In this document: piece after piece, positions 1-62,322 of the stretch
Layout of the letters: every line of letters begins with the position of its first letter
Numbering within the stretch: position 1 is the first letter of the stretch
Origin: Candidatus Omnitrophota bacterium
GTDB taxonomy: Bacteria; Ratteibacteria; UBA8468; MWAK01
Length of the DNA: 62,322 nucleotides
Assembly: GCA_043797665.1 (NCBI GenBank)
Contig: JAZDPL010000043.1
Span: 1-62,322, forward strand
Direction of reading: 5' to 3'
Program-made: the position numbers and the translations under genes
The notes under the pieces: generated by a model
Told to the model about the DNA's origin: nothing
Seen by the model: the letters and a program-made list of their open reading frames with translations, nothing else
Database searches by the model: none

Positions 1-1
1 C

Positions 2-3000
2 ATCGGAGGCGGGGACCCGTTCCCGATAATGGGAGCATTGACGGTAAGCGTACCGGGGGCGGGTACAGAGTCCTGGGACGTCAACACGACGCAGGCAATC
101 AAGTTCAAGAAGAAGGGGAACTTACAGAGTGCGGACGTGTACTATGCATATAATGGAACGACCTACACCAAGATAAACACCACCGCAATAAACATATCAG
201 GTGCGCCGGACGGAGAAGGGAACTACACGTTTAACTGGTACATTGACCCGGCCAGTACCATCTTAACCAGCGGATTTGCCGGGAAGATTAAAGTGACGGC
301 GGTGACTCCGACCACGCAGACGTCCGTAGAGGGTATCCAGAATAACGCGATAGAGGTTAAGGGCACAGTGACCTTGGATGACCCATCTGCCAGCGGCATT
401 TCCATGGCGGTTGGAAATAGTTACACAATCAAGTGGACCAAAACGGGTAATATCACCAGCGTACAATTACATTATTCAACCACTGGTGGTGGCGTTGGTG
501 GTTATCCTGATGGTAACCTGATTACGACGGTTTCCGCAACACCTCCCAGTCATTCCTGGACCGTAGCAGACAAGATAGGCAGTAACCTGCGGATACGGGT
601 AATGGATGCCAATAACTCCAATGTCTGGGATGAATCGAATAATGTCTTTACGATCGTGGGTAAGGTTAACCTTACCGTTCCTGACGGTGGCCAGATCTGG
701 ACTGTTGGTACTACCCATCAGATTACCTGGACAAAGACCGGTACTTTTAACTACGTGAAATTAGAGCATTCGGTTGACGGCGATACCAGTTATCTGGTAC
801 CGCCAATCGTTTCCCAGACCGATGCCGGTGCTTTATCTTATAACTGGGTTATCCCGGACACTATCGGCAATAACAATAAGATAAGAATATCCGACCCGAA
901 CTATCCGAATTTGGTTAAAGATGTATCAACTGACGTTTTTACCATCGTTGGTGCCTTAGACTTGACCGGTCCTAACGGTGCAGAGGTCTGGTACGTGGGA
1001 GATACCAACCGGAATATTACCTGGAACGCCATTGGTACCATTACTGCGGTCAAGATTGAATATTCCACCAACGGCGGTGGTGCCTGGTCTACGATTAATA
1101 ATGGGGCACCGGGTGTTTATGGTTCCAACACTTATTCCTGGACGCCCATTCCTGATGCGATCAGTAAGAACTGCCTGGTCAAAATTTCTGATCCGAACTT
1201 CCCGAGTGTCAGTGACCAGTCTGCGGCGGTCTTTGATATCAGACCCAAACTCACCGTAACCGTTCCCAATGGAAGCGAAAGGTGGCTGGTCAGTTCCAAT
1301 CAACTGATTAGGTGGACTCACACCGGCAGTATCGGTCAGGTTAAGATAGAGTATTCTACGAACAGCGGTTCAACCTATTCTAACGTTGTTGCTTCAACTG
1401 AAGGTGCAACTGACCAGTACCTGTGGACCAATATTCCGGATACTATTTCCGCCAATTGCCAGGTTAAGATTACCCGGGTGGATGATTCAGCAGTAGTCTC
1501 TGTTTCTCCGACGTTCAAAATCATAGGCAGTGTTAACCTGACCAAACCGGTGGTGGATGAAAAGGTCAAGATTGGTACTAGTTACAAGGTAGAATGGACC
1601 ATGGTCGGTTCCATCACCAACGTGCGATTGGAATACTCTACCAACAATGGTTCCAGTTTTGGTTATTCGATAGTCGATTCTACGCCAGCTAACGCGTTAA
1701 GTTACTTCTGGAATGTCGGTAATCCTCCTTCACCCAACTGTGTCATCAAAATCTCCGACTATAATGATGCCGTAACCTATGACACCTCTGAGGTATTTAA
1801 GATTCAGGCACAGTTTAACATTACCGACCCGGATGGCGGTGAGGTGTTAGAGGTCGGTAAACCCTATTCCATTAAGTGGAGCACCATCGGTTCGGTATCC
1901 ACGGTAAAGTTAGAATACACTTCGAATGGCGGTAGTACCTATAATACAATTACCGATTCTGTTTCCAACACCGGGAACTACTCCTGGACAGTTCCTCCCG
2001 TGATTACAACCCAGGCAAAAGTGAAGGTTTCTGATACCAACGATTCCACCTCTTATAACGAGTCTGCGGCTACCTTCAAGATTAGAGGAGTTTTGACCTT
2101 GACTGCACCCAACGGCGGTGAAACCTGGGTTGTTGGTTCTTCGCAAAATATCACCTGGCAGAGGTCTGGTCCCATCGCCAACATTAGATTAGATTACTCT
2201 ATCGACGGCGGGACCTCTTATCCGGGTACTTTACCCGGCAATCCGATTACCACATCTTACAGCGCTTCTGCCGGGACCTTCCCGTGGACCGTTCCGGATA
2301 AGTTAAGTTCTACCGCAAGGGTTAAGATTACCGACGTTACCGACGATACGGTCTGTGATACGTCGGACGCCAACTTTACCATTAAGGGTGTTATCACCAT
2401 TACCAGACCAATCGGCGGAGAGATATTCCGGGTGGGAAGTACCGAAAACGTTACCTGGACAAAGGTGGGTACCTTTGCCAACGTTAAGATTGAATTTTCG
2501 GTCGGCGGCGCTGCTTACGAGGTGATTCCGGGTGCGGAGTCAATAACCGCCACAAACGGTACCTTTGGCTGGAATATTCCGGATAGAATTAACGACAACG
2601 TAAAAGTGCGGATAAGCAATGCCGGTACCGAACCGGTAGACACTTCCACTTCCGGTTCCCTTGCCATTAAGGGTGTTTTGAAGATAGACGCACCGGTAGG
2701 TACTGACATCTGGAACGTTGACAAGTCATACGACATCTTATGGACCAGGACCGGTTCCGTTGCCAATGCCAAGTTAGAATACTCTTACGGTGGCGGAGCC
2801 TATCAGACAATTATCTCATCCGTGAATGCCAGTTTAGGTACGTATAACTGGACCATACCCAACACCATCAGCAATAATGTACGGGTCAAGATTACCCAGA
2901 CCACCGATAATTTAGTTGTTGATACCTCGCCGGTCTTCAAGATTGCCGGATACTTAGACCTTACCTATCCTAATGGCGGCGAGACTCTGGTTGTTGATGA

Positions 3001-6000
3001 GAATGTTCCCATTACCTGGGTAAGGCACGGAACGATTGCCGCGGTTGACCTCTATTACTCCAAAGATAACGGTGCCGATGGCTATCCCTATCAAATTGCT
3101 AATGCGGTACCTGCGGCTAACCAGAGTTATACCTGGCCGGTTCCGGACAGCATCGGAACCCAGGTGAAGGTAAAGATTGCTGATGACGATACCGGAAGTT
3201 ATACTTCCGCTGATACTTCTGCAGCCGCATTTGAAATCAGGGGTTCTTTAACCATTACCTCTCCCATCTTGAATGACGTCTGGATTTCTACCACCAGCCA
3301 TAACATTACCTGGGTGAGGCATGGTTCGATCGCCAATGCCAAATTACAATATTCCGTGAACAGTGGCAGTACCTTCCCGTACACCATTGTGGCTTCTATT
3401 GATGCTGGTTCCCTCTCTTATTCCTGGACCATTCCCAATACCACGGCCAAGAACGCGGCAATGGTCAAGATAACCAACTTAGCCGACAGCAATGTTTATG
3501 ATGACAGTGATATCTTTACCATCCGGGGCGGCTTTATCATTACCGCACCTACTGCGGTAACCAGGTGGCCGGTTAACAGTTCCCAGAATATTACCTGGAC
3601 TACTTTCGGCTCAATCGCTAACGTGATGCTGAAGTATTCTACCAATAACGGGGCTACCTGGAATCCCATTACCGTCGATCCAATAACCAACATTAATGAA
3701 TATCTCTGGACTATTCCGGTTGATGCCACATTGGGCAATCAGACTTTGGTGAAGGTCTATGACTCTAATGATGCCGATGCGGTTGGCATTTCACCGCAGT
3801 TTGTCCTCCACGGAATTTTAACGGTGAGTCAGCCCAACGGCGGAGAGCAATGGGGTGTGGGAACATCCCAACAGATTACCTGGACCAGGGTGGGTTCAAT
3901 CGCCAGTATAAAGTTGGAGTACTCCACCAATGGAGGTACTAACTTTACGACAATTATCGGTACGACCCCGGCCGCAAACCTCTCTTATAGCTGGACGATA
4001 CCGGAGAGCACCACTCTCTCTACCCAGTGTCTAATCAAAATTACCGATGTCAGTGATTCTTTAGTGGTAGATACTTCCAACAACTATTTTAAGATTAAAG
4101 CTTCCTTTACCGTGACCACTCCTAACGGTAATGAAACCCTGGTCTGCGGTGAAACAAAGACGGTTCAGTGGGGAACCGTGGGAGATGTTCCCTCTGTTAA
4201 TTTAGAGTATACGACTGACAGTGGCTCAACCTGGACCTTATTGCCCGGTATGCCTATTACCAACACCGGTTCAAGTAACTGGTCCATTCCGACCACGGTG
4301 ATTTCCAACCAGGTAAAAATCAGGGTATCTGATTCCCGGGATAGTTCGGCTTACGACACCTCAGATAATAACTTTAAGATTGTGGGTAAGCTTACCGTTA
4401 CCGTTCCCAACGGTGGAGAGAAGTGGGGAGTTGATTCTCAGCAATTAATCCAGTGGAATACGGTTGGTCCGATTGACAAGGCTAAACTCCAGTACCGGAA
4501 TCCCAGCGGGATTTATATCAATATCTTTGAGACGCCGATCGACAATAACGGTAATTATCTCTGGACCGTTCCCAACGCGATTACTTCGGAAGCAAAGATT
4601 AAGGTAATTGACGGAAATGACAGCGCGGTCCTTGATGAATCCAACAATTACTTTAAGATTATGAGGCAGTTTGACGTTACCGCACCGGTTGGTGGTCAGA
4701 CCTGGCTGGCTGGTAGTGCTCAACAGATAAGGTGGACTACTCACGGAACCTCCGGGAATGTCAAGTTGGAGTATTCCACCAATAACGGTGCAACCTTTAC
4801 GGTAATTACATCATCTGTCTCTGACAATGGTTTCTATGACTGGACCGTGGTAAACCAGGCCAGCGGTGATTGTTACATCAAGGTTTCTGACGCCGGAGAT
4901 GCGGATGCCTATAAATCTTCCGGTAAGTTTAGAATCAGAGCCATTCTTACGCTAACCGCACCTACCGGTGGTCAAATCTTAAAGTTTGGTGATAACTATA
5001 ATATCACCTGGACACAGATGGGTAAGACCGGCACCGTGAAGTTAGAATATTCCGATGATGATTTTGTCGGTTCCGATAACGTAATCTCAGACACTGTTCC
5101 TACCGGAGATACCGGTGGTTCTTATACCTGGACGGTACCTGACTTTATCCGGGCCACCAATGTGATAAAAGTAAGGGTCTCTGACCCCCAGGATAACGGT
5201 GCGGTCTCTACCTCCGGTGGCTTAAAAATCGTTACCAGAATTACGGTAAATAAGCCGGATGTCACCAGTAAGTGGTATGTTAATGACTACAATGATATTA
5301 CCTGGAACTGGACCGGTACGGTTCCCCGGGTGTCTCTCTACTATTCACCTTCCGGTGGTGCGGCCGGAACTTATGTCGCGATTACCGCGATTGACAATAC
5401 TGATGTTGATACTGCCCCGGCGACGCAGACCGGAAAATACACCTGGTACGTACCCAATAGTATCACGGCGCAACTGAAGGTTAAGGTCTGCGATGAGAGG
5501 GATGAGACCGACGGTTTTGGCGTTTCCGGCGGAGATGCCAAGATTCGGGCCAAGTTCACCCTTAGTGCTCCCAACGGCGGTCAGGAGTGGGTGGCGGGAA
5601 GTACGGAGACCATTTCCTGGAGTAATATCGGAACGGTTAATTACGTGAACTTAGACTATTCTACCAATAGCGGTGCTACCTATTCTTACAATATCGCCAC
5701 CAATGTGCCTAACGGAGCAAATGGAGGTAGTTACAACTGGACTATTCCTGAGAGTATCGTTATCTCCCGTACGGTTCGGGTAAGGGTAATGAGCAGTTCT
5801 GATTCTGATGCCTATGACGATTCTAATAGCGATTTGCGTCTCAAAGGAAAACTCCTGGTTACCGCTCCGGCCAGTTCCTCTTCCTGGAAGGTAGGCAGTA
5901 ATTATACCATTACCTGGAATACCAACGGTCCGATTCAGAATGTAGATATCCTCTATTCAATTAACAGCGGTTCCGCCTTCCCGTACACCGTTGCGGCAAA

Positions 6001-8536
6001 CCTTGCTAACAGTGGTTCAAAGACCTGGACTATTCCGGATACCGTAACTCCTAATGCGGTAGTCAGAGTCAGGGATGCTTCTTCCGGCAATACCGACGTC
6101 CTGGACGATTCCGAGGTATTCCGCATTGTGGGTTCTTTCACTCTGACTTCTCCCAATACCGGCGCGGAGAAATGGAAGGTTGCTTCCATCTACGCGGTAA
6201 CCTGGAACTGGACCGGTACGATTTCCAGCGTCAAACTTTCTTATTCCACGGACTCCGGTTCTACCTTCCCCTATTCTATCGGCACAGTTTCCAACGGTGC
6301 CGGCGGTTCCGGAAGTTACAGTTACAACTGGACCATTCCGGACACTATCTCTACCGCGGTAAGGGTTAAGATTGAAGACCCCAATGACTCCACCGTCTTT
6401 GATATCTCAGACAATAATTTCAGAATTCAGGCCACCTTCACGATTACCGCACCCAACGGCGGCGAGAGATGGGTTACCAATGAAGGCGGAGATGCCTGGG
6501 AGAATGACCTTGATTATAAACTAAGTGTTGGTCAGATTACCCAGTCCGAGAGGGATGCCCAGAGCAGACGGATTAAGTGGCAGACAGTGGGAACGCCACA
6601 GTACATTAAACTCTTATACTCCACGGATGGAAGTACCTATCCTTACGTCATAGTGGTTTCAATGTCCAATACCGGCACTTACAACTGGACGATTCCGGAT
6701 ACCCGAAGTACCACCAGCCGGGTTAAGGTGGTAGATGTTTACGACGATACCTCTTATGATGTTTCCAACAATAACTTTAAGATTGACTACTATCAGACTA
6801 TCTGGGAGTTACGTGATTTACTTACCAACGCCCTGGTAAGTCCCCTTGATGTGGAGAGTACCTCGGGTTGGCAAGAGGCGGGCTTGAGTCCGGACCCGGT
6901 AGAGCAGGGTGTGGTCCATGATGAGCCGTACGGTACCTGGACGGTTACCTGGAAGGCAACCGGCTTTGGAGACAAGAAGATTACCTATAACTGCAACCAG
7001 GACCAGCGAATCAAGGAATTTATGGAGACCACGGTTATCCATCTCTGGGAAGCGGAATCGGAGTTTACCTATGACCCGACTACCGACGACTTAGCCGTCA
7101 CCTCCTGGTTGGAAAGGGATGGAGGTCTCATTACCGGCGGTCTTTATTATGAACTTGATATCTATGACGATACCGGTCAACTTATTAAAGTGATAAAGCC
7201 GGCCGGTGAAGGAGAATACAGCGAAGATGCCCAGTATACCAATACCTCCGGACAGGACCCGGGTGAACCGGATGCGGCCGGTTTCTACCACCTCCTGTGG
7301 TCAGATTGTGGATTGGAATCCGGCGCGATATATTCCACGATTACCAAAATTCAGATCGGTACCGGTGCGTTATTCAAAACTTCCAAGGCGCTGACCGTTA
7401 CCGAACAGAAGACCACCCAGGAACTTACCGATACCATCAACGAACAACTCGACGTACCTTTAAGCCAGGTGCAGGCGGATGTTGCTACCGAATTGTCAAA
7501 TCAGACCGGCATAATAACTATTATGATGGGCCAGCAGACCGACACCATCAACAGTCAGATGACCGAACAGACCAATATTATCCAGACCAAGATGGACGAA
7601 CAGTCTAATCTTATCCAGACCAAGATGGATGAGCAGTCCCAGAGTATCAACGATGTCCTGGTCAGTATGGAGACCTCTTTTGACCAGTCGTTGACCGAGA
7701 TAAATGCTGCGACTGATGAAGTGAAATCCGTCGCGGTTAGAGTGGAGACCGCCGGTGAGAATTTAGAGAAGACACAGAAGAAGTACTCCGGAGACCTGAT
7801 TCTGCCGGAAAAGGTTATGGTCGGTGATGAAATGCAGATAACCTACCGGATTCAGGCCGGTCTGCATCCCACGGCGGATATCTATAACTCCGACGGAAAG
7901 GCGGTCCTGACCGATGTGCCGTTGGATGAATCTTCCGAATCACCAGGGTTGTATACTTATACCCTGAAGGTTGAATCGACCAAATTCAAGGGTGGTAAAC
8001 CGATTACCGTTATGGTGAGCGAACCGGTAACCGGCAATTTAGAGGTTGGTTCCACCGAAGCGGAGACTACGACCCTGACCGACATTCTGGGTCTGGTGTC
8101 GGGTCAAAGAGCCGCGATGAAAGACGTGGAAGCCAAGACCATTGCCGCGATTGAAGATATTGGCGCCGCCCTGATGGCTAACATCAAAGGGTTTGCCGGT
8201 TCCACCGAAGACGTATCCAGCGCCTTAGAATCATTAACGGTTGCCCTGGAAACGATTCCGGACCAGATTGCGGAAAAAGTTACCGAAAGGGGTGGCTTTG
8301 AGGATATGGGCCGGGTTCTGAATGACGTAGCCACCAAACTTACTGGCTTGGCCGGTGAGAAAGGATACGATATTGAGACGATGGTTACCGAAGCCCTGAA
8401 GGAGACACCTTCCCTTAAGTCAATCAGGAGGAAGACCGACAATATTGAAACAACGATTGAGGTAATCAAGGGGTTGGTACAGCAGATGTTGGCAGGTAAC
8501 GAAAAGCCGTTCGTGGTTGCCACCTTTGAGCGATAG
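2..8536 (+). CDS. Giant surface protein (5'-truncated at window edge): about 23 tandem ~100-aa Ser/Thr-rich Ig-like repeats (Kre9/KNH, GPI-anchored-like) plus C-terminal coiled-coil region
   Basis: Frame is open from base 2 (IGGGDPFPIM...), so the gene starts upstream. Recurrent motifs: PNGGExW, I(T/K)W, L(E/K)YSTxxGxT, Y(N/S/T)WTIPD, DxSxxxF(K/T)I. 23 W-x-x-P type module ends counted. Confidence 0.9.
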   Translation: MGGGDPFPIMGALTVSVPGAGTESWDVNTTQAIKFKKKGNLQSADVYYAYNGTTYTKINTTAINISGAPDGEGNYTFNWYIDPASTILTSGFAGKIKVTAVTPTTQTSVEGIQNNAIEVKGTVTLDDPSASGISMAVGNSYTIKWTKTGNITSVQLHYSTTGGGVGGYPDGNLITTVSATPPSHSWTVADKIGSNLRIRVMDANNSNVWDESNNVFTIVGKVNLTVPDGGQIWTVGTTHQITWTKTGTFNYVKLEHSVDGDTSYLVPPIVSQTDAGALSYNWVIPDTIGNNNKIRISDPNYPNLVKDVSTDVFTIVGALDLTGPNGAEVWYVGDTNRNITWNAIGTITAVKIEYSTNGGGAWSTINNGAPGVYGSNTYSWTPIPDAISKNCLVKISDPNFPSVSDQSAAVFDIRPKLTVTVPNGSERWLVSSNQLIRWTHTGSIGQVKIEYSTNSGSTYSNVVASTEGATDQYLWTNIPDTISANCQVKITRVDDSAVVSVSPTFKIIGSVNLTKPVVDEKVKIGTSYKVEWTMVGSITNVRLEYSTNNGSSFGYSIVDSTPANALSYFWNVGNPPSPNCVIKISDYNDAVTYDTSEVFKIQAQFNITDPDGGEVLEVGKPYSIKWSTIGSVSTVKLEYTSNGGSTYNTITDSVSNTGNYSWTVPPVITTQAKVKVSDTNDSTSYNESAATFKIRGVLTLTAPNGGETWVVGSSQNITWQRSGPIANIRLDYSIDGGTSYPGTLPGNPITTSYSASAGTFPWTVPDKLSSTARVKITDVTDDTVCDTSDANFTIKGVITITRPIGGEIFRVGSTENVTWTKVGTFANVKIEFSVGGAAYEVIPGAESITATNGTFGWNIPDRINDNVKVRISNAGTEPVDTSTSGSLAIKGVLKIDAPVGTDIWNVDKSYDILWTRTGSVANAKLEYSYGGGAYQTIISSVNASLGTYNWTIPNTISNNVRVKITQTTDNLVVDTSPVFKIAGYLDLTYPNGGETLVVDENVPITWVRHGTIAAVDLYYSKDNGADGYPYQIANAVPAANQSYTWPVPDSIGTQVKVKIADDDTGSYTSADTSAAAFEIRGSLTITSPILNDVWISTTSHNITWVRHGSIANAKLQYSVNSGSTFPYTIVASIDAGSLSYSWTIPNTTAKNAAMVKITNLADSNVYDDSDIFTIRGGFIITAPTAVTRWPVNSSQNITWTTFGSIANVMLKYSTNNGATWNPITVDPITNINEYLWTIPVDATLGNQTLVKVYDSNDADAVGISPQFVLHGILTVSQPNGGEQWGVGTSQQITWTRVGSIASIKLEYSTNGGTNFTTIIGTTPAANLSYSWTIPESTTLSTQCLIKITDVSDSLVVDTSNNYFKIKASFTVTTPNGNETLVCGETKTVQWGTVGDVPSVNLEYTTDSGSTWTLLPGMPITNTGSSNWSIPTTVISNQVKIRVSDSRDSSAYDTSDNNFKIVGKLTVTVPNGGEKWGVDSQQLIQWNTVGPIDKAKLQYRNPSGIYINIFETPIDNNGNYLWTVPNAITSEAKIKVIDGNDSAVLDESNNYFKIMRQFDVTAPVGGQTWLAGSAQQIRWTTHGTSGNVKLEYSTNNGATFTVITSSVSDNGFYDWTVVNQASGDCYIKVSDAGDADAYKSSGKFRIRAILTLTAPTGGQILKFGDNYNITWTQMGKTGTVKLEYSDDDFVGSDNVISDTVPTGDTGGSYTWTVPDFIRATNVIKVRVSDPQDNGAVSTSGGLKIVTRITVNKPDVTSKWYVNDYNDITWNWTGTVPRVSLYYSPSGGAAGTYVAITAIDNTDVDTAPATQTGKYTWYVPNSITAQLKVKVCDERDETDGFGVSGGDAKIRAKFTLSAPNGGQEWVAGSTETISWSNIGTVNYVNLDYSTNSGATYSYNIATNVPNGANGGSYNWTIPESIVISRTVRVRVMSSSDSDAYDDSNSDLRLKGKLLVTAPASSSSWKVGSNYTITWNTNGPIQNVDILYSINSGSAFPYTVAANLANSGSKTWTIPDTVTPNAVVRVRDASSGNTDVLDDSEVFRIVGSFTLTSPNTGAEKWKVASIYAVTWNWTGTISSVKLSYSTDSGSTFPYSIGTVSNGAGGSGSYSYNWTIPDTISTAVRVKIEDPNDSTVFDISDNNFRIQATFTITAPNGGERWVTNEGGDAWENDLDYKLSVGQITQSERDAQSRRIKWQTVGTPQYIKLLYSTDGSTYPYVIVVSMSNTGTYNWTIPDTRSTTSRVKVVDVYDDTSYDVSNNNFKIDYYQTIWELRDLLTNALVSPLDVESTSGWQEAGLSPDPVEQGVVHDEPYGTWTVTWKATGFGDKKITYNCNQDQRIKEFMETTVIHLWEAESEFTYDPTTDDLAVTSWLERDGGLITGGLYYELDIYDDTGQLIKVIKPAGEGEYSEDAQYTNTSGQDPGEPDAAGFYHLLWSDCGLESGAIYSTITKIQIGTGALFKTSKALTVTEQKTTQELTDTINEQLDVPLSQVQADVATELSNQTGIITIMMGQQTDTINSQMTEQTNIIQTKMDEQSNLIQTKMDEQSQSINDVLVSMETSFDQSLTEINAATDEVKSVAVRVETAGENLEKTQKKYSGDLILPEKVMVGDEMQITYRIQAGLHPTADIYNSDGKAVLTDVPLDESSESPGLYTYTLKVESTKFKGGKPITVMVSEPVTGNLEVGSTEAETTTLTDILGLVSGQRAAMKDVEAKTIAAIEDIGAALMANIKGFAGSTEDVSSALESLTVALETIPDQIAEKVTERGGFEDMGRVLNDVATKLTGLAGEKGYDIETMVTEALKETPSLKSIRRKTDNIETTIEVIKGLVQQMLAGNEKPFVVATFER
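7490..7660 (+). repeat. 33-bp / 11-aa (hendecad) coding tandem repeat in the coiled-coil tail of the giant protein
   Basis: TTATCCAGACCAAGATGGA at 7578 and 7611. Peptide QMTEQTNIIQT/KMDEQSNLIQT/KMDEQSQSIND. Confidence 0.8.
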
Positions 8537-8549
8537 TAGTATAATATAG

Positions 8550-9236
8550 TTGATGGTTGTCAAAAGGTTAGTAGGATTCTTCTTAATCCTCATTTTTTTA
8601 TTCTCAGGTTCCGGTTTGAGGGCAGAGAAAACCGCGGTGGAGGGTAAGCCGCAGGAGGTTACCAAGCCGGCCGAGACAGCGAAAAAACCGGAAGAACCTG
8701 CCAGGTCCACGGTTATAATGAAAGTGATCGCAGCCAATCCTTCCCGTCAAAAGTCGCAATCAGTAGAAGTTAAGAGTTACCTGCCGATAGAAATAAAACC
8801 AGTCAATGTAATAAATTCCGGAGGCTTGGAAGTTCTCTTTGACAAAGAGAAATCTTGTTATTATCTCTACAAAAAAGAGGTGGTGTTGGAGCCAGCCAGG
8901 ATTCAGCCTTTTACTGTGGAATTGCAGGATGTCTGGTTTATTCCGCAGAAGGACATTGACACTTTAAAGACTCAGACCAACGAACTCCTTGACAAAGTCA
9001 AGAAAATTTCGTATAATTATGAAGAAGGCAAGGTTGTTGCAGAAAAGATTCTTAAGAAATTGGGTGAAATCAGCAAATCGCAGGAAAAAGATGAGACGTT
9101 GTCTCTAAAGACAAAGATATTTCTTTACCGGAAGAATAAAGATGGATTGAAAGAGGTGAGAGAAAATCTGGAAAAATTGAGGAATTTAACCAAGGAGAAG
9201 AAAGAGAAGGTAGAGGATAAGAAGAAAAAGACGTAA
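8550..9236 (+). CDS. Exported hypothetical protein, paralog of 9976..10818
   Basis: Signal-peptide-like N-terminus. Shared domain ANPS..QSVEVKSYLP.E..P..V..SGGLE..FD.EK.CYY.YKK, then a coiled coil. Confidence 0.85.
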   Translation: MMVVKRLVGFFLILIFLFSGSGLRAEKTAVEGKPQEVTKPAETAKKPEEPARSTVIMKVIAANPSRQKSQSVEVKSYLPIEIKPVNVINSGGLEVLFDKEKSCYYLYKKEVVLEPARIQPFTVELQDVWFIPQKDIDTLKTQTNELLDKVKKISYNYEEGKVVAEKILKKLGEISKSQEKDETLSLKTKIFLYRKNKDGLKEVRENLEKLRNLTKEKKEKVEDKKKKT

Positions 9237-9244
9237 CGTATTGT

Positions 9245-9321
9245 GTCATTCCCGCATGTTTTTGGCGGGAATCCAGTGAATTACAAGTATGGATTCCTGT
9301 TTACAATCTGCAGGAATGACA
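9245..9321. repeat. GTCATTCCCGC...GGGAATCC / GGATTCC...GGAATGAC palindromic element (RPE/dRS3-like)
   Basis: Two inverted arms in the intergenic space, followed by GGTTCACTGAATATTT. Confidence 0.75.
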
Positions 9322-9363
9322 TTGTGGTTCACTGAATATTTATCATTTACCAAGGAGGTAGGA

Positions 9364-9945
9364 ATGTCTACGAGACAGAAGATAGCGGGATTTTTGGTGT
9401 TAGCGGTGTTATTTTTAGGATTTTCGGTCCTTTTGGTGAATGCCGAGCAGAAAAAAGAATCTGCTCCGGCGTCTAAAAAAGAAGCGACTGCGGCGGAGAA
9501 AGACCGCAAGTTCCTGGAAGAGAGTAAGAAGGAATTAAATAACACAAAGTGGTTAATATCCACGGGTCCGCTGTATGAGAATGTTTACACCGGCAGTGAC
9601 GTTCTCTACTTCTTTGAAAATCAGGTAATCTCCAGAGAATTTAAAGAAAAGGGGTATTCACCCACCAACTACAGTTTCCGACTTCAACCCGACAATTCTA
9701 TTATCTGGGAGACAATGCAGAGGGATAACAAGAGTGGGGATGTTGTCTTCTGGCGCGGGGACTACTATCCTTTGGAAAAGCGGATGAGGGGTTCTTTTAC
9801 AAAAACGTCCAAGGAAGGGAAGGTGGACAGCAGTTCTTTCCAGAGTACCGAATATAGCAAGATGGAAAAGTTGCCGCCGGAGTTGACAGCAAAACCGGAG
9901 GTTAAGGAAGAACCGAAAGTAGCAACACCTCCTGAGGGGGAATAG
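9364..9945 (+). CDS. Exported hypothetical protein
   Basis: AAGGAGG RBS before ATG 9364. Hydrophobic signal ending in VNA. Confidence 0.85.
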   Translation: MSTRQKIAGFLVLAVLFLGFSVLLVNAEQKKESAPASKKEATAAEKDRKFLEESKKELNNTKWLISTGPLYENVYTGSDVLYFFENQVISREFKEKGYSPTNYSFRLQPDNSIIWETMQRDNKSGDVVFWRGDYYPLEKRMRGSFTKTSKEGKVDSSSFQSTEYSKMEKLPPELTAKPEVKEEPKVATPPEGE

Positions 9946-9975
9946 TAGCGGTTCAGTACATTTCCCGTCACTACC

Positions 9976-10818
9976 TTGAGGAAAGGGCGTTTGTGGAAAA
10001 AAGGAAAACGTTTCCCGGAATTCTGCCTGTGTTTTTTTTTGTTTTTTCTTCTTGTTTTTGTCGGGAGTAATCTTCTTGCCCAGTCCTTAAGACCCGATGT
10101 ATATTTAAAAATTAAAGCAGTCAACCCCACCTCTAAAGAGCAGACCGTAGAGATAAAGAGTTACCTGCCTGCAGAAGTAATCCCGGAGGCTGTCGTGAGT
10201 ACCGGCGGCTTGGAATTGCGGTACGACGCGGAAAAGGCCTGTTATTATGTTTATAAAAAGGATGTCGCGGTCGCGCCCGGTGAAACCCTTATCTTTACTA
10301 TAGAGATAAAAGATGTCTGGGTCGTTCCGGAGGAAGAACTGCAGGGAATAAAGGTTCAGACGGAAACTATTCTCAGTCAAGTCCAGGGCGAATATCAGCG
10401 TACCGCCAAGGAGATTGCGGGGAAAATTTTCCAGGAATTGAAGAAGATTACCGAATCCCAAACCGAAGCAGGAAGGGGGGGGTTGGAGGAGCAGATTGCC
10501 GGCTATCGCCAGAATTGTGATGCGATTATTCAGGTTAAAGGAAAAATAGAGCGGATGAAAGTGATTCAGAGTCAGGGTGAAGCGGCTGCCAGGATGTCCC
10601 TCTATCCGGAAAAGGCGATGATGGAGAAGTCTAAGTTAAAGTCAGACGTACCTTCCAAAACTGCCACCTGGATGGTCATTTTTGTTATTATGGGTTTTAT
10701 CGCTATTTTAGGGGGAACATTTTTCTTCGCCTGGGTCCGTTCCAGCCGAAGTTTGGAAAAGACGACGTTGGAAGCCGGAAAGTCATCTTTTCCGGAATCG
10801 GAACCCCCAAAAGTGTAA
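9976..10818 (+). CDS. Membrane-anchored hypothetical protein (signal/TM, shared domain, coiled coil, C-terminal TM)
   Basis: Paralogous to 8550..9236. C-terminal TM WMVIFVIMGFIAILGGTFFFAW. Stop abuts the ATG of atpC. Start codon uncertain. Confidence 0.8.
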   Translation: MRKGRLWKKGKRFPEFCLCFFLFFLLVFVGSNLLAQSLRPDVYLKIKAVNPTSKEQTVEIKSYLPAEVIPEAVVSTGGLELRYDAEKACYYVYKKDVAVAPGETLIFTIEIKDVWVVPEEELQGIKVQTETILSQVQGEYQRTAKEIAGKIFQELKKITESQTEAGRGGLEEQIAGYRQNCDAIIQVKGKIERMKVIQSQGEAAARMSLYPEKAMMEKSKLKSDVPSKTATWMVIFVIMGFIAILGGTFFFAWVRSSRSLEKTTLEAGKSSFPESEPPKV

Positions 10819-11049
10819 ATGGAAGTAACCGTTATTAACCTGAAAGAGGTGATTTATCAAGGGAACGCCAAGAGTTTAATCGTCCCGGGTGAAAGTGGTG
10901 TTTTTGAGGTATTGCCTTTCCACAAAGATATTATCAGCCGGCTGATAAAAGGAGAGGTTGTAGTAGATGGTAATTTTCTGAAGATAAAGCGGGGGGTGGT
11001 CAAAGTGATTAAGAATGAAGCCACGGTGATTGTCGAGGCAGAGGAATGA
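10819..11049 (+). CDS. atpC: F-type ATPase epsilon-like subunit (N-terminal beta domain only)
   Basis: IYQGNAKSLIVPGESGVFEVLPFH matches the epsilon P-G-x-x-G-x-x-x-(V/I)L-P-x-H pattern. No C-terminal helices. Confidence 0.8.
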   Translation: MEVTVINLKEVIYQGNAKSLIVPGESGVFEVLPFHKDIISRLIKGEVVVDGNFLKIKRGVVKVIKNEATVIVEAEE

Positions 11050-11264
11050 GTCATAATATGACCCTGGTCCTGGTTATCGCCCTGTGCGTATTGGGGCCAA
11101 GTGCGGTTTTTGTAGCCAGCTGTGTTGCCAGTATCAGGGCTCTGGGACGAAATCCCTCCGCCTCTCCCAAGATATTTACCGCTTTAATCATTGCGCTTTC
11201 TTTTGCAACCGGTTTAGCATTTGTGGCTCTTTTGGTCGCTTTCCAACTATTGTCCGGAAAATAG
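11046..11264 (+). CDS. atpE: F-type ATPase c-subunit-like proteolipid lacking the ion-binding carboxylate
   Basis: 72 aa, two hydrophobic helices joined by the polar loop GRNP. ATGA overlap with atpC. No D or E in the protein. Confidence 0.75.
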   Translation: MSHNMTLVLVIALCVLGPSAVFVASCVASIRALGRNPSASPKIFTALIIALSFATGLAFVALLVAFQLLSGK

Positions 11265-11266
11265 GG

Positions 11267-11289
11267 GTAGCCGCAGGTTTCAGCCTGCG
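11267..11289. repeat. REP-like GTAGCCGCAGG-TTTCAG-CCTGCG palindrome
   Basis: Near-identical copy at 34228-34250. Confidence 0.7.
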
Positions 11290-11295
11290 TTTCTA

Positions 11296-12210
11296 ATGAT
11301 GCGATACATAAGAATATTTTTTCTTATTTTGTTTCTAAGTGTCATTCTGAGTGCAACGAAGAATCTGATTCTCAGTGGTTTTGCAGATGCCCAGGAACCG
11401 CAGACGTCCTATCAACAGGCGGTTGATAATTTCAGTAACCTGGATTTCCCGGTATCCTATAAAAAGTTTGAGGGCATAATCAAGTTTTTTCCCGATGCCC
11501 CGGAAGCCAGGCAGGCCCGATGGTGGCGGATGATAATTTCCGCGGTCCGTTTCTCAAGTCTTGAGATGACCGGCAACAGGTACATTCAGGCTATTGACAA
11601 AACCACCCTGGACGTACACCGTTTTAAACTTCTGAAGGATTACGTGAAAATTTCGGAGGGAATAATAAAAGAAGGTGATACTTTTGTCGATGATGTTCAG
11701 GAGGCGCTTCAGTATGCCGGTTCACCGATAAAAATGAAGAGTAAAAAGAATTATGACAGTCTGAATCTTAGTGCGGACGCATACTTACCGATTAAAAAAC
11801 TGGAAAGGGGGTATGCACTTACCTGGGAAGAAAACAATAAGGTGGAACGGTTTCAAACGGATGCAGCAGGGCGTTATTTAATGGGAAAGGTTTTAAATCT
11901 AAACTCAGATGGGAGTGAAGAATTGATTAAAAAAAGCGAGATTGAAGGAGAGGTTGACTGGCCAGCAAGCCTTTTTTTGGCGGGTAACTGGCTTTTACAT
12001 TACGGTGAAATGTCCCGGGTCGGTTGGTTCAGTTCCGCTTCTCCCCGGAAGGTTAAGAGCGTGGAACGTGCTGAACTTGGTTTTCAAACCGCAAAATTAT
12101 GTTATGAAAAGGTACTATCCCTCCTGAAAAACAAGCCCTCGCCCTCTCTCCAAGCCCAGGCAGAAGAAAAAATCAAAGAGGTAGACAAGATTCTGAAATC
12201 CCTGAAATAG
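11296..12210 (+). CDS. Exported helical (TPR-like) hypothetical protein
   Basis: Signal-like N-terminus MMRYIRIFFLILFLS. YfiO/TPR-like segment FEGIIKFFPDAPEARQA. Confidence 0.75.
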   Translation: MMRYIRIFFLILFLSVILSATKNLILSGFADAQEPQTSYQQAVDNFSNLDFPVSYKKFEGIIKFFPDAPEARQARWWRMIISAVRFSSLEMTGNRYIQAIDKTTLDVHRFKLLKDYVKISEGIIKEGDTFVDDVQEALQYAGSPIKMKSKKNYDSLNLSADAYLPIKKLERGYALTWEENNKVERFQTDAAGRYLMGKVLNLNSDGSEELIKKSEIEGEVDWPASLFLAGNWLLHYGEMSRVGWFSSASPRKVKSVERAELGFQTAKLCYEKVLSLLKNKPSPSLQAQAEEKIKEVDKILKSLK

Positions 12211-12217
12211 ACTTCCT

Positions 12218-14713
12218 ATGCGGTTTTTTGTAAAGGTGGTACTCCTCTTTTTTGGGTTTATCTTTTCCTGCCAGGGTTCTCTCTTTGCCGCAGAGAATAC
12301 TCTGCTTGATACCCTGACGCTAAAACTCTCCTTACGGGAGCAGATGCTCGAAAAGATTAGAGATGCGAGGGAGCCCCCTTCCCGATTTCCCGTGGAAGTC
12401 AGAAAAGAAAATATTATTTTTTTGCCCCTTAACAAAGACCTCCTTAACATTCAGCAGATACTTTTTCCGGAACTGAAGATTAGCGACTATAAGCATAACC
12501 TGTTTATCAATTACGGTTACCATAAAAAAGAAGGTATAAATCCGGAAGGAATGCCAGCCGAGGAGACAGTTATCAAGATGGCTCTTATTGCGGAGAAAGA
12601 TGACGGGTTCTATTTGCTGGAAGAGAAGGAAAAGTCCGGCGGCGTGCCCCGGCTGGATATTCTTGGCGGGTTGGAAGCAGAAGCAAGTCTTATTGTGGAA
12701 AAGGTTATTGGATATGCGAGAGGGTTGGATTTAGATAAATCTATAAGTTTGGAAAGAAGGAAAGAAGCGTTAAAGTCCGCTTTAGGCAGTGAGTATCAGT
12801 CAGACCGTGCCAATGCTATTGAATCGTTCACCAACATAGGCGACCCGGCGGTTCCGGATTTGATTTCCGTTCTGAAAGGCGGGAATTTGGTGGCGCGAGA
12901 CGTTGCTAAACAAACCCTGATAAAGATTGGCCGGCCGGCGACTACTTATCTGGTGGACCTTTTGAAAGAAGGGGAACTGAAGGGAACCGTTCCGGAAATA
13001 GTCGGAGCAATAAGAGATGAGCGGGCGACCGAAGCGCTGGTCAATCTTTTGAAAGATAGTGACCTGTATGTCCGAGAATCAGCCGTACTGGCATTGGGAA
13101 AGATAAAAGACCCGAAGACAGTCGGTCCGCTGGTCAATATTTTGAAAGAACCGAAGGTAAACGAATCTATCAGTGCTGTCGTCAGGGACGCTTTGACCAA
13201 GATTGGCAGTGTGGGGATTCCGCTGTTGGTGGAAGCCTTGAAGGATGAAAGTGGTGCCGTACGAAGGAACGTCGCCTTAGTTTTGGAAAACCTGAAATGG
13301 AAACCCCAGGGTGGGGAAGAGACGGTTACTTATCTGATCGCCCTGGGTAAATGGGAGGAGGTATCTAATTTAGGTCCCGATGCCTTTCCATACCTGGTAG
13401 CCAATCTGAAAATCAAAGATGCCCGGATAAGAAGTGGCGCCGCTTCTGCGCTGGGTAAATTCAAAGAGCCGAAGGCGGTTACCTCTTTAATTGAACGTTT
13501 AGCAGATGAAGATGATGCCGTACGGGAGGCAGCCGCAATTGCCCTGGGTGCCATTGGGGACCCCCAGGCGGTCGGTCCCTTAATCAATATTTTGCAAACC
13601 CCCAATTATCGTGTGCGGCAGATGGTGATAAATGCCCTGGGTGCCATTGGAGACCCCCAGGCGGTTGTGCCGTTGCTCGACTTTTTAAAGGATAAGAATC
13701 CCCTTATCCGGAACGCTGCGGCAATGGCTCTGGGGACAATACGCGATAGCCAGGCGATTCCTGCCTTGGTTAATACCTTAAAAACAGACCTGGTTCCCGA
13801 GGTGCGAAAGAGTTCGGCTGAAGCATTAGTTCAGATAGGCAAACAAGCGATTCCATCGTTAGTTTCGCAATTAAAAGATGAAAGTTCAACTTTCCGGAAA
13901 AACGTAGCCCTTGTTCTGGAAGAATTGGGTTGGGAACCCCAGGAAAAAGAAGAGGGGATTTTTTACCTGATGGCGGCTGGTAAATGGGAGCAGATAACTT
14001 CCCTGGGACCAGAAGCACTTCCGTACCTGAAAATGGCTGTACAAGATAAAGATGCGAAAGTAAGGGCTGGAGCCGCTACTACGTTAAGCGGATTTAAAGA
14101 GCAGGAGGTGGTCTATACGTTGATTCGCCTTTTAAACGATGTTGACGATATGGTGCGCAACGTAGCCATCAGGTCCTTAGGTGCCATAAAAGACCCTGAG
14201 GCAGTTTACCCTTTAGCGATTACCTTGAAGGATAGTAACCCTGGAATTCGTTCGGCGGCTGCCGGCGCTCTGGGTGATATCGGGGACCGCCATGCGGTCC
14301 ACTTTTTAATTACCACCTTATCAAAAGATAAAGAATACCTGGTACGGATAGAGGCGTTAAAAGCCCTGGGGAAGATAAAAGATGCTGCCGCGGTTATTCC
14401 CTTGATTGATTCTTTGAAGGATGCGAATAACGATATTCGGAAGGCATCGGCCGCGGCTTTAGGTGAAATAAAAGACCCCCAGGCAGTACCATTACTTGTC
14501 CCGCTATTGGAAGATCTGGATTATAGCGTCCGGAAGAGCGTAAAAGATTCTCTTACGAAGATGGGCAAGGTAGCGGTGCCGTATTTGATAACCACTTTAG
14601 AGGATAGAGGAGTGCGCAAGGAAGTAGTGGAGGTTTTGACCGAGATTACCAATAAACGGTTTGGTTACGACTATGACGCCTGGAAGAACTGGTGGGAGGA
14701 GAAGTCCCCATAG
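12218..14713 (+). CDS. Exported HEAT-repeat (PBS lyase-like) protein
   Basis: Signal peptide, many VRxxAAxALGxIxDPxAVxPLxxxLxD repeats, C-terminal FGYDYDAWKNWWE. Confidence 0.9.
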   Translation: MRFFVKVVLLFFGFIFSCQGSLFAAENTLLDTLTLKLSLREQMLEKIRDAREPPSRFPVEVRKENIIFLPLNKDLLNIQQILFPELKISDYKHNLFINYGYHKKEGINPEGMPAEETVIKMALIAEKDDGFYLLEEKEKSGGVPRLDILGGLEAEASLIVEKVIGYARGLDLDKSISLERRKEALKSALGSEYQSDRANAIESFTNIGDPAVPDLISVLKGGNLVARDVAKQTLIKIGRPATTYLVDLLKEGELKGTVPEIVGAIRDERATEALVNLLKDSDLYVRESAVLALGKIKDPKTVGPLVNILKEPKVNESISAVVRDALTKIGSVGIPLLVEALKDESGAVRRNVALVLENLKWKPQGGEETVTYLIALGKWEEVSNLGPDAFPYLVANLKIKDARIRSGAASALGKFKEPKAVTSLIERLADEDDAVREAAAIALGAIGDPQAVGPLINILQTPNYRVRQMVINALGAIGDPQAVVPLLDFLKDKNPLIRNAAAMALGTIRDSQAIPALVNTLKTDLVPEVRKSSAEALVQIGKQAIPSLVSQLKDESSTFRKNVALVLEELGWEPQEKEEGIFYLMAAGKWEQITSLGPEALPYLKMAVQDKDAKVRAGAATTLSGFKEQEVVYTLIRLLNDVDDMVRNVAIRSLGAIKDPEAVYPLAITLKDSNPGIRSAAAGALGDIGDRHAVHFLITTLSKDKEYLVRIEALKALGKIKDAAAVIPLIDSLKDANNDIRKASAAALGEIKDPQAVPLLVPLLEDLDYSVRKSVKDSLTKMGKVAVPYLITTLEDRGVRKEVVEVLTEITNKRFGYDYDAWKNWWEEKSP

Positions 14714-14715
14714 AT

Positions 14716-15297
14716 TTAAGGGACTGGGACTGGTGCTGTTGCCACGAGCATGGAAATTTCAATACTGCAGCGGGCAACCGGTGATTTTGCGCCTTTGGGG
14801 GTGAGGTGAAACTTTTCCACCCTTAAAATCTGGGTGGAACATTCTATCCGTGAGAAGAGGACAAGAATTCTCTCCAAGGGGGCTTCACATTCTAAACTCA
14901 GAGTTTCCTTCCTGAACGGCGCTGCTTCTTCGGAACCGATGGGCCTGATATTCAACAGGTTAATATCTGAATTTTTAACCATGGTTTCTACTTCTTTCAA
15001 AAAAGTCAGTACCGTTTCGTCTTCAGGAGTCGTCTTTTGCGGGAAAATCTTTTCCAGGTATAACCGGTATTTTCTGCCTTCTTCTTCTATTTTATCCTTT
15101 CGGGCCAATATCTGAAGACTATTTCTGAGAGCCTTTCTCTTTTCTTCAATCTCCGTATCCAGAGATTTTATCCTGGAAACAATCGGAATCAAAATCACCC
15201 GGGAGATGAACGATATAACGAGTACAGAAACCGTAAGGTAAAAGAATATCTTTTCTCTTTTTGATAACTTAGCGATAAACGATAGAATCTTTTTCAT
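14716..15297 (-). CDS. PilO/GspM-like inner-membrane platform protein
   Basis: LSKREK + TM + coiled coil + ferredoxin-like C-terminus. Follows PilM/N. Confidence 0.75.
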   Translation of the reverse strand: MKKILSFIAKLSKREKIFFYLTVSVLVISFISRVILIPIVSRIKSLDTEIEEKRKALRNSLQILARKDKIEEEGRKYRLYLEKIFPQKTTPEDETVLTFLKEVETMVKNSDINLLNIRPIGSEEAAPFRKETLSLECEAPLERILVLFSRIECSTQILRVEKFHLTPKGAKSPVARCSIEISMLVATAPVPVP

Positions 15298-16751
15298 TCT
15301 ACGGCTCCTTTTTCCAACAAGGAGGTAATGTCGAAGTTCACGAAACTTTTGCTTTCCTCTTCTATTCTTTTTGTCCCCCCTGTTTTGACTTCCTTAAAAT
15401 ACTTCGATTTTTCCATTTCTTCGATCAGATTAAAGACGGACGTGGTGGAGACGGCAGTGCCCCTGATTACAAAGGTACCTCCCTTTTGGTCGAAAGTAAT
15501 TTCCGCGAGATACATTTCCGCAGGCGGAATCAAACGATATAACTCGGCCATAACTTCTAAGCAATAATTCTGCCGGGATAAATAACGTTGCACTAATTGA
15601 ATCTGAGAAAAGAGTTCTTCAATAGGCCCGGTTTTTTCACCGGTCTGCCGGTAGTCCTCGGTCAGGGTTTGCAGATAACTTTCTTTGCGATAAATTCTGT
15701 TGATTAATACTCCACCGATAAGTATCATAATGGTTATGAGCGAGATACCGCATTGAATCAGGTTACGGCTCCTCTCCTGGAATGCTTTTCGGGCTTTGAC
15801 CTCTTCCGGAATAAGGTTTATCGTGAGCCGGTCAGAAACAAAGAAAGGGGCAAGAACGTCACAAAAAGAAAACATCCGGTTTTCTTTAATTGTCTTTAAT
15901 GCATCCGGGGAGAGGGGCAAATCATGGTGATACGGAAAAGGGGTAAGGGACAAAGACAGGTTTTTCAGTTCTTCTTCCAGAAGGTTCGCATTCTCAACTG
16001 CGCCGGTTAAGAAAAGTTGTTTGGGGACCAGGTCTATTTCCTCCGCGCGGTAAGAGTCCAGAGATTTTTCCACCTCCGTTCTGATTTTTGGAAGAAACTC
16101 ATCTTTTTCCTCGGCCAAGGTCTGAGTCCCAAGGGAGATATTGCGGCTAAAGATTACCTTACCCCTGAGGAGAACCGTAAAATCAGAGGTTGTCTTGTCC
16201 AGGTGAAGAATTCCGACCGGTTCTTTCTCCTGTTCTAAATGTAAACTTCTACTTGCCAGGCTTCCCAGCGCTTCCGGTTTAAAGGCGACCCGGCTTATTT
16301 CTAAACCCGCCCGGTTTAAGATGCTGAATTGCCTCCTTATCGCATTGCGGTTAGCCAGCACCAGCAAGATTTTGGTATACTTCTCATGGTGACGTCCGAT
16401 ATCAAGATAATCAATGATAATCTCTTCCCGGGAATAAGGGCTGTATCGGCTGGCTTGTAAGTTGATGATTTCTTTTATCTCCTGGGGGTTGAGGGAAGGG
16501 ATGGCAATATTTTTGGTAACGCAGACGTTGGAGGGAACCAGGCTGATGACCGCAGGCTTTTTTTTGAGCCGGGCACGTTCCAAAAATTTCCTGATAACGG
16601 AAACAATTTCCTGGTCATTCAGGTTTTTGATGTCCTGCACCATCAGATTCGCTACCAGCCTCTTTTTCAGTTCGGAAATTTTACCGTGGCTGATTTTCAG
16701 AATCTGGCTGTCTAAGTCTACCACCAGGACATCTTTTGCTAAGTGCCACAT
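15294..16751 (-). CDS. PilM-PilN fusion (GspL-like) assembly protein
   Basis: Actin-like N-terminal part (VVDLDSQILK, LFLTGA), INLIP PilN motif, TM, then periplasmic domain. Confidence 0.85.
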   Translation of the reverse strand: MWHLAKDVLVVDLDSQILKISHGKISELKKRLVANLMVQDIKNLNDQEIVSVIRKFLERARLKKKPAVISLVPSNVCVTKNIAIPSLNPQEIKEIINLQASRYSPYSREEIIIDYLDIGRHHEKYTKILLVLANRNAIRRQFSILNRAGLEISRVAFKPEALGSLASRSLHLEQEKEPVGILHLDKTTSDFTVLLRGKVIFSRNISLGTQTLAEEKDEFLPKIRTEVEKSLDSYRAEEIDLVPKQLFLTGAVENANLLEEELKNLSLSLTPFPYHHDLPLSPDALKTIKENRMFSFCDVLAPFFVSDRLTINLIPEEVKARKAFQERSRNLIQCGISLITIMILIGGVLINRIYRKESYLQTLTEDYRQTGEKTGPIEELFSQIQLVQRYLSRQNYCLEVMAELYRLIPPAEMYLAEITFDQKGGTFVIRGTAVSTTSVFNLIEEMEKSKYFKEVKTGGTKRIEEESKSFVNFDITSLLEKGAVE

Positions 16752-16763
16752 AGGGATAACCCC

Positions 16764-17774
16764 TTACTCTTCCCGCCAGTACTTGATTTGCCCTTTTCGG
16801 TTACAGACCGCCACGATTGCATACGAATCATTCCGGTTATTTAATCGGGCAATACTTTTAATCATAAAGTTGTTTGACGCGGTAGTAAATCTGCCGGCTA
16901 AATTGCTGAATTGGCTTATCTCGTCCGGGCCCAGGACTACAAACTGATTCAGCGTGGCTACCACGTCCGGTGAAGTAAAGACATTATCATCCGGAGTACC
17001 TTCAACCCCGTCCTGCCCTTTTCTGAAAGTCAGGATTTTAGCGGCTAACCTTTCATCCAGACCCAGGGCTCGCAACACCTCAAGAGGTGCGGTATTAATG
17101 TTTATTTTGCCCTCGGTATATACCGTAACATATTCCCTGATTTGCTCAAAAATTTCCCGGCTCATTCCTTTAACCAAGAGCAACTCCTCCGGTATTTCGT
17201 ACGGGCCGTCTTTTGCCTCGTAAGGAGTCGAGGAGTAGCGGTAGTCACTGTCTTCAGCCCCGTATTGAGGATGTTCGTATGAAGAATTCTCGTCACGCCA
17301 GTCGATAATGCAGTAGGATAAATTTTCTGCTTTTGCCTCGTCTATATCGGTGACAATCTGGAAGAGACGCTTTAACGTTTTCTGGTCCGCGGTGTTGATA
17401 CTTATCTTGCGCTCTTCGTCCTCACAGCCATAGCGGGTTTGGGTTATCTTATTCTTATCGGTATCGAAAGACCGGTAATCATAACTAACGGTAAACCTTC
17501 CTTCTCCCACCGACTGTTCCCGGAAATCGGTGACATTATTGCTCCAGGTTCCATTCAAAGTGTCGTATTCCGGAGTTACGTCTTTCTTTATCTTCCAGGA
17601 GGCGGTTTTAATCCCGGCTTCGGCGATCAGATGCAGATTCTTTTTTACCTCCATTTTCTTTAAAAACAACAGTTTTTGACTGATGCCGAAACCTAAGTTA
17701 ACTGCAACAATGGTTAAGGTTGCCAAAGCAAAAAGGGCAATGATTAAGATGCTGCCAGACTTAGGGGCTGTCAT
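16764..17774 (-). CDS. gspK: Type II secretion minor pseudopilin GspK
   Basis: G|SILIIAL N-terminus. Motifs DEERKISIN, IIDWRD, EELLLVKGM, GKININTAP. Confidence 0.9.
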   Translation of the reverse strand: MTAPKSGSILIIALFALATLTIVAVNLGFGISQKLLFLKKMEVKKNLHLIAEAGIKTASWKIKKDVTPEYDTLNGTWSNNVTDFREQSVGEGRFTVSYDYRSFDTDKNKITQTRYGCEDEERKISINTADQKTLKRLFQIVTDIDEAKAENLSYCIIDWRDENSSYEHPQYGAEDSDYRYSSTPYEAKDGPYEIPEELLLVKGMSREIFEQIREYVTVYTEGKININTAPLEVLRALGLDERLAAKILTFRKGQDGVEGTPDDNVFTSPDVVATLNQFVVLGPDEISQFSNLAGRFTTASNNFMIKSIARLNNRNDSYAIVAVCNRKGQIKYWREE

Positions 17775-18330
17775 AGACAGCCCCTTTAACCGTCTTTCCA
17801 TCTAAGTAGATTGCGGTTATTTTTACCGAAACGGGTAACTTTTTTTCCTCCTGCCATTTATCTTTCCATTTGTATAACTTAGCATCTTCGTCGTAGACGT
17901 AATAACAGAAAGTCAGGTTTTTGATGTTTTTTACCAATATTTGTTCCGGAGGTTTTTTGTGTTGATAAACCTCAGAATAGCCTGCCTGGCTCTTTTTTAC
18001 GCTTTGGGTCAGAGTATCAAAAAAATAGGTGACCTGTCCGATACCCGTATTATTCTTCGTTCCGGGAAGGGTAATAATGGCAGGAAAAGATACCCGCTCC
18101 GGTGTCCCTTCAAACTTCATTCCGGTGTACCGAAGCCCGTTTTTCAAATCACGCGAGAACTTTTCCGAAAAAATCAGGAAATCTTCTTCCGGCGATTCCC
18201 TGGTCAGTACCTGCCATATTTTCAAACCGTTGTTGAGTGTCGTAAATACCGCAATGCCAATAATGCCTAAGAGAACCGAGACGAACAACATCTCCATCAA
18301 GGTAAATCCCCGTTTCGACGAAATATCCAC
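17761..18330 (-). CDS. Prepilin-type minor pseudopilin (GspJ/PilW-like)
   Basis: KRG|FTLME cleavage/methylation motif. C-terminal LPVSVKI. Confidence 0.85.
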   Translation of the reverse strand: MDISSKRGFTLMEMLFVSVLLGIIGIAVFTTLNNGLKIWQVLTRESPEEDFLIFSEKFSRDLKNGLRYTGMKFEGTPERVSFPAIITLPGTKNNTGIGQVTYFFDTLTQSVKKSQAGYSEVYQHKKPPEQILVKNIKNLTFCYYVYDEDAKLYKWKDKWQEEKKLPVSVKITAIYLDGKTVKGAVYDSP

Positions 18331-18342
18331 GGATATTCTTAG

Positions 18343-18396
18343 AGGTTTGATTTATCAAACCCGATAGGATACGGGCGTCATAAATGTCGGCCCTAC
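18343..18396. repeat. Degenerate GTAGGG/CCCTAC-family REP element
   Basis: GGTTTGATTTATCAAACC hairpin, ending in GGCCCTAC. Confidence 0.55.
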
Positions 18397-18413
18397 ATTT
18401 CAAGGGGATGGTA

Positions 18414-18683
18414 TTATTTACCCTTCACGGTCTTTTCTTCTAATTTCTTTTCCAGTTCCTGTACCCGTTCCCGTAATTTTTCTTTGCCGCCTTTTTTCAT
18501 CATATACTTTATTCTGCCCATCATTCCCAAGCCGCATAACATCAGGAGTACGCTGGCTAAGGAAGGGTTACAGGTAAAACCCGGCAAAGGGACCCTTTTG
18601 TTGAAAATCAGGGTATTGACACCAACGTCACCCAGGTACGACAATATAGCCACCGCTACCACAATTAACGCCCACACTATCAT
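18414..18683 (-). CDS. Small two-TM membrane protein with C-terminal coiled coil
   Basis: AAGGAGG RBS, two hydrophobic segments, KEKLRERVQELEKKLEE. Confidence 0.75.
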   Translation of the reverse strand: MIVWALIVVAVAILSYLGDVGVNTLIFNKRVPLPGFTCNPSLASVLLMLCGLGMMGRIKYMMKKGGKEKLRERVQELEKKLEEKTVKGK

Positions 18684-18713
18684 ACGCTTCCTCCTTTTTC
18701 ATTTTATTTTATA

Positions 18714-19100
18714 TTATGCTCCGGCATAAAAGGTCCGGGAAAGATTTATCTGCCGTCGGCCCTCCTTCCAGAAACAAGAAAGGGTTATCCGATACTCATT
18801 CGCATCTCTGGAGATGGACTGAATATCCCCTTGCCAGAAGACCGGTTTGTTTCTTACGATAAAAGTTCCACTATTGGAAGAGGGGAGGGGGGTTTTTGTC
18901 CGGCTGATTTTGTCGTCTATTTCCCAGGTCTTCCCATCAAGCCATTCCCGTACTTCCAGGGAAGTGGAATAATAACTTAACGCATTCACGCAGATGAGGA
19001 AAGATTGATAGATTACAACCAATCCAAACGAAAGAACCGCCAAGGTGACCATGATCTCTACAAAAGTAAATCCTCTTTTACGGTTAATTAGTGACGTCAT
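18714..19100 (-). CDS. Prepilin-type minor pseudopilin (GspI/PilV-like)
   Basis: RKRG|FTFVE motif. Confidence 0.85.
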   Translation of the reverse strand: MTSLINRKRGFTFVEIMVTLAVLSFGLVVIYQSFLICVNALSYYSTSLEVREWLDGKTWEIDDKISRTKTPLPSSNSGTFIVRNKPVFWQGDIQSISRDANEYRITLSCFWKEGRRQINLSRTFYAGA

Positions 19101-19518
19101 CTTCGGTACCGGCTTGTCCGTCCCTGCCTAAAGAAGACAGGTCGTACCCCCCGGTGTTACGTGTACCGGGGCATTTATACTGATATTCCTTTCCCCAGGG
19201 GTCAAGGGGTTTCCTTTCTAAGTAGGGTCCGTTCCAGTGTGTGGCGGAAGGGACTCTGGTCAGGAGAGCGTTTAATCCTTCTTCGGTGGTGGGAAAGGCC
19301 CCGTTGTCCAATTCGTATAGTTTTAGCCCGGTGGCAATATTGACGGTGATATCCGCTTTTGTCGCCGAGACCTTTGCCTGTTCCGAACGACCGGTCAGCC
19401 TGGGCATCGCCATGGCGGCTAATACTCCGATTATGATAACCACCAGCATCAACTCAATGAGCGTAAATCCCTGCTTAAAGCATGCAGGGGCAAGCCCCTT
19501 ACTTCGTTTCTTTTTCAT
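19084..19518 (-). CDS. gspG: Type II secretion major pseudopilin GspG
   Basis: G|FTLIELMLVVIIIGVLA, LYELDNGAFPTTEEGL, WNGPYL, DPWGKEYQY, SLGRDGQAGTEDD. Confidence 0.93.
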   Translation of the reverse strand: MKKKRSKGLAPACFKQGFTLIELMLVVIIIGVLAAMAMPRLTGRSEQAKVSATKADITVNIATGLKLYELDNGAFPTTEEGLNALLTRVPSATHWNGPYLERKPLDPWGKEYQYKCPGTRNTGGYDLSSLGRDGQAGTEDDVTN

Positions 19519-20309
19519 ATCGCCTCCCGAATATGTTTTTTCCATTGTGTTTCCAGATCGGACAGAGATTTTAAAGACGGACTGTAAGAAAACCGCAGTG
19601 CGTCTTCAAAAAGTTCCCCCTCTTTCAATCGTCTGCAGAAAGTCGTGAATTTGGTTGTCCCATGTTGAGTAATCAAAAAGTTCACCAGCGAAAGGGATTG
19701 GTGATAAAAGATATTGATGAACTTCTCGTATTTTTTGCTTTTCAGGTCAATGTTGTCCAGTTTAATCAGTACAAACAGGGGAATAAACCGGTTCTGCCTT
19801 AAAAGGTACGCATCGTATTCCTGGACGGAGCCACTTCTCCTTTTTTCTGTCCACTGCGCCACTCCTTCATCTAACCACAAAGGAGCATTATTTTTGAAAC
19901 CGATAAAATCCCGAAATATCAAATGGGTTAATTCGTGGGGCAGAATTGTTTCCATGAAGTTTTTATTTCCCCAGTAGGTACAGATGGTCCGCCGGTCATA
20001 AAAGGTAACCCCTTGAGTCCAGCCGGGTTGGTTGGTTGCGCTAATCATGGTATCGTGGTCCGGATAAGTATAGATTTTGGCACGCTCTTCCCAGAGCCAG
20101 AAATTTTCATATCTCTGGTAGCCTAAATCATAGGCAATGCTCTTATAATATTCTTCAGACGCGTTCAATATTTTTTGAGCAAAGTCTTTGTCCGCGGTGA
20201 AACAGACGATAAAATGCTGACTCCTGGTTTCTTTCCAGTTCTCTTCCGCCCGGGAAGATTGGATAAAGAAAGAATAAAAAATCAAGGCTGTGAACAGTAA
20301 CTTTTTCAT
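19515..20309 (-). CDS. Exported gluzincin metallopeptidase (peptidase MA-like)
   Basis: Signal peptide. HELTH (HExxH) plus PLWLDEGVAQ. Confidence 0.8.
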   Translation of the reverse strand: MKKLLFTALIFYSFFIQSSRAEENWKETRSQHFIVCFTADKDFAQKILNASEEYYKSIAYDLGYQRYENFWLWEERAKIYTYPDHDTMISATNQPGWTQGVTFYDRRTICTYWGNKNFMETILPHELTHLIFRDFIGFKNNAPLWLDEGVAQWTEKRRSGSVQEYDAYLLRQNRFIPLFVLIKLDNIDLKSKKYEKFINIFYHQSLSLVNFLITQHGTTKFTTFCRRLKEGELFEDALRFSYSPSLKSLSDLETQWKKHIREAI

Positions 20310-20325
20310 TGCGGACGCAGACCCA

Positions 20326-21531
20326 TTACTTGACCATCATATTTATCTGGAAGATCGGAAAGAGCATGGCGATGACGACAAAGCCTACCATCAGACCCAC
20401 CCCTAAGATTAGCAGTGGTTCCACCAGAGCCGTAGTTGTCTGAAGCAAATCAGCGGTTTCCTTTTCGTAAAAGTCGGCTATCTCGGCAAAGGTTTCACTG
20501 AGCCTGCCGGATTCTTCTCCTACGGTAATCAGGTTTGTTACTAACGGAGGAATCAGAGGCTCCTTCTTCAGGGCTTCTCCGAAAGAATGTCCTTCTTCCA
20601 CCTCTTTCTGACTGCGTCGTATCCCTTCCTGGAGCGTCTCACTTTCCAGGATGGGAATAGCGGTTTCAATGGATTTCAGGATAGGGATACCGCTTTTGGT
20701 TAAAAGTTCTAAAGTCCGGCAGAGTCTTGACAGTTCCACCTGTACGAAGAATCTGCCGAGGAAAGGCAGACGCAGTTTAGACCGGCTCCAAAACGTTTTT
20801 TTCCCGGTAAACTGTTGCCGGAGGAATTGGACGACGATAACCAGACCTATCACCACCAGAAACCACCAGCGTCTGATGCTGGCGCTTACCGTAAGAACAA
20901 TTTTGGTGGGCAGCGGCAATTCCTGGCCCAGAGCGGAAAAAACCTGGGTCAGTCTGGGCATGACAAAAATGAGCATAAAGATAATGGTACCGATACTGGT
21001 CAGCACCACAAAAAGCGGGTAGGTTAAGGCGGCGCGTATCCGGCTTAAAATTTCCTGCTGTTTTTTCAGGTGCTCGGAAATTCGGCTGAGCGATTCTTCC
21101 ATGGTGCCGTTAACCTCACCCGCCTGGACCATGGTGACGTAAAGGGAAGAAAACAGATAAGGGTACTCGCTCAAAGCCGCAGAAAGTTTCTCACCGTTTT
21201 CGATTCTGCGTTTAATCTGGCTGAGGATAGATTTAAAATTGGCATTTTCACATTGTTCGGAAATAATATCCAAACTTTTCAGGATGGGGACCCCGGAACG
21301 TAATAAGGTAGACAATTGACGGCTAAAATTGACCAGGTCTTTTGTCTTTATTCGGCCGGAGAAGGTAGCGGAAAGGGAAGAAGAGGTCTGGCGGGAAACC
21401 TCTTCTATTTTGAGGGCAAAATAACCGGACTTTGCCAGGAATTCAATGACTTCTTCTTTACTTTGTGCCTGCAAAGTATCCTCGATAATTTCGTCCGGTC
21501 CTTTTTTAGCACGATATTTAAAAATAGGCAT
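20326..21531 (-). CDS. gspF: Type II secretion F / PilC platform protein
   Basis: MPIFKYRA, FSRQLSTLLRSGVPI, AGEVNG, ALTYP, GEESGRL, LVEP. Confidence 0.93.
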   Translation of the reverse strand: MPIFKYRAKKGPDEIIEDTLQAQSKEEVIEFLAKSGYFALKIEEVSRQTSSSLSATFSGRIKTKDLVNFSRQLSTLLRSGVPILKSLDIISEQCENANFKSILSQIKRRIENGEKLSAALSEYPYLFSSLYVTMVQAGEVNGTMEESLSRISEHLKKQQEILSRIRAALTYPLFVVLTSIGTIIFMLIFVMPRLTQVFSALGQELPLPTKIVLTVSASIRRWWFLVVIGLVIVVQFLRQQFTGKKTFWSRSKLRLPFLGRFFVQVELSRLCRTLELLTKSGIPILKSIETAIPILESETLQEGIRRSQKEVEEGHSFGEALKKEPLIPPLVTNLITVGEESGRLSETFAEIADFYEKETADLLQTTTALVEPLLILGVGLMVGFVVIAMLFPIFQINMMVK

Positions 21532-21532
21532 C

Positions 21533-21883
21533 TTAGGAGGTATACCTTGTAAGGCGCGCCTGGTCTGCGGAGGAGAGGTCAAGGAACAACACACTGACAT
21601 TATAAATTTCTTCTCCGTCTTCTTTAATCTTTATGGTGCGGAGAACATTGGCGGCACACTCTATCGGGTCCAAGCCATCCAATAGTTCTACCTTCAGGTT
21701 CAGGATGGTATTGGTCGGAATAGGCTGGTAAGAGACAAAAGCCAATCCACCGATGCTGAGGTCTTTTGCCACCACAAAATACTCTTTCGGGTCGGAAACC
21801 GGTCTGATTATTTTATACCTTACGTTGGTATTCTCTTCAAACCGGGTGAAAATCCTTTTTTCCGCTGGAGTTATTTCATTCAT
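21533..21883 (-). CDS. PilZ-domain protein
   Basis: EKRIFTRF (RxxxR) and DLSIGG (DxSxxG). Confidence 0.85.
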   Translation of the reverse strand: MNEITPAEKRIFTRFEENTNVRYKIIRPVSDPKEYFVVAKDLSIGGLAFVSYQPIPTNTILNLKVELLDGLDPIECAANVLRTIKIKEDGEEIYNVSVLFLDLSSADQARLTRYTS

Positions 21884-23594
21884 ATACTTCGGCCAGAGTT
21901 GCATTGCTGACCTCTTCGGGAGTCGTCAGACCGTTGATTACCCTATGCCATCCGTGCTGACGCAAAGTAACCATTCCATTTTCTATCGCTGCTTTTTTTA
22001 TCTGGCTGGCGGGAACCTTTTTCAGTACCAGGTCGTGAATCTTTTCTGACAACAGGAGAATTTCGTAGATGGCGGTTCTTCCGTAATATCCGAGGAAGTT
22101 GCATTTTTCACAGCCCTTTCCCGCATATACCTTCACTTTTTCTGCCGGGATGTTGCAGTCTTTGGCAATTAAGGACTTAATTTCCGGAGATGCGGAAACG
22201 TCTTCTTCTTTACAATGAGGGCAGATGGTCCTTACCAGCCGTTGGGCAATCAGCGCCAGAACACTGGAGGTAATGAGGTACGGTTCAATGCCCATATCGA
22301 TCAGCCTGGTGACGCCGGAAGCCGCATCATTGGTGTGAAGGGTGGAGAATATTAAGTGACCGGTTAAAGCGATACGGACTGATATCTCCGCTGTTTCTCT
22401 ATCCCGTACCTCTCCGACCATCATCGCATCCGGGTCATGCCGCAGCATACTTCTTAAACCGGAAGCAAAATCCAGGCCGATATGGGATGATACCTGGACC
22501 TGGGTAATATTTTTCATTTCGTATTCAATCGGGTCCTCTAAAGTTATTATCTTTTTCTTTTCGGTAGTGATTTTATTCAGGATGGCGTAAAGGGTGGTAG
22601 TTTTTCCGCTGCCGGTGGGACCGGTAAGAAAGACTATACCGTAAGGCTTTTTTACCAGTTCTTCCAATAACCTCATATCGTCCGGGAAGAAACCCAATTT
22701 CTCCAGGTTGAGGAGAATCTGCATCGGCAGGAGCCGGATGACGACACTCTCGCCATAGGGAGTGGGCAAACAGGAGATTCTTAAGTTCATAGCCTCATCG
22801 ACGATTCTCACGATGGCTCGTCCGTCCTGGGGAAGCCGGTGTTCCACGATGTTGAGGTTGGACATTATTTTTAAACGGGAAATGATGGAATTTAAAAACT
22901 GCTTAATCTGGATCGGAGTTTGTGCTTCCTGTAAAATCCCATCGATTCGATAACGCAGTCTTATCCTCTCCCGGTAAGGTTCGATGTGGATATCCGTAGC
23001 CCGTTTTTTGTAGGCGTCAAGAAGCATCTGGTTGACCAGACGGATGACCGAATGTCCTTCTTCGGTATTTTCGAGGTCGGTAACTTCTTCTATTCGTTCG
23101 GTGACGGGTAAATCTTTCGTTGTCCCCAGTATTTGTTGAATCGTTTCTGCACCCAAACCATAGAGCGATTTCAAGGTGTCATTTACGTCGTCTTCGGTCG
23201 CCAGAACTTCCGTAACCTTATAACCCAGATGAGTTCCAATCTCGTCCTGTAAGATGACACTTTGGGGATAGCAGACCGCGATAGTCAGTACGCCATTTTC
23301 TATGTTGAGCGGGACGAACTTGTAGTACGATACGACTCGGATGGGAATTTTCTCCGCCAAGGATTTGTCGGGGTGAATCTTCTTCAGGTTGACAAAGGAA
23401 ATCGCTAATCTCTCACCTAAAGATTTCAGCACCTCTTCTTCGGATAGGGCGGTTTCCTTAAGGAGAACTGATTTGAAACTTTGGCCGGTGCTCCGGACTT
23501 TTTCCTCCACGGAATTCGCTGATTCCTCACTGAGCAGTCTTTTTTCCAGAAGAACCTGGCGCAGGATAATGTCAAATTTGTTTTTCATAATCAT
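21876..23594 (-). CDS. gspE: GspE/PilB assembly ATPase
   Basis: ATDIHIEP, RLPQDGR, GPTGSGKTTT, LEDPIEY, LRHDPD, GEVRD, STLHTND, CPHC...CEKC. Confidence 0.95.
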   Translation of the reverse strand: MIMKNKFDIILRQVLLEKRLLSEESANSVEEKVRSTGQSFKSVLLKETALSEEEVLKSLGERLAISFVNLKKIHPDKSLAEKIPIRVVSYYKFVPLNIENGVLTIAVCYPQSVILQDEIGTHLGYKVTEVLATEDDVNDTLKSLYGLGAETIQQILGTTKDLPVTERIEEVTDLENTEEGHSVIRLVNQMLLDAYKKRATDIHIEPYRERIRLRYRIDGILQEAQTPIQIKQFLNSIISRLKIMSNLNIVEHRLPQDGRAIVRIVDEAMNLRISCLPTPYGESVVIRLLPMQILLNLEKLGFFPDDMRLLEELVKKPYGIVFLTGPTGSGKTTTLYAILNKITTEKKKIITLEDPIEYEMKNITQVQVSSHIGLDFASGLRSMLRHDPDAMMVGEVRDRETAEISVRIALTGHLIFSTLHTNDAASGVTRLIDMGIEPYLITSSVLALIAQRLVRTICPHCKEEDVSASPEIKSLIAKDCNIPAEKVKVYAGKGCEKCNFLGYYGRTAIYEILLLSEKIHDLVLKKVPASQIKKAAIENGMVTLRQHGWHRVINGLTTPEEVSNATLAEVYE

Positions 23595-24068
23595 TCAATT
23601 ATTCATTTTTTCAATCATTCCAATCAGGGAACTCTTTATAAATTTCCGGTATTTGTCAATAACCGCGGTCATATCGTCAAACGAAGTGAGAACGATCTTC
23701 GCCTTTTTAGGGGCGACCTTTTTCGCCACCTCCGCAATGGTTGCGGCGTCCAGGGGGTCTACGACCGCTACCGTAACCGAGTTATCGTCTTCCGCGATGG
23801 GGAAACATTTATGGTCAATAATAAAAAAAGTCGGAAATTTATTGCCCAGGTTCAAATCCAGGTACATATTTTTGATGCCTAGATAAAGCATTCCGAACTG
23901 TTCCGCCAGGGTTTTTAATAACGCCACTTCGGAAATAATTTTCCTTTTTACCAGGATAGCGCCCAAGAATTCCTTGGAAAGATACTGTTCCATCAGGGCT
24001 TTCTGAAGTTCCTCGTCGGTAACGAGTCCTTTTTCAATTAAGAGTTCACCCAATCGTTTTTTACCCAT
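23595..24068 (-). CDS. Stand-alone MshEN / GspE-N domain protein
   Basis: RLGELLIEKGLVTDEELQKALMEQ followed by a second half-motif FLGAILV...LAEQ. No ATPase domain. Confidence 0.85.
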   Translation of the reverse strand: MGKKRLGELLIEKGLVTDEELQKALMEQYLSKEFLGAILVKRKIISEVALLKTLAEQFGMLYLGIKNMYLDLNLGNKFPTFFIIDHKCFPIAEDDNSVTVAVVDPLDAATIAEVAKKVAPKKAKIVLTSFDDMTAVIDKYRKFIKSSLIGMIEKMNN

Positions 24069-24079
24069 CTTTCTCCTTG

Positions 24080-26309
<2,230 letters not shown>

Positions 26310-26343
26310 ATTTTTTCGTATAATTGCTCATGTAGGGCAAACC

Positions 26344-27837
26344 TTACATATGTTCCTGAAGGTAATGTTTTAAGACTTCGTTAAGCTTGTTCTTTGCTTC
26401 GGCAGAGAGTTCTTTGGTAGTCCTCAGGTCTCCAAGTATTTCGGGATACCCCTGCTGGATGAGATTGATGAATTCAGATTCAAACTTTTTTATCTCCGGC
26501 AGGGAAAACTGGTCCAGGATGCCGAGGTTTAAAGCGTAAAGATAACATATCTGGACTTCCACCGGAACCGGTTGATGCCGGTTCTGAGTGATGAGGTGGG
26601 TTATAACTTCACCATGTTTGAGCACCTTTTCGGCTTCTTTCGAAATAGAACTTGAACTTATCCGGCTCATTCGTAAAAGTTCCTGATAACGCAGGTAGTC
26701 TAACCGGAGGCGTTTACTTACCTCCCGCATTGCGGGCCACTGCGCTTTACTCCCGATACGGGAAACCGAAAGTTTCACGTCGATGGCCGGTTTAATGCCT
26801 TTACGGAAAAGGTCGCTGTCAAAATATGTCTGACCATCGGTCATGGAAATCAGATTGGTAGGAATGTAGCCGGTGAGGTCGCCCTGAAGTATTTCTATTA
26901 TGGGTAAAAACGTCATCGACCCGCCTTTCAACTCCGGTTTTAACCGACCGGCTCTTTCCACCAATTGGGAGTGGATATAGAAGATGTCCCCGGGATACGC
27001 TTCTCTGCCCGGCGCCCGTCCTAAAAGGAGGGATATCTGGCGGTAAATCCAGGCGTGCCGGGTTAAATCATCAAAGACCACCAGGACGTTTTTGCCCTGG
27101 TACATGAAATATTCACCCAACATTGCCGCGGTATAAGGGGCAAGATATTGTTCTCCTACGGAAGCGGAAGCAATTCCGCTGACCACAACCGTATAGGAAA
27201 GGGCTTCTTTTTCGCAGAGAAGGTCCAGAGTTTTTAAAAAACTGGTGTAAGGCTTTCCAATGCAGGCATAAATGCATATTACGTCTTTTCCTGCCTGGTT
27301 TAGTATGGTATCAACCGTGACCGTTGTCTTGCCGGTTAGCCGGTCACCTAAAAACAACTGGCGTTGTCCTTTGGCGATGGGAAAAAGGGTGTCCAGAACG
27401 ATAGTGCCGGTTTCCAGGGTATCCTGGACCGGCAGACGGTCTAAAATGGCTGGTGCCTCCCGGAACACCGGCTGAACTTCCTGAGTTTCAATCGGTCCCA
27501 GGTTGTCTACCGGTTCGCAAAAACTGTTCACCACCCGGCCCATAATCTCTTCGCCGACCGGCAGGTAGAGAGGCTGTCCTTTATTGTAGACTTCATCATT
27601 CAGGCTGATGCCGGACGAGGAACCGAATAATAACACCTGAACCGTATCTTCTTTAAATCCCATTACCAGACCGCGGCCGCCGTTTTCAAACTCTACTATC
27701 TGACCGTTGAAACAGGAGGGGAGTCCGTTTACGTTTACGATGAATTCGTGAATCGATTTTACGTAACCGACCTCACGGACGTCAACCGCCAATGAAGGCG
27801 GGGTACTTTTCAATTGTGGATTAGCCCCCTGATGCAT
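26344..27837 (-). CDS. atpA: F1 ATPase alpha subunit (divergent)
   Basis: GQRQLFLGDRLTGKTT, FDDLTRHA, PGREAYPGDIFYIHSQLVERA, SVSRIG. Confidence 0.95.
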   Translation of the reverse strand: MHQGANPQLKSTPPSLAVDVREVGYVKSIHEFIVNVNGLPSCFNGQIVEFENGGRGLVMGFKEDTVQVLLFGSSSGISLNDEVYNKGQPLYLPVGEEIMGRVVNSFCEPVDNLGPIETQEVQPVFREAPAILDRLPVQDTLETGTIVLDTLFPIAKGQRQLFLGDRLTGKTTVTVDTILNQAGKDVICIYACIGKPYTSFLKTLDLLCEKEALSYTVVVSGIASASVGEQYLAPYTAAMLGEYFMYQGKNVLVVFDDLTRHAWIYRQISLLLGRAPGREAYPGDIFYIHSQLVERAGRLKPELKGGSMTFLPIIEILQGDLTGYIPTNLISMTDGQTYFDSDLFRKGIKPAIDVKLSVSRIGSKAQWPAMREVSKRLRLDYLRYQELLRMSRISSSSISKEAEKVLKHGEVITHLITQNRHQPVPVEVQICYLYALNLGILDQFSLPEIKKFESEFINLIQQGYPEILGDLRTTKELSAEAKNKLNEVLKHYLQEHM

Positions 27838-28546
27838 TTTTGACCGCTTTCTGGATTCTATGTTTCAAACTGCTGTCCGCCACTATATCGCCGATGGTAA
27901 CCATAATACCGGCAATCAGGTTAGGATTAGTGTCTGCTTCTACCGGTATTTTGCGGCCTAATGTTTTGGACAACTTTTCCCGGATATTTTCTTTTTCGGG
28001 GTCGCTTAGCGGCAGGGCAGAAATAATCTTGACCTCGATGTTTCCTTCCGGCAGATGAAAGAGTTCAAGACCCATGTCACTTTCCAGGAATTCCTGAAGG
28101 TAGAAGGAATGAATAACCTGACGAACCCTATCGGGTAAAACCGTAGCGATTAACTGACATGCTTTTTCGCCTGACCGTATTTCAATCTCGCGGTCCAATT
28201 CGTTTTTCAGTACCTGACAGCTTTTTTCAGCCTGGGCAAACATCTGGTCAGATTTTTCTCTTGCGTCCTGGAGAATTCTGTTCTTTATCTCTTCGGTTTC
28301 TTTCCGGGCATCGTCGGTGACCTTTTGGGCTTCGGTTCTCGCCGCGGTGGTCATTTCTGCGGACATCCTTTTAGCGGATTCCAATTGTTTTTCCACGTCG
28401 GTCTGTTTTCTGGTGTAGTCGTCATCCAGTTCCTGAAGATGCGAAGTCGCTTCCGTGATGTTGCGCGCCAGGATATAGCGCAAAAACAGGACCAAACCGA
28501 CAAAGATAACTAAGAAAAGAGTGGCAATCTGGATAAAGAGCATCAT
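27821..28546 (-). CDS. Fused F-ATPase b / delta (OSCP C-terminal) stator-like protein
   Basis: N-terminal TM and Ala-rich coiled coil (b-like). C-terminal SALPLS...NPNLIAGIMVTIGDIVADSSL (delta-like). Confidence 0.8.
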   Translation of the reverse strand: MMLFIQIATLFLVIFVGLVLFLRYILARNITEATSHLQELDDDYTRKQTDVEKQLESAKRMSAEMTTAARTEAQKVTDDARKETEEIKNRILQDAREKSDQMFAQAEKSCQVLKNELDREIEIRSGEKACQLIATVLPDRVRQVIHSFYLQEFLESDMGLELFHLPEGNIEVKIISALPLSDPEKENIREKLSKTLGRKIPVEADTNPNLIAGIMVTIGDIVADSSLKHRIQKAVKNASGG

Positions 28547-29712
28547 TTTATGTCTGTCTTTATGGTTAGGGTATATTTCTTTGCGTAGTTAGCGTGTTCC
28601 CCTTTCGGCTCTAAACGGAGGTACTCTTCCAGATAACCGACTGCCGCTTTCGGTTCTTTCAGGTGTTCGCCGTAGATATAGCCCAGGTAATAGTGTGCGT
28701 TTGCGTCGTTAGGGACCAACTCAATGACCCTCTTAAACTCCTTGACCGCTTTTGAGTATTCTCCGCTCTTAAGATAAAAAAGGCCCACATTATAGTGAGT
28801 ATCAGCGGTTTCCTTGAGAAGTTTTGCATCAGAAACCTGTTTTGTGCCTTTTTTTACTTCCAGGACTTCTTTTTCCTTTTCCAGCGTTGTTTTTTCGGCT
28901 ATAATCTTGCTGTGTTTTGTTAGTAAATTATTATACAGTTTTTTGGTCTCCGCCAGTTCCTTTTCCGTTTTTTGCAGCGTATCCTTTTTTTCGGCTACCG
29001 CCTGATTCAGATGTTTTTGTGCCTGCTCTAATTTAGTAATCTCTTTTTTCAGATTTTTGACCTCTTTTCCTGCTTTGGAGGAGTTATTGGAGACCGCTTC
29101 TTCATTTTCTAACTGTTGTTTTTCCGCCTCTTTCTTTTCCAGTTCGCTCTTATATAATTGTTTGATTTCCTCGAGCAGGTTTAATTTCTGCTCTACCAGT
29201 TCTTTTTCTTTGGCTAACGCCTCTTTTTCCTGCTTTAATCGGTTGGTCAGAGTCAGGGTCTGTTTCTGGGATTCTTCAATCTCTGTCTTCTGTTTTATGA
29301 GGTCATCCATGGTCGCTTTTGTTTTGAGGTTTTCTTCCTCCACCTTGCTCTTTTCGCCGAGCGTTTCCTGCAGTTTTGCCACTAATCTCTCCCGTTCCTG
29401 TTTCAGTCCTTCCAGGTTCAGAGCCAGCGCCTGGTAGTCGGAAGAGAGTGCGGACAGTTTGGTTTTCAAAACCTGTGTTTTTCCTTGTTTGTTAAGTATT
29501 TCCTTTTCTTTCTGTTCCAACTGGGACACCAGGAACTCTTTTTCGCTGACTATTTCTTTCTTTTCGTCACAAACCCTTGTGATACATTCGTTTTTTTCGT
29601 TTAGAGTTTTAGTGAGATGCTGGTAGTAGTTCCAGCCTTTAAATCCGCCGTAGCCTAAACCAGCCAGAACCACCAGAACCAAGACCATAATCTCTACACC
29701 TTTTTTCTGCAT
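28543..29712 (-). CDS. Membrane-anchored long coiled-coil protein with C-terminal TPR
   Basis: N-terminal TM, about 270 aa E/K-rich heptads, HYNVG...PNDANAHYYLG TPRs. Confidence 0.85.
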   Translation of the reverse strand: MQKKGVEIMVLVLVVLAGLGYGGFKGWNYYQHLTKTLNEKNECITRVCDEKKEIVSEKEFLVSQLEQKEKEILNKQGKTQVLKTKLSALSSDYQALALNLEGLKQERERLVAKLQETLGEKSKVEEENLKTKATMDDLIKQKTEIEESQKQTLTLTNRLKQEKEALAKEKELVEQKLNLLEEIKQLYKSELEKKEAEKQQLENEEAVSNNSSKAGKEVKNLKKEITKLEQAQKHLNQAVAEKKDTLQKTEKELAETKKLYNNLLTKHSKIIAEKTTLEKEKEVLEVKKGTKQVSDAKLLKETADTHYNVGLFYLKSGEYSKAVKEFKRVIELVPNDANAHYYLGYIYGEHLKEPKAAVGYLEEYLRLEPKGEHANYAKKYTLTIKTDIK

Positions 29713-29746
29713 CGTTCCTCCTCTATAAAATTTATGGGTTAAGGGC

Positions 29747-31453
29747 CTAATATTCTCTTTCTACTGGTTTTTCCTGTTTTTTTCCTTCCGGTGTTATCAT
29801 AACCTCGTTCCCGAGGGGTTTTTCCTCGCCGGTTATCAACTCGTCTCCGGTAATGATATGAGGAGTGAGCAGGATGAGCAGTTCCGCCCGCACGTTTCTG
29901 GTCGTGGTATCCTTGAAGAGTTTGCCTATCAAGGGGAGCTTACTTAAAAAAGGAATACCCTCACTGTCCTCTGTTTTTTCTTCTTTACGCAGTCCGGCAA
30001 TCAGGAGTGAAACTCCGTCTTTCACGAAAACAGTACTTTCGACCTGGGCGGTATCCACAATCGGTATCTGGTTGCCGCTGGAAGTAGTATAGTAACGGAC
30101 GACATTGCTGATTTCAGGTTTTATAATCATGGTGATATATCCTTCATCGTTAATGGTAGGTGTCACCAGGAGTTTTATGCCCACGTCAATGAAATGGACT
30201 TCTTCGGAAACGGTAGTGGTCGAGGCAGCCTGGGCGGTGGTGCTAGTGCTGTAGACTTCTTTGGTTCCAATGAGAATTTTTGCCTCCTGTCCGTCAACCA
30301 CCGCTAATTTCGGTGCGGAAAGAACCTTGGCGGTGCCAAAGGTTTGCAGGAAGTTAAGTAAGCCTTCATACTGGTTGCTACCGGTTACCTGACCAAAATA
30401 GACCGAGCCGGTCCAACTTGATTTGGCCAAAGCCGGAAGTGTGGAAGTGGGGTCAATTTTCGAGTAGTTGTCAATGGAGGTATTTCCCATCCGGTACGTG
30501 GAATCGTAGGGATGGGAACCGATGAACTGAACGCCCTTGGTGGTCAACTGGGAAAATAGTCCCTCCCAACTGATACCAAATTGTGAACCCTTATTTAAGT
30601 CCACTTTTATGATATTGGTTTCAATCAGTACTTCTTTTGTTTTCTTGTCTAATTGTTTAATCAGCTTTCTGATGTCGTCCATCCTTCGGGCCAAGGCTTG
30701 AACGATTATCTGGTTGTTCTTTTCGTCCGCAACGATAACGCCCACTTTTTTCCCGGCTAAATGGGCGGTAAGACGCGCTTCAACTTCTTTTGCTTTGGCA
30801 TACTGGAGGTTAAATACTTCCAGGGGAACACCGCCTTCCAGAGAGAATAAAGTCTGTTCCATCACAGACAATTTTTCTTTGGTGTCAATAAGAATCACGC
30901 TTCCGGTTTCTTCATCCACCAGGATTCTGCCCACTTCGCTCTTAAGTCCTTCCAATATTTTAAAGACCTTGTCCGGGGACGCGTAAGTAAGCTTGAAAAT
31001 TCTCATTTCCCTGGGGTCGGAGAATTTTCTTCCGTACATCGTCTCGTATTCCCTGGCGGTCATAATGGAGTAGATATCGCCCTTCTTTTCGTAGGCTAAG
31101 TCATTGGAGATGAGGACAATGTCAAGGGCGTCTTTCAGGGTAACATTTTCCACCGAGAGCGTGATTCGTCCGCTGATCCCTTTGCCGATGGCAAAGTTCA
31201 GTTCTCCGGTTTTGGCAATATATTTTAAAGCCTCAATCGCATCTATATTTCGCAAGTCCAGGGAGACCTTTTTGTTTAATCCGGTTTCTTCTCCGGTCTC
31301 TTCGGCTGAGAGCATTACAGACAGGCTGAGGATTAACCCCAGAAGTATAAAAACCTTCATGATCTTAAGACTAATTAAATATTTTGACGTAGGGGTCGGA
31401 TTCATCCGACCCGCGGGCTCGATAAATCGAGCCCCTACAATTTTCTTAATCAT
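29747..31453 (-). CDS. gspD: Secretin (GspD/PilQ family)
   Basis: STN/N domains (VSLDLRNID, LQYAKA), EVLIETNI, VLSAPKL, DVGIKLLVTPTI, GIPFLSKLPLIGKLF, ELLILLTPHI. Alternative start at 31360. Confidence 0.93.
   Translation of the reverse strand: MIKKIVGARFIEPAGRMNPTPTSKYLISLKIMKVFILLGLILSLSVMLSAEETGEETGLNKKVSLDLRNIDAIEALKYIAKTGELNFAIGKGISGRITLSVENVTLKDALDIVLISNDLAYEKKGDIYSIMTAREYETMYGRKFSDPREMRIFKLTYASPDKVFKILEGLKSEVGRILVDEETGSVILIDTKEKLSVMEQTLFSLEGGVPLEVFNLQYAKAKEVEARLTAHLAGKKVGVIVADEKNNQIIVQALARRMDDIRKLIKQLDKKTKEVLIETNIIKVDLNKGSQFGISWEGLFSQLTTKGVQFIGSHPYDSTYRMGNTSIDNYSKIDPTSTLPALAKSSWTGSVYFGQVTGSNQYEGLLNFLQTFGTAKVLSAPKLAVVDGQEAKILIGTKEVYSTSTTAQAASTTTVSEEVHFIDVGIKLLVTPTINDEGYITMIIKPEISNVVRYYTTSSGNQIPIVDTAQVESTVFVKDGVSLLIAGLRKEEKTEDSEGIPFLSKLPLIGKLFKDTTTRNVRAELLILLTPHIITGDELITGEEKPLGNEVMITPEGKKQEKPVEREY
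31389..31438. repeat. REP doublet GTAGGGGTCGG...CCCCTAC inside the secretin 5' end
   Basis: GGGTCGGATTCATCCGACCC and GGGCTCGATAAATCGAGCCC hairpins. Copies at 39672, 43110, 56269. Confidence 0.85.
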
Positions 31454-32199
31454 TGCAATTGCAATTTTGCGGTTGTTCCCTTGTAACCTAAGATTATCTT
31501 GTCCCGTAAGACCTGCTCTATTTTTATTCCACCTTCAATGCCGTCTCCCTTTTTCAGAAAGTATGTCTTGTTTGTCTTGGTATTTTCAATCATCACGTCA
31601 GGGTCTGAGGACCAGGATACACCGACTAACTTCAGGTTTCCCGCCAATTCTTCCAATTCCTCCTGAGGGGTCGGTTCCCTTTTTGGTGGTGGAGTATTTA
31701 TTTCTTCCTCCGGCTGCTTCAATATGGAAATCACTACCTTTTCCGGTTCCTTCTTCTTTTCCGATTCTTGCTTCCCGAAGTCAAAAATATTCCGATGTCC
31801 GAACTTTTCCGTAAGGTCAGGTGGTTCTTTCAAAAGGGCTCCGGTATCTTCTTCCGTTCCCCCTACCTTGATGGCAGGGGACCCGCCTATTTCGTCTTTT
31901 TCTGTTTCTTTTATCACGGGAGGCTCCGCAGTGTAAACCCCTTCTAAGTTACGTGATGGGCTGAGAACGGTGTGGACAAAGTAAATAAGGACTCCCCCGG
32001 TTATGAGCGCCAGTATTCTGGTTATGTCTCTGATATCGGTAAAAGTCTTTCTTTTTTGGGAAAGGCCAGGACCCTTTCGAAAAGAGACATGCGAAAATAT
32101 CCGCTTGCTGCTTGCTCTTACCTGTTCGGTTATAATTCTTTTGGGTGATTCGATCAGGGTTAAGAGTCTTTTCTCTGGTGTCTCTCTAATTTCTGCCAT
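31450..32199 (-). CDS. GspC/PilP-like protein
   Basis: TM, then RNIF, LKLVGVSW..P.VMIEN, YFLKKGD. Directly upstream of the secretin. Confidence 0.75.
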   Translation of the reverse strand: MAEIRETPEKRLLTLIESPKRIITEQVRASSKRIFSHVSFRKGPGLSQKRKTFTDIRDITRILALITGGVLIYFVHTVLSPSRNLEGVYTAEPPVIKETEKDEIGGSPAIKVGGTEEDTGALLKEPPDLTEKFGHRNIFDFGKQESEKKKEPEKVVISILKQPEEEINTPPPKREPTPQEELEELAGNLKLVGVSWSSDPDVMIENTKTNKTYFLKKGDGIEGGIKIEQVLRDKIILGYKGTTAKLQLQ

Positions 32200-33026
32200 C
32201 CGGTTTCCCTTTCTTCCCACAAAACTTCTTCAATTATTTTTTCGTCGATCACCGGCTTGTTGTCCAGGATGAGTTTTTTTAAAGCGTGGTAACACATTGC
32301 CATCACCCGCCGGGGGTACCCGCCGGTAACCTGGTAAATCTTTTTAACCGCCCCGTCTTCAAAAAGATGGGTGCTGCCTTCGTAGCCGGCCTGCTGCAGG
32401 CGGTAATTAATCAAAGCTAATGTTTCTTCCTCATCTAAAGGATTTAAGGTGTATTTAAAACTAATCCGGTCAAAGAGGTTTGGAATATTGACGATGGTAG
32501 AATAGAGTTCTAATTGTCCTAATAGCACCAATTGTAAAAGTTTGAACTGGTTTGTTTCATAGTTCAGGAGAATCCGTAAGACTTCCAGAGAGGTCGGGTT
32601 TAGTTTTTGTGCCTCGTCAACGATTAAGACGATGGTTTTGTTTTCGGTTACCCCCTTTTGAAACAGGAAGTGTTCCAGTAATTCTTTTAAATTTGAGGTA
32701 CTGGTTCCCTGGTTGTTGTCCGTTGGTCCGACCAGGTTTCTTACCAGACAGTCCAGAAAGGAATATTCGTCCTCAAATGACGGGTCAAAGATGAGGTTGA
32801 AGATAATATCCTCTCTTTTCTTTAACTCCTGAATCAGTTTTCGGGAAAGGGTGGTTTTTCCGGTTCCGATGTCTCCCAGGACCACACTTAATCCCCTCTT
32901 CAGCCGTATTTCAATTAAACTGTTGGTCAGAGCGCGTTCATGGCACTTGGAAAGATAAAAAAAGTCCGGGTCAGGACTGGTGGAAAAAGGTTCCTTCTTT
33001 AATCCAAAAAGTTCCAGGTAACTCAT
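32160..33026 (-). CDS. ExeA/GspA-type AAA ATPase
   Basis: YLELFGLKKEPFSTSPDP, GDIGTGKTT, VDEAQ, LLGQLEL, TGGYPR. Confidence 0.92.
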   Translation of the reverse strand: MSYLELFGLKKEPFSTSPDPDFFYLSKCHERALTNSLIEIRLKRGLSVVLGDIGTGKTTLSRKLIQELKKREDIIFNLIFDPSFEDEYSFLDCLVRNLVGPTDNNQGTSTSNLKELLEHFLFQKGVTENKTIVLIVDEAQKLNPTSLEVLRILLNYETNQFKLLQLVLLGQLELYSTIVNIPNLFDRISFKYTLNPLDEEETLALINYRLQQAGYEGSTHLFEDGAVKKIYQVTGGYPRRVMAMCYHALKKLILDNKPVIDEKIIEEVLWEERETGWQKLERHQRKDS

Positions 33027-34093
33027 TTTTTACCGCTCTGTTTAACAATCTCTAAGTAAGATTTGATGTGAGCGCTCTTTCGCAAGTCTTCCAGCCATTT
33101 GGGAAATCCTTCATATTTCTTTATCATTTCCACCCGTTCGTAATAAGACTGACGCCGCTTTGGGAATTCGTTTTCGTCCGCCTTCCTTATTTCCAGAATT
33201 TTAGAGACGCCGTAACCCTTATAAACAGGAACCGGTTTATAAAATGAACCGACCGGAAGTTCTAACATCCGGTAAACCGCATCTTGCGGATACCCCCACA
33301 TATTCATTAAAAATTCTACGCAGACAAATCCCGGTCTCTGGAAACGAAAAACACCGCCGGGACCGGGGTTTTTATCGTTGTTTCTTTGCCAGTATTCAGT
33401 ATCTTTTTTCACCGTCTCTTCACAGAGCTGTTGGTTCTTTTCCCAGTAATCCGAGTCTTTGTTAACCTGTTCGTAAAACTCCTGGGCTTTTTTCAGTTCA
33501 TCAGACTGAACCAGTTCCAGGCTTAAGGTGTTATATTCATTCAGGAATTTTTGGTGGGCTTCTTCTTCGGTTACCGAAACTTTAATGCTGTCGATGACCT
33601 GCTTTCTCAGTTTTTCCACCTTGAGTAAATGTTCGATTTGATTTTCAAACAGGTCGGTCTTGTATCCCAAAGTGTCTTTCGCCCATTTCGTATAGGTTTC
33701 GGGGTCTTTCTTCCAGTCAAATGAGACGTTGTAACTTTTGAGCATCTTGGTTATTTCCTCTTCCGATTCGGTTCTGGAAACGTTAATTCCTCTCCGGAAT
33801 GCTTCGTAGGAAAGCAAGAGTTCGTTCCAGACCTCTTTTTCTATTTCCTGGTCAGTTTTAGGCTCCCCCCGCCATCTGGTACCGAAGATACGGATAATTC
33901 CCTGGGCAAAGTAGTAATTCGAAATCGGGACCGGAATTCCGAAGAACTCGCCGGCAGCCTCTGCCTTTTTTTGTTCCTTGTCTTTTGTTTCTGCACTGTG
34001 AACAAAGGAGGTCAATAGAAATAAAGAGGAAAGGGCAAAGAACACGACAAAACCACTCGTCCACCGGCTGAACTTTATGCTAAGACCTTTCAT
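33023..34093 (-). CDS. Exported SurA/PrsA-like chaperone-type protein (tentative)
   Basis: Signal peptide. Motifs LLSYEAFRRGINVS, VSVTEEE, WLEDLRKSAHIK resemble SurA-N/PpiC-flank segments. Confidence 0.55.
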   Translation of the reverse strand: MKGLSIKFSRWTSGFVVFFALSSLFLLTSFVHSAETKDKEQKKAEAAGEFFGIPVPISNYYFAQGIIRIFGTRWRGEPKTDQEIEKEVWNELLLSYEAFRRGINVSRTESEEEITKMLKSYNVSFDWKKDPETYTKWAKDTLGYKTDLFENQIEHLLKVEKLRKQVIDSIKVSVTEEEAHQKFLNEYNTLSLELVQSDELKKAQEFYEQVNKDSDYWEKNQQLCEETVKKDTEYWQRNNDKNPGPGGVFRFQRPGFVCVEFLMNMWGYPQDAVYRMLELPVGSFYKPVPVYKGYGVSKILEIRKADENEFPKRRQSYYERVEMIKKYEGFPKWLEDLRKSAHIKSYLEIVKQSGKK

Positions 34094-34129
34094 CTGTTAA
34101 TAGCTTCCCCCCTTAGTCTCCTTTAGTTT

Positions 34130-34158
34130 ATAATACTAAAAAACAGATTTTTTGTCAA
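34130..34158 (-). promoter_or_regulatory. Sigma70-type promoter for the T2SS/F-ATPase operon
   Basis: Minus strand TTGACA (34158-34153), 17 bp spacer, TATTAT (34135-34130), upstream of ATG 34093. Confidence 0.7.
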
Positions 34159-34227
34159 ATCAGAGAAAGGTTTTTTCCCTTTACAGATAAGGGAAGAGGA
34201 AGATTACAAAAACTCCATTATTTTGAG

Positions 34228-34250
34228 GTAGCCGCAGGCTTTAGCCTGCG
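34228..34250. repeat. REP-like GTAGCCGCAGG-CTTTAG-CCTGCG palindrome
   Basis: Matches 11267-11289. Confidence 0.7.
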
Positions 34251-34304
34251 TTACGCTTGGGGGTAAGGGATGGGCGGACTTTCAGGCAGGGGAACAATCC
34301 CGAA

Positions 34305-35570
34305 TTATTTGGTTAACAGCCTTACAATTTCCCTCAGTCTTTCCCTTAACTTTATTACCTGTTCATTATTGGGGTCTATTTCCAGGAGTTCGTTCACCAG
34401 TTTCAAAGCCCTTTCGTAATCGTTGGAATCAATCGCTGCCAGGACTTGATTCAGCAGGTCGTTTACCTTTTCAGAGGGAGGGATGGATATTTCTTTTGTT
34501 CCCTCTTCTTTTATGGCAGGTTTTGTTGGTGCCGGGGATGTCGTTGAAGAAGGTAGGACTTCTGTTATTTCCCGATTTACAATCTCCCCAGTTTGTGTTT
34601 CATGAATCATCATGGTGAATGGCTCAGTCTTGGTATAAACGAAGGTCATTGTAGCCACCCCATCCTTGAAACTGGAGGCAGGAATGGAACCGGGACCGAT
34701 GGAACCTGTTCCGGTAGCGGTAATGTATACCTCTTTACCTTCTTTATTATAGTTTGTCACTAAATTATTGCAAAAGTCCCGGGCTTTAATCATAACCATA
34801 AAAGCTGTGCCCGCGGTAACTTCCACCGGTGTAACCACCTCAAAATGGTCCAGGATTCCCGCCTCAATCGCCATCGTCTGTTTACCCATGATTCCTTTTA
34901 CCTCGTCCTTAAAGAAGAAGGTTATGGGACCTGCTTTGGAAAGGCAGGACATATTGATGCTGATAACCCCGTTCCGGAAATCAGAAATTTCTACTTTATC
35001 CGGGTTGACGATGCCGAAACTGTCGGTACTGATTCGGATGGTTCTATTACCTTCGCTTCCGTAATTGGTTATGGTATTGCCGTTTTCGTCAATGGCGGTT
35101 ATTTTTGCCCGAAAAGGTTGACCGGACCTGGTTACCAGCGGCAGGACGGCTTCAAAACGGTCAGGTTTACCGGGCAGGACCACGGTCTTAATTGCCCCGG
35201 AGGCTGAAGAACGTTCCTCGTGGACAGAGATTTCAATCGGTTCGGCTCTGGTGTACCGGCATTCTATGACGGCCGCCCCTTCTCTAAAATCGGTAGAACG
35301 GACAATCGTGGGTTCAAACTTGCCGGTTCCCAGAACTTCAATAGAGACTTCTCTCTCCCGTTCAAAGTAATTTGTCACTAAATTTTCATTAGTATCCCTG
35401 GCTTCCACTTCCATCTTAAAAGATTCGCCCGCCCTGATTTCCGGGGGTATCTTGAGCGTAAAATGGTTTACGTTTCCCGGTCTGGTAATAATCATACCTG
35501 CAGAAGCACCGGATACCAGACTAAAAAAAGCTAAAGGTATTATCCAGAAAGACCCTTTTTTTAACTTCAT
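34305..35570 (-). CDS. Exported protein with three Ig-like repeats and a C-terminal TPR
   Basis: Repeats ARDTNENLVTNY / AIDENGNTITNY / ARDFCNNLVTNY. C-terminal YERALKLVNELLEIDPNN. Confidence 0.8.
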   Translation of the reverse strand: MKLKKGSFWIIPLAFFSLVSGASAGMIITRPGNVNHFTLKIPPEIRAGESFKMEVEARDTNENLVTNYFEREREVSIEVLGTGKFEPTIVRSTDFREGAAVIECRYTRAEPIEISVHEERSSASGAIKTVVLPGKPDRFEAVLPLVTRSGQPFRAKITAIDENGNTITNYGSEGNRTIRISTDSFGIVNPDKVEISDFRNGVISINMSCLSKAGPITFFFKDEVKGIMGKQTMAIEAGILDHFEVVTPVEVTAGTAFMVMIKARDFCNNLVTNYNKEGKEVYITATGTGSIGPGSIPASSFKDGVATMTFVYTKTEPFTMMIHETQTGEIVNREITEVLPSSTTSPAPTKPAIKEEGTKEISIPPSEKVNDLLNQVLAAIDSNDYERALKLVNELLEIDPNNEQVIKLRERLREIVRLLTK

Positions 35571-35711
35571 TACGAACTCCTTTTGTTTAATTTTTATATT
35601 ATATCATTATTAACAATAGATTCGGACATCACAATACAGGAGATGTTTTTTCAACGTGTCTTTATTATATCTTATTACCAAAAGGGTAGTCAAGTTTTCC
35701 GAACCAGCGAG

Positions 35712-35782
35712 CTGCCCGGTGAGGATTCGAACCTCAACGCCCAGCTCCAAAGGCTGGTGTGCTACCATTACACCACCGGGCA
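35712..35782 (-). tRNA. tRNA-Gln (anticodon TTG), CCA not encoded
   Basis: TGCCCGG/CCGGGCA acceptor stem, TGGTGTAATGGTAGCAC D arm, CCAGC-CTTTGGA-GCTGG anticodon arm, GGTTCGAATCC T arm. Confidence 0.95.
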
Positions 35783-35829
35783 ATTATAGGGGTTTAGAGG
35801 TGGCATCTAATGAGAATTATCAGTGGAAG

Positions 35830-37383
35830 TTAGTGACGGAAATGGCGTTGTCCGGTGAGTACCACGACCATTCCGTACTTTTCCGCAGTTGCCAGGATTT
35901 CCTCATCCTTTTTAGAGCCACCCGGCTGGATAACCGCAATTACTCCTTCATCGGCGAGAACCTTCAGCGCATCCGGAAAGGGGAAGAAGGCGTCTGAGGC
36001 TGCGACCGCCCCTTTAGGTTCGAAACCAAATTCTTTTGCTTTCGCCACCGCTATCTTAGCGGAATCCAGACGGGACATCTGTCCGGCACCGATTCCGATC
36101 GTTTGACCGTTCCGGACCAGTATAATCGCATTACTTTTGGTATGTTTTGCTACCGTAAAGGCAAACTTCAGGTCTTCCAGCATAGTTCCGGAAGGTTGAG
36201 CGGTGCTCATTATTTTCAACCCGGTAAACAGCGAATTATCGGCTTCCTGGATTAGGAATCCCCCGCTTACTTTACGCACATCCCGGTCCGCTTTATTTTT
36301 TTGGGACCAGGGCAGACGAAGGACACGGATGTCTGATTTTCGGTTGAAGATTGAAAGAGCCCCGCCGCTGTATTCCGGCGCGACAACGCATTCCACAAAG
36401 CCTTCCGTAATCTGCCGGGCGGTTTCTTCGTCTACCGGCCGGTTTAAGGCGATAATACCGCCAAAGGCACTTACGGGGTCACCTGATTTTGCCTTGCGGA
36501 AGGCGTCTGAAATCTCAGGACCTAAAGCCACGCCGCAGGGGTTATTGTGTTTGACGACTACCGCTGCGTCCTGTTCAAATTCACGTACCAAAGAAAGAGC
36601 GGATTCCAAATCTAAATAATTGTTAAAAGAGAGTTCTTTACCCTGAACTTTCCCGGCATTTACCAAAAATCCCTCCTGAGAACGGAAGCTCTTTTCCCGG
36701 TAAAAGCTGGCTTTCTGATGAGGATTTTCACCGTATCTCAAATCCCCGATTTTTTCTAAAAGAAAGACCAGACGCTCAGGAAAGAAAGCGGTCTCTTTTT
36801 CTCGGTTAAGATACAGGGAGATAACCGCATCATAAACGGATGTTTTTTCAAAGACCGCTATCCCGAGTTCTTTTGCTAATTCCCGGGAGACCTTTCCTTG
36901 GTTGGTCTTTAATTCTTCAATTACCCGGGGGTATTGGGCCGGGTCAGAAAGTACCACTACGTCACGGCTGTTTTTCGCGGCAGCCCGGAGCAGACTTGGC
37001 CCGCCGATGTCAATATTCTCGATGGCGGTTTCTAAATCGCATCCGGTGGAGGCCACTTTTTCGAACGGATAGAGGTTGACCGCTACCAAATCAATGGGAC
37101 CGATTCCTTGCCGTTCCATCTCTTTTTTGTCCTCGCTGACATTCCGGCGGAAGAGAACACCGGCAAATACTTTTGGGTGGAGTGTTTTTACCCGGCCACC
37201 TAACATTTCCGGAAATTCGGTCAGTTCCGAAACTTCGGTTACCGGAATTTTTGCTTCCTGCAATGCTTTGGCGGTACCACCCGTAGAAATGATTTCCACC
37301 TTTAGTTCCGAAAGCGTTTTTGCCAGGTCGACGACCCCGGTCTTGTCCGAAACGGAAATCAGTGCTCGTTTAACCTTAATCAT
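35830..37383 (-). CDS. purH: Bifunctional AICAR transformylase / IMP cyclohydrolase
   Basis: RALISVSDKTG, GRVKTLHP, IDIGGP, LRYGENPHQ, KHNNPCG, SDAFFPF, RHFRH. Confidence 0.97.
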   Translation of the reverse strand: MIKVKRALISVSDKTGVVDLAKTLSELKVEIISTGGTAKALQEAKIPVTEVSELTEFPEMLGGRVKTLHPKVFAGVLFRRNVSEDKKEMERQGIGPIDLVAVNLYPFEKVASTGCDLETAIENIDIGGPSLLRAAAKNSRDVVVLSDPAQYPRVIEELKTNQGKVSRELAKELGIAVFEKTSVYDAVISLYLNREKETAFFPERLVFLLEKIGDLRYGENPHQKASFYREKSFRSQEGFLVNAGKVQGKELSFNNYLDLESALSLVREFEQDAAVVVKHNNPCGVALGPEISDAFRKAKSGDPVSAFGGIIALNRPVDEETARQITEGFVECVVAPEYSGGALSIFNRKSDIRVLRLPWSQKNKADRDVRKVSGGFLIQEADNSLFTGLKIMSTAQPSGTMLEDLKFAFTVAKHTKSNAIILVRNGQTIGIGAGQMSRLDSAKIAVAKAKEFGFEPKGAVAASDAFFPFPDALKVLADEGVIAVIQPGGSKKDEEILATAEKYGMVVVLTGQRHFRH

Positions 37384-37457
37384 ATTTTCCCTGAATTTTG
37401 TAGTCGGGTCGGGTCCCCTTACAGTTGAATCTGTAAGGGCAAGGTGCCTGCCTTGCA

Positions 37458-38378
37458 TTATTTCCCAACCAACAGGAGATAGAGGACAGCCATTCGTACC
37501 GCCAGACCGTTTTCGACCTGCGGTAGAATCACCGAATGGGCATCTTCCGCAATCTCTGAAGTTATCTCAATCCCCCGGTTCATCGGACCCGGGTGCATAA
37601 TTAAAACATCCGGTTTCGCCCAGCGAATTGTTTCCCGGTTTATCTGGTAACACTGGCTGTATTCGCGCAGCGAAGGGAAATAATTCTCTTTCTGTCGTTC
37701 CGTCTGGATACGTAAAATATTTATTACATCAGCATCTTTCAGCGCTTCTTTCAAGTGATGAATCACTATTGCTCCGGTATCTTCAATACCCTGGGGAATG
37801 AGCGTCGGTGGTCCGCAGAAGACCACCCTGGCTCCTGATTTCATCAGACCCCAGAGGTTGGAACGCGCCACCCGGCTGTGGCAGATGTCACCCAGAATCA
37901 CCACCTTTAACCCTTTAATACGCTTTTTTCGTTCTTTAATCGTAAAAAGGTCAAGCAGTGCCTGGGTCGGATGTTCATGGTTTCCGTCACCCGCATTAAT
38001 GACCGCTGCCTTCACTTTTTTTGCCAGAAGGGCAGGGACCCCGGAAGAGGGATGGCGCACAACAAAGCAATCAATCTTCATCGCTTCTAAATTTTCCCCG
38101 GTGTCCAGAATAGTTTCACCCTTAACCACGCTGGAAGTATTGGGAGAGAAGTTGACGATATCCGCGGAAAGGCGTTTTGCCGCCAATTCAAAAGAGGTCC
38201 GGGTCCGGGTGCTGGGTTCAAAGAAGAGATTGGCAACCGTTTTGCCCCGGAGCGCCGGTACTTTTTTGACTTCCCGGGTGGAAACTTCTTTAAAAGAAGC
38301 AGCGGTCTGGAGGATAAAATCAATCTCTTCTGCCGAAATCTCCTCTAAACCCAACAGGTCTTTTCTTTGCCACTTCAT
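37458..38378 (-). CDS. pyrB: Aspartate carbamoyltransferase catalytic subunit
   Basis: [36 protein letters not shown]. Confidence 0.97.
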
Positions 38379-38386
38379 AGCACGAT

Positions 38387-38968
38387 TTATTCCATCAACA
38401 GGATTTTATCCTCACCGTCAATCTCTTTGAGTCGTACCTCAATGAACTGGAGGTTTTTGGTTTCCATAAACTTACCGGTAAAATCAGGCTGGATGGGTAA
38501 CTCCCGGTGGTCCCGGTCAACTAAAACTAAAAGTTTTACGGTTCTGGGCCGTCCGAAATCAATGATTTCCGAAAGAGCCGCCCTGATCGTTCGACCGGTA
38601 AACAGGACATCGTCAACCAGAAGGATGTCTTTGCCGGTTAAATCAAAAGGGATATCGGTCTGCCGGACTACCGGATGTATTCCGACCGTGCTGAGGTCAT
38701 CCCGATAGAGAGTTATATCTAAAGTTCCCAAAGGTATCTCCACCCCCTTTTTTTGTAAAATTTTTTGGATCCGGTTAGCCAGTTCCACTCCCCGGCGCCT
38801 GATGCCGATAATGGCTAAATTCTCAAGATTCATCTTGTCCTGAACCTCTGAAACCAACTGATTTATCAGGGTTCCTACTTCCGGAGGACCGATTATCTCC
38901 CTTTCCCATCTCAAGGACGGGGACCCCAATGTCAGATTGGGGAAGGGGACCCGCCTTTCCTTTTTCAC
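38387..38968 (-). CDS. pyrR: PyrR bifunctional regulator / uracil phosphoribosyltransferase
   Basis: [33 protein letters not shown]. Start uncertain. Confidence 0.93.
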
Positions 38969-39006
38969 CGTTTAATGATAACATATTATCCCAAAAAGAG
39001 GCAACT

Positions 39007-39669
39007 ATGTTTTTCTTACCGGTTTCTCTGCTTTTGCTCTTAATACTTGTTCTGTTAATACCGGTGTTACTTATCCTTCTTCCGCTCAGAATAGTGGAAG
39101 CGGCTCTGAGCAGATTAGGAATCCCGGGTCCGGTGGCGTTTCTTCTCTTTCTGGCATTCCTTCTGGGCAGTCTCATTAATATTCCCATCGCCACCCGGTC
39201 CGCACCGGCGGGACCTTGGCTCTTTCAACCCGTTTTTGACTTTTCCAGTCCTTTTTTCCGGCATCCGGTTCCTGCGAAGGAAATGACCTTGGCGATTAAC
39301 GTTGGCGGTGCGGTCATTCCGCTTTTAATCGTTTTCTTTTTATCTTTCCGGGCCCCGGTCTTCCCGACCATCGTTGCCTCAGCCATCTCAACGCTGGTCT
39401 GTTATCTGGTGGCCAAGCCGGTTCCCGGGATGGGAATTACTATTTCTCCTTTCGTTCCCTCTCTGGTATCGGTCGGCTGTGCTTTTCTCCTTTCACCCCG
39501 TAACCGGGCACCGGTTGCCTATATTTCCGGGGTTTTAGGGGTATTGATTGGAGCAGACCTTTTACACCTTTTCAGCCTTCCGGTCTCCGGTGGAATGATG
39601 AGTATCGGAGGAGCCGGAGTTTTTGACGGTATCTTTTTAGTGGGCATCCTTTCGGCTCTTTTTGCCTGA
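39007..39669 (+). CDS. DUF1614-family membrane protein
   Basis: GSLINIP, AINVGGAVIP, GVLIGADLL, SIGGAGVFDGIFL. Confidence 0.85.
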   Translation: MFFLPVSLLLLLILVLLIPVLLILLPLRIVEAALSRLGIPGPVAFLLFLAFLLGSLINIPIATRSAPAGPWLFQPVFDFSSPFFRHPVPAKEMTLAINVGGAVIPLLIVFFLSFRAPVFPTIVASAISTLVCYLVAKPVPGMGITISPFVPSLVSVGCAFLLSPRNRAPVAYISGVLGVLIGADLLHLFSLPVSGGMMSIGGAGVFDGIFLVGILSALFA

Positions 39670-39671
39670 GT

Positions 39672-39735
39672 GTAGGGGCTCAATTTATTAAATGTAGGGG
39701 TCGGATTCATCCGACCCGAATACGGGTTTGATAAA
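39672..39735. repeat. GTAGGGG-family REP cluster
   Basis: GTAGGGGCTCAATTTATT and GTAGGGGTCGGATTCATCCGACCCG. Confidence 0.8.
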
Positions 39736-39739
39736 GACG

Positions 39740-40873
39740 ATGCAGAGACAGAGTAAAATAGTTTTTTTGGTGGTGATAAGCCTTTTCGGAGCCACTTTCG
39801 GAATTTACGAAATCCTGATTCCGTTTTATCTCCAGAGCCGGGGTATTACCTTTCCCCGGATGGGTGACATATTTGCCGTTTCGTTTCTTTTTGCTTTCCT
39901 GATGCGCCAGTATGCCGGGTATCTGTCCGACCTCTTTGGCCGCAAGCCCTTCTTTTCCGCCGCACTCTTCCTGTGCGGACTCAGCAATTTCTGTACACCT
40001 TTATTCAAAACAGCCTCGGCCCAGGCATTTTTGAAGAGTCTGAGGGAAGGTGCCTTTGGCGTAAAAGATACGATGCAGTCGGTCATTCTTTACGAGGGCT
40101 CTGAGAAGGATTTCCTGAATATCTATGGTAAAAACCGGGGGACCGAATGGATTTTCCAGGCACTTGGAATCTTACTGGCGGGAATGATTGCAACCCGTTT
40201 TTCTTTCGCCGCCGCTTTCTTTGTATCCGGAGCTATCCTTTTTTTGGCGACCATCATCTTTGTCACTCTATTTCCGCCTGCGGTTCGTAATGAGCAGAAA
40301 CAAAAACTGTCCATTCAGGAGATTTTCTCTTTTGACTTAGTCGGAAAGATGCGTTTCTTAACCTTCATATATTTTATAATCAATGTCCATACCGGTATTT
40401 CCCACGGTCCCACTTTACCCCTTTTCTTTCAGCACCGGTTCGGAATGTCCCTTGCCGCCATTATTGTTGTAATGTTTATCCACCGTTTAGCCCTGGGAAT
40501 GCCGATGCTCCTGGCCGGTAGGGTCAAAGGTAGCCACCTGAAATCTATTTATATTCTGTTTTTGACCGTCGGCGGACTTTCTTTGATTGCAACCCCGTTT
40601 ATCCCTAAGGCTTCCTGGGCTATTCCGGTCTGGCTTGCCCATGACCTGGTGGGTGCGGGTATCTGGGTGCCGATTCACAACTACCTTACCCAGAAACTTG
40701 CCGGTGAAGACATCAGGGGTTTAAGTGTGGCAAAATCATTTGCTTATGCTTCTTTGGGTATGGTGTTAGGGTTTTTCCTGTCCGGTTATCTCTATGCCTG
40801 GGATATCGGTGCGCCCTTCATTTTTTCGGGTATAATTGCTCTTATTGCCGGTATCCTCTTAGTACGATTTTGA
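39740..40873 (+). CDS. MFS transporter
   Basis: GYLSDLFGRK motif A and about 12 hydrophobic segments. Confidence 0.9.
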   Translation: MQRQSKIVFLVVISLFGATFGIYEILIPFYLQSRGITFPRMGDIFAVSFLFAFLMRQYAGYLSDLFGRKPFFSAALFLCGLSNFCTPLFKTASAQAFLKSLREGAFGVKDTMQSVILYEGSEKDFLNIYGKNRGTEWIFQALGILLAGMIATRFSFAAAFFVSGAILFLATIIFVTLFPPAVRNEQKQKLSIQEIFSFDLVGKMRFLTFIYFIINVHTGISHGPTLPLFFQHRFGMSLAAIIVVMFIHRLALGMPMLLAGRVKGSHLKSIYILFLTVGGLSLIATPFIPKASWAIPVWLAHDLVGAGIWVPIHNYLTQKLAGEDIRGLSVAKSFAYASLGMVLGFFLSGYLYAWDIGAPFIFSGIIALIAGILLVRF

Positions 40874-40885
40874 CGGGGAATTTAT

Positions 40886-41527
40886 ATGAGGTACGTCACG
40901 GCCCAACAGATGAAAGAGATTGACCGTTACACCATCGAAAAGGAAGGTGTTCCGGCATTGGTGCTGATGGAAAACGCCGGCCGGGCCGTGGCAGAAGAGG
41001 TGATGAAAACGATAAAGACCGGAACGGTGGGTATTTTTGCCGGTTACGGTAACAACGGTGGCGATGGTTTGGTAAGTGCGGGGTATCTTCACGAAGAAGG
41101 CTACGACGTCAAGGTCTTTTTAGTGGGTAAGAGCCGGGTCTTCAGTCCGGAAACAGAAGAGAATCACCGGAAGATTTTGAGATTAGGTGTAGTACCCCAA
41201 AAGATTGCGGACATTGATGGAATAGAGGAGAACCTTAATAAATCTGCTCCCGACCTCATTGTTGACGCTATATTCGGGATAGGTATCCGGGGACATCTGG
41301 ATGAATTTTACGCAAAACTGATTAGCCGGATTAATCGGTTTAACGTACCGGTGGTAGCAATAGACCTGCCCAGCGGTCTTGATGCCGATACCGGAGAACC
41401 CTGCGGTGGTGAAGCCATCAAGGCAAACGTAACCGTTACCTTGGGTTATCCCAAGGTCGGTTTTAAGAACCCCGGGGCAAAGGATTACACCGGAGAGGTC
41501 ATCGTGGCAGATATCGGGATATATTGA
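40886..41527 (+). CDS. nnrE: NAD(P)H-hydrate epimerase (YjeF N-domain, stand-alone)
   Basis: LMENAG, GNNGGDG, VDAIFGIG, AIDLPSG, ADIGI. Confidence 0.92.
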   Translation: MRYVTAQQMKEIDRYTIEKEGVPALVLMENAGRAVAEEVMKTIKTGTVGIFAGYGNNGGDGLVSAGYLHEEGYDVKVFLVGKSRVFSPETEENHRKILRLGVVPQKIADIDGIEENLNKSAPDLIVDAIFGIGIRGHLDEFYAKLISRINRFNVPVVAIDLPSGLDADTGEPCGGEAIKANVTVTLGYPKVGFKNPGAKDYTGEVIVADIGIY

Positions 41528-41562
41528 CATATTACGGGGAGATGGTTCATAATAGTTACATT

Positions 41563-42162
41563 ATGAAGACAAAAATGTTATTGCTGGCGGGCTGGTTTTT
41601 AATTACGGTAAACTTTGCTTTTGCCCGGGAAGACAAACCGAAGAAAGAAGGCGGACTTCTGGCAACGTTTGAAACAAGCAAAGGCAAGATTACCTGTGTT
41701 CTTTTTGAGAAAGAGGCGCCCAAGACGGTTCAGAATTTCGTGGGTCTGGCTCAGGGTACGAAAGAATGGCTTGACCCGAAAACCGGACAAAAATCTAAGA
41801 TACCTCTTTACACTGGGACCATTTTCCACCGGGTCATCCCGGATTTTATGCTCCAGGGCGGTGACCCGTTAGGCATCGGTTCCGGCGGTCCCGGTTATCA
41901 ATTTGAGGATGAGATAGCGGAAGGCTTGCTTTTTGACCGTCCCGGCAGATTGGCGATGGCAAATTCCGGACCGAATACCAATGGTTCCCAGTTCTTTATT
42001 ACCATAGTACCCACGCCCTGGCTCAACGGTCGTCATACCATCTTCGGACAGGTTATCGAGGGTCAAAAGGTCGTGGAAGAGATTACCCTGGTGAAAAGGG
42101 GTGCCAACGACAAACCTTTAGAGCCGGTGATGCTAAAAAAGGTCATTATCCGCCGGAAATAA
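41563..42162 (+). CDS. Exported cyclophilin-type peptidyl-prolyl isomerase
   Basis: APKTVQNF, FHRVIPDFMLQGGDP, AMANSGPNTNGSQFFIT, HTIFGQV. Confidence 0.95.
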   Translation: MKTKMLLLAGWFLITVNFAFAREDKPKKEGGLLATFETSKGKITCVLFEKEAPKTVQNFVGLAQGTKEWLDPKTGQKSKIPLYTGTIFHRVIPDFMLQGGDPLGIGSGGPGYQFEDEIAEGLLFDRPGRLAMANSGPNTNGSQFFITIVPTPWLNGRHTIFGQVIEGQKVVEEITLVKRGANDKPLEPVMLKKVIIRRK

Positions 42163-42250
42163 ATCTAAGTGACCCCACACCTTAAAACAATTGTAAATCC
42201 TCAGTAAACGCCATTGGCTGGGTATGATGTGGCGTAAATATTCACTCAAC

Positions 42251-42312
42251 CACGTGCCTGCACGCCGAAGTGCAGCGTTTCGGCATGCAGGCGTGTCATT
42301 CCCGCGGATCTC
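42251..42312. repeat. Palindrome CACGTGCCTGCA...TGCAGGCGTG followed by a GTCATTCCCGCG half-element
   Basis: Inverted arms visible in the intergenic sequence. Confidence 0.6.
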
Positions 42313-42359
42313 GCCGTTATACTGTAAACCGACACAATAATATTAAGTCCAACAAACCA

Positions 42360-42388
42360 TTGACAGCTAACCACCAGTAAGTTATCAT
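42360..42388 (+). promoter_or_regulatory. Sigma70-type promoter of the TA operon
   Basis: TTGACA, 17 bp spacer, TATCAT. GAGGAGG RBS downstream. Confidence 0.7.
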
Positions 42389-42419
42389 TATAAAAGCACC
42401 TAACCCGAGGAGGTATGCT

Positions 42420-42653
42420 ATGCAGGTTATAGAAGCTCAGGTCGTAGATGAATCTCATTTAAAACTAATGAGCCCTATTCAAGTTCCGTGCGGTTCAAAA
42501 TTGTTTATTTCTATTACGACGTCAGAGTCAGATAAAGAATATAAGGAATGGGTTGAAATGTCCTCCCAATACCTTCAATCAGCCTATGGGCCTGATGAAC
42601 CGGACTATTCATTGGAGAGAATTAAAATTCCTAATCCCGAATTTAAACTATGA
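42420..42653 (+). CDS. Putative antitoxin (DUF104/AF2212-like)
   Basis: Small protein upstream of and overlapping the toxin. Acidic C-terminus AYGPDEPDYS. Confidence 0.65.
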   Translation: MQVIEAQVVDESHLKLMSPIQVPCGSKLFISITTSESDKEYKEWVEMSSQYLQSAYGPDEPDYSLERIKIPNPEFKL

Positions 42654-42994
42654 ATGAAGGTGATGTGCTATTAACGCCAATATCTCAAGCAGATGGACGG
42701 GTTAAGAATCGTCCAATTGTAGTTTTACGCAAGATGCCACCATATGATGACTTGCTGGTATGCGGCGTAAGCACGCAATTGCATCAGTTTGTTCCTGATT
42801 TTGATGAATTAATTACCTCTAAAGAACCAGATTTTGCGTCAAGCGGCTTGATGAAGAATTCGATTATTCGATTGGGCTTTCTCGCTGTGATGCCGAGTAA
42901 AATGATGGTGGGGAGTATAGGTTCTATTGCACCAGAGCGTCATAAAAGATTGTTACAGCGGTTGAGTGCGTATTTGGTTGAGAATTTGGAATAG
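42650..42994 (+). CDS. PemK/MazF-family toxin
   Basis: GDVLL..ISQADGRVKNRPIVVL, VCGVST, SGLMKNSIIR. Confidence 0.8.
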   Translation: MNEGDVLLTPISQADGRVKNRPIVVLRKMPPYDDLLVCGVSTQLHQFVPDFDELITSKEPDFASSGLMKNSIIRLGFLAVMPSKMMVGSIGSIAPERHKRLLQRLSAYLVENLE

Positions 42995-42997
42995 CCC

Positions 42998-43054
42998 GCC
43001 TAACAAATCACTTCAGCCGATCTCGTATTTCGGCGGCTGAGTTCGCTGTTAACC
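42998..43054 (+). mobile_element. Integron attC-like recombination site
   Basis: GCCTAAC (RYYYAAC) 4 bp after the toxin stop, inner arms TCAGCCG / CGGCTGA, terminal GTT core, 57 bp. Confidence 0.7.
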
Positions 43055-43057
43055 ATT

Positions 43058-43216
43058 GTAAATACTCACTGAACACCGTTTACTCCCTCGTTATATCGGG
43101 CACAAAAATGTAGGGGCTCAATTTATTGAGCCCGAGTAGGGGCTTGATTCATCAAGCCCGCGTATTCGGGTCGGATGAATCCGACCCCTACACTAACGGG
43201 GTTCACTGAATATTCG
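43058..43216. mobile_element. MITE-like composite: imperfect inverted ends AATA(C/T)TCA(C/G)TGAAC enclosing three GTAGGGG-family REP hairpins
   Basis: Left end GTAAATACTCACTGAAC, right end GTTCACTGAATATT, REP units at 43110-43191. Confidence 0.6.
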
Positions 43217-43238
43217 GCTTTGTAACCGTGAAAGGGAA

Positions 43239-46200
43239 ATGATTATGGTTTCAGATTTAACGTTTATTACCAACGAAAAGGACCGGAGTCTCCTGGAAAG
43301 ATTTCGGGTACTCATCAAAGATACCTCGTTCTTTGATGTTTTAGTGGGCTATTTTTATGCGAGTGGTTTTTATGCAATGTATAAGTCGTTAGAAACAACC
43401 AAAAAGATAAGAATTTTAATCGGCATAAGTACAAACAGGGAAACTACAAGACTTATCCAGGAGGTAAGAAGCGGAGACCAACCCACCCTTCAATTTTCAC
43501 ACGCAGAGGCCAAGGAAAAAATAGGCGACTATGTAGCCGAAGAAATGGAAAAATCAGAAGACAACCCCAACGTTGAAACAGGTGTTTTAAAGTTCGTTGA
43601 ATGGTTAAGGGACGGAAAACTTGAAATCAGGGCTTACCCAAGCGAAAATCTCCACGCCAAGCTTTACATTATGACCTTTGTCGAAGGTGATAGGGATAAA
43701 GGGAGGGTTATAACCGGTTCCAGTAACTTTACCCGAGCCGGTCTCAGGGATAATTTGGAATTCAACGTGGAACTGAAAAACCGGGCTGACTATGATTTTG
43801 CCCTGCAAAAGTTTAACGAACTCTGGAGGGACGCGGTTGATGTGAGAGAAAAATACCTTGAAACCATCCAGACAAGAACCTGGCTTAACAATACGATTAC
43901 TCCGTACGAATTGTATCTAAAGTTTTTGTACGAATATTTCCAGGAAGACCTCAGCCGGCCAGAGGAATTATTTTACCAATATGTCCCATCGGAATTCCTG
44001 AAACTTGAGTATCAGGAGCAGGCGGTTTTAAACGCCAAAAAAATTTTGGAAGAATACGGAGGCGTTTTTATCTCTGACGTTGTTGGACTCGGAAAGACCT
44101 ATGTTTCGGCAATGCTGGCTAACCAGATTGATGGAAGGACGTTGGTAATGGCTCCACCGGTACTTCTGGAGAAGGATACCCCGGGTTCCTGGCCGAACGT
44201 TTTTTCAGATTTCAGAATCCCGGCGGATTTCGAGTCCCTCGGAAAACTGGACCATCTTATTAAAAGGGGGACCGAGAAATACAAGAACATTATTATTGAC
44301 GAAGCACATAGATTCAGGACCGAGACCAACATAACCTATGAAAAACTCGCCCAAGTCTGCCGGGGCAAAAGGGTGATTCTCGTAACCGCAACTCCTTACA
44401 ATAACGCACCGAAAGATATCTTAAGCCAGATTAAACTTTTCCAGAAATCAAGAAAGAGTACCATTCCAAACCTTCCGGATTTGGAAAAATTCTTTTCCGG
44501 CTTGGAAAAGAGACTCAAGGGTCTTGACCGCCAACGGAATCAAGGCGAGTATGTGCGCGTCGTTAAGGAGACCGCCAAAGAAATTAGAGAGAAAGTTCTT
44601 AAATACTTAATGGTGCGCCGGACACGCTCCGAAATTGAACGCTATTTTGCCGGTGATCTGGCCCGCCAGAACTTAAAATTCCCGGAAGTGGCCGACCCCG
44701 AACCGATATATTACGAGTTAAACGAAGAAGAAGATAAAACGTTCAGCCATACGATCGAGTTAGTCGCCAAAAAATTCAAATATGCCCGTTATACCCCCCT
44801 GCTGTATTATCGCGGAGATGACCTTGACCAATTGGAACTTCAATCCCAGCAAAATATGGGTAAATTTATGAAAATCCTGTTGGTTAAAAGGCTGGAGAGT
44901 AGTTTTTACGCTTTCAAAAGAACGCTCCAGCGGTTCATTACATCTTACGAATGTTTTTTGCGAGAGTTCCAAAAAGGCCACGTTTATGTCAGCAAAAAGC
45001 ACACCAATAAAATCTTTGAATTTTTGGAAAATGATGACGATGAAGCAATCCAGCGGCTTATAGATGAAGACAAGGCAAAGAAGTATACCGCCGATGAATT
45101 CAATAAGGAGTTCCAGATGGACCTGCAATATGATTTGGACATTCTTCGGGAAATAGAGAAACTCTGGCAAAATATCAAGCGAGACCCAAAAGTTATTGCG
45201 TTTAAGAAAAAGATTGATTCCCGGAAACTCCTGAAGGAACAAAAACTCATTATTTTCACAGAGTCAAAAGAGACAGCCGAATACTTAGAGGGGCAGTTTC
45301 AGCAGGCATATCCGGGCCAGGCGATACTTTTTTCCGGAAGTTCCAGCGCTGAAATCAGGTCAAAGGTTTCGGCAAATTTTGATGCCCGCAGTCGTATTCC
45401 AAAGGACGATTTCCGAATTCTCATTACAACCGAAGTCCTGTCTGAAGGCGTTAACCTTCACCGCTCCAACGTGGTTATTAACTACGATATTCCCTGGAAT
45501 CCCACTCGTTTAATGCAGCGCGTCGGCCGCATCAACCGCGTTGACATAAAATTTCCTAAAATTTACAGTTTCAACTTTTTTCCGACCAAGCAGTCCAACG
45601 ATGAAATCAAACTGAAAGAGGCGGCCGAGGCAAAGATACACGCTTTCATTTCCATGCTTGGTTCTGACGCGCGTTTACTTACCGACGGCGAACATATTGA
45701 ATCTTTCGAACTTTTTAATCGCCTGCTGTCCAAAAAGACTATTACCGGTGAGGATGAGGCAGAAGAAAGCGAACTGAAGTATCTGCAGGTTATAAAGGAA
45801 ATACGCGACAAAAAGCCGGATTTATTTGAGAAAATTAAGCGTCTTCCAAAAAAAGCAAGAACCGCCAGATTAAATGAGGAAATTAGTCCTTCTCTTTTAA
45901 CTTACTTTCGCAAAGGCAAACTCCAGAAATTTTTCCAGGTGAGCGGATATGGCGAACCGGCAGAACTTGATTTCATTTCTACCGCAAAGACGCTTGAATC
46001 TGAACCCGAAACAAGGCGAAGGGAGCCGGGAAAAGATTTTTACTCGTTACTTGATAAAAACAAAAAATCATTTGAACTCGCCACCCTTGAAGAAGTACCT
46101 GATATGCACCCGAGGGGCGGTCGCGACAGCGCCGCACAGGTTTTGAGAATCCTGAAGACAAAAGAAATAGGACAGTTCAAGGGTTATACTGAAGATGATG

Positions 46201-46442
46201 AAGTTTATATCAAGACGGTAATCAAAGAACTTGAAGAAGGCGGTTTGCCAAAGCAAACAACTAAAACGCTGGCAAATAGAATCAAGAAGGAACTGCAGAA
46301 CGGTGTAAATCCATTAAAAATCCTCGCCATTCTTCGTATGAATATTCCTCCGGAATTCTTAAAGAAGACGATTACCGAAAGTGCGGCTCAAACATCAGGT
46401 CCGCGGGAGGTAATTTTATCCGAATATCTTGTAAAGGAATAG
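43239..46442 (+). CDS. PLD-nuclease + SNF2-like helicase fusion (restriction-modification associated)
   Basis: VGYFY, HAKLYI...GSSNFT (PLD), DVVGLGKT, DEAH, TATP, SEGVNL, NYDIPWNPTRLMQRVGRINR. Confidence 0.9.
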   Translation: MIMVSDLTFITNEKDRSLLERFRVLIKDTSFFDVLVGYFYASGFYAMYKSLETTKKIRILIGISTNRETTRLIQEVRSGDQPTLQFSHAEAKEKIGDYVAEEMEKSEDNPNVETGVLKFVEWLRDGKLEIRAYPSENLHAKLYIMTFVEGDRDKGRVITGSSNFTRAGLRDNLEFNVELKNRADYDFALQKFNELWRDAVDVREKYLETIQTRTWLNNTITPYELYLKFLYEYFQEDLSRPEELFYQYVPSEFLKLEYQEQAVLNAKKILEEYGGVFISDVVGLGKTYVSAMLANQIDGRTLVMAPPVLLEKDTPGSWPNVFSDFRIPADFESLGKLDHLIKRGTEKYKNIIIDEAHRFRTETNITYEKLAQVCRGKRVILVTATPYNNAPKDILSQIKLFQKSRKSTIPNLPDLEKFFSGLEKRLKGLDRQRNQGEYVRVVKETAKEIREKVLKYLMVRRTRSEIERYFAGDLARQNLKFPEVADPEPIYYELNEEEDKTFSHTIELVAKKFKYARYTPLLYYRGDDLDQLELQSQQNMGKFMKILLVKRLESSFYAFKRTLQRFITSYECFLREFQKGHVYVSKKHTNKIFEFLENDDDEAIQRLIDEDKAKKYTADEFNKEFQMDLQYDLDILREIEKLWQNIKRDPKVIAFKKKIDSRKLLKEQKLIIFTESKETAEYLEGQFQQAYPGQAILFSGSSSAEIRSKVSANFDARSRIPKDDFRILITTEVLSEGVNLHRSNVVINYDIPWNPTRLMQRVGRINRVDIKFPKIYSFNFFPTKQSNDEIKLKEAAEAKIHAFISMLGSDARLLTDGEHIESFELFNRLLSKKTITGEDEAEESELKYLQVIKEIRDKKPDLFEKIKRLPKKARTARLNEEISPSLLTYFRKGKLQKFFQVSGYGEPAELDFISTAKTLESEPETRRREPGKDFYSLLDKNKKSFELATLEEVPDMHPRGGRDSAAQVLRILKTKEIGQFKGYTEDDEVYIKTVIKELEEGGLPKQTTKTLANRIKKELQNGVNPLKILAILRMNIPPEFLKKTITESAAQTSGPREVILSEYLVKE

Positions 46443-46443
46443 C

Positions 46444-49400
46444 ATGGACAAAACCGAGGCGGCGCGCCGGGTCAGGGAGACACTCCAGGATAGTTTCAAT
46501 AAAGAACGTTTCGTCTATTTCGTTAAAGAACTTCTGAATAAAATTGATGAGTCAAAAGCATTTCACGTCCACGGGTACGTTCCGGAAATATTCAAGGATT
46601 ACGTAAAAACCTACGAGCGGATTGGAACCTATACGGACCCGGAGGGTAAAAAAGCCGATATTTTAATCGTTTACCTCCAGAAGGAAACGAACCTTGCCCG
46701 CGCCCGAACCGCCCAGCGCAATTTTGCCGCCCGTTATCTTAAAGACCGCGGGGAGAAAGACGCCGGTCTTATTGCTTTTGTCTCACCTGACCAGGAAGAC
46801 TGGCGGTTTTCCTTTGTTGGGATGGAGTACCGGTTTGAACAGACACCCCAAGGCACAGTCAAAATAAAAGAAGAATTTACTCCTGCCCGACGGTATTCAT
46901 TTCTGGTTGGCAAAAACGAAAATAGTCATACCGCGCAGAGTTGTTTACTGCCCATTTTGGAAGACGATGTACGCAATCCAACCCTTAAGCAGATAGAAGA
47001 AGCATTCAGCATTGAAAAGGTCACCAGGGAATTTTTTGAAAATTACCGCGGACTTTTCTTAAGAACAAAGGAATCTCTTGATGAAATAGTTCAGAATAAT
47101 TCATTGATTCAAAAAGATTTTAGCGATAAAGGGGTTGAAACTATTGACTTTGCTAAAAAACTGCTTGGACAAATTGTATTCTTATATTTCCTGCAAAAGA
47201 AGGGCTGGTTTGGGGTTGAAAGAAATAAACTCTGGGGAACCGGCCCGAAAAACTTCCTGCGCCAACTGTTCGAAAAGAAACACGGGGATTACAGGGATTT
47301 CTTTAATGATATCCTGGAGCCGCTTTTCTACGAGGCCTTAGCGGACGGAGAACGCAGCAAGGATTTTTACAGTCGTTTCAATTGCAAAATACCGTTTCTT
47401 AATGGCGGACTTTTTGACCCAATTAATAACTATGATTGGGTTGATACCGACGTATGCTTACCGGACGAACTATTTTCTAACAGTTTAACGACGAGGGAAG
47501 GCGATGTCGGCAGCGGCATCCTTGATATTTTTGACCGCTATAATTTTACCGTCCGGGAAGACGAACCGTTGGAAAAGGAAGTAGCGGTTGACCCGGAAAT
47601 GTTGGGAAAGGTATTTGAAAACCTTCTGGCAGTAAAAGACCGCAAGGCAAAAGGAACCTACTACACTCCCCGCGAGATTGTCCATTATATGTGCCAGGAA
47701 AGCCTAATCAACTACCTAACCACCGAACTTTCAACATCTGTCATTGCGAGGGGTGAAGCCCCGCGGCAATCTCCCACCCGGGAAGATATTGAAACCCTTA
47801 TCAAGCACGGTGAAACAGCCGTTGAACACGACAGACGGGTTAAGAAAAAGGGCAGGGAAACCAAGGACTATTCCTACAAACTTTCCGAGTCCATTCGTAA
47901 TAATGCGGAACTTGTTGACGAAAAACTAAAAAACATCCGCGTCTGCGACCCGGCAGTCGGCTCCGGCGCTTTCCTGGTTGGTATGATGAGCGAAATCGTG
48001 AAGACCAGAAACGCACTCACCGTTTATCTCAAAGGATGTCAGTCTAACCTTTCCCCAAGTGTCATTCTGAGCAATAGCGAAGAACCCCGTGGTCGAACTT
48101 TCTACGACTTTAAGCATCACGCAATTCAAAACTGTCTCTACGGTGTTGACATTGACCCGGGTGCGGTGGAAATTGCCAAACTCCGGCTCTGGCTCTCCCT
48201 GGTGGTTGACGAGGAAGACATTAGGAAAATCAAACCATTGCCGAATCTGGATTACAAGATAATGCAGGGTAATAGTTTGCTTGAGGAATACGAGGGCATA
48301 AAACTCATTGACGAGCGTTTTTTTGAAAAGGAGGAGAGCCAGGGCGAAGCGATTGGGAAACTTAAGGATAAACAGAGCGATTTGCAGGGTGAATACATAA
48401 ACCTACATGGTAAGAGCCAACTCAGCCCGATACGGAAACAGCAGATAGAGCATAAACTTAAAGAGATAACCAGACAAATCCAAAATTTACAACAGGGTAG
48501 AGGAGAAACGCCTCAGCACGGTATGTTTGCAGTCAGCGAACCCAGGAAAAAGGCGGAACAAATCTTAGACCTTAAACAGAAGTTTTTTGAAATCTCACAG
48601 AAAACCGCAAAAGATAAGTTAAAAAAGGAGATTGAAAACCTGTCTTGGGAACTGATTGAAGCCACTCTAAAAGAACAGGGAAAACAGGATAAGATTGAGG
48701 ATATTGTTCGATTTCGGAAAGCAAACATCAAGCCATTCTTTTTGTGGAAACTCCATTTCGCTGAAGTATTTCAGGAGAAAGGCGGTTTTGATGTAGTGAT
48801 AGCAAATCCGCCGTATGTGAGCGCAATTAAATTTGTTGCTTCCTGCAACATTCAGGATCGGAAGAATTTCAACTCCATTTTCGAAACTGCCAAGGGGGCG
48901 TATGATCTTTATGTCCTATTTTTTGAAAGAGGTATTAAATTACTGCACGATGGTGGTGTATTATCCTTCATAAGCCCCAACAAATATTTGTCCGCGAATT
49001 ATGCAATAGCTTTGAGGGAATTCATTTTAAAGAATGCATCCTTAAACCAACTTGTCGACATTTCCGGAATTGCTGTTTTTGATCAAGTAGCCATTTATCC
49101 TGTACTCACTTTCATAAACAAGGGGTATCTTACTTCAGGCAATACCATAAAGCTTCTTTTGCCTAAAGTCGAAAGATTGGAAAAGTTTGGTCCTCAGAGC
49201 TTCAAATCTTTGATAGTTGATTCAGACGCGCTACGCAGCCTCCCAGAGAATCTGTGGGGGTTTTTGCTATCTGACCATTTAGCTCTACTTTTAAAACTAA
49301 TAGAGGGCACAGAACCATTATCATCATTGGGCTACATAAATGCTTCCTCAACCGCTTCCGAGTCTGACGAGTATAGCAAGTTTATTGCTAATCATCCTTC

Positions 49401-50028
49401 TGGCAGGAGTTTAAGAATCATCAATACAGGAACAATAGACCCTTATATTTCGTTGTGGGGAGTATCTGAATTCACCAACAAGGGAAAAAAGTTCCTCACT
49501 CCTTATTTGACAATCGGCAAGAAGAACATCAGTGAGCGTCGCATGCGATTGTATTTTAAGCAAAAAATCATATTTGCAAAAATGGCTAAGAGATGCGAAG
49601 CATTCCTTGATATAGGTGGAGAGTATGCGTCTCTTAATACTAATTTCTTTTTTGATCCAAAACCCGGAGTATCCCTTAAATACATAACCGCCTTCTGTAA
49701 CTCAAGAATGTTTATGTTTTTATACAGTCAATTTTTTGGTGCTCTTCGTATGAGTGGTGGTTATTACCAATTTCAGTCTCCACAACTACGGGTTATTCCA
49801 ATAAGAAAACCATCAATGGATGTTCAATCTAAATTTGACCAAATAATTGATGAAATATTGGCAGTTACAAGACTTGGGAATTATTTTTCCAGCTCTGATA
49901 AACAGGCTAAGGTTAAGGAATATGAGCACCAGATTGACCTGATGGTTTACAAACTTTATGGCTTGCCGCCGGAGGAGATTGAAATCGTGGAGAATTTTAA
50001 TAATAGGGAGCAACAAAAAAGGGCATAA
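46444..50028 (+). CDS. Eco57I/TaqI-like N6-adenine DNA methyltransferase with C-terminal TRD (type IIG-like)
   Basis: PFLNGGLF, GTYYTP, CDPAVGSGAF, GVDID, GFDVVIANPPY, IDLMVYKLYGL. Confidence 0.92.
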   Translation: MDKTEAARRVRETLQDSFNKERFVYFVKELLNKIDESKAFHVHGYVPEIFKDYVKTYERIGTYTDPEGKKADILIVYLQKETNLARARTAQRNFAARYLKDRGEKDAGLIAFVSPDQEDWRFSFVGMEYRFEQTPQGTVKIKEEFTPARRYSFLVGKNENSHTAQSCLLPILEDDVRNPTLKQIEEAFSIEKVTREFFENYRGLFLRTKESLDEIVQNNSLIQKDFSDKGVETIDFAKKLLGQIVFLYFLQKKGWFGVERNKLWGTGPKNFLRQLFEKKHGDYRDFFNDILEPLFYEALADGERSKDFYSRFNCKIPFLNGGLFDPINNYDWVDTDVCLPDELFSNSLTTREGDVGSGILDIFDRYNFTVREDEPLEKEVAVDPEMLGKVFENLLAVKDRKAKGTYYTPREIVHYMCQESLINYLTTELSTSVIARGEAPRQSPTREDIETLIKHGETAVEHDRRVKKKGRETKDYSYKLSESIRNNAELVDEKLKNIRVCDPAVGSGAFLVGMMSEIVKTRNALTVYLKGCQSNLSPSVILSNSEEPRGRTFYDFKHHAIQNCLYGVDIDPGAVEIAKLRLWLSLVVDEEDIRKIKPLPNLDYKIMQGNSLLEEYEGIKLIDERFFEKEESQGEAIGKLKDKQSDLQGEYINLHGKSQLSPIRKQQIEHKLKEITRQIQNLQQGRGETPQHGMFAVSEPRKKAEQILDLKQKFFEISQKTAKDKLKKEIENLSWELIEATLKEQGKQDKIEDIVRFRKANIKPFFLWKLHFAEVFQEKGGFDVVIANPPYVSAIKFVASCNIQDRKNFNSIFETAKGAYDLYVLFFERGIKLLHDGGVLSFISPNKYLSANYAIALREFILKNASLNQLVDISGIAVFDQVAIYPVLTFINKGYLTSGNTIKLLLPKVERLEKFGPQSFKSLIVDSDALRSLPENLWGFLLSDHLALLLKLIEGTEPLSSLGYINASSTASESDEYSKFIANHPSGRSLRIINTGTIDPYISLWGVSEFTNKGKKFLTPYLTIGKKNISERRMRLYFKQKIIFAKMAKRCEAFLDIGGEYASLNTNFFFDPKPGVSLKYITAFCNSRMFMFLYSQFFGALRMSGGYYQFQSPQLRVIPIRKPSMDVQSKFDQIIDEILAVTRLGNYFSSSDKQAKVKEYEHQIDLMVYKLYGLPPEEIEIVENFNNREQQKRA

Positions 50029-50033
50029 CTTAT

Positions 50034-51857
50034 ATGGCATTGAATGATTATGAAACAATTGTTTCAAATCTTAAATCCTCGACTCTTGTCTTAGCGGGAC
50101 CCGGCGCTGGCAAAACCTATTTCTTGGCTGATAGGATCAAGCGTCTTTTGGCCAATGGTACAGACAAAGGTATTGTAACTGTACTCACGTTTGGAAAAGA
50201 TGCAAATCAACATATGATTAATAAACTTACTGAACCGAGCGGTTTTAATATTTTATTTAGTGAACTACCCCTATATATCTCTACAATGCACAAGTTAGGT
50301 TTAGAAATAGTAAAAGAAAAACCTCGCGACGTTAATTTGCTCAAAACCGACCTCAAGGTTCAGGAAAACGAAAATGTAAAACGATTAATGTATCGAGATG
50401 CAGCTTTAATACTTGGTTATACTGAAGACGATAGTAGAGAAGCTCTTGAATGTAAGCAATATGGTGATTGTAAAGAAAACTCCGAAGAAAAAAAATGCCA
50501 AATATGTGAGGAGTATTGGAAAATAATGTCGAAATGTAATTATATAGATTTTGATGATCAAATCCTTTTTGCTTGTCGTATACTAAAGAAAAATCCTACT
50601 ATTCTCAAAAAATATCAATCCCGAGCAAAACATTTGTTAGTTGATGAATATCAGGATATCAATACAGCACAATTTAGACTAATAGAGTTGCTTAGTAGAG
50701 AGTCCAGAAATGGGCTTTTCGTAGTCGGAGATGATGCTCAAAGTATCTACGGATTCCGCGGTGGCAATCCTAAATTCATCTTGCGTTTTGGAGAAGATTT
50801 CCCTAGTTCAGAAACTCTACCATTAGCATATAGTCGAAGGTGCCATGAAAAAATAATGCAAGACGCCATTAAAGTTTTAAAAAAATACTACACCAATTGG
50901 ACCGGTGAACAAAAATTAGAATATAAAATGTCAAGCGGTGAAGAGCCTTGTATATGGCAATTACCTAGCGAACTTTCAGAAGCAGAGATGGTTGCTAAAA
51001 TTGCTCGGCGATTTATCCAAGAGAAAAAAAGTATTTTGATACTGGTGCCAAAGAGAGAATTTTTCCCCTTGATTACTCAAGAACTATCTAAACGAGGTAT
51101 AGCATATAGTTGTCCAATAAGTTTTTTGCCTGAAAGAGTGAAAATTGCAAAGCTGTTTATAGATTGGGCAACAATTCCTTCCGATAGATTTAAAACACGA
51201 TTAGTTATTGAAGAACTTATAAATAAAGGCATTGCACATGTCCCGGGTGCAAAAAAGGGTAAAGGAACTACTCAAGAAACTATTAAGAAACGAATTATAG
51301 AAGAAACTGAGATTGCTAAACTATGGGAACATGTTGATAAGGAAAACGATCTATTTTCGGTCATTAAAAACCTAAAAGAACCCAATAAAACCCTTGTAAA
51401 AATTCGGGATGGACTTTTGAATTTGAGTGATTTATTTATTAATTTTAAAAAAGAAAAGTGTGGTGAGTTTATCAAACAGTTGACAGTCATATCTGGCATC
51501 TGGTGTGAGCCATCAAAATTAATGGAGGACATAACAAAAATAACAGAATTACTCAATTCCCAAAGTGCCACAGGTTTAGGATGGGTACAGTTGAATACTA
51601 TGAAAAAAGCCAAAGGTCTTGAAGCGGATGTTGTAATTATGGTAGGTTTAGAAGATGATATAGTACCTGATCCTAGGAGCGATCCTATAGAAGAAGCCCG
51701 TTTATTTTACGTTTCCATGACTCGTGCAAGGGAAAAACTATTTCTTTTTCATTCTTATAAAAGACCTCGTAACATATCATACGGCGATAGTTTAATGGAT
51801 AAACCGAGGTCCAAATTTCTTGAAACTATAGGCAGAAAAAGTGAATGGAAAAAATAG
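50034..51857 (+). CDS. UvrD/Rep-like SF1A helicase, short form, AT-rich
   Basis: AGPGAGKT, STMH, DFDD, VDEYQD, VGDDAQSIYGFRG, KAKGLE, EEARLFYVSMTRA. Confidence 0.92.
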   Translation: MALNDYETIVSNLKSSTLVLAGPGAGKTYFLADRIKRLLANGTDKGIVTVLTFGKDANQHMINKLTEPSGFNILFSELPLYISTMHKLGLEIVKEKPRDVNLLKTDLKVQENENVKRLMYRDAALILGYTEDDSREALECKQYGDCKENSEEKKCQICEEYWKIMSKCNYIDFDDQILFACRILKKNPTILKKYQSRAKHLLVDEYQDINTAQFRLIELLSRESRNGLFVVGDDAQSIYGFRGGNPKFILRFGEDFPSSETLPLAYSRRCHEKIMQDAIKVLKKYYTNWTGEQKLEYKMSSGEEPCIWQLPSELSEAEMVAKIARRFIQEKKSILILVPKREFFPLITQELSKRGIAYSCPISFLPERVKIAKLFIDWATIPSDRFKTRLVIEELINKGIAHVPGAKKGKGTTQETIKKRIIEETEIAKLWEHVDKENDLFSVIKNLKEPNKTLVKIRDGLLNLSDLFINFKKEKCGEFIKQLTVISGIWCEPSKLMEDITKITELLNSQSATGLGWVQLNTMKKAKGLEADVVIMVGLEDDIVPDPRSDPIEEARLFYVSMTRAREKLFLFHSYKRPRNISYGDSLMDKPRSKFLETIGRKSEWKK

Positions 51858-51959
51858 GTTGCTGGATGTCTAAATATATCGGGGACGGTTCTGGTTTGGG
51901 GTTAAGGTGATGCTACTTGATAATTATGACAGTATTGAAATATAAACCATAATACCAAA

Positions 51960-52020
51960 CAATCCAAAGTCAGAAGAATGCGAACGCCGGATTGATCGGA
52001 TGGTTTATAAACTCTATGGG
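51960..52020 (+). pseudogene. Degenerate remnant of an MTase 3' end
   Basis: Encodes QSKVR/ECERRIDRMVYKLYG with a +1 shift, versus QAKVKEYEHQIDLMVYKLYG at 49903-49962. Confidence 0.75.
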
Positions 52021-52058
52021 GCAGAACGGCGAAAGCCGAGAAATGGGGGGTATAAGAA

Positions 52059-52862
52059 ATGATTCAACCTGTTCATCGGTGTGCTCGCTACCGGCTCTAT
52101 TTGGATGAATCAGGCGACCATACTTACAAGTTACTCGAAGATCCGTCGCATCGCTACCTGGGTCTTCTGGGGGTATGGTTCAAGCAACTCGATGACTATC
52201 TCGCGTTTGCGGATGGACTGGAACGGTTCAAGCGGGATATTTTTGGTCCTCGTCCGGATCGACCTGTAATTTTGCATCGGTCCGACATCGTCAATCGTAA
52301 AGGCGCATTTGGTGTGCTCTGCAACCGAAATTTGCGAGAGAGGTTCGATTCCGGACTGCTTGAGGTTATCGGACAGGCAAATTTCAAAATGGTGTGTGTG
52401 GTAATCGACAAGCAGGAGCATCTGGAAAAATACCACAGTCCTTTTCATCCCTACCATTACTGCCTCGCAGCCATACTTGACCGCTACAGCGGTTGGTTGA
52501 ATTATAAGAACGCTGTGGGTGACGTCATGGCTGAGTCCCGTGGCCGAAAGGAAGACTTGCAACTTAAACAGGCTTACCTCCGAGTGTACGAAAGCGGGAC
52601 GCTGCTATCTGATATGGAGCGCCACCAGAGGGCTTTAACGAGCAAAGAGATTAAATTGCAGTTAAAGGTTGCCAACATTGCCGGTCTTCAACTCGCTGAC
52701 GTTCTGGCGCATCCCATAAAACAGGCGTACCTAATTGAAAAAGGACGGATTCGCGACACCGGCGATGTTTTTGGTAAGCAGGTTTGCAGAACCGTTCAGG
52801 GCAAGTTTAACGTGAATGTGCGGAGGGAACAGGTGGAGGGTTATGGAAAGGTGTGGCTGTAG
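52059..52862 (+). CDS. DUF3800-family protein (RNase H-like fold)
   Basis: LYLDESG at the N-terminus, ESRG, GLQLADVLA (QxxD), terminal GYGK. Confidence 0.85.
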   Translation: MIQPVHRCARYRLYLDESGDHTYKLLEDPSHRYLGLLGVWFKQLDDYLAFADGLERFKRDIFGPRPDRPVILHRSDIVNRKGAFGVLCNRNLRERFDSGLLEVIGQANFKMVCVVIDKQEHLEKYHSPFHPYHYCLAAILDRYSGWLNYKNAVGDVMAESRGRKEDLQLKQAYLRVYESGTLLSDMERHQRALTSKEIKLQLKVANIAGLQLADVLAHPIKQAYLIEKGRIRDTGDVFGKQVCRTVQGKFNVNVRREQVEGYGKVWL

Positions 52863-52936
52863 AAATGAAAACGCCCCCTTTCGGGGGCAGTTTCACGCCA
52901 GCCCTTACGGGCTGTCCACCTGCGAGCTATCGCATT
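52862..52936 (-). ncRNA. Putative ~75-nt structured RNA convergent with the DUF3800 gene
   Basis: Minus-strand hairpins TGCGA-TAGC-TCGCA, CAGCCC-GTAA-GGGCTG and GCCCCC-GAAA-GGGGGC, then a T-rich tail. Promoter immediately upstream. Confidence 0.7.
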
Positions 52937-52942
52937 GTCAAA

Positions 52943-52971
52943 AGTATACCGCATCTCTTTTAAAATGTCAA
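52943..52971 (-). promoter_or_regulatory. Consensus sigma70 promoter pointing at the putative ncRNA
   Basis: TTGACA (52971-52966), 17 bp spacer, TATACT (52948-52943). Confidence 0.8.
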
Positions 52972-53010
52972 ATCAACCCCTGAGCCCGAAGTTGCGAAGG
53001 GTCTAAAGAA

Positions 53011-53107
53011 TGAGATTCCCGCTTACTATCCGCGGGAATGACAGAAGGTGGACATGCGGGAATGACAAGGATGAGATTGCCACGGCACACTACGCCTCGC
53101 AATGACA
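53011..53107. repeat. Cluster of GGAATGAC / GCAATGAC palindromic half-elements
   Basis: GAGATTCCCGC...GCGGGAATGAC, GCGGGAATGAC, GAGATTGCC...CCTCGCAATGAC. Confidence 0.75.
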
Positions 53108-56100
53108 GATAAAAAGGGATTGAGGTTTCCGGAGATTCGGACGGTGGTGGCTTCGGCCGGTTCCGGGAAGACTCATGCTTTGGCGACCAGGTACGTCCAG
53201 TTGTTGTTAGGTTCCGGCGCAGACCGGCTGGATATTCCCCTGCGTAAAATCCTGGCGATAACCTTTACCAACAAGGCCGCCATTGAAATGAAGGAAAGAA
53301 TCATCCGGTTCTTGAAGATGGCCGTCCTGGATTCCTTTTCTACGCTTGAGGAGAAGAGCGAGATTCTGGCCGCGCTGGAAAAAGCCGGCGTCTCCGCGGA
53401 AGAGAGCCGGGATAAGGCCGGGGCCGCGCTGGATTACCTTCTCCGCCATTACAATTTCTTCCAGGTGCAGACGATAGACAGTTTCATCAACGCCATCCTT
53501 TCCGCCTGCGCCTTCAAACTGAACCTTTCCGCCAATTTTGAAATCAGGGAAGACCTGCGTGATTACCTTTCCTACAGTTTAGACGAGGTTCTGCAGAAGG
53601 CGAGCGAGGGAAACAAGCGCGCCCGGAACCTGTTAGAGGATTTTCTCCAGCAGTACATCCGCCTGGAGGAAAATCCGTCCTGGCTGCCCCGGAGAGACAT
53701 CTTTTCAATCGTCAGTTCCCTTTTTTACCAGTACCACATCTACGGCGGCATTTTCCGGAAGTATCCCCGGGAGATAACCGACGCCTTTGCCCTGCGGAAA
53801 AGGATAGCGGATAAGATGGAAGCTCTGCGCCGCAATCTGCCGGAAGGAACCAACGGAACCTTTAAAAAATCCCTGGAGCGGTTCTGCGGATCCGGCGGCA
53901 GCGCTTTCCGCCTGAAAGAGGTCCCCGCCAGGTTCGAACAGGATGATTTTCCGGTGAACAAGGGTTTTGATGTCCCGTTGGAAACCGTCGGACTCTGGCA
54001 GGATGTCAAAAAAGACCTGGAGGAATTTTGCCGGCTTCAGTCCGCAGCCGTCTTCAACCGTTACATCGACATCTATTGCCTGGTGGAGAAAGAGTTCCGC
54101 AAATTATCCGGGCAGGACGACGTCATCTTCCTGGAGGAACTGAACAGCCGGGGCCAGGAATTGATTGACCGGAGGACGGTCAGCGTGCCGGAAATCTATT
54201 ACCGGCTGGCGACCCGGTTCAACCACTACCTGATAGACGAATTCCAGGATACCAGCCGTCTCCAGTGGAAAAACCTCTACCTGCTTCTGGAAGAAGCGCT
54301 TTCCCGGGCGGGTTCTCTCTTCTGCGTCGGAGACCGGAAACAAGCCATTTACCGGTTTCGGGGCGGTGACGATTCCTTGATTGCTTCGCTGGAAAAAGGG
54401 GAGCAGTTTCCGACCAGCCCGATCACACCGGAACGGCTCACCAAGAATTACCGGAGCCATAAGGAGATAGTTGAGTTCAATAACCGCGTCTTTGCGCCGG
54501 AGAACGTCAGGCGTTTTCTGGTTGAGAGCGGCGAGGCGGAAAAGGTTGATTCTCCGGAGGCAATCGTTTCGGTCTTTACCGACTCCAGGCAGGAGTATCT
54601 GCCGGTTAAAAACAAGGGTTATTTCAGGTCTGAAAAGGTTAATCCGGACGCCACCGGGAGCAGCGAAGAATTGATAAAAGATAAAGTGGTGGGCCTGGTC
54701 GCCGGGCTGATGGAGCGGTTTTCGTGGGGTGACATCGCCGTCCTCTCCCGGGATAACAGCCGGGTGGAGCTTATAACCGGCTGGCTGCTGGAAGCCGGCT
54801 TCCCGGTTGAGTCGGAGAAGACCCTCAACGTGAGGGAAAACCCCCTGGTAAAAGAACTCTTTTCTTTCCTCAAATTTCTCAACTCCCCGGTTGACAACCT
54901 TTCCTGTGCTTCCTTCCTGACCGGCAACATCTTCGTGAAGGCCTCCGGCTTGAGCCGGGAGGCAGTGCTTGACTTCATCTTCCGATACCGGAATAGGGGT
55001 TATTTATACACGGAATTCCGGCGTGAGTTCCGGCCGGTCTGGGATGGTCTGATTGAGGAGTTTTTTAACAGCGTCGGGTTCTACCCGGCCTACGAACTGA
55101 CGGTGAGCATTATCCGGAAATTCGACGTCCTTAAGAATTTCCCGGGCGGCCAGGGTTTCTTCATGCGGCTTCTGGAGATAATCAGGGAACAGGAGGAAGA
55201 GCAGTTCAGCCTGGCCGAATTTCTGGAATATTTTGAGACCGCACCGGCGGATAAGATGTACGTGCGGGTGACCCCGGGCAATGCGGTCCGGGTGATGACC
55301 ATCCACAAGGCCAAAGGGCTGGGCTTTCCGGTGGTTATCGTCCCGTTCCTGGGTATCGGCGCCGGCGTAAACCGGAGGTCGGCCGGCTGGGGGCCGGACC
55401 AGGTGCGCGGCAGTTCTTTCAGCGTCTATCAGAATATAGACAACAATTTGGAACTGTTACGGCTGGGCGAGCACTACTCCAGGTTTTCTCCGGAATTAAA
55501 GGAACGTTACCAGCAGGAATACCGCCGGAGTTTGATTGACGAACTGGACAGCGTTTACGTGGCGTTGACGCGGGCGGCGGAGGAGTTGTACCTGTTCATA
55601 CCCGACCGGTCCGGTAACCGAAAAAATCCGGCGTGGCACCTCATCCCCGGAACGGAAACAACAGATGGAGGGGAGAGGCGATTGGCCGTCGGAACCGGGC
55701 CGGGGCCGGATTCGGAAATCACGCTGGCCATCTCTCCGGCCGATTACCCCGACTGGATTAACATCCTGAAGGATGAGTTCGTGGACGAGCAACAATTGCG
55801 CAACCGTCTGGAGATAGAGCGGGGCGAGGTTTTGCACCGCGTCCTTTCCTGTATCGGGAATTTGGCCGGCGCCGACGTTGATTTGGTTATCCGGCTTGCC
55901 GTAGAGAGCGGCCGGTCGGAGTATCTGCTGGAAGCAAGGGAAACAGCCGAATTTGAAGATAAGGTGCGGCGGCTTTTAGATGACCCCCGGTTTAAAAAGA
56001 TATTCTTTCTTCCGGAAGGCGAGTCCGTTTTCCGGGAAAAGGACGTGGTGGACAGCCAAGGCAATACCCGCCGCATCGACCGGCTGATAATAAAACCGGG

Positions 56101-56272
56101 TAAAGTGGAGGTTATTGATTACAAGAGCTCCGAGCGAAGCGAGGTGCGACTTGAACACCGGAAGCAGTTGGCGGAGTATCTCCGCATTATCAAAGAACTT
56201 TATCCGGATTCGGAGGTAAGCGGCGTTTTAATTTACCTGGATAACCTGGCGATGGTTGAAGTGAAAATGTAG
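53102..56272 (+). CDS. addA: AddA/RecB-like helicase-nuclease
   Basis: ASAGSGKT, AITFTNKAA, IDEFQDT, VGDRKQAIYRFRG, MTIHKAKGL, YVALTRA, C-terminal RIDRL...VIDYK. Confidence 0.88.
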   Translation: MTDKKGLRFPEIRTVVASAGSGKTHALATRYVQLLLGSGADRLDIPLRKILAITFTNKAAIEMKERIIRFLKMAVLDSFSTLEEKSEILAALEKAGVSAEESRDKAGAALDYLLRHYNFFQVQTIDSFINAILSACAFKLNLSANFEIREDLRDYLSYSLDEVLQKASEGNKRARNLLEDFLQQYIRLEENPSWLPRRDIFSIVSSLFYQYHIYGGIFRKYPREITDAFALRKRIADKMEALRRNLPEGTNGTFKKSLERFCGSGGSAFRLKEVPARFEQDDFPVNKGFDVPLETVGLWQDVKKDLEEFCRLQSAAVFNRYIDIYCLVEKEFRKLSGQDDVIFLEELNSRGQELIDRRTVSVPEIYYRLATRFNHYLIDEFQDTSRLQWKNLYLLLEEALSRAGSLFCVGDRKQAIYRFRGGDDSLIASLEKGEQFPTSPITPERLTKNYRSHKEIVEFNNRVFAPENVRRFLVESGEAEKVDSPEAIVSVFTDSRQEYLPVKNKGYFRSEKVNPDATGSSEELIKDKVVGLVAGLMERFSWGDIAVLSRDNSRVELITGWLLEAGFPVESEKTLNVRENPLVKELFSFLKFLNSPVDNLSCASFLTGNIFVKASGLSREAVLDFIFRYRNRGYLYTEFRREFRPVWDGLIEEFFNSVGFYPAYELTVSIIRKFDVLKNFPGGQGFFMRLLEIIREQEEEQFSLAEFLEYFETAPADKMYVRVTPGNAVRVMTIHKAKGLGFPVVIVPFLGIGAGVNRRSAGWGPDQVRGSSFSVYQNIDNNLELLRLGEHYSRFSPELKERYQQEYRRSLIDELDSVYVALTRAAEELYLFIPDRSGNRKNPAWHLIPGTETTDGGERRLAVGTGPGPDSEITLAISPADYPDWINILKDEFVDEQQLRNRLEIERGEVLHRVLSCIGNLAGADVDLVIRLAVESGRSEYLLEARETAEFEDKVRRLLDDPRFKKIFFLPEGESVFREKDVVDSQGNTRRIDRLIIKPGKVEVIDYKSSERSEVRLEHRKQLAEYLRIIKELYPDSEVSGVLIYLDNLAMVEVKM

Positions 56273-56319
56273 GGGTCGGATTTATCTCGACCCGCGGGTT
56301 CGATAAATCGAACCCCTAC
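56269..56319. repeat. REP doublet whose GTAG supplies the addA stop codon
   Basis: ATG-TAG-GGGTCGG...GAACCCCTAC. Confidence 0.8.
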
Positions 56320-56332
56320 CGAACAACGAAAT

Positions 56333-59197
56333 ATGGGTAAAGTCGTAACTTTCAGCCTGACGGATAATTTTATCGGAAAACTGGCTGATTTTCTGGAAGA
56401 AACCGGCCCGCCTGCGCTAAAGCTCCGGCGGGCAGGCCCGGCTGCAGACCTCAGCCGCACCGCAATCGTCTTCGGCGGTAAAAGACCGGCCCTTTACCTG
56501 AAGAAAGAACTGGCGCAAAGGTTCGGGAAGAGTTTCTTTCCTCCGGTCTTTTTTAACGTGGACGAATTCATGGAGTATGTCGTCAGGCGCCGGGAAAATT
56601 TCCAGAGAATCTCCGAGACGGAGGCCTGTTATCTCATCTATAATTTGAATCGACAATTACAGATGGCCTCACCCGCCTTCGCTAAAGTTTCGGCGGGTAA
56701 ATTCTCCCGCTTTTTACCCTGGGCCAGGGAGATCCATTCTTTCATAGAGCAGCTTGACCTGGAAGACGTCCCGCCGGAAGCGCTGGAAAACGTAGAGAAG
56801 AGCGCGGAGATCGGCTACGACATCCCGGAGGGTATCAACGAGCAACTCGGGACGATCGTTTCGTTGAGGGATGCCTACCACAAGGTCCTGGAAGAAGAGA
56901 AGAAGTATTCCCGCGGCCTGGTCTACCGCCTTGCCTCCCGTTATATCGACCAAACAGACCTGGCTGAATTTGACCGGATTATCTTTGCCGGTCTTTTTTA
57001 CCTGAACCGGACCGAAGAAAAGGTAATCAGGTTTCTTTACGATAACGACAAGGCCGTGGTTGTCTTCCAGGGAAGCCAGAAAGAGTGGCCCGTCCTGGAA
57101 AGGGCTTCCCGGATTTTCGGCTGTTCGGTTCGGCCCTCCTTCTCGGCGGACAAGCCGCAATACAATCTAAAGCTATACGCCGGGTTTGACGCCCATTCCC
57201 AGGCCGGGCTGGCCCGGGAAATCCTGAAGACCATTCCGCCGGCGGAGCGGGAGAAGACGGTAATCGTAGTTCCGGAACCGGCGGGCCTGCTTCCGCTCTT
57301 TTCGGAAATCGCTGGTCTTGCCGGGAATTTTAACGTATCGATGGGTTATCCCCTGAAGCGCAGTTCCATCCATTCCCTTTTCCGTTCCATCTTTCAGGCC
57401 CAGGAGACGAGGCACGGCAGCCGTTATTACACCAGGGATTACCTGCGGGTCTTGAGCCACCCGTTTATCAAGAACCTGGAATTGGAGTATGAGTCTTCGG
57501 TGACCAGGGTTCTGGTTCACCGGCTGGAGGAGTTCCTGCTCGGCGTCGAGGAAAATCCTTTGAGCGGAAGCCTCTTCATCCGCCTGAAGGAGATAGAATC
57601 TCTGGAACAGGTTTACCTGTCCGTCGCTGAAATCCTGGGCCGGATGGGTCTGGACGTCGGCGTCAATGACCTTAAGAAGATACTGCGGGAGTTACACCAC
57701 CGCCTTTTCCTGGACTGGGAAGAGAAGAGATTAAATACTTTCCGCGCTTTTTCCCTGGTTCTGGAAAAATTTATCAACCTTTTGCTTCAAAAAAGCTTCC
57801 TGGCCCGCTACCCCCTTAACCGGGAATTCGTCCAGGCGGTTTTGGCCGTCAAGAAGGAGATGGCGACCGCTTCGTTCCGGGACGAAAAATTTTCGGCCGC
57901 GGAGATATTCCGCATATTCGAAGACAAGCTTGACAACGGGCTGATAAATTTTTCCGGCTCACCCCTGAAGGAACTCCAGGTGCTGGGTATTTTCGAGACC
58001 CGCAACCTGTCTTTTCAGGAGGTAATTGTAATTGACGCCAACGAGTCGGTCCTGCCCCGCCTGCGTACCGGCGAACCGCTCATCCCCCGGGAGGTTATGA
58101 TAAACCTGGGCCTGGAAAGGCACGGTTTGGAGGAGGAGATTCAGCGTTACCAGTTCCGCAGCCTGCTCGCTTCAGCCCGAAACGTCCACCTGATTTATGC
58201 CAGGAGTCCGGAGAAAGAGAAGAGCCGGTTCATCGAAGAACTCATCTGGAAAAACCAGCAGGAAACCGCCTCGCTGGATGAGCCGGTTTTACGGAAAGCG
58301 CTCTTTGACGTTCAGCCGGCGCCGGTAAAGAGCGCGGTCGGGAAGAACCGGGAAATGGTAAATTTTCTGCAGAATTTCCGGTATTCCGCTTCCAGCGTTG
58401 ATACCTATCTCCAGTGTCCGTTGATGTTTTACTACCGGTACGTCCTCGGGCTTCAGGAAAAGGAAGAACTCCTGGAAGAACCGGAAAGCAAGGAGATCGG
58501 AACTTTTATACACGCTTTACTGGAAGAAGCGTACCAGGGGTTTCTGGGCAGGGAACCGGTGATTGACGAAACATTCCGCAATTTTTTCCTGGGCCGGATG
58601 GAGGAGAGATTCCGGGCCGGTTTTCAGAAGACGATCAAAGCCGGGGGTTTTCTTGTCCGGCAGTTGCTCCGTCAGCGCCTGGAAAAGTTTCTTGATTATG
58701 AACGGGAAAGCAGGAAAGTCAGGGAGATTGTCTCTCTGGAACAAGGCCTGGAAGGCCGGGTTGAATTCTCCGGGCGGGTTTTCAAATTCGGTTACCGGGT
58801 TGACCGCATCGACCGGCTGCCTGACGGCAGACTGCTGGTGATTGATTACAAGACAGGCGCCGAGCGGAAGACGCCATCCGTAAAGAAGATGGAGTCAATG
58901 GAGTTAAACCGGGAATCGATCCGGGAATCAATCAATTCTTTTCAGATGCCTCTCTACATCTTTTTTATTGACCGGGAATACAAGACAACCGGCACCACGG
59001 CCGCACTCTACTACCTGAGGGATATCGGGCTGACTGAATTTCCGGGAGAGGAATCCCTGGCCCAAAAGGAGTTGATAATGGAAAAGTGTCTCCAGGCTCT
59101 GGAATATATCCTTTCCGAAATCACCGACCCGGCGGTTGGCTTTGGTCCGGACGAAGAATCCTGTCGCAGATGCCAGTTTGTTGATATCTGTCGCTGA
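56333..59197 (+). CDS. addB: AddB-like inactive helicase + PD-(D/E)XK nuclease with four Cys (Fe-S type)
   Basis: NVSMGYPL, QVLGIFETRNL, SRFIEEL, YLQCP, RVDRID...IDYKTG, CRRCQFVDIC. Confidence 0.85.
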   Translation: MGKVVTFSLTDNFIGKLADFLEETGPPALKLRRAGPAADLSRTAIVFGGKRPALYLKKELAQRFGKSFFPPVFFNVDEFMEYVVRRRENFQRISETEACYLIYNLNRQLQMASPAFAKVSAGKFSRFLPWAREIHSFIEQLDLEDVPPEALENVEKSAEIGYDIPEGINEQLGTIVSLRDAYHKVLEEEKKYSRGLVYRLASRYIDQTDLAEFDRIIFAGLFYLNRTEEKVIRFLYDNDKAVVVFQGSQKEWPVLERASRIFGCSVRPSFSADKPQYNLKLYAGFDAHSQAGLAREILKTIPPAEREKTVIVVPEPAGLLPLFSEIAGLAGNFNVSMGYPLKRSSIHSLFRSIFQAQETRHGSRYYTRDYLRVLSHPFIKNLELEYESSVTRVLVHRLEEFLLGVEENPLSGSLFIRLKEIESLEQVYLSVAEILGRMGLDVGVNDLKKILRELHHRLFLDWEEKRLNTFRAFSLVLEKFINLLLQKSFLARYPLNREFVQAVLAVKKEMATASFRDEKFSAAEIFRIFEDKLDNGLINFSGSPLKELQVLGIFETRNLSFQEVIVIDANESVLPRLRTGEPLIPREVMINLGLERHGLEEEIQRYQFRSLLASARNVHLIYARSPEKEKSRFIEELIWKNQQETASLDEPVLRKALFDVQPAPVKSAVGKNREMVNFLQNFRYSASSVDTYLQCPLMFYYRYVLGLQEKEELLEEPESKEIGTFIHALLEEAYQGFLGREPVIDETFRNFFLGRMEERFRAGFQKTIKAGGFLVRQLLRQRLEKFLDYERESRKVREIVSLEQGLEGRVEFSGRVFKFGYRVDRIDRLPDGRLLVIDYKTGAERKTPSVKKMESMELNRESIRESINSFQMPLYIFFIDREYKTTGTTAALYYLRDIGLTEFPGEESLAQKELIMEKCLQALEYILSEITDPAVGFGPDEESCRRCQFVDICR

Positions 59198-59222
59198 CGC
59201 TGGTGTGGTAAAATATAGAAAC

Positions 59223-60590
59223 ATGGGAATAGAAGACTTACAGCGGGTACACTTTGTCGGGATTGGCGGTATTGGCACCAGCGGTGTTGCCCGTATCCTT
59301 CTTGCCCAGGGAAAAGAAGTCAGTGGTTCGGATACCGAGGACAGTTCCCTGATTACGGAACTGAAGAAGCTGGGTGCGAAGATTGACTTAGGGCATCAAT
59401 CAGGAAATATTCCTCAAAGTACGGAAACCGTAGTAATCTCTGCGGCAATTCCTCCGGATAACCCGGAAGTTTTAGAGGCAAGGCGCCGTAACATTCCGGT
59501 GATTACCTACAGCCAGGCGCTTGGTTCTTTAATGGAGCGACGCCAGGGTATCGCGGTGGCTGGTACCCACGGCAAAACAACCACCAGCGCCTTAGTGGCT
59601 TCTATTCTTAAGTTCGGCGGTAAAGAACCTAATTTTGTAATCGGCGGAGAGATTCCGGCCTTAGGCGGGAATTCCGGTACGGGAAGGGGAGAATATCTGG
59701 TGGCAGAGGCTTGCGAATTTCACCGTAATTTCCTTTCCTTGCGGCCCCAGGTTATAATAGTTACCAATATCGAAGAAGACCACCTGGATTATTACCATGA
59801 CCTGGCAGAAATTGAGGAGGCTTTTTTAAAATTTTTATCTCTCCTGCCCCCGGACGGCTTTGCGGTATTATGCCGGGAGAACGGCAATCTGATGGAGGTA
59901 GCGGGACGTTTTGACGGTTCCTACGTTACCTATGGTTTTGAGGAGGCGGATTTTCAGGCAAAAAAAATAGCGCTGACAAAAACCGGCTCTTCCTTTCAGG
60001 TTTTCTTTCAGGAAAAGGAACTCGGCTCGGTAATCCTTCCGTTGCCGGGTCAGCATAATGTTCTTAACAGTTTAGGGGCTTTTGCCGTCTGTTACAAAAT
60101 TGGTCTGAAGCCGGAGGTAATTATTAACGCTCTGGCATCTTTTGAAGGTGTGCGGAGACGTTTAGAGTTGAAAGGGCATTATAACGGTGCGTCTGTTCTT
60201 GACGATTACGGGCACCACCCTTCGGAAATTGTGGCTACCCTTAAAGCCCTGCGTCAGTTTCATCCCACCGGGAGACTTTTTGTAGTATTTCAACCGCATC
60301 AGTACAGCCGTACCCGGTTTTTCCTTGATGATTTTGCCCGTTCCTTTAGTTTAGCGGACGAAGTAATTGTACCGGAGATTCACTTTGTGCGGGACAGCGA
60401 GGAGAGTCGGCGCAGCGTGTCTTCTGAAGACCTGGTGGCAAAGTTGACGGCTCAGAACAAAAAAGCACAATTCATTTCTCCTTTTGAGGCTATCGTCACC
60501 TATCTTAAGGAAAAAGTTCGGGAAGGTGATGTTGTACTGACTATTGGTGCCGGACCGGTTTATCAGGTGGCTGACGAACTTATCCAATGA
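59223..60590 (+). CDS. murC: UDP-N-acetylmuramate-L-alanine ligase
   Basis: HFVGIGGIG, AGTHGKTTT, NIEEDHLDYY, DDYGHHPSE, FQPHQYSRT. Confidence 0.95.
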   Translation: MGIEDLQRVHFVGIGGIGTSGVARILLAQGKEVSGSDTEDSSLITELKKLGAKIDLGHQSGNIPQSTETVVISAAIPPDNPEVLEARRRNIPVITYSQALGSLMERRQGIAVAGTHGKTTTSALVASILKFGGKEPNFVIGGEIPALGGNSGTGRGEYLVAEACEFHRNFLSLRPQVIIVTNIEEDHLDYYHDLAEIEEAFLKFLSLLPPDGFAVLCRENGNLMEVAGRFDGSYVTYGFEEADFQAKKIALTKTGSSFQVFFQEKELGSVILPLPGQHNVLNSLGAFAVCYKIGLKPEVIINALASFEGVRRRLELKGHYNGASVLDDYGHHPSEIVATLKALRQFHPTGRLFVVFQPHQYSRTRFFLDDFARSFSLADEVIVPEIHFVRDSEESRRSVSSEDLVAKLTAQNKKAQFISPFEAIVTYLKEKVREGDVVLTIGAGPVYQVADELIQ

Positions 60591-61873
60591 AAACAATAAA
60601 GGTTTTTTGGTATTTCCTTTTCAGCCTGTGTTTTATCGGTTCTCTGTGCAGTGCGGAGACCCTGACCCTGGAACAGGCGCTTAACGAGACAAGAAGTAAG
60701 AGTTTGTCCCTCCGGCAGGCTGAGGAACAGATTAAAGCCGCAGAATTCGGTGCTGCGGAACAACGTACCTACCTTTATCCTTCTTTTGCCCTCTCCGGCA
60801 GTTATAGTTATCAGAACGGAGAAGTATTGGCAGGGCCTGAGACATCTACGGCGGTTAATAACTGGGATAGTAATGCGGTCTCTTTTGGTATTACCCAGCC
60901 TCTCTATACCGGTGGCGAACTTAAAGGTCAATATGAATCGGCTAAACTTGCTGTGGACCTGGCTCGTTTAGCCTATGACCAGGAGGTTCTAAATCTGGGT
61001 TTTGAGGTGAGGGAATCATATTTCGCCGCTCTCCGTTTAGAAAAAGCGGTCGCGGTGACCAGGGAACTGGTTAATAACCGTCAGCGCCATCTTAGCGAAG
61101 TGGAAAAGAGGGTTAAGGTGGGTGTGCTTCCGAAAGTGGAGCAACTAAAGTCTGAAGTAGAATTGGCACACAGCCAGGATAATCTGGTTTCCGCGGAAAA
61201 TAGTTTGAAAGTGAGTTTTAGCGGATTAAACCGGCTTTTAGAAAGACCGCTGGATATGGAATGGAGTTTGTCCGACGTTGTTCCCCGGATGCCGCCGGTG
61301 TTGCCGGATATGAACTCCTGCTGCCAACAGGCGCTTCAAACCCGTCCGGACAGGAAGAGCGCACATCTGAAGGTTATGCAGATGGAGAAGGGAGTAAGCG
61401 TGGCCCGCAGCGGCTATTATCCGAGAGTTGACCTTCAGCTGGTTCATGAAGAATTTCAGGACGATGCCTTCAGTTCCGGGTGGAATTACGATGACCAGGT
61501 TCTGGTAACCGTTTCCTACGACCTCTGGAACTGGGGCCGGGTAAAAGATAAGGTTAACGCCAGTCAGAGTCAAAAAAAACAGGCGGAAACAGAACTTGCC
61601 GGCCTGGAACGAAGTATCAGATTGGAGGTCAAAAACGCCTACCTTTCGGTTCTTTCGGCGCAAGCCAGAATTGGAACCGCGGAAAAGGCGGTAGACCAGG
61701 CAAAAGAGGTGTTACGCATGCAAACGATTCGGTTTCAGGAAGGTATGGCTACCAATACCGACGTTCTGGACGCGGATTTTGCGTTGGCGCAGGTTCAGAC
61801 CGACTATTATAATGCCCGATATGATTATTTGACCGCCGAAGCAATTCTGAGGCGAACTTTGGGGGTAGAATGA
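60587..61873 (+). CDS. TolC-family outer-membrane efflux protein
   Basis: Signal peptide, LTLEQAL, two OEP repeats (YPSF...QPLYTGG; YYPRV...YDLWNWG). Confidence 0.9.
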   Translation: MKTIKVFWYFLFSLCFIGSLCSAETLTLEQALNETRSKSLSLRQAEEQIKAAEFGAAEQRTYLYPSFALSGSYSYQNGEVLAGPETSTAVNNWDSNAVSFGITQPLYTGGELKGQYESAKLAVDLARLAYDQEVLNLGFEVRESYFAALRLEKAVAVTRELVNNRQRHLSEVEKRVKVGVLPKVEQLKSEVELAHSQDNLVSAENSLKVSFSGLNRLLERPLDMEWSLSDVVPRMPPVLPDMNSCCQQALQTRPDRKSAHLKVMQMEKGVSVARSGYYPRVDLQLVHEEFQDDAFSSGWNYDDQVLVTVSYDLWNWGRVKDKVNASQSQKKQAETELAGLERSIRLEVKNAYLSVLSAQARIGTAEKAVDQAKEVLRMQTIRFQEGMATNTDVLDADFALAQVQTDYYNARYDYLTAEAILRRTLGVE

Positions 61874-62322
61874 ATATTGTTAACCGTTTGGTGAACCCTT
61901 TTGAACGTGAAGGAAAGTGGTACAAAGCCAATTTTCATACCCACACCACAACCTCGGATGGTAATGTTCCGGTAGCAGAACGGCTCCGCCAGTATCAGGA
62001 AAAGGGATATTCCGTTTTGGCGCTCACCGACCATCTCAAGACCAACGACATTACGCTTTTTTCTTCAGAAGGTTTTCTGGTTTTAGGCGGAATGGAGACC
62101 CATCCCCTCTGTCCGGGCGGCGACCCGTATCATTTAGTATGTTTGAATGTCCCTCATAGTTTTGACTTTCCGAAAGAGACGGATGCGAATGAGCGGATTG
62201 CTCAGGTGAAGAAGGCGGGTGGTGAGGTAATCGTCGGACACCCTTACTGGTGCGGACATAACCTGAACCGTTTGCTTCCTTTAGCAGGATATATCGGAAT
62301 AGAAGTTTACAATGCAACCTGT
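61870..62322 (+). CDS. PHP-domain (CehA/McbA-like) metallohydrolase, 3'-truncated; absent from the ORF track
   Basis: Manual translation MNIVNRLVNPF...ANFHTHTTTSDG...ALTDH...GHPYW...GIEVYN. ATGA overlap with the tolC-family gene. Confidence 0.88.
   Translation, partial: MNIVNRLVNPFEREGKWYKANFHTHTTTSDGNVPVAERLRQYQEKGYSVLALTDHLKTNDITLFSSEGFLVLGGMETHPLCPGGDPYHLVCLNVPHSFDFPKETDANERIAQVKKAGGEVIVGHPYWCGHNLNRLLPLAGYIGIEVYNATC

Follow-up and report, generated by a model that had tools for sequence, protein, structure and literature searches.

F1Fo is an ion machine by virtue of two parts, subunit a and the carboxylate of subunit c; what, then, could a c-ring still do when both are missing? The question is raised by a 72-aa protein encoded in a 62,322-nucleotide contig of a Candidatus Omnitrophota bacterium, placed by GTDB in the Ratteibacteria (JAZDPL010000043.1; the whole of this stretch is called the window). 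An original prediction, made from the window alone, held that the protein forms an ion-uncoupled rotor. Here, we will distinguish between the uncoupling and the work that an uncoupled ring might perform. Our reading, to which we give a probability of about 55%, is that the protein is the ATP-driven, ion-uncoupled rotor of an a-less F-type ATPase whose genes lie with those for a type II secretion/pilus machine and for a giant surface protein. The family to which it belongs keeps c, never has an a of its own, and loses the carboxylate repeatedly, which amounts to a natural experiment in which the ring is kept for something else.

Subunit c and its ion-binding site

The translation of the 72-aa ORF contains no Asp or Glu, as had been predicted, and its alignment to ATP-synt_C in Pfam (PF00137), a check proposed at the same time, gives 26.4 bits against a cut-off of 24. 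Both the R-N/Q-P loop and the two-helix hairpin that characterize this fold family are found in the protein. The predicted structure is a two-helix hairpin (pLDDT 94.6) whose Foldseek neighbors are c-rings (TM 0.72–0.82), none of them reaching E ≤ 0.001, as one would expect of so small a hairpin.

An HMM alignment to solved c subunits places T55 on the conserved Glu, in agreement with the prediction that helix 2 carries Thr (FATGLAF) at this site. Helix 1 was also correctly described as lacking the GxGxGxG motif, since Gly occupies only one of the five motif positions (V15, G17, S19, V21, and V23), and the loop is conserved to the point that R35, N36, and P37 never change in 228 c sequences. 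The ORF is thus confirmed as a genuine subunit c in which Thr has taken the place of the ion-binding Glu. Contigs of relatives span the c ORF in two DNA runs; in an RNA run with thin coverage, contigs were found over epsilon and the anchor gene and none over c.

Organization of the locus

Table 1. Features of the window that accompany the subunit c gene.
Feature	Position	Strand	Remarks
Giant Ig-like-repeat protein	29..8536	+	PF10342 repeats
Paralog of u280 without membrane helix	8550..9236	+	34–39% identity over 161–203 residues
Unknown protein u218	9289..9945	+	Weak relatives upstream of giant gene in other loci
Anchor protein u280	9976..10818	+	Beta-sandwich, three-helix bundle, C-terminal membrane helix; start codon uncertain
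Epsilon, 76 aa	10819..11049	+	PF02823; N-terminal beta-sandwich only; overlaps c start by 4 nt
Subunit c-like hairpin, 72 aa	11046..11264	+	RNP loop intact; Thr55 at ion-binding Glu position
Thr55 codon ACC	11208..11210	+	Thr also in P0171 and P0172
Terminator-like hairpin just 3' of c stop	11272..11289	+	Pattern match only, weak
Secretion/pilus genes after beta	14716..24068	-	MshEN protein, GspE/PilB, PilZ, GspF/PilC, peptidase MA, GspG, PilMN fusion; GspI-, GspJ-, and GspK-like pseudopilins, GspM/PilO-like
F1 beta	24080..25537	-	Walker A K188, E214/R215, Walker B D275; true start probably near residue 26
F1 gamma, divergent	25467..26309	-	PF00231
F1 alpha	26344..27837	-	Arginine finger R360 present
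b-delta fusion	27821..28546	-	One membrane helix, b coiled coil, C-terminal part of delta only
Secretion genes before b-delta	28543..35570	-	Coiled-coil TPR protein, secretin, GspC-like, ExeA-like AAA ATPase; two proteins without clear family

The frame of the giant gene is open to the start of the contig, and its 5' end has probably been cut off. The genes for b-delta, alpha, gamma, and beta occupy the center of a complete type II secretion/pilus operon, 13–17 kb from c and on the opposite strand; alpha and beta lie within 10 kb of pilus or type II secretion genes (beta ends at 24080 and GspE/PilB begins at 23594). The operon, which is normally colinear, is split between c and b-delta in the window, and its two halves (29–11264 on the forward strand and 14716–35570 on the reverse) converge on two genes that separate them, one of 329 aa and unknown, the other of 831 aa and with HEAT repeats.

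Relatives were collected by a scan of GTDB genomes from which the best 80 of 300 loci were taken, most of them titled Omnitrophota. Their usual order begins with the giant gene and an anchor domain that is either fused to it or comes after it, and continues with epsilon, c, b-delta, alpha, gamma, beta, GspE, GspF, and the pseudopilins; in 15 flanking stretches and 20 more distant loci this order extends, with some shuffling, to the whole secretion operon. The nearest relatives, L017 and L018, are split at the same point as the window, with b-delta, alpha, gamma, and beta on another contig. A search of 64 other genomes from the window's phylum found no module c, and the window alpha nests among Omnitrophota module alphas in the alpha tree, which together suggest transfer of the module. 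A protein that clusters with the window's pyrB product is named Ratteibacteria.

Several other elements can be found in and around these loci. Terminator-like hairpins number 8, against 8.9 expected in shuffles. Sigma-70-like sites occur on the forward strand at 8517–8545 (11/12 matches), just upstream of the small-gene block that ends in c, and at 8989–9017 (12/12 matches), inside a gene. A 32-nt inverted repeat at 9244–9321 has an arm found in numerous unrelated metagenome contigs, in the manner of a REP or mobile-element end, and a small hydrophobic ORF of 89 aa without a family lies between the GspI- and GspJ-like genes (18414–18683, reverse strand). In two other loci, the genes preceding the giant gene (L110:2451-3668 and L118:3944-5209) have an IS200-like (Y1_Tnp) N-terminal match and a weak likeness to u218. 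A receiver-GGDEF gene stands beside epsilon at L123:744-1643, similar-sized unlabelled genes occur in several other loci, and, with the MshEN and PilZ genes of the operon (window 23595–24068 and 21533–21904), there is a hint of control by c-di-GMP. Farther along the window, the forward-strand stretch 42420–59197, with a MazF-like toxin-antitoxin pair and, after it, a PLD-helicase, an Eco57I-type methylase, UvrD helicases, DUF3800, and a PD-(D/E)XK nuclease, is likely a defence and repair block.

The F1 motor

The catalytic roles of K188, E214, R215, and D275 in beta and of R360 in alpha are established, and these residues are invariant in 54 beta and 65 alpha sequences, respectively. Beta and alpha also score above the cut-offs for TIGR01039 and TIGR00962. 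With alpha, beta, gamma, epsilon, and b-delta all encoded in the window and the catalytic residues intact, the ATP-hydrolysing motor that had been postulated appears to be present, judging from its genes. The delta part of b-delta covers positions 99–167 of the OSCP model only, and epsilon is without its C-terminal helices (the family ORF length is about 80 aa). The N-terminal stretch of alpha, of about 18 residues, is unconserved, which is no more than suggestive of a lost delta-binding helix.

The search for subunit a

The claim that the window holds no atpB-like gene stands: PF00119 has no match at E ≤ 0.1 in the window or in the window genome (2.69 Mb, 86% complete). A home-made subunit-a profile, built on five sequences and without a separate positive control, gave a best E of 0.52 against this genome, and no subunit a was found with it. 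Neither was a subunit a gene found in 80 module loci, 15 flanking stretches, and 20 more distant loci. A hidden subunit a among the flanking genes was also considered and rejected; 32 unlabelled proteins, picked from 145 mainly for having several membrane helices, were scanned in Pfam, and none of them is an a, whereas 9 have no family. One should keep in mind that this absence rests on draft genomes and profile searches, which an unrecognisable a-substitute could escape.

For the phylum as a whole, we surveyed 251 Omnitrophota genomes drawn evenly from the phylum of G043, with 90% completeness requested. Module-type c, recognized at E ≤ 1.7e-19 (canonical c matches fall at ≥ 1.8e-9), is present in 138 of them, and atpB in 151, always as a single copy. 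Among the genomes with the module, atpB is present in 90 and was not found in 48, one of which (G240) is represented by a 1.97-Mb contig in a 2.0-Mb genome. In nine of ten atpB loci examined, a Glu-bearing canonical c was read beside atpB.

The search of the window genome for atpB and other atpE copies, as had been proposed, found no atpB and a single further c-family gene, the four-helix K subunit of a V/A-ATPase of which A, B, K, and I are encoded. The A, B, and K subunits of a V/A-ATPase were found in each of the five module genomes without atpB that were tested. Since G240 and G043 have A, B, and K but gave no subunit I match with PF01496, that profile was not used to score absence.

The carboxylate site across the family

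Among 19 close homologs, the site holds Glu in 15, Gln in two, and Ala and Ile in one each. The 80 nearest loci, with 81 c genes, hold 40 Gln, 36 Glu, three Ala, one Gly, and one Ser, but these loci were chosen by likeness to the query and overstate the loss of Glu. In the even phylum sample, where the site was read in 134 of the 138 module genomes (four are not listed; one copy each), the counts are 111 Glu, 11 Gln, five Ala, two Val, two Ser, and one each of Gly, Phe, and Thr; nine additional second c copies all have Glu. Glu alone therefore accounts for 83% of the sample, and Glu or Gln for 122 of 134. The idea that most orthologs are without Glu, which the nearest loci would suggest (45/81), was rejected on the even sample (23/134). 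In the ortholog survey called for by the original prediction, most orthologs keep Glu, but it has been replaced repeatedly by Q, A, V, S, G, F, or T. Thr is a lineage-specific state, not a family rule.

Parsimony requires at least 12 changes between Glu and non-Glu on a 66-row tree of b-delta, alpha, and gamma (FastTree, 998 columns), and 21 on a c tree of 228 rows that is poorly resolved. The site column changes 28 times in the 228 c sequences, against none for each of the three loop residues. Has the acid simply moved? In 63 non-Glu c rows there is no acid at mid-membrane positions, and five non-Glu members have an acid only near one end of the hairpin. As controls, Glu is present in all 15 c subunits read next to atpB, in 17 loci that include one genome twice, and in 54 of 55 glycine-motif hairpins. 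ATP synthesis by PS3 F1Fo is abolished when just one c subunit of the c10 ring carries E56Q (PMC8809890).

The genes that have lost Glu have a median dN/dS of 0.11 and a maximum of 0.32 (19 measurable of 990 pairs, with unsaturated synonymous sites), and thus stay under purifying selection. A site that was once essential is now only preferred, as would be expected if the ion cycle were lost; the strong preference for Glu or Gln means that it is still constrained, and it is possibly functional in some lineages. Because the window c is without a carboxylate, a is missing from the module family-wide, and the loss has recurred under purifying selection, ion-uncoupling is well supported, and the window ring very probably transports no ions.

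The anchor domain

The protein encoded just upstream of epsilon and c, u280, has one strongly conserved C-terminal membrane helix, and in many relatives the domain is fused to the end of the giant protein. Its model (pLDDT 91.6) combines a beta-sandwich with a three-helix bundle and a long membrane helix in which W, F, and W are invariant in 61 sequences. A signal-peptide-like stretch can be read by eye at the start of the protein. No Pfam or NCBIfam family matches u280, an Atlas search returned only unnamed Omnitrophota clusters, and a fold search returned generic helical bundles only (best Z 10.4).

The domain is present in 128 of 138 module genomes and in two of the 113 others, counts that include kin, are not independent, and show pathway membership, not contact. 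Its gene lies mostly just upstream of epsilon and c, and about 39 kb from c in G240 and G210. On account of its three-part fold, the invariant W/F/W, this co-occurrence, and its position upstream of epsilon and c, we tentatively regard the anchor helix as the best candidate for a membrane partner of the ring.

Proposed mechanism and alternative readings

What can be seen in the sequence is that alpha and beta keep their catalytic residues, that gamma, a short epsilon, c, and b-delta are present, and that a is not found. By analogy with F1Fo mechanics, alpha3beta3 would hydrolyse ATP and turn gamma and epsilon, which would grip the invariant RNP loops of the c-ring, and without the epsilon tail, hydrolysis would have one brake fewer. 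Active hydrolysis with gamma and epsilon docked on the c-ring is, in our view, probable. Since there is no a, there would be no protonation cycle, and Glu would become a mere packing residue that is usually kept, often Gln, and here Thr or Ala. Torque arising between the ring and the b-delta stalk would pass to another membrane protein, most likely the anchor helix (itself at less than even odds) and otherwise GspF/PilC, and might serve to move, tension, or help export the giant surface protein; these last steps are the least certain, although we lean slightly toward torque transfer through the ring to some membrane partner. Chemiosmosis would be left to the V/A-ATPase or to an ordinary F1Fo encoded elsewhere.

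The uncoupling that the original prediction inferred is thus upheld; of the bearing, torque coupler, and pore that it named, the pore is the least likely. Several facts weigh against our own reading: Glu is kept in most of the even sample, the secretion operon has its own GspE/PilB motor, so that F1 need not power pilus assembly, and the canonical atpB carried by 90 of the 138 module genomes could in principle be shared.

The alternative that survives best, which we nevertheless consider unlikely, is that the c-ring is a passive membrane tether or a free-spinning bearing, with F1 hydrolysing ATP next to the secretion machine, and that any useful work is delivered in the cytoplasm via b-delta, alpha, or beta. 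The available accounts of Mycoplasma F1-like ATPases describe function without homologs of c, a, or b (PMC3369863, PMC12994834), and the module c has only candidate contact partners. The near-invariant membrane residues that c has beyond its loop (G17, P18, V21, and F53), however, argue against it, as does a conservation of the anchor helix far above what a plain anchor would need.

A stator borrowed in trans, either a canonical a or the V/A subunit I, is improbable. Glu rings would then be ion-coupled, with Thr or Gln rings secondarily uncoupled or part of mixed rings. The predominance of Glu in the even sample fits such a stator, as do the frequency of atpB among module genomes and the V/A-ATPase of those tested that are without it. 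However, the residue at the site does not follow the presence of atpB, Glu being about equally frequent with it (73/87) and without it (38/47). No second atpB exists in any of the 251 genomes, a canonical Glu-bearing c already accompanies atpB in nine of the ten loci examined, and the window genome offers only the four-helix V/A K as another member of the c family.

We give still less credence to a ring widened into a channel that threads a polypeptide, as in the proposed translocase ancestors of rotary ATPases. Larger residues at the helix-1 glycines of c could enlarge a ring, and in the module these glycines are replaced by larger residues, among which V21 changes only three times in 228 rows. 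The module also sits in a secretion locus, and a short delta accompanies larger predicted rings in the main text of a 2026 preprint (10.64898/2026.10.01.756066). Against this, the conserved gamma and epsilon would cap the ring in a normal F1Fo, the lumen-lining helix 1 is hydrophobic, and the signal-peptide-like start of the anchor suggests ordinary export.

That the Thr is a sequencing error, as the original prediction had itself allowed, or the gene a decaying relic in the window genome, is largely refuted: the splitting of the locus into two converging halves and the 64 same-phylum genomes in which no module c was found would fit, but the codon ACC would need two or three substitutions to become GAA/GAG, Thr is also found in two further members of the 90% cluster of the window c, from other sources, the nearest homolog cluster has Ala at this position, all module frames are open, pN is 0.16–0.17 against L017 and L018 (pS saturated), and both of these are split identically.

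Under the reading that we prefer, a rotor driven by ATP and uncoupled from ions, one may go further and propose a phylum-wide third use of the F-type machine, in which a stator-less Fo uses its c-ring as a pure mechanical rotor and passes torque via a conserved single-helix anchor to surface proteins so large that they run to thousands of residues. We offer this as a speculation with odds somewhat below even. If true, it would drive surface motility, prey attachment, or export in ultra-small Omnitrophota, and rings that naturally carry Thr, Gln, or Ala would prove, through evolution, that ions no longer pass through the ring. The family, for its part, puts right annotations that count the module genes as an incomplete ATP synthase, provides acid-free small c subunits as material for ring-assembly and torque assays, and bears on how rotary ATPases switch between ion pumping and mechanical or secretory work.

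Relation to known systems

Seymour et al. (2023) described "symbiotic" non-respiratory ATPases beside type-4a pilus genes in Omnitrophota and proposed that they serve in attachment and motility (PMC10066038). These loci are the same system as the module; two contigs of their Table S8 correspond to our loci L037 and L051, and the window alpha falls in a starred, non-respiratory clade together with L037, a contig labelled symbiotic in that table. The text and tables of that study that were available treat alpha, beta, and b/delta only; none of the 29 "symbiotic" rows covered (of 66) lists atpE or atpB, and in the 23 places covered (of 30) atpE appears only in loci with atpB (PMC10066038). The same portions make no mention of subunit c and the drift of its carboxylate, of the short epsilon, or of the anchor domain (PMC10066038), and the window copy differs further in lying in a Ratteibacteria genome and in being split in two. 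The system has therefore been known in outline since 2023; what is added here is genetic evidence suggesting that a c-ring persists without ion chemistry, along with a candidate partner. The published "non-respiratory" label, a phylogenetic guess, becomes a testable mechanism. No paper on carboxylate loss in the module c was found in a literature search, with subscription papers and bioRxiv supplements outside its reach.

The module shares with canonical F1Fo homologous alpha, beta, gamma, epsilon, b, partial delta, and c subunits, the catalytic residues, and the c loop. It differs in being without subunit a, in an epsilon without C-terminal helices, in a b fused to the C-terminal part of delta, and in its location in a secretion operon; the window c, in addition, is without the carboxylate.

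In the sections of the N-ATPase report available, that enzyme resembles the module in being a second-copy ATPase, in a b that carries a C-terminal delta part, and in a similar epsilon-c-b-alpha-gamma order (PMC2881411). Unlike the module, where none of these was found, it has an operon, atpDCQRBEFAG, that encodes a, AtpQ, and AtpR, and also a full Na+ site (PMC2881411). TIGR03321 aligns to residues 13–219 of b-delta at 42 bits, against a cut-off of 225. The window c has Phe at what we take to be the helix-1 position of the Na+-ligand Gln/Glu, and with no acid on either helix, the Na+-binding residues of the N-ATPase c are absent. Derivation of the module from an N-ATPase by loss of atpQRB would fit the gene order and the b-delta fusion, but finds no support in the alpha tree: module alphas branch outside both the N and the canonical alphas (support 94 and 81), in a quick, weak tree whose outgroup is not monophyletic.

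The best functional analogy is with the Type 2 (gliding) and Type 3 (MIB-MIP) F1-like X0 ATPases of Mycoplasma, in which, from the parts of these papers available, F1 is reused at the cell surface without an ion-pumping Fo (PMC3369863, PMC12994834). Their seven-gene cluster replaces a, b, and c with unrelated X0 membrane proteins (PMC3369863, PMC12994834), whereas the module keeps c and b. The module alpha scores 393 and 285 bits against the Mycoplasma-type families (cut-offs 600 and 520), and beta is also below cut-off.

Giant genes have been tied to secretion loci by West-Roberts et al., in the text accessible (10.1101/2023.11.21.568195), and by a 2026 preprint whose available text also notes apparently incomplete F1Fo sets (10.64898/2026.06.07.730766). 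A second 2026 preprint, on evolution, does not name Omnitrophota in its main text, and its supplements may show such neighborhoods (10.64898/2026.10.01.756066).

Unusual c paralogs and fusions

Second c paralogs occur in several module loci (L130:5046-5270, L147:14643-14873, L143:13618-13818, and L073:988-1495), and those of L130 and L147 are without the RNP loop; such paralogs would allow mixed rings. Two module-type c proteins, P0022 and P0024, consist of two fused hairpins with Glu in both. In P0026 (968 aa) and P0031 (447 aa), many c hairpins are strung in a single chain, with Trp in places that would normally have Gly, as though UGA coded for Gly, which is the code of Gracilibacteria.

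Follow-up and report, generated by a model that had tools for sequence, protein, structure and literature searches.

What is a set of F-type ATPase genes doing inside a secretion operon, and does it make ATP or burn it? In the window, by which we mean the whole 62,322-nucleotide stretch of DNA that was analyzed, Pfam matches place genes for b-delta, alpha, gamma and beta between those for a secretin and a coiled-coil–TPR protein on one side and those for MshEN and GspE on the other (Table 1). A first-pass annotation had proposed that an F1 motor here powers export, rotation or retraction of a filament or giant adhesin and does not make ATP. The reading that we favor, at a probability of roughly 0.45, is an ATP-hydrolyzing, ion-uncoupled F-type rotor that serves a T2SS-like machine and a giant Ig-repeat fiber.

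One system in two convergent operons

The ATPase genes belong to a run of 21 open reading frames on the minus strand (34093 to 14716), whose 20 junctions comprise 11 overlaps, one abutment and gaps of at most 83 nt, with some overlaps overstated because longest-ORF starts were used. The tight, single-strand arrangement described by the first-pass annotation thus stands. The promoter that it named is a consensus match only, in a search returning 9 sites as against 4.3 in shuffled sequence. The interval that it gave, 14716..34093, is right for the F1 and T2SS genes but incomplete, since a second gene group of the same system (giant, anchor, epsilon and c) occupies 1–11264 of the plus strand. Epsilon and subunit c lie there at 10819–11264, on the strand opposite to the alpha/beta operon and behind the giant Ig-repeat and membrane-anchor genes, so that the system is divided into two convergent operons in which anchor, epsilon and c remain together.

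Table 1. Positions, strands and supporting evidence of the features in the two gene groups
Feature	Position	Strand	Evidence
Giant Ig-repeat protein, C-terminal 2844 aa	2..8536	+	PF10342, 4.7e-28
Anchor paralogue without C-terminal TM helix, 228 aa	8550..9236	+	38.5% over 161 aa to anchor
Exported protein, 218 aa	9289..9945	+	Otherwise only in L028, the closest related locus, and on C3
Membrane-anchor protein, 280 aa	9976..10818	+	Abuts epsilon; AF2 pLDDT 86.1
Epsilon, beta-sandwich only, 76 aa	10819..11049	+	PF02823, 39.9 bits
Subunit c-like, 72 aa	11046..11264	+	PF00137, 26.4 bits, over cut-off
GspM/PilO-like	14716..15297	-	Weak PF04612/PF10741, below cut-off
PilM-PilN / GspL-like fusion	15294..16751	-	PF11104, PF05137
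GspK-like minor pseudopilin	16764..17801	-	PF21687, PF03934
GspJ-like pseudopilin	17761..18330	-	N_methyl, weak T2SSJ
89-aa membrane protein	18414..18683	-	90% DNA match in same-genus G001
GspI/H-like pseudopilin	18714..19100	-	N_methyl
GspG-like major pseudopilin	19084..19545	-	PF08334, 107.7 bits
Exported peptidase MA (HExxH) family protein	19515..20309	-	PF13485; in 38/71 loci
GspF/PilC platform	20326..21600	-	PF00482 x2
PilZ protein	21533..21904	-	RxxxR and DxSxG c-di-GMP motifs
GspE/PilB assembly ATPase	21876..23594	-	PF00437; TIGR02533 549, TIGR02538 545 bits
Stand-alone MshEN protein	23595..24068	-	Full c-di-GMP motif
F1 beta	24080..25537 (likely start near 25462)	-	Walker A and catalytic Glu intact
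F1 gamma, divergent sequence, canonical fold (predicted)	25467..26309	-	Pfam, fold model
F1 alpha	26344..27837	-	Arginine finger SVSRIG
b-delta fusion	27821..28546	-	PF00430, PF00213; TIGR03321 over 13-219
Membrane-anchored coiled-coil and TPR protein	28543..29712	-	Pfam
Secretin	29747..31453 (likely start near 31360)	-	PF00263, PF03958, PF07660
GspC/PilP-like	31450..32220	-	Weak PF11356
ExeA-like AAA ATPase	32160..33026	-	AAA_22; TIGR03015 185 bits, below cut-off
SurA/parvulin-like periplasmic chaperone (a lead)	33023..34093	-	ESM Atlas features 0.94, TM 0.54
Promoter-like match, sigma-70-like, 11/12	34130..34158	-	TTGACA-17-TATTAT

Related loci were compared in 71 carrier genomes, mostly labeled Omnitrophota and all incomplete MAGs. 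The linkage to T2SS genes that the first-pass annotation had asked to see conserved is indeed kept: of the 57 loci with enough downstream DNA, 55 have MshEN/GspE after beta, and the arrangement is therefore not due to chance. Epsilon and c are adjacent in 42 of 43 loci; homologues of the giant occur in 42. Of 42 loci, 39 have the anchor gene upstream of epsilon, and in 30 it is continuous with the giant ORF, which bears out the proposed tie to a giant adhesin-like protein. The anchor–epsilon–c trio is intact in both rearranged genomes, the one studied here (G000) and G041, where it is separate even from the giant; the two are sisters, and its retention may represent a single event.

The secretion genes resemble a T2SS in their secretin, GspE, F, G, J, K, I/H and L/M- and C-like components, to which the locus adds an F-type rotor, an anchored giant fiber, a stand-alone MshEN and PilZ; no prepilin peptidase lies within the locus. 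What had been called a T2SS/type IV pilus operon looks, with GspG, J, K and its own GspE, T2SS-like and unlike a retractile type IVa pilus, from which it also differs in having no PilT within the locus. That PilT is absent from the window is correct yet tells little, as four PilT genes over cut-off lie on other contigs of the genome; with these and the GspE of the locus, the idea that F1 replaces PilT is unsupported, and we reject it. The first ~30 codons of the secretin ORF are a genome-wide repeat, and the SurA/parvulin-like ORF has no Pfam match. The 89-aa gene is a host-lineage insert outside the conserved module, the rest of the operon not being found in G001, the same-genus genome that matches its DNA.

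The giant protein, whose gene runs off the contig at its 5′ end, comprises about 22 repeats of ~100 aa followed by a helical C-terminal region, with no TM helix. Its probable N-terminal 1318 aa, with a signal-peptide-like segment by inspection, are found on contig C3, at its open 3′ end; C3 and the contig studied (C68) share no detected sequence overlap, and, should the C3 piece be part of the same protein, the giant exceeds 4000 aa. The anchor is modeled by AF2 as an N-terminal hydrophobic segment, a beta-sandwich, a three-helix bundle and a C-terminal TM helix. Profile searches gave it no family match, the ESM Atlas returned Omnitrophota clusters only, and a fold search that barely tested the beta-sandwich returned generic helical bundles only (best Z 10.2, under the meaningful range for bundles).

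Intact catalytic sites and an altered subunit c

The head of the motor looks catalytically competent, in line with the first-pass annotation. The translations contain the Walker A (GGAGLGKT) and GER-x-REG motifs of beta that it listed and the SVSRIG of alpha, and in related loci GERxREG is present in 63 of 63 betas and SVSRIG in 58 of 58 alphas. Beta and alpha exceed the atpD and atpA cut-offs (543 > 463 and 514 > 484). Gamma is very divergent, as had been noted (67.5 bits against a TIGR01146 cut-off of 194), and nonetheless is predicted to fold as an F1 gamma: its model (pLDDT 87.2) matches the top four PDB entries with TM 0.84–0.88 at 15–18% identity. Beta carries DELSPAD where DELSEED is expected, the motif being reduced across the family, and epsilon retains its N-domain only, the C-terminal inhibitory helices being absent; it is short in 41 of 41 family members. 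A short epsilon also occurs in one housekeeping Bacteroidota synthase (Parabacteroides), which we count against the rotor reading. The motor is not a bare F1, as it comes with an epsilon, a carboxylate-free c-ring gene and a b-delta that has one N-terminal TM helix, a coiled coil and the delta C-terminal domain.

Subunit c retains the RNP loop, carries Thr at the Asp61/Glu position and has not a single D or E in its 72 aa; judged by sequence, it lacks the ion-binding carboxylate of an F1F0 ATP synthase. Its glycine stripe is degraded; across the family, V occupies position 27 in 45 of 48 members and glycine-stripe sites carry larger residues, which may widen the ring. The carboxylate is missing in 20 of 49 c-like proteins and kept as Glu in 29, the nearest relative's among them; housekeeping c subunits of the same genomes keep it in 30 of 30. 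Its state changes 10 times on the alpha tree, at least six of these changes being forced by starred branches, despite which the family is conserved at 76% per column. A complex prediction of four c-like copies scored 0.01 and is informative neither way.

Searches with PF00119, a profile that a very divergent subunit a could escape, found no match in 41 of the 71 incomplete carrier genomes, nor in the genome studied here, which is 86% complete. The other 30 have an a gene; of 31 such genes, 30 adjoin a canonical c with Glu and one lies at a contig end, so that every placed a gene sits in a canonical a-c-b operon. The 89-aa ORF was considered as a substitute and rejected, having no homologue in the 71 loci.

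Relatives, host and transfer

In quick trees, alpha and beta each form one clade (support 93 and 94) separate from the housekeeping clades, as the first-pass annotation had anticipated, and the copies from the window nest among T2SS-linked Omnitrophota copies, apart from the respiratory copies of the same genomes. V-type ATPase genes lie elsewhere in the genome. The betas of the relatives G003 and G005 (49–50%) fall among housekeeping betas and were rejected as orthologues. The outcome that the annotation had named as fatal to its proposal, a housekeeping synthase with normal a and c and unconserved linkage, is not what we find: no a was detected, c is abnormal and the linkage is conserved.

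On sequence grounds the host belongs to a small phylum other than Omnitrophota, probably Ratteibacteria. The best named PyrB matches are from Ca. Ratteibacteria, and PurH is 90% identical to that of the same genus and 50–55% to those of four carrier genomes. Among 65 genomes of the phylum (one class), the c-like gene occurs only here, and the locus was likely transferred in. Mis-binning of the contig was rejected on the PurH match, single-copy purH, pyrB and pyrR, a repeat common to 59 of 93 contigs and a tetranucleotide correlation of 0.977.

The report of divergent F-ATPases near pilus genes to which the first-pass annotation alluded exists, and the pairing has been public for Omnitrophota since 2023: in 57 of 66 contigs the “symbiotic” non-respiratory F-type ATPase of these T4aP loci lies within 10 kb of pilus-like genes (Seymour et al., 2023, PMC10066038). 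The passages covered do not describe a missing a, degenerate c, short epsilon, b-delta or an anchor/giant link. The locus studied here shares a divergent F-type ATPase within 10 kb of pilus-like genes, its placement in the non-respiratory clade using the 71 related loci and not that paper's own sequences; it differs in its T2SS-like machine and acid-free c, and particular to it are its non-Omnitrophota phylum and the two convergent operons that keep anchor, epsilon and c together. In the literature covered, neither the missing a nor the degenerate c of these loci is described.

Mycoplasma Type 2 and Type 3 F1-like X0 clusters encode alpha, beta, gamma, an epsilon-like protein and three unrelated proteins, with no recognizable c or b (Beven 2012, PMC3369863; Berlureau 2026, PMC12994834). 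They likewise repurpose F1 for a surface task without a normal F0, whereas the locus here keeps a c-like subunit and b-delta. The parallel drawn by the first-pass annotation stands as functional analogy. Family HMM scores fall far below cut-off (beta 397 against 850 for MMOB1670 and 380 against 570 for MSC_0618; alpha 393 against 600 and 285 against 520), MSC_0620, MSC_0623 and MSC_0624 had no matches among the 19 proteins scanned, and with three Type 3 and no Type 2 rows, the alpha tree joins Mycoplasma with support 0 and a beta union is not rejected (p-AU 0.147). With N-ATPases (Koumandou and Kossida 2014, PMC4154653) the locus shares the absence of a separate delta, a long C-terminal extension of b and a GP motif in helix 1 of c; it differs in its separate clade, its lost ion ligands, the absence of a and of any atpR/atpI seen in the loci, and an order that does not match beta-epsilon-I-R-a-c-b-alpha-gamma. 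The alt_F1F0 HMM scores are below cut-off (beta 475/752, alpha 489/750).

Weighing the proposed rotor

The lack of a detectable a, the carboxylate-free c, the separate alpha/beta clade and the V-type genes elsewhere argue for an ion-uncoupled, ATP-burning machine; judged from the genes, the motor probably burns ATP to move the giant fiber, and its not being an ATP synthase agrees with the first-pass annotation. A true ion-coupled F-ATPase or synthase with a borrowed or unrecognized a seems distinctly improbable, even though alpha and beta pass the synthase cut-offs, most c-like proteins keep Glu and 30 carriers, all incomplete MAGs, do have an a gene: c here has no acidic residue at all, Glu was lost repeatedly in the family, and those a genes that could be placed belong to canonical operons while most carriers yielded none. 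We give very little credence to a decaying transferred island. Its presence in one of 65 genomes, its rearrangement, the entry of repeats and a host gene and the loss of Glu from c on this branch would suit decay, but every ORF is open and of full length, the catalytic and c-di-GMP motifs are intact, a 92% identical gamma is present in other assemblies, and composition is close to that of the genome.

In the rotor reading, alpha3beta3 would burn ATP to turn gamma–epsilon–c, while b-delta would hold the head, itself pinned by a membrane partner standing in for a, with GspF and the L/M ring as candidates for that role. Torque would pass from the c ring to the TM helix of the anchor, whose periplasmic domains would hold the C-terminus of the giant; GspE and the pseudopilus would thread the fiber through the secretin, with c-di-GMP exerting control by way of MshEN and PilZ, and rotation would turn or reel the fiber so that the cell attaches to host cells or moves on them. 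Driving the anchor is the most likely task of the rotor. Against this, most c-like proteins keep Glu, and two other ATPases of the locus, GspE and ExeA, could do the export. The same gene evidence would also fit an F1 head and c ring that act in biogenesis, when they would feed, unfold or ratchet the giant protein or its anchor across the envelope, and that leave the mature fiber unturned. We consider this somewhat unlikely: a substrate of possibly more than 4000 aa, the accompanying SurA-like chaperone, peptidase and ExeA ATPase and a perhaps widened ring speak for it, but Sec could export a giant with a signal-peptide-like N-terminus, GspE is present, and a full rotor with stator suits torque better than a pore. 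Unlikely, too, is a co-regulated but mechanically separate ion-free ATPase that shapes membranes, scaffolds an attachment pole or acts as an ATP sink. The beta of G041, which no longer adjoins gspE, and the reduced copies of some genomes (e.g., L180) are consistent with it; against it, the ATPase genes of nearly all loci are embedded with the anchor on one side and MshEN/gspE on the other, and epsilon–c stay with the anchor after rearrangement.

The T9SS GldLM–SprB gliding motor is a proton-driven inner-membrane rotor that moves a large surface adhesin; it resembles the favored rotor in concept only, the sequences being unrelated. Doubtful, if attractive, is the fuller proposal of a transferable rotary motor that passed as a unit from Omnitrophota to another phylum and whose c ring, no longer an ion carrier, serves as a mechanical clutch to turn or reel an anchored fiber of more than 4000 residues through a secretin; cells would thereby attach or move by a means unlike T9SS and Mycoplasma gliding.

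Since alpha and beta pass the atpA and atpD cut-offs, such motors are counted as ATP synthases in genome surveys; of 176 Omnitrophota genomes in a 2026 preprint, 125 are reported with alpha/beta and 30 with gamma, a gap that the divergent gamma could explain. If the rotor reading is true, the locus would offer a natural F1–c rotor without chemiosmosis, its rotation coupled to a secretion machine, and would thereby form a bridge from rotary ATPases to protein-export and motility devices, the acid-free c subunit being the clearest candidate for bench work. The hosts being predatory or host-attached nanobacteria, it would bear on their attachment machinery.

Gene content and linkage of the locus

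The first-pass annotation described the minus-strand operon, where its ATPase motifs and promoter match are indeed present, and overlooked the epsilon, c, giant and anchor genes on the plus strand. The operon comprises 21 closely packed ORFs in the order SurA-like, ExeA-like AAA ATPase, GspC-like, secretin, coiled-coil-TPR, b-delta, alpha, gamma, beta, MshEN, GspE, PilZ, GspF, peptidase MA, GspG, pseudopilin, an 89-aa ORF, GspJ, GspK, PilM-N/GspL and GspM; the c-di-GMP motifs of MshEN and PilZ are intact. Gamma, called very divergent, is so in sequence, with an HMM score far under the family cut-off, but its AlphaFold2 model (pLDDT 87.2) is still that of an F1 gamma (TM 0.84–0.88 against solved F1 gamma subunits, at 15–18% identity).

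A gamma-homologue profile search of genome contigs yielded 71 loci, labelled Omnitrophota in most cases, which usually run giant ORF, two small ORFs, b-delta, alpha, gamma, beta, MshEN, GspE, GspF, peptidase, pseudopilins, L and M. Of the small ORFs, one encodes the N-domain of epsilon and the other a protein resembling subunit c; HMMs from these loci, with which Pfam agrees, located both in the window. Upstream lie a 280-aa anchor protein (beta-sandwich, three-helix bundle, C-terminal TM helix) and a giant ORF (2844 aa, ~22 Ig-like repeats) whose 5′ side is lost at the contig start. By homology to the closest related locus, L028, 1318 aa at the open end of host contig C3 are probably the giant's N-terminus; no overlap joining C3 to the window contig was found. 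Both the host genome (G000) and L028 keep, upstream of the giant, a gene fusing an N-terminus that by inspection is Y1-transposase-like to a domain common to a 218-aa exported protein. Either plus-strand sigma-70 match could serve as an own promoter for anchor–epsilon–c. Beyond c, the 329-aa protein is without a homologue in any of the 71 loci.

Among loci with enough flanking DNA, the synteny that the annotation had proposed checking is conserved: beta precedes MshEN/GspE in 55/57, c-like lies upstream of b-delta in 43/44, epsilon adjoins c in 42/43, and the anchor lies upstream of epsilon in 39/42, being fused into the giant ORF in 30. The super-operon is broken in the host and its sister genome G041 by different rearrangements, with anchor–epsilon–c still one unit in each and, in G041, separated from the giant. 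Three genomes (G047, G059, G071; loci L175–L180) hold two T2SS-linked ATPase copies each, the second on deeper branches; in L180 neither c-like nor gamma gave a match.

Coordinates of features in the window, in host contig C3 and in locus L028
Feature	Position	Strand	Remark
Sigma-70 consensus, 11/12	8517–8545	+	giant's 3′ end
Sigma-70 consensus, 12/12	8989–9017	+	within 228-aa gene
Epsilon and c-like genes	10819–11264	+	
329-aa protein; 831-aa HEAT-repeat membrane protein	11221–14713	+	c to end of convergent operon
21-ORF operon	34093–14716	−	
REP-like hairpin repeats	~18340–18410; ~31370–31440; ~34225–34250		second ahead of secretin
421-aa exported Ig-like + TPR protein	34305–35570	−	directly upstream of operon
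tRNA-Gln	35711–35782	−	directly upstream of operon
PemK-like gene	42650–42994		
SNF2 helicase, Eco57I-type methylase, UvrD, DUF3800	43239–52862	+	restriction-like defence cluster
Y1-transposase-like fusion	C3:3356–4708; L028:13836–15146		

Ancestry and host lineage

Quick IQ-TREE trees, the phylogenetic check that the annotation had suggested, were computed with no bootstrap on a subset of the 71 loci with reference rows from named records. In each tree a single branch sets the T2SS-linked rows apart (beta: 29 rows, support 94; alpha: 18 rows, support 93) from those of housekeeping enzymes, N-ATPases and Mycoplasma Type 3. With Type 3 as the Mycoplasma form covered, the data neither demonstrate nor reject a union with it. 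Relative to the Mycoplasma F1-like X0 ATPases (PMC3369863, PMC12994834), the window proteins score far under the cut-offs of that family's HMMs, and solved G1 beta matches the window beta at 323 bits versus 407–468 for canonical betas. The b-delta fusion and the GP motif in c are reminiscent of N-ATPases (PMC4154653).

The window contig belongs to the host genome. PurH identity is 90% in the same genus, 67–70% within the family and 50–55% against four carrier genomes, and the best named PyrB matches are Ca. Ratteibacteria, which often carry the label Omnitrophica (West-Roberts 2023, bioRxiv 10.1101/2023.11.21.568195). In the host phylum (65 genomes, one class) the c-like gene occurs in this genome only, with none in 31 near-complete genomes. 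Alpha and beta nest within copies labelled Omnitrophota, for which a transfer to the host lineage would be the simplest reading. The 421-aa gene and tRNA-Gln mark a possible island boundary. The repeat ahead of the secretin, which makes the latter's apparent N-terminal extension false, has 286 blastn hits over 59/93 host contigs; together with the host-lineage 89-aa gene inside the operon it suggests long residence.

Ion coupling, catalysis and mechanism

No PF00119 match for subunit a was found in the host genome (86% complete) or in 41/71 carrier genomes. The remaining 30 hold 31 a genes, of which 30 adjoin a canonical c with Glu and one lies at a contig end; 13 of 18 a-bearing genomes searched have a second, canonical beta (757–835 bits, vs ~505–571 for full-length T2SS-linked betas). 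The R-N-P loop is retained in the window c, but the column of E. coli Asp61 is occupied by Thr and the protein contains zero acidic residues. A set of 49 c-like proteins was compared, made up of the window's own, those of 45 loci, two second copies and that of G041, minus one duplicate; 20 lack the carboxylate (Gln 14, Ala 2, and Gly, Ser, Phe, Thr), with 10 changes of state on the alpha tree (quick LG+G4), of which the starred branches require at least 6. We consider a mechanical, ion-free role probable. Glu is kept in 29/49, the nearest relative included, which counts against it; in our estimate hidden ion coupling is quite unlikely. The c-like family is otherwise well conserved (mean column identity 76%).

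Within this family, two proteins of two fused hairpins (P0186, P0191), keeping one or both of two Glu, show V-type-like doubling. Two further proteins are built of fused hairpins of the canonical type, at least 10 in P0195 (968 aa) and 6 in P0208 (447 aa), and may form a nearly single-chain c ring; their many Trp where Gly is expected suggest TGA read as Gly.

Catalytic features persist: beta GERxREG in 63/63 (Walker A parsed in 62/63) and alpha SVSRIG in 58/58. Epsilon lacks its C-terminal helices in 41/41, and beta DELSEED reads DELSxxD, versus DELS(D/E)ED in 10/10 housekeeping copies. Such changes are known to remove the brake on hydrolysis, but a housekeeping epsilon of Parabacteroides is equally short. 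A separate ATPase, which the annotation advised looking for, is encoded on contig C12 as V-type A, B and K; adjacent genes look by inspection like E, C, F and D, and C63 holds a subunit I match; energy conservation is thus served elsewhere.

Our main reading, at roughly 0.45, takes the complex for a rotor driven by ATP: its c ring would pass torque to the anchor and hence the fibre through putative contacts, and a membrane part of the T2SS would pin b-delta. GspE and the pseudopilus would guide the fibre through the secretin, with c-di-GMP as the controlling signal. A role in biogenesis or translocation is a clearly weaker contender, an ATPase with a separate task is unlikely, and decay of the locus is very improbable. 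Replacement of PilT is a weak idea, given pilins of T2SS type and the presence of four PilT genes outside the window. Contigs C21, C22, C75, C86 and C93 carry these PilT genes and several further T2SS/T4P gene sets that have secretins or GspE/PilB of their own.

Standing of the finding

The locus is real, conserved and already published in outline. West-Roberts (2023) ties giant genes to T2SS-like loci and reports no protein ≥5000 aa in 34 Ratteibacteria genomes, and a 2026 preprint (10.64898/2026.06.07.730766) records alpha/beta far more often than gamma. The literature searched gave no account of a missing a or carboxylate-free c. Particular to the present copy are its occurrence in another phylum, its split layout and a c without any acid.
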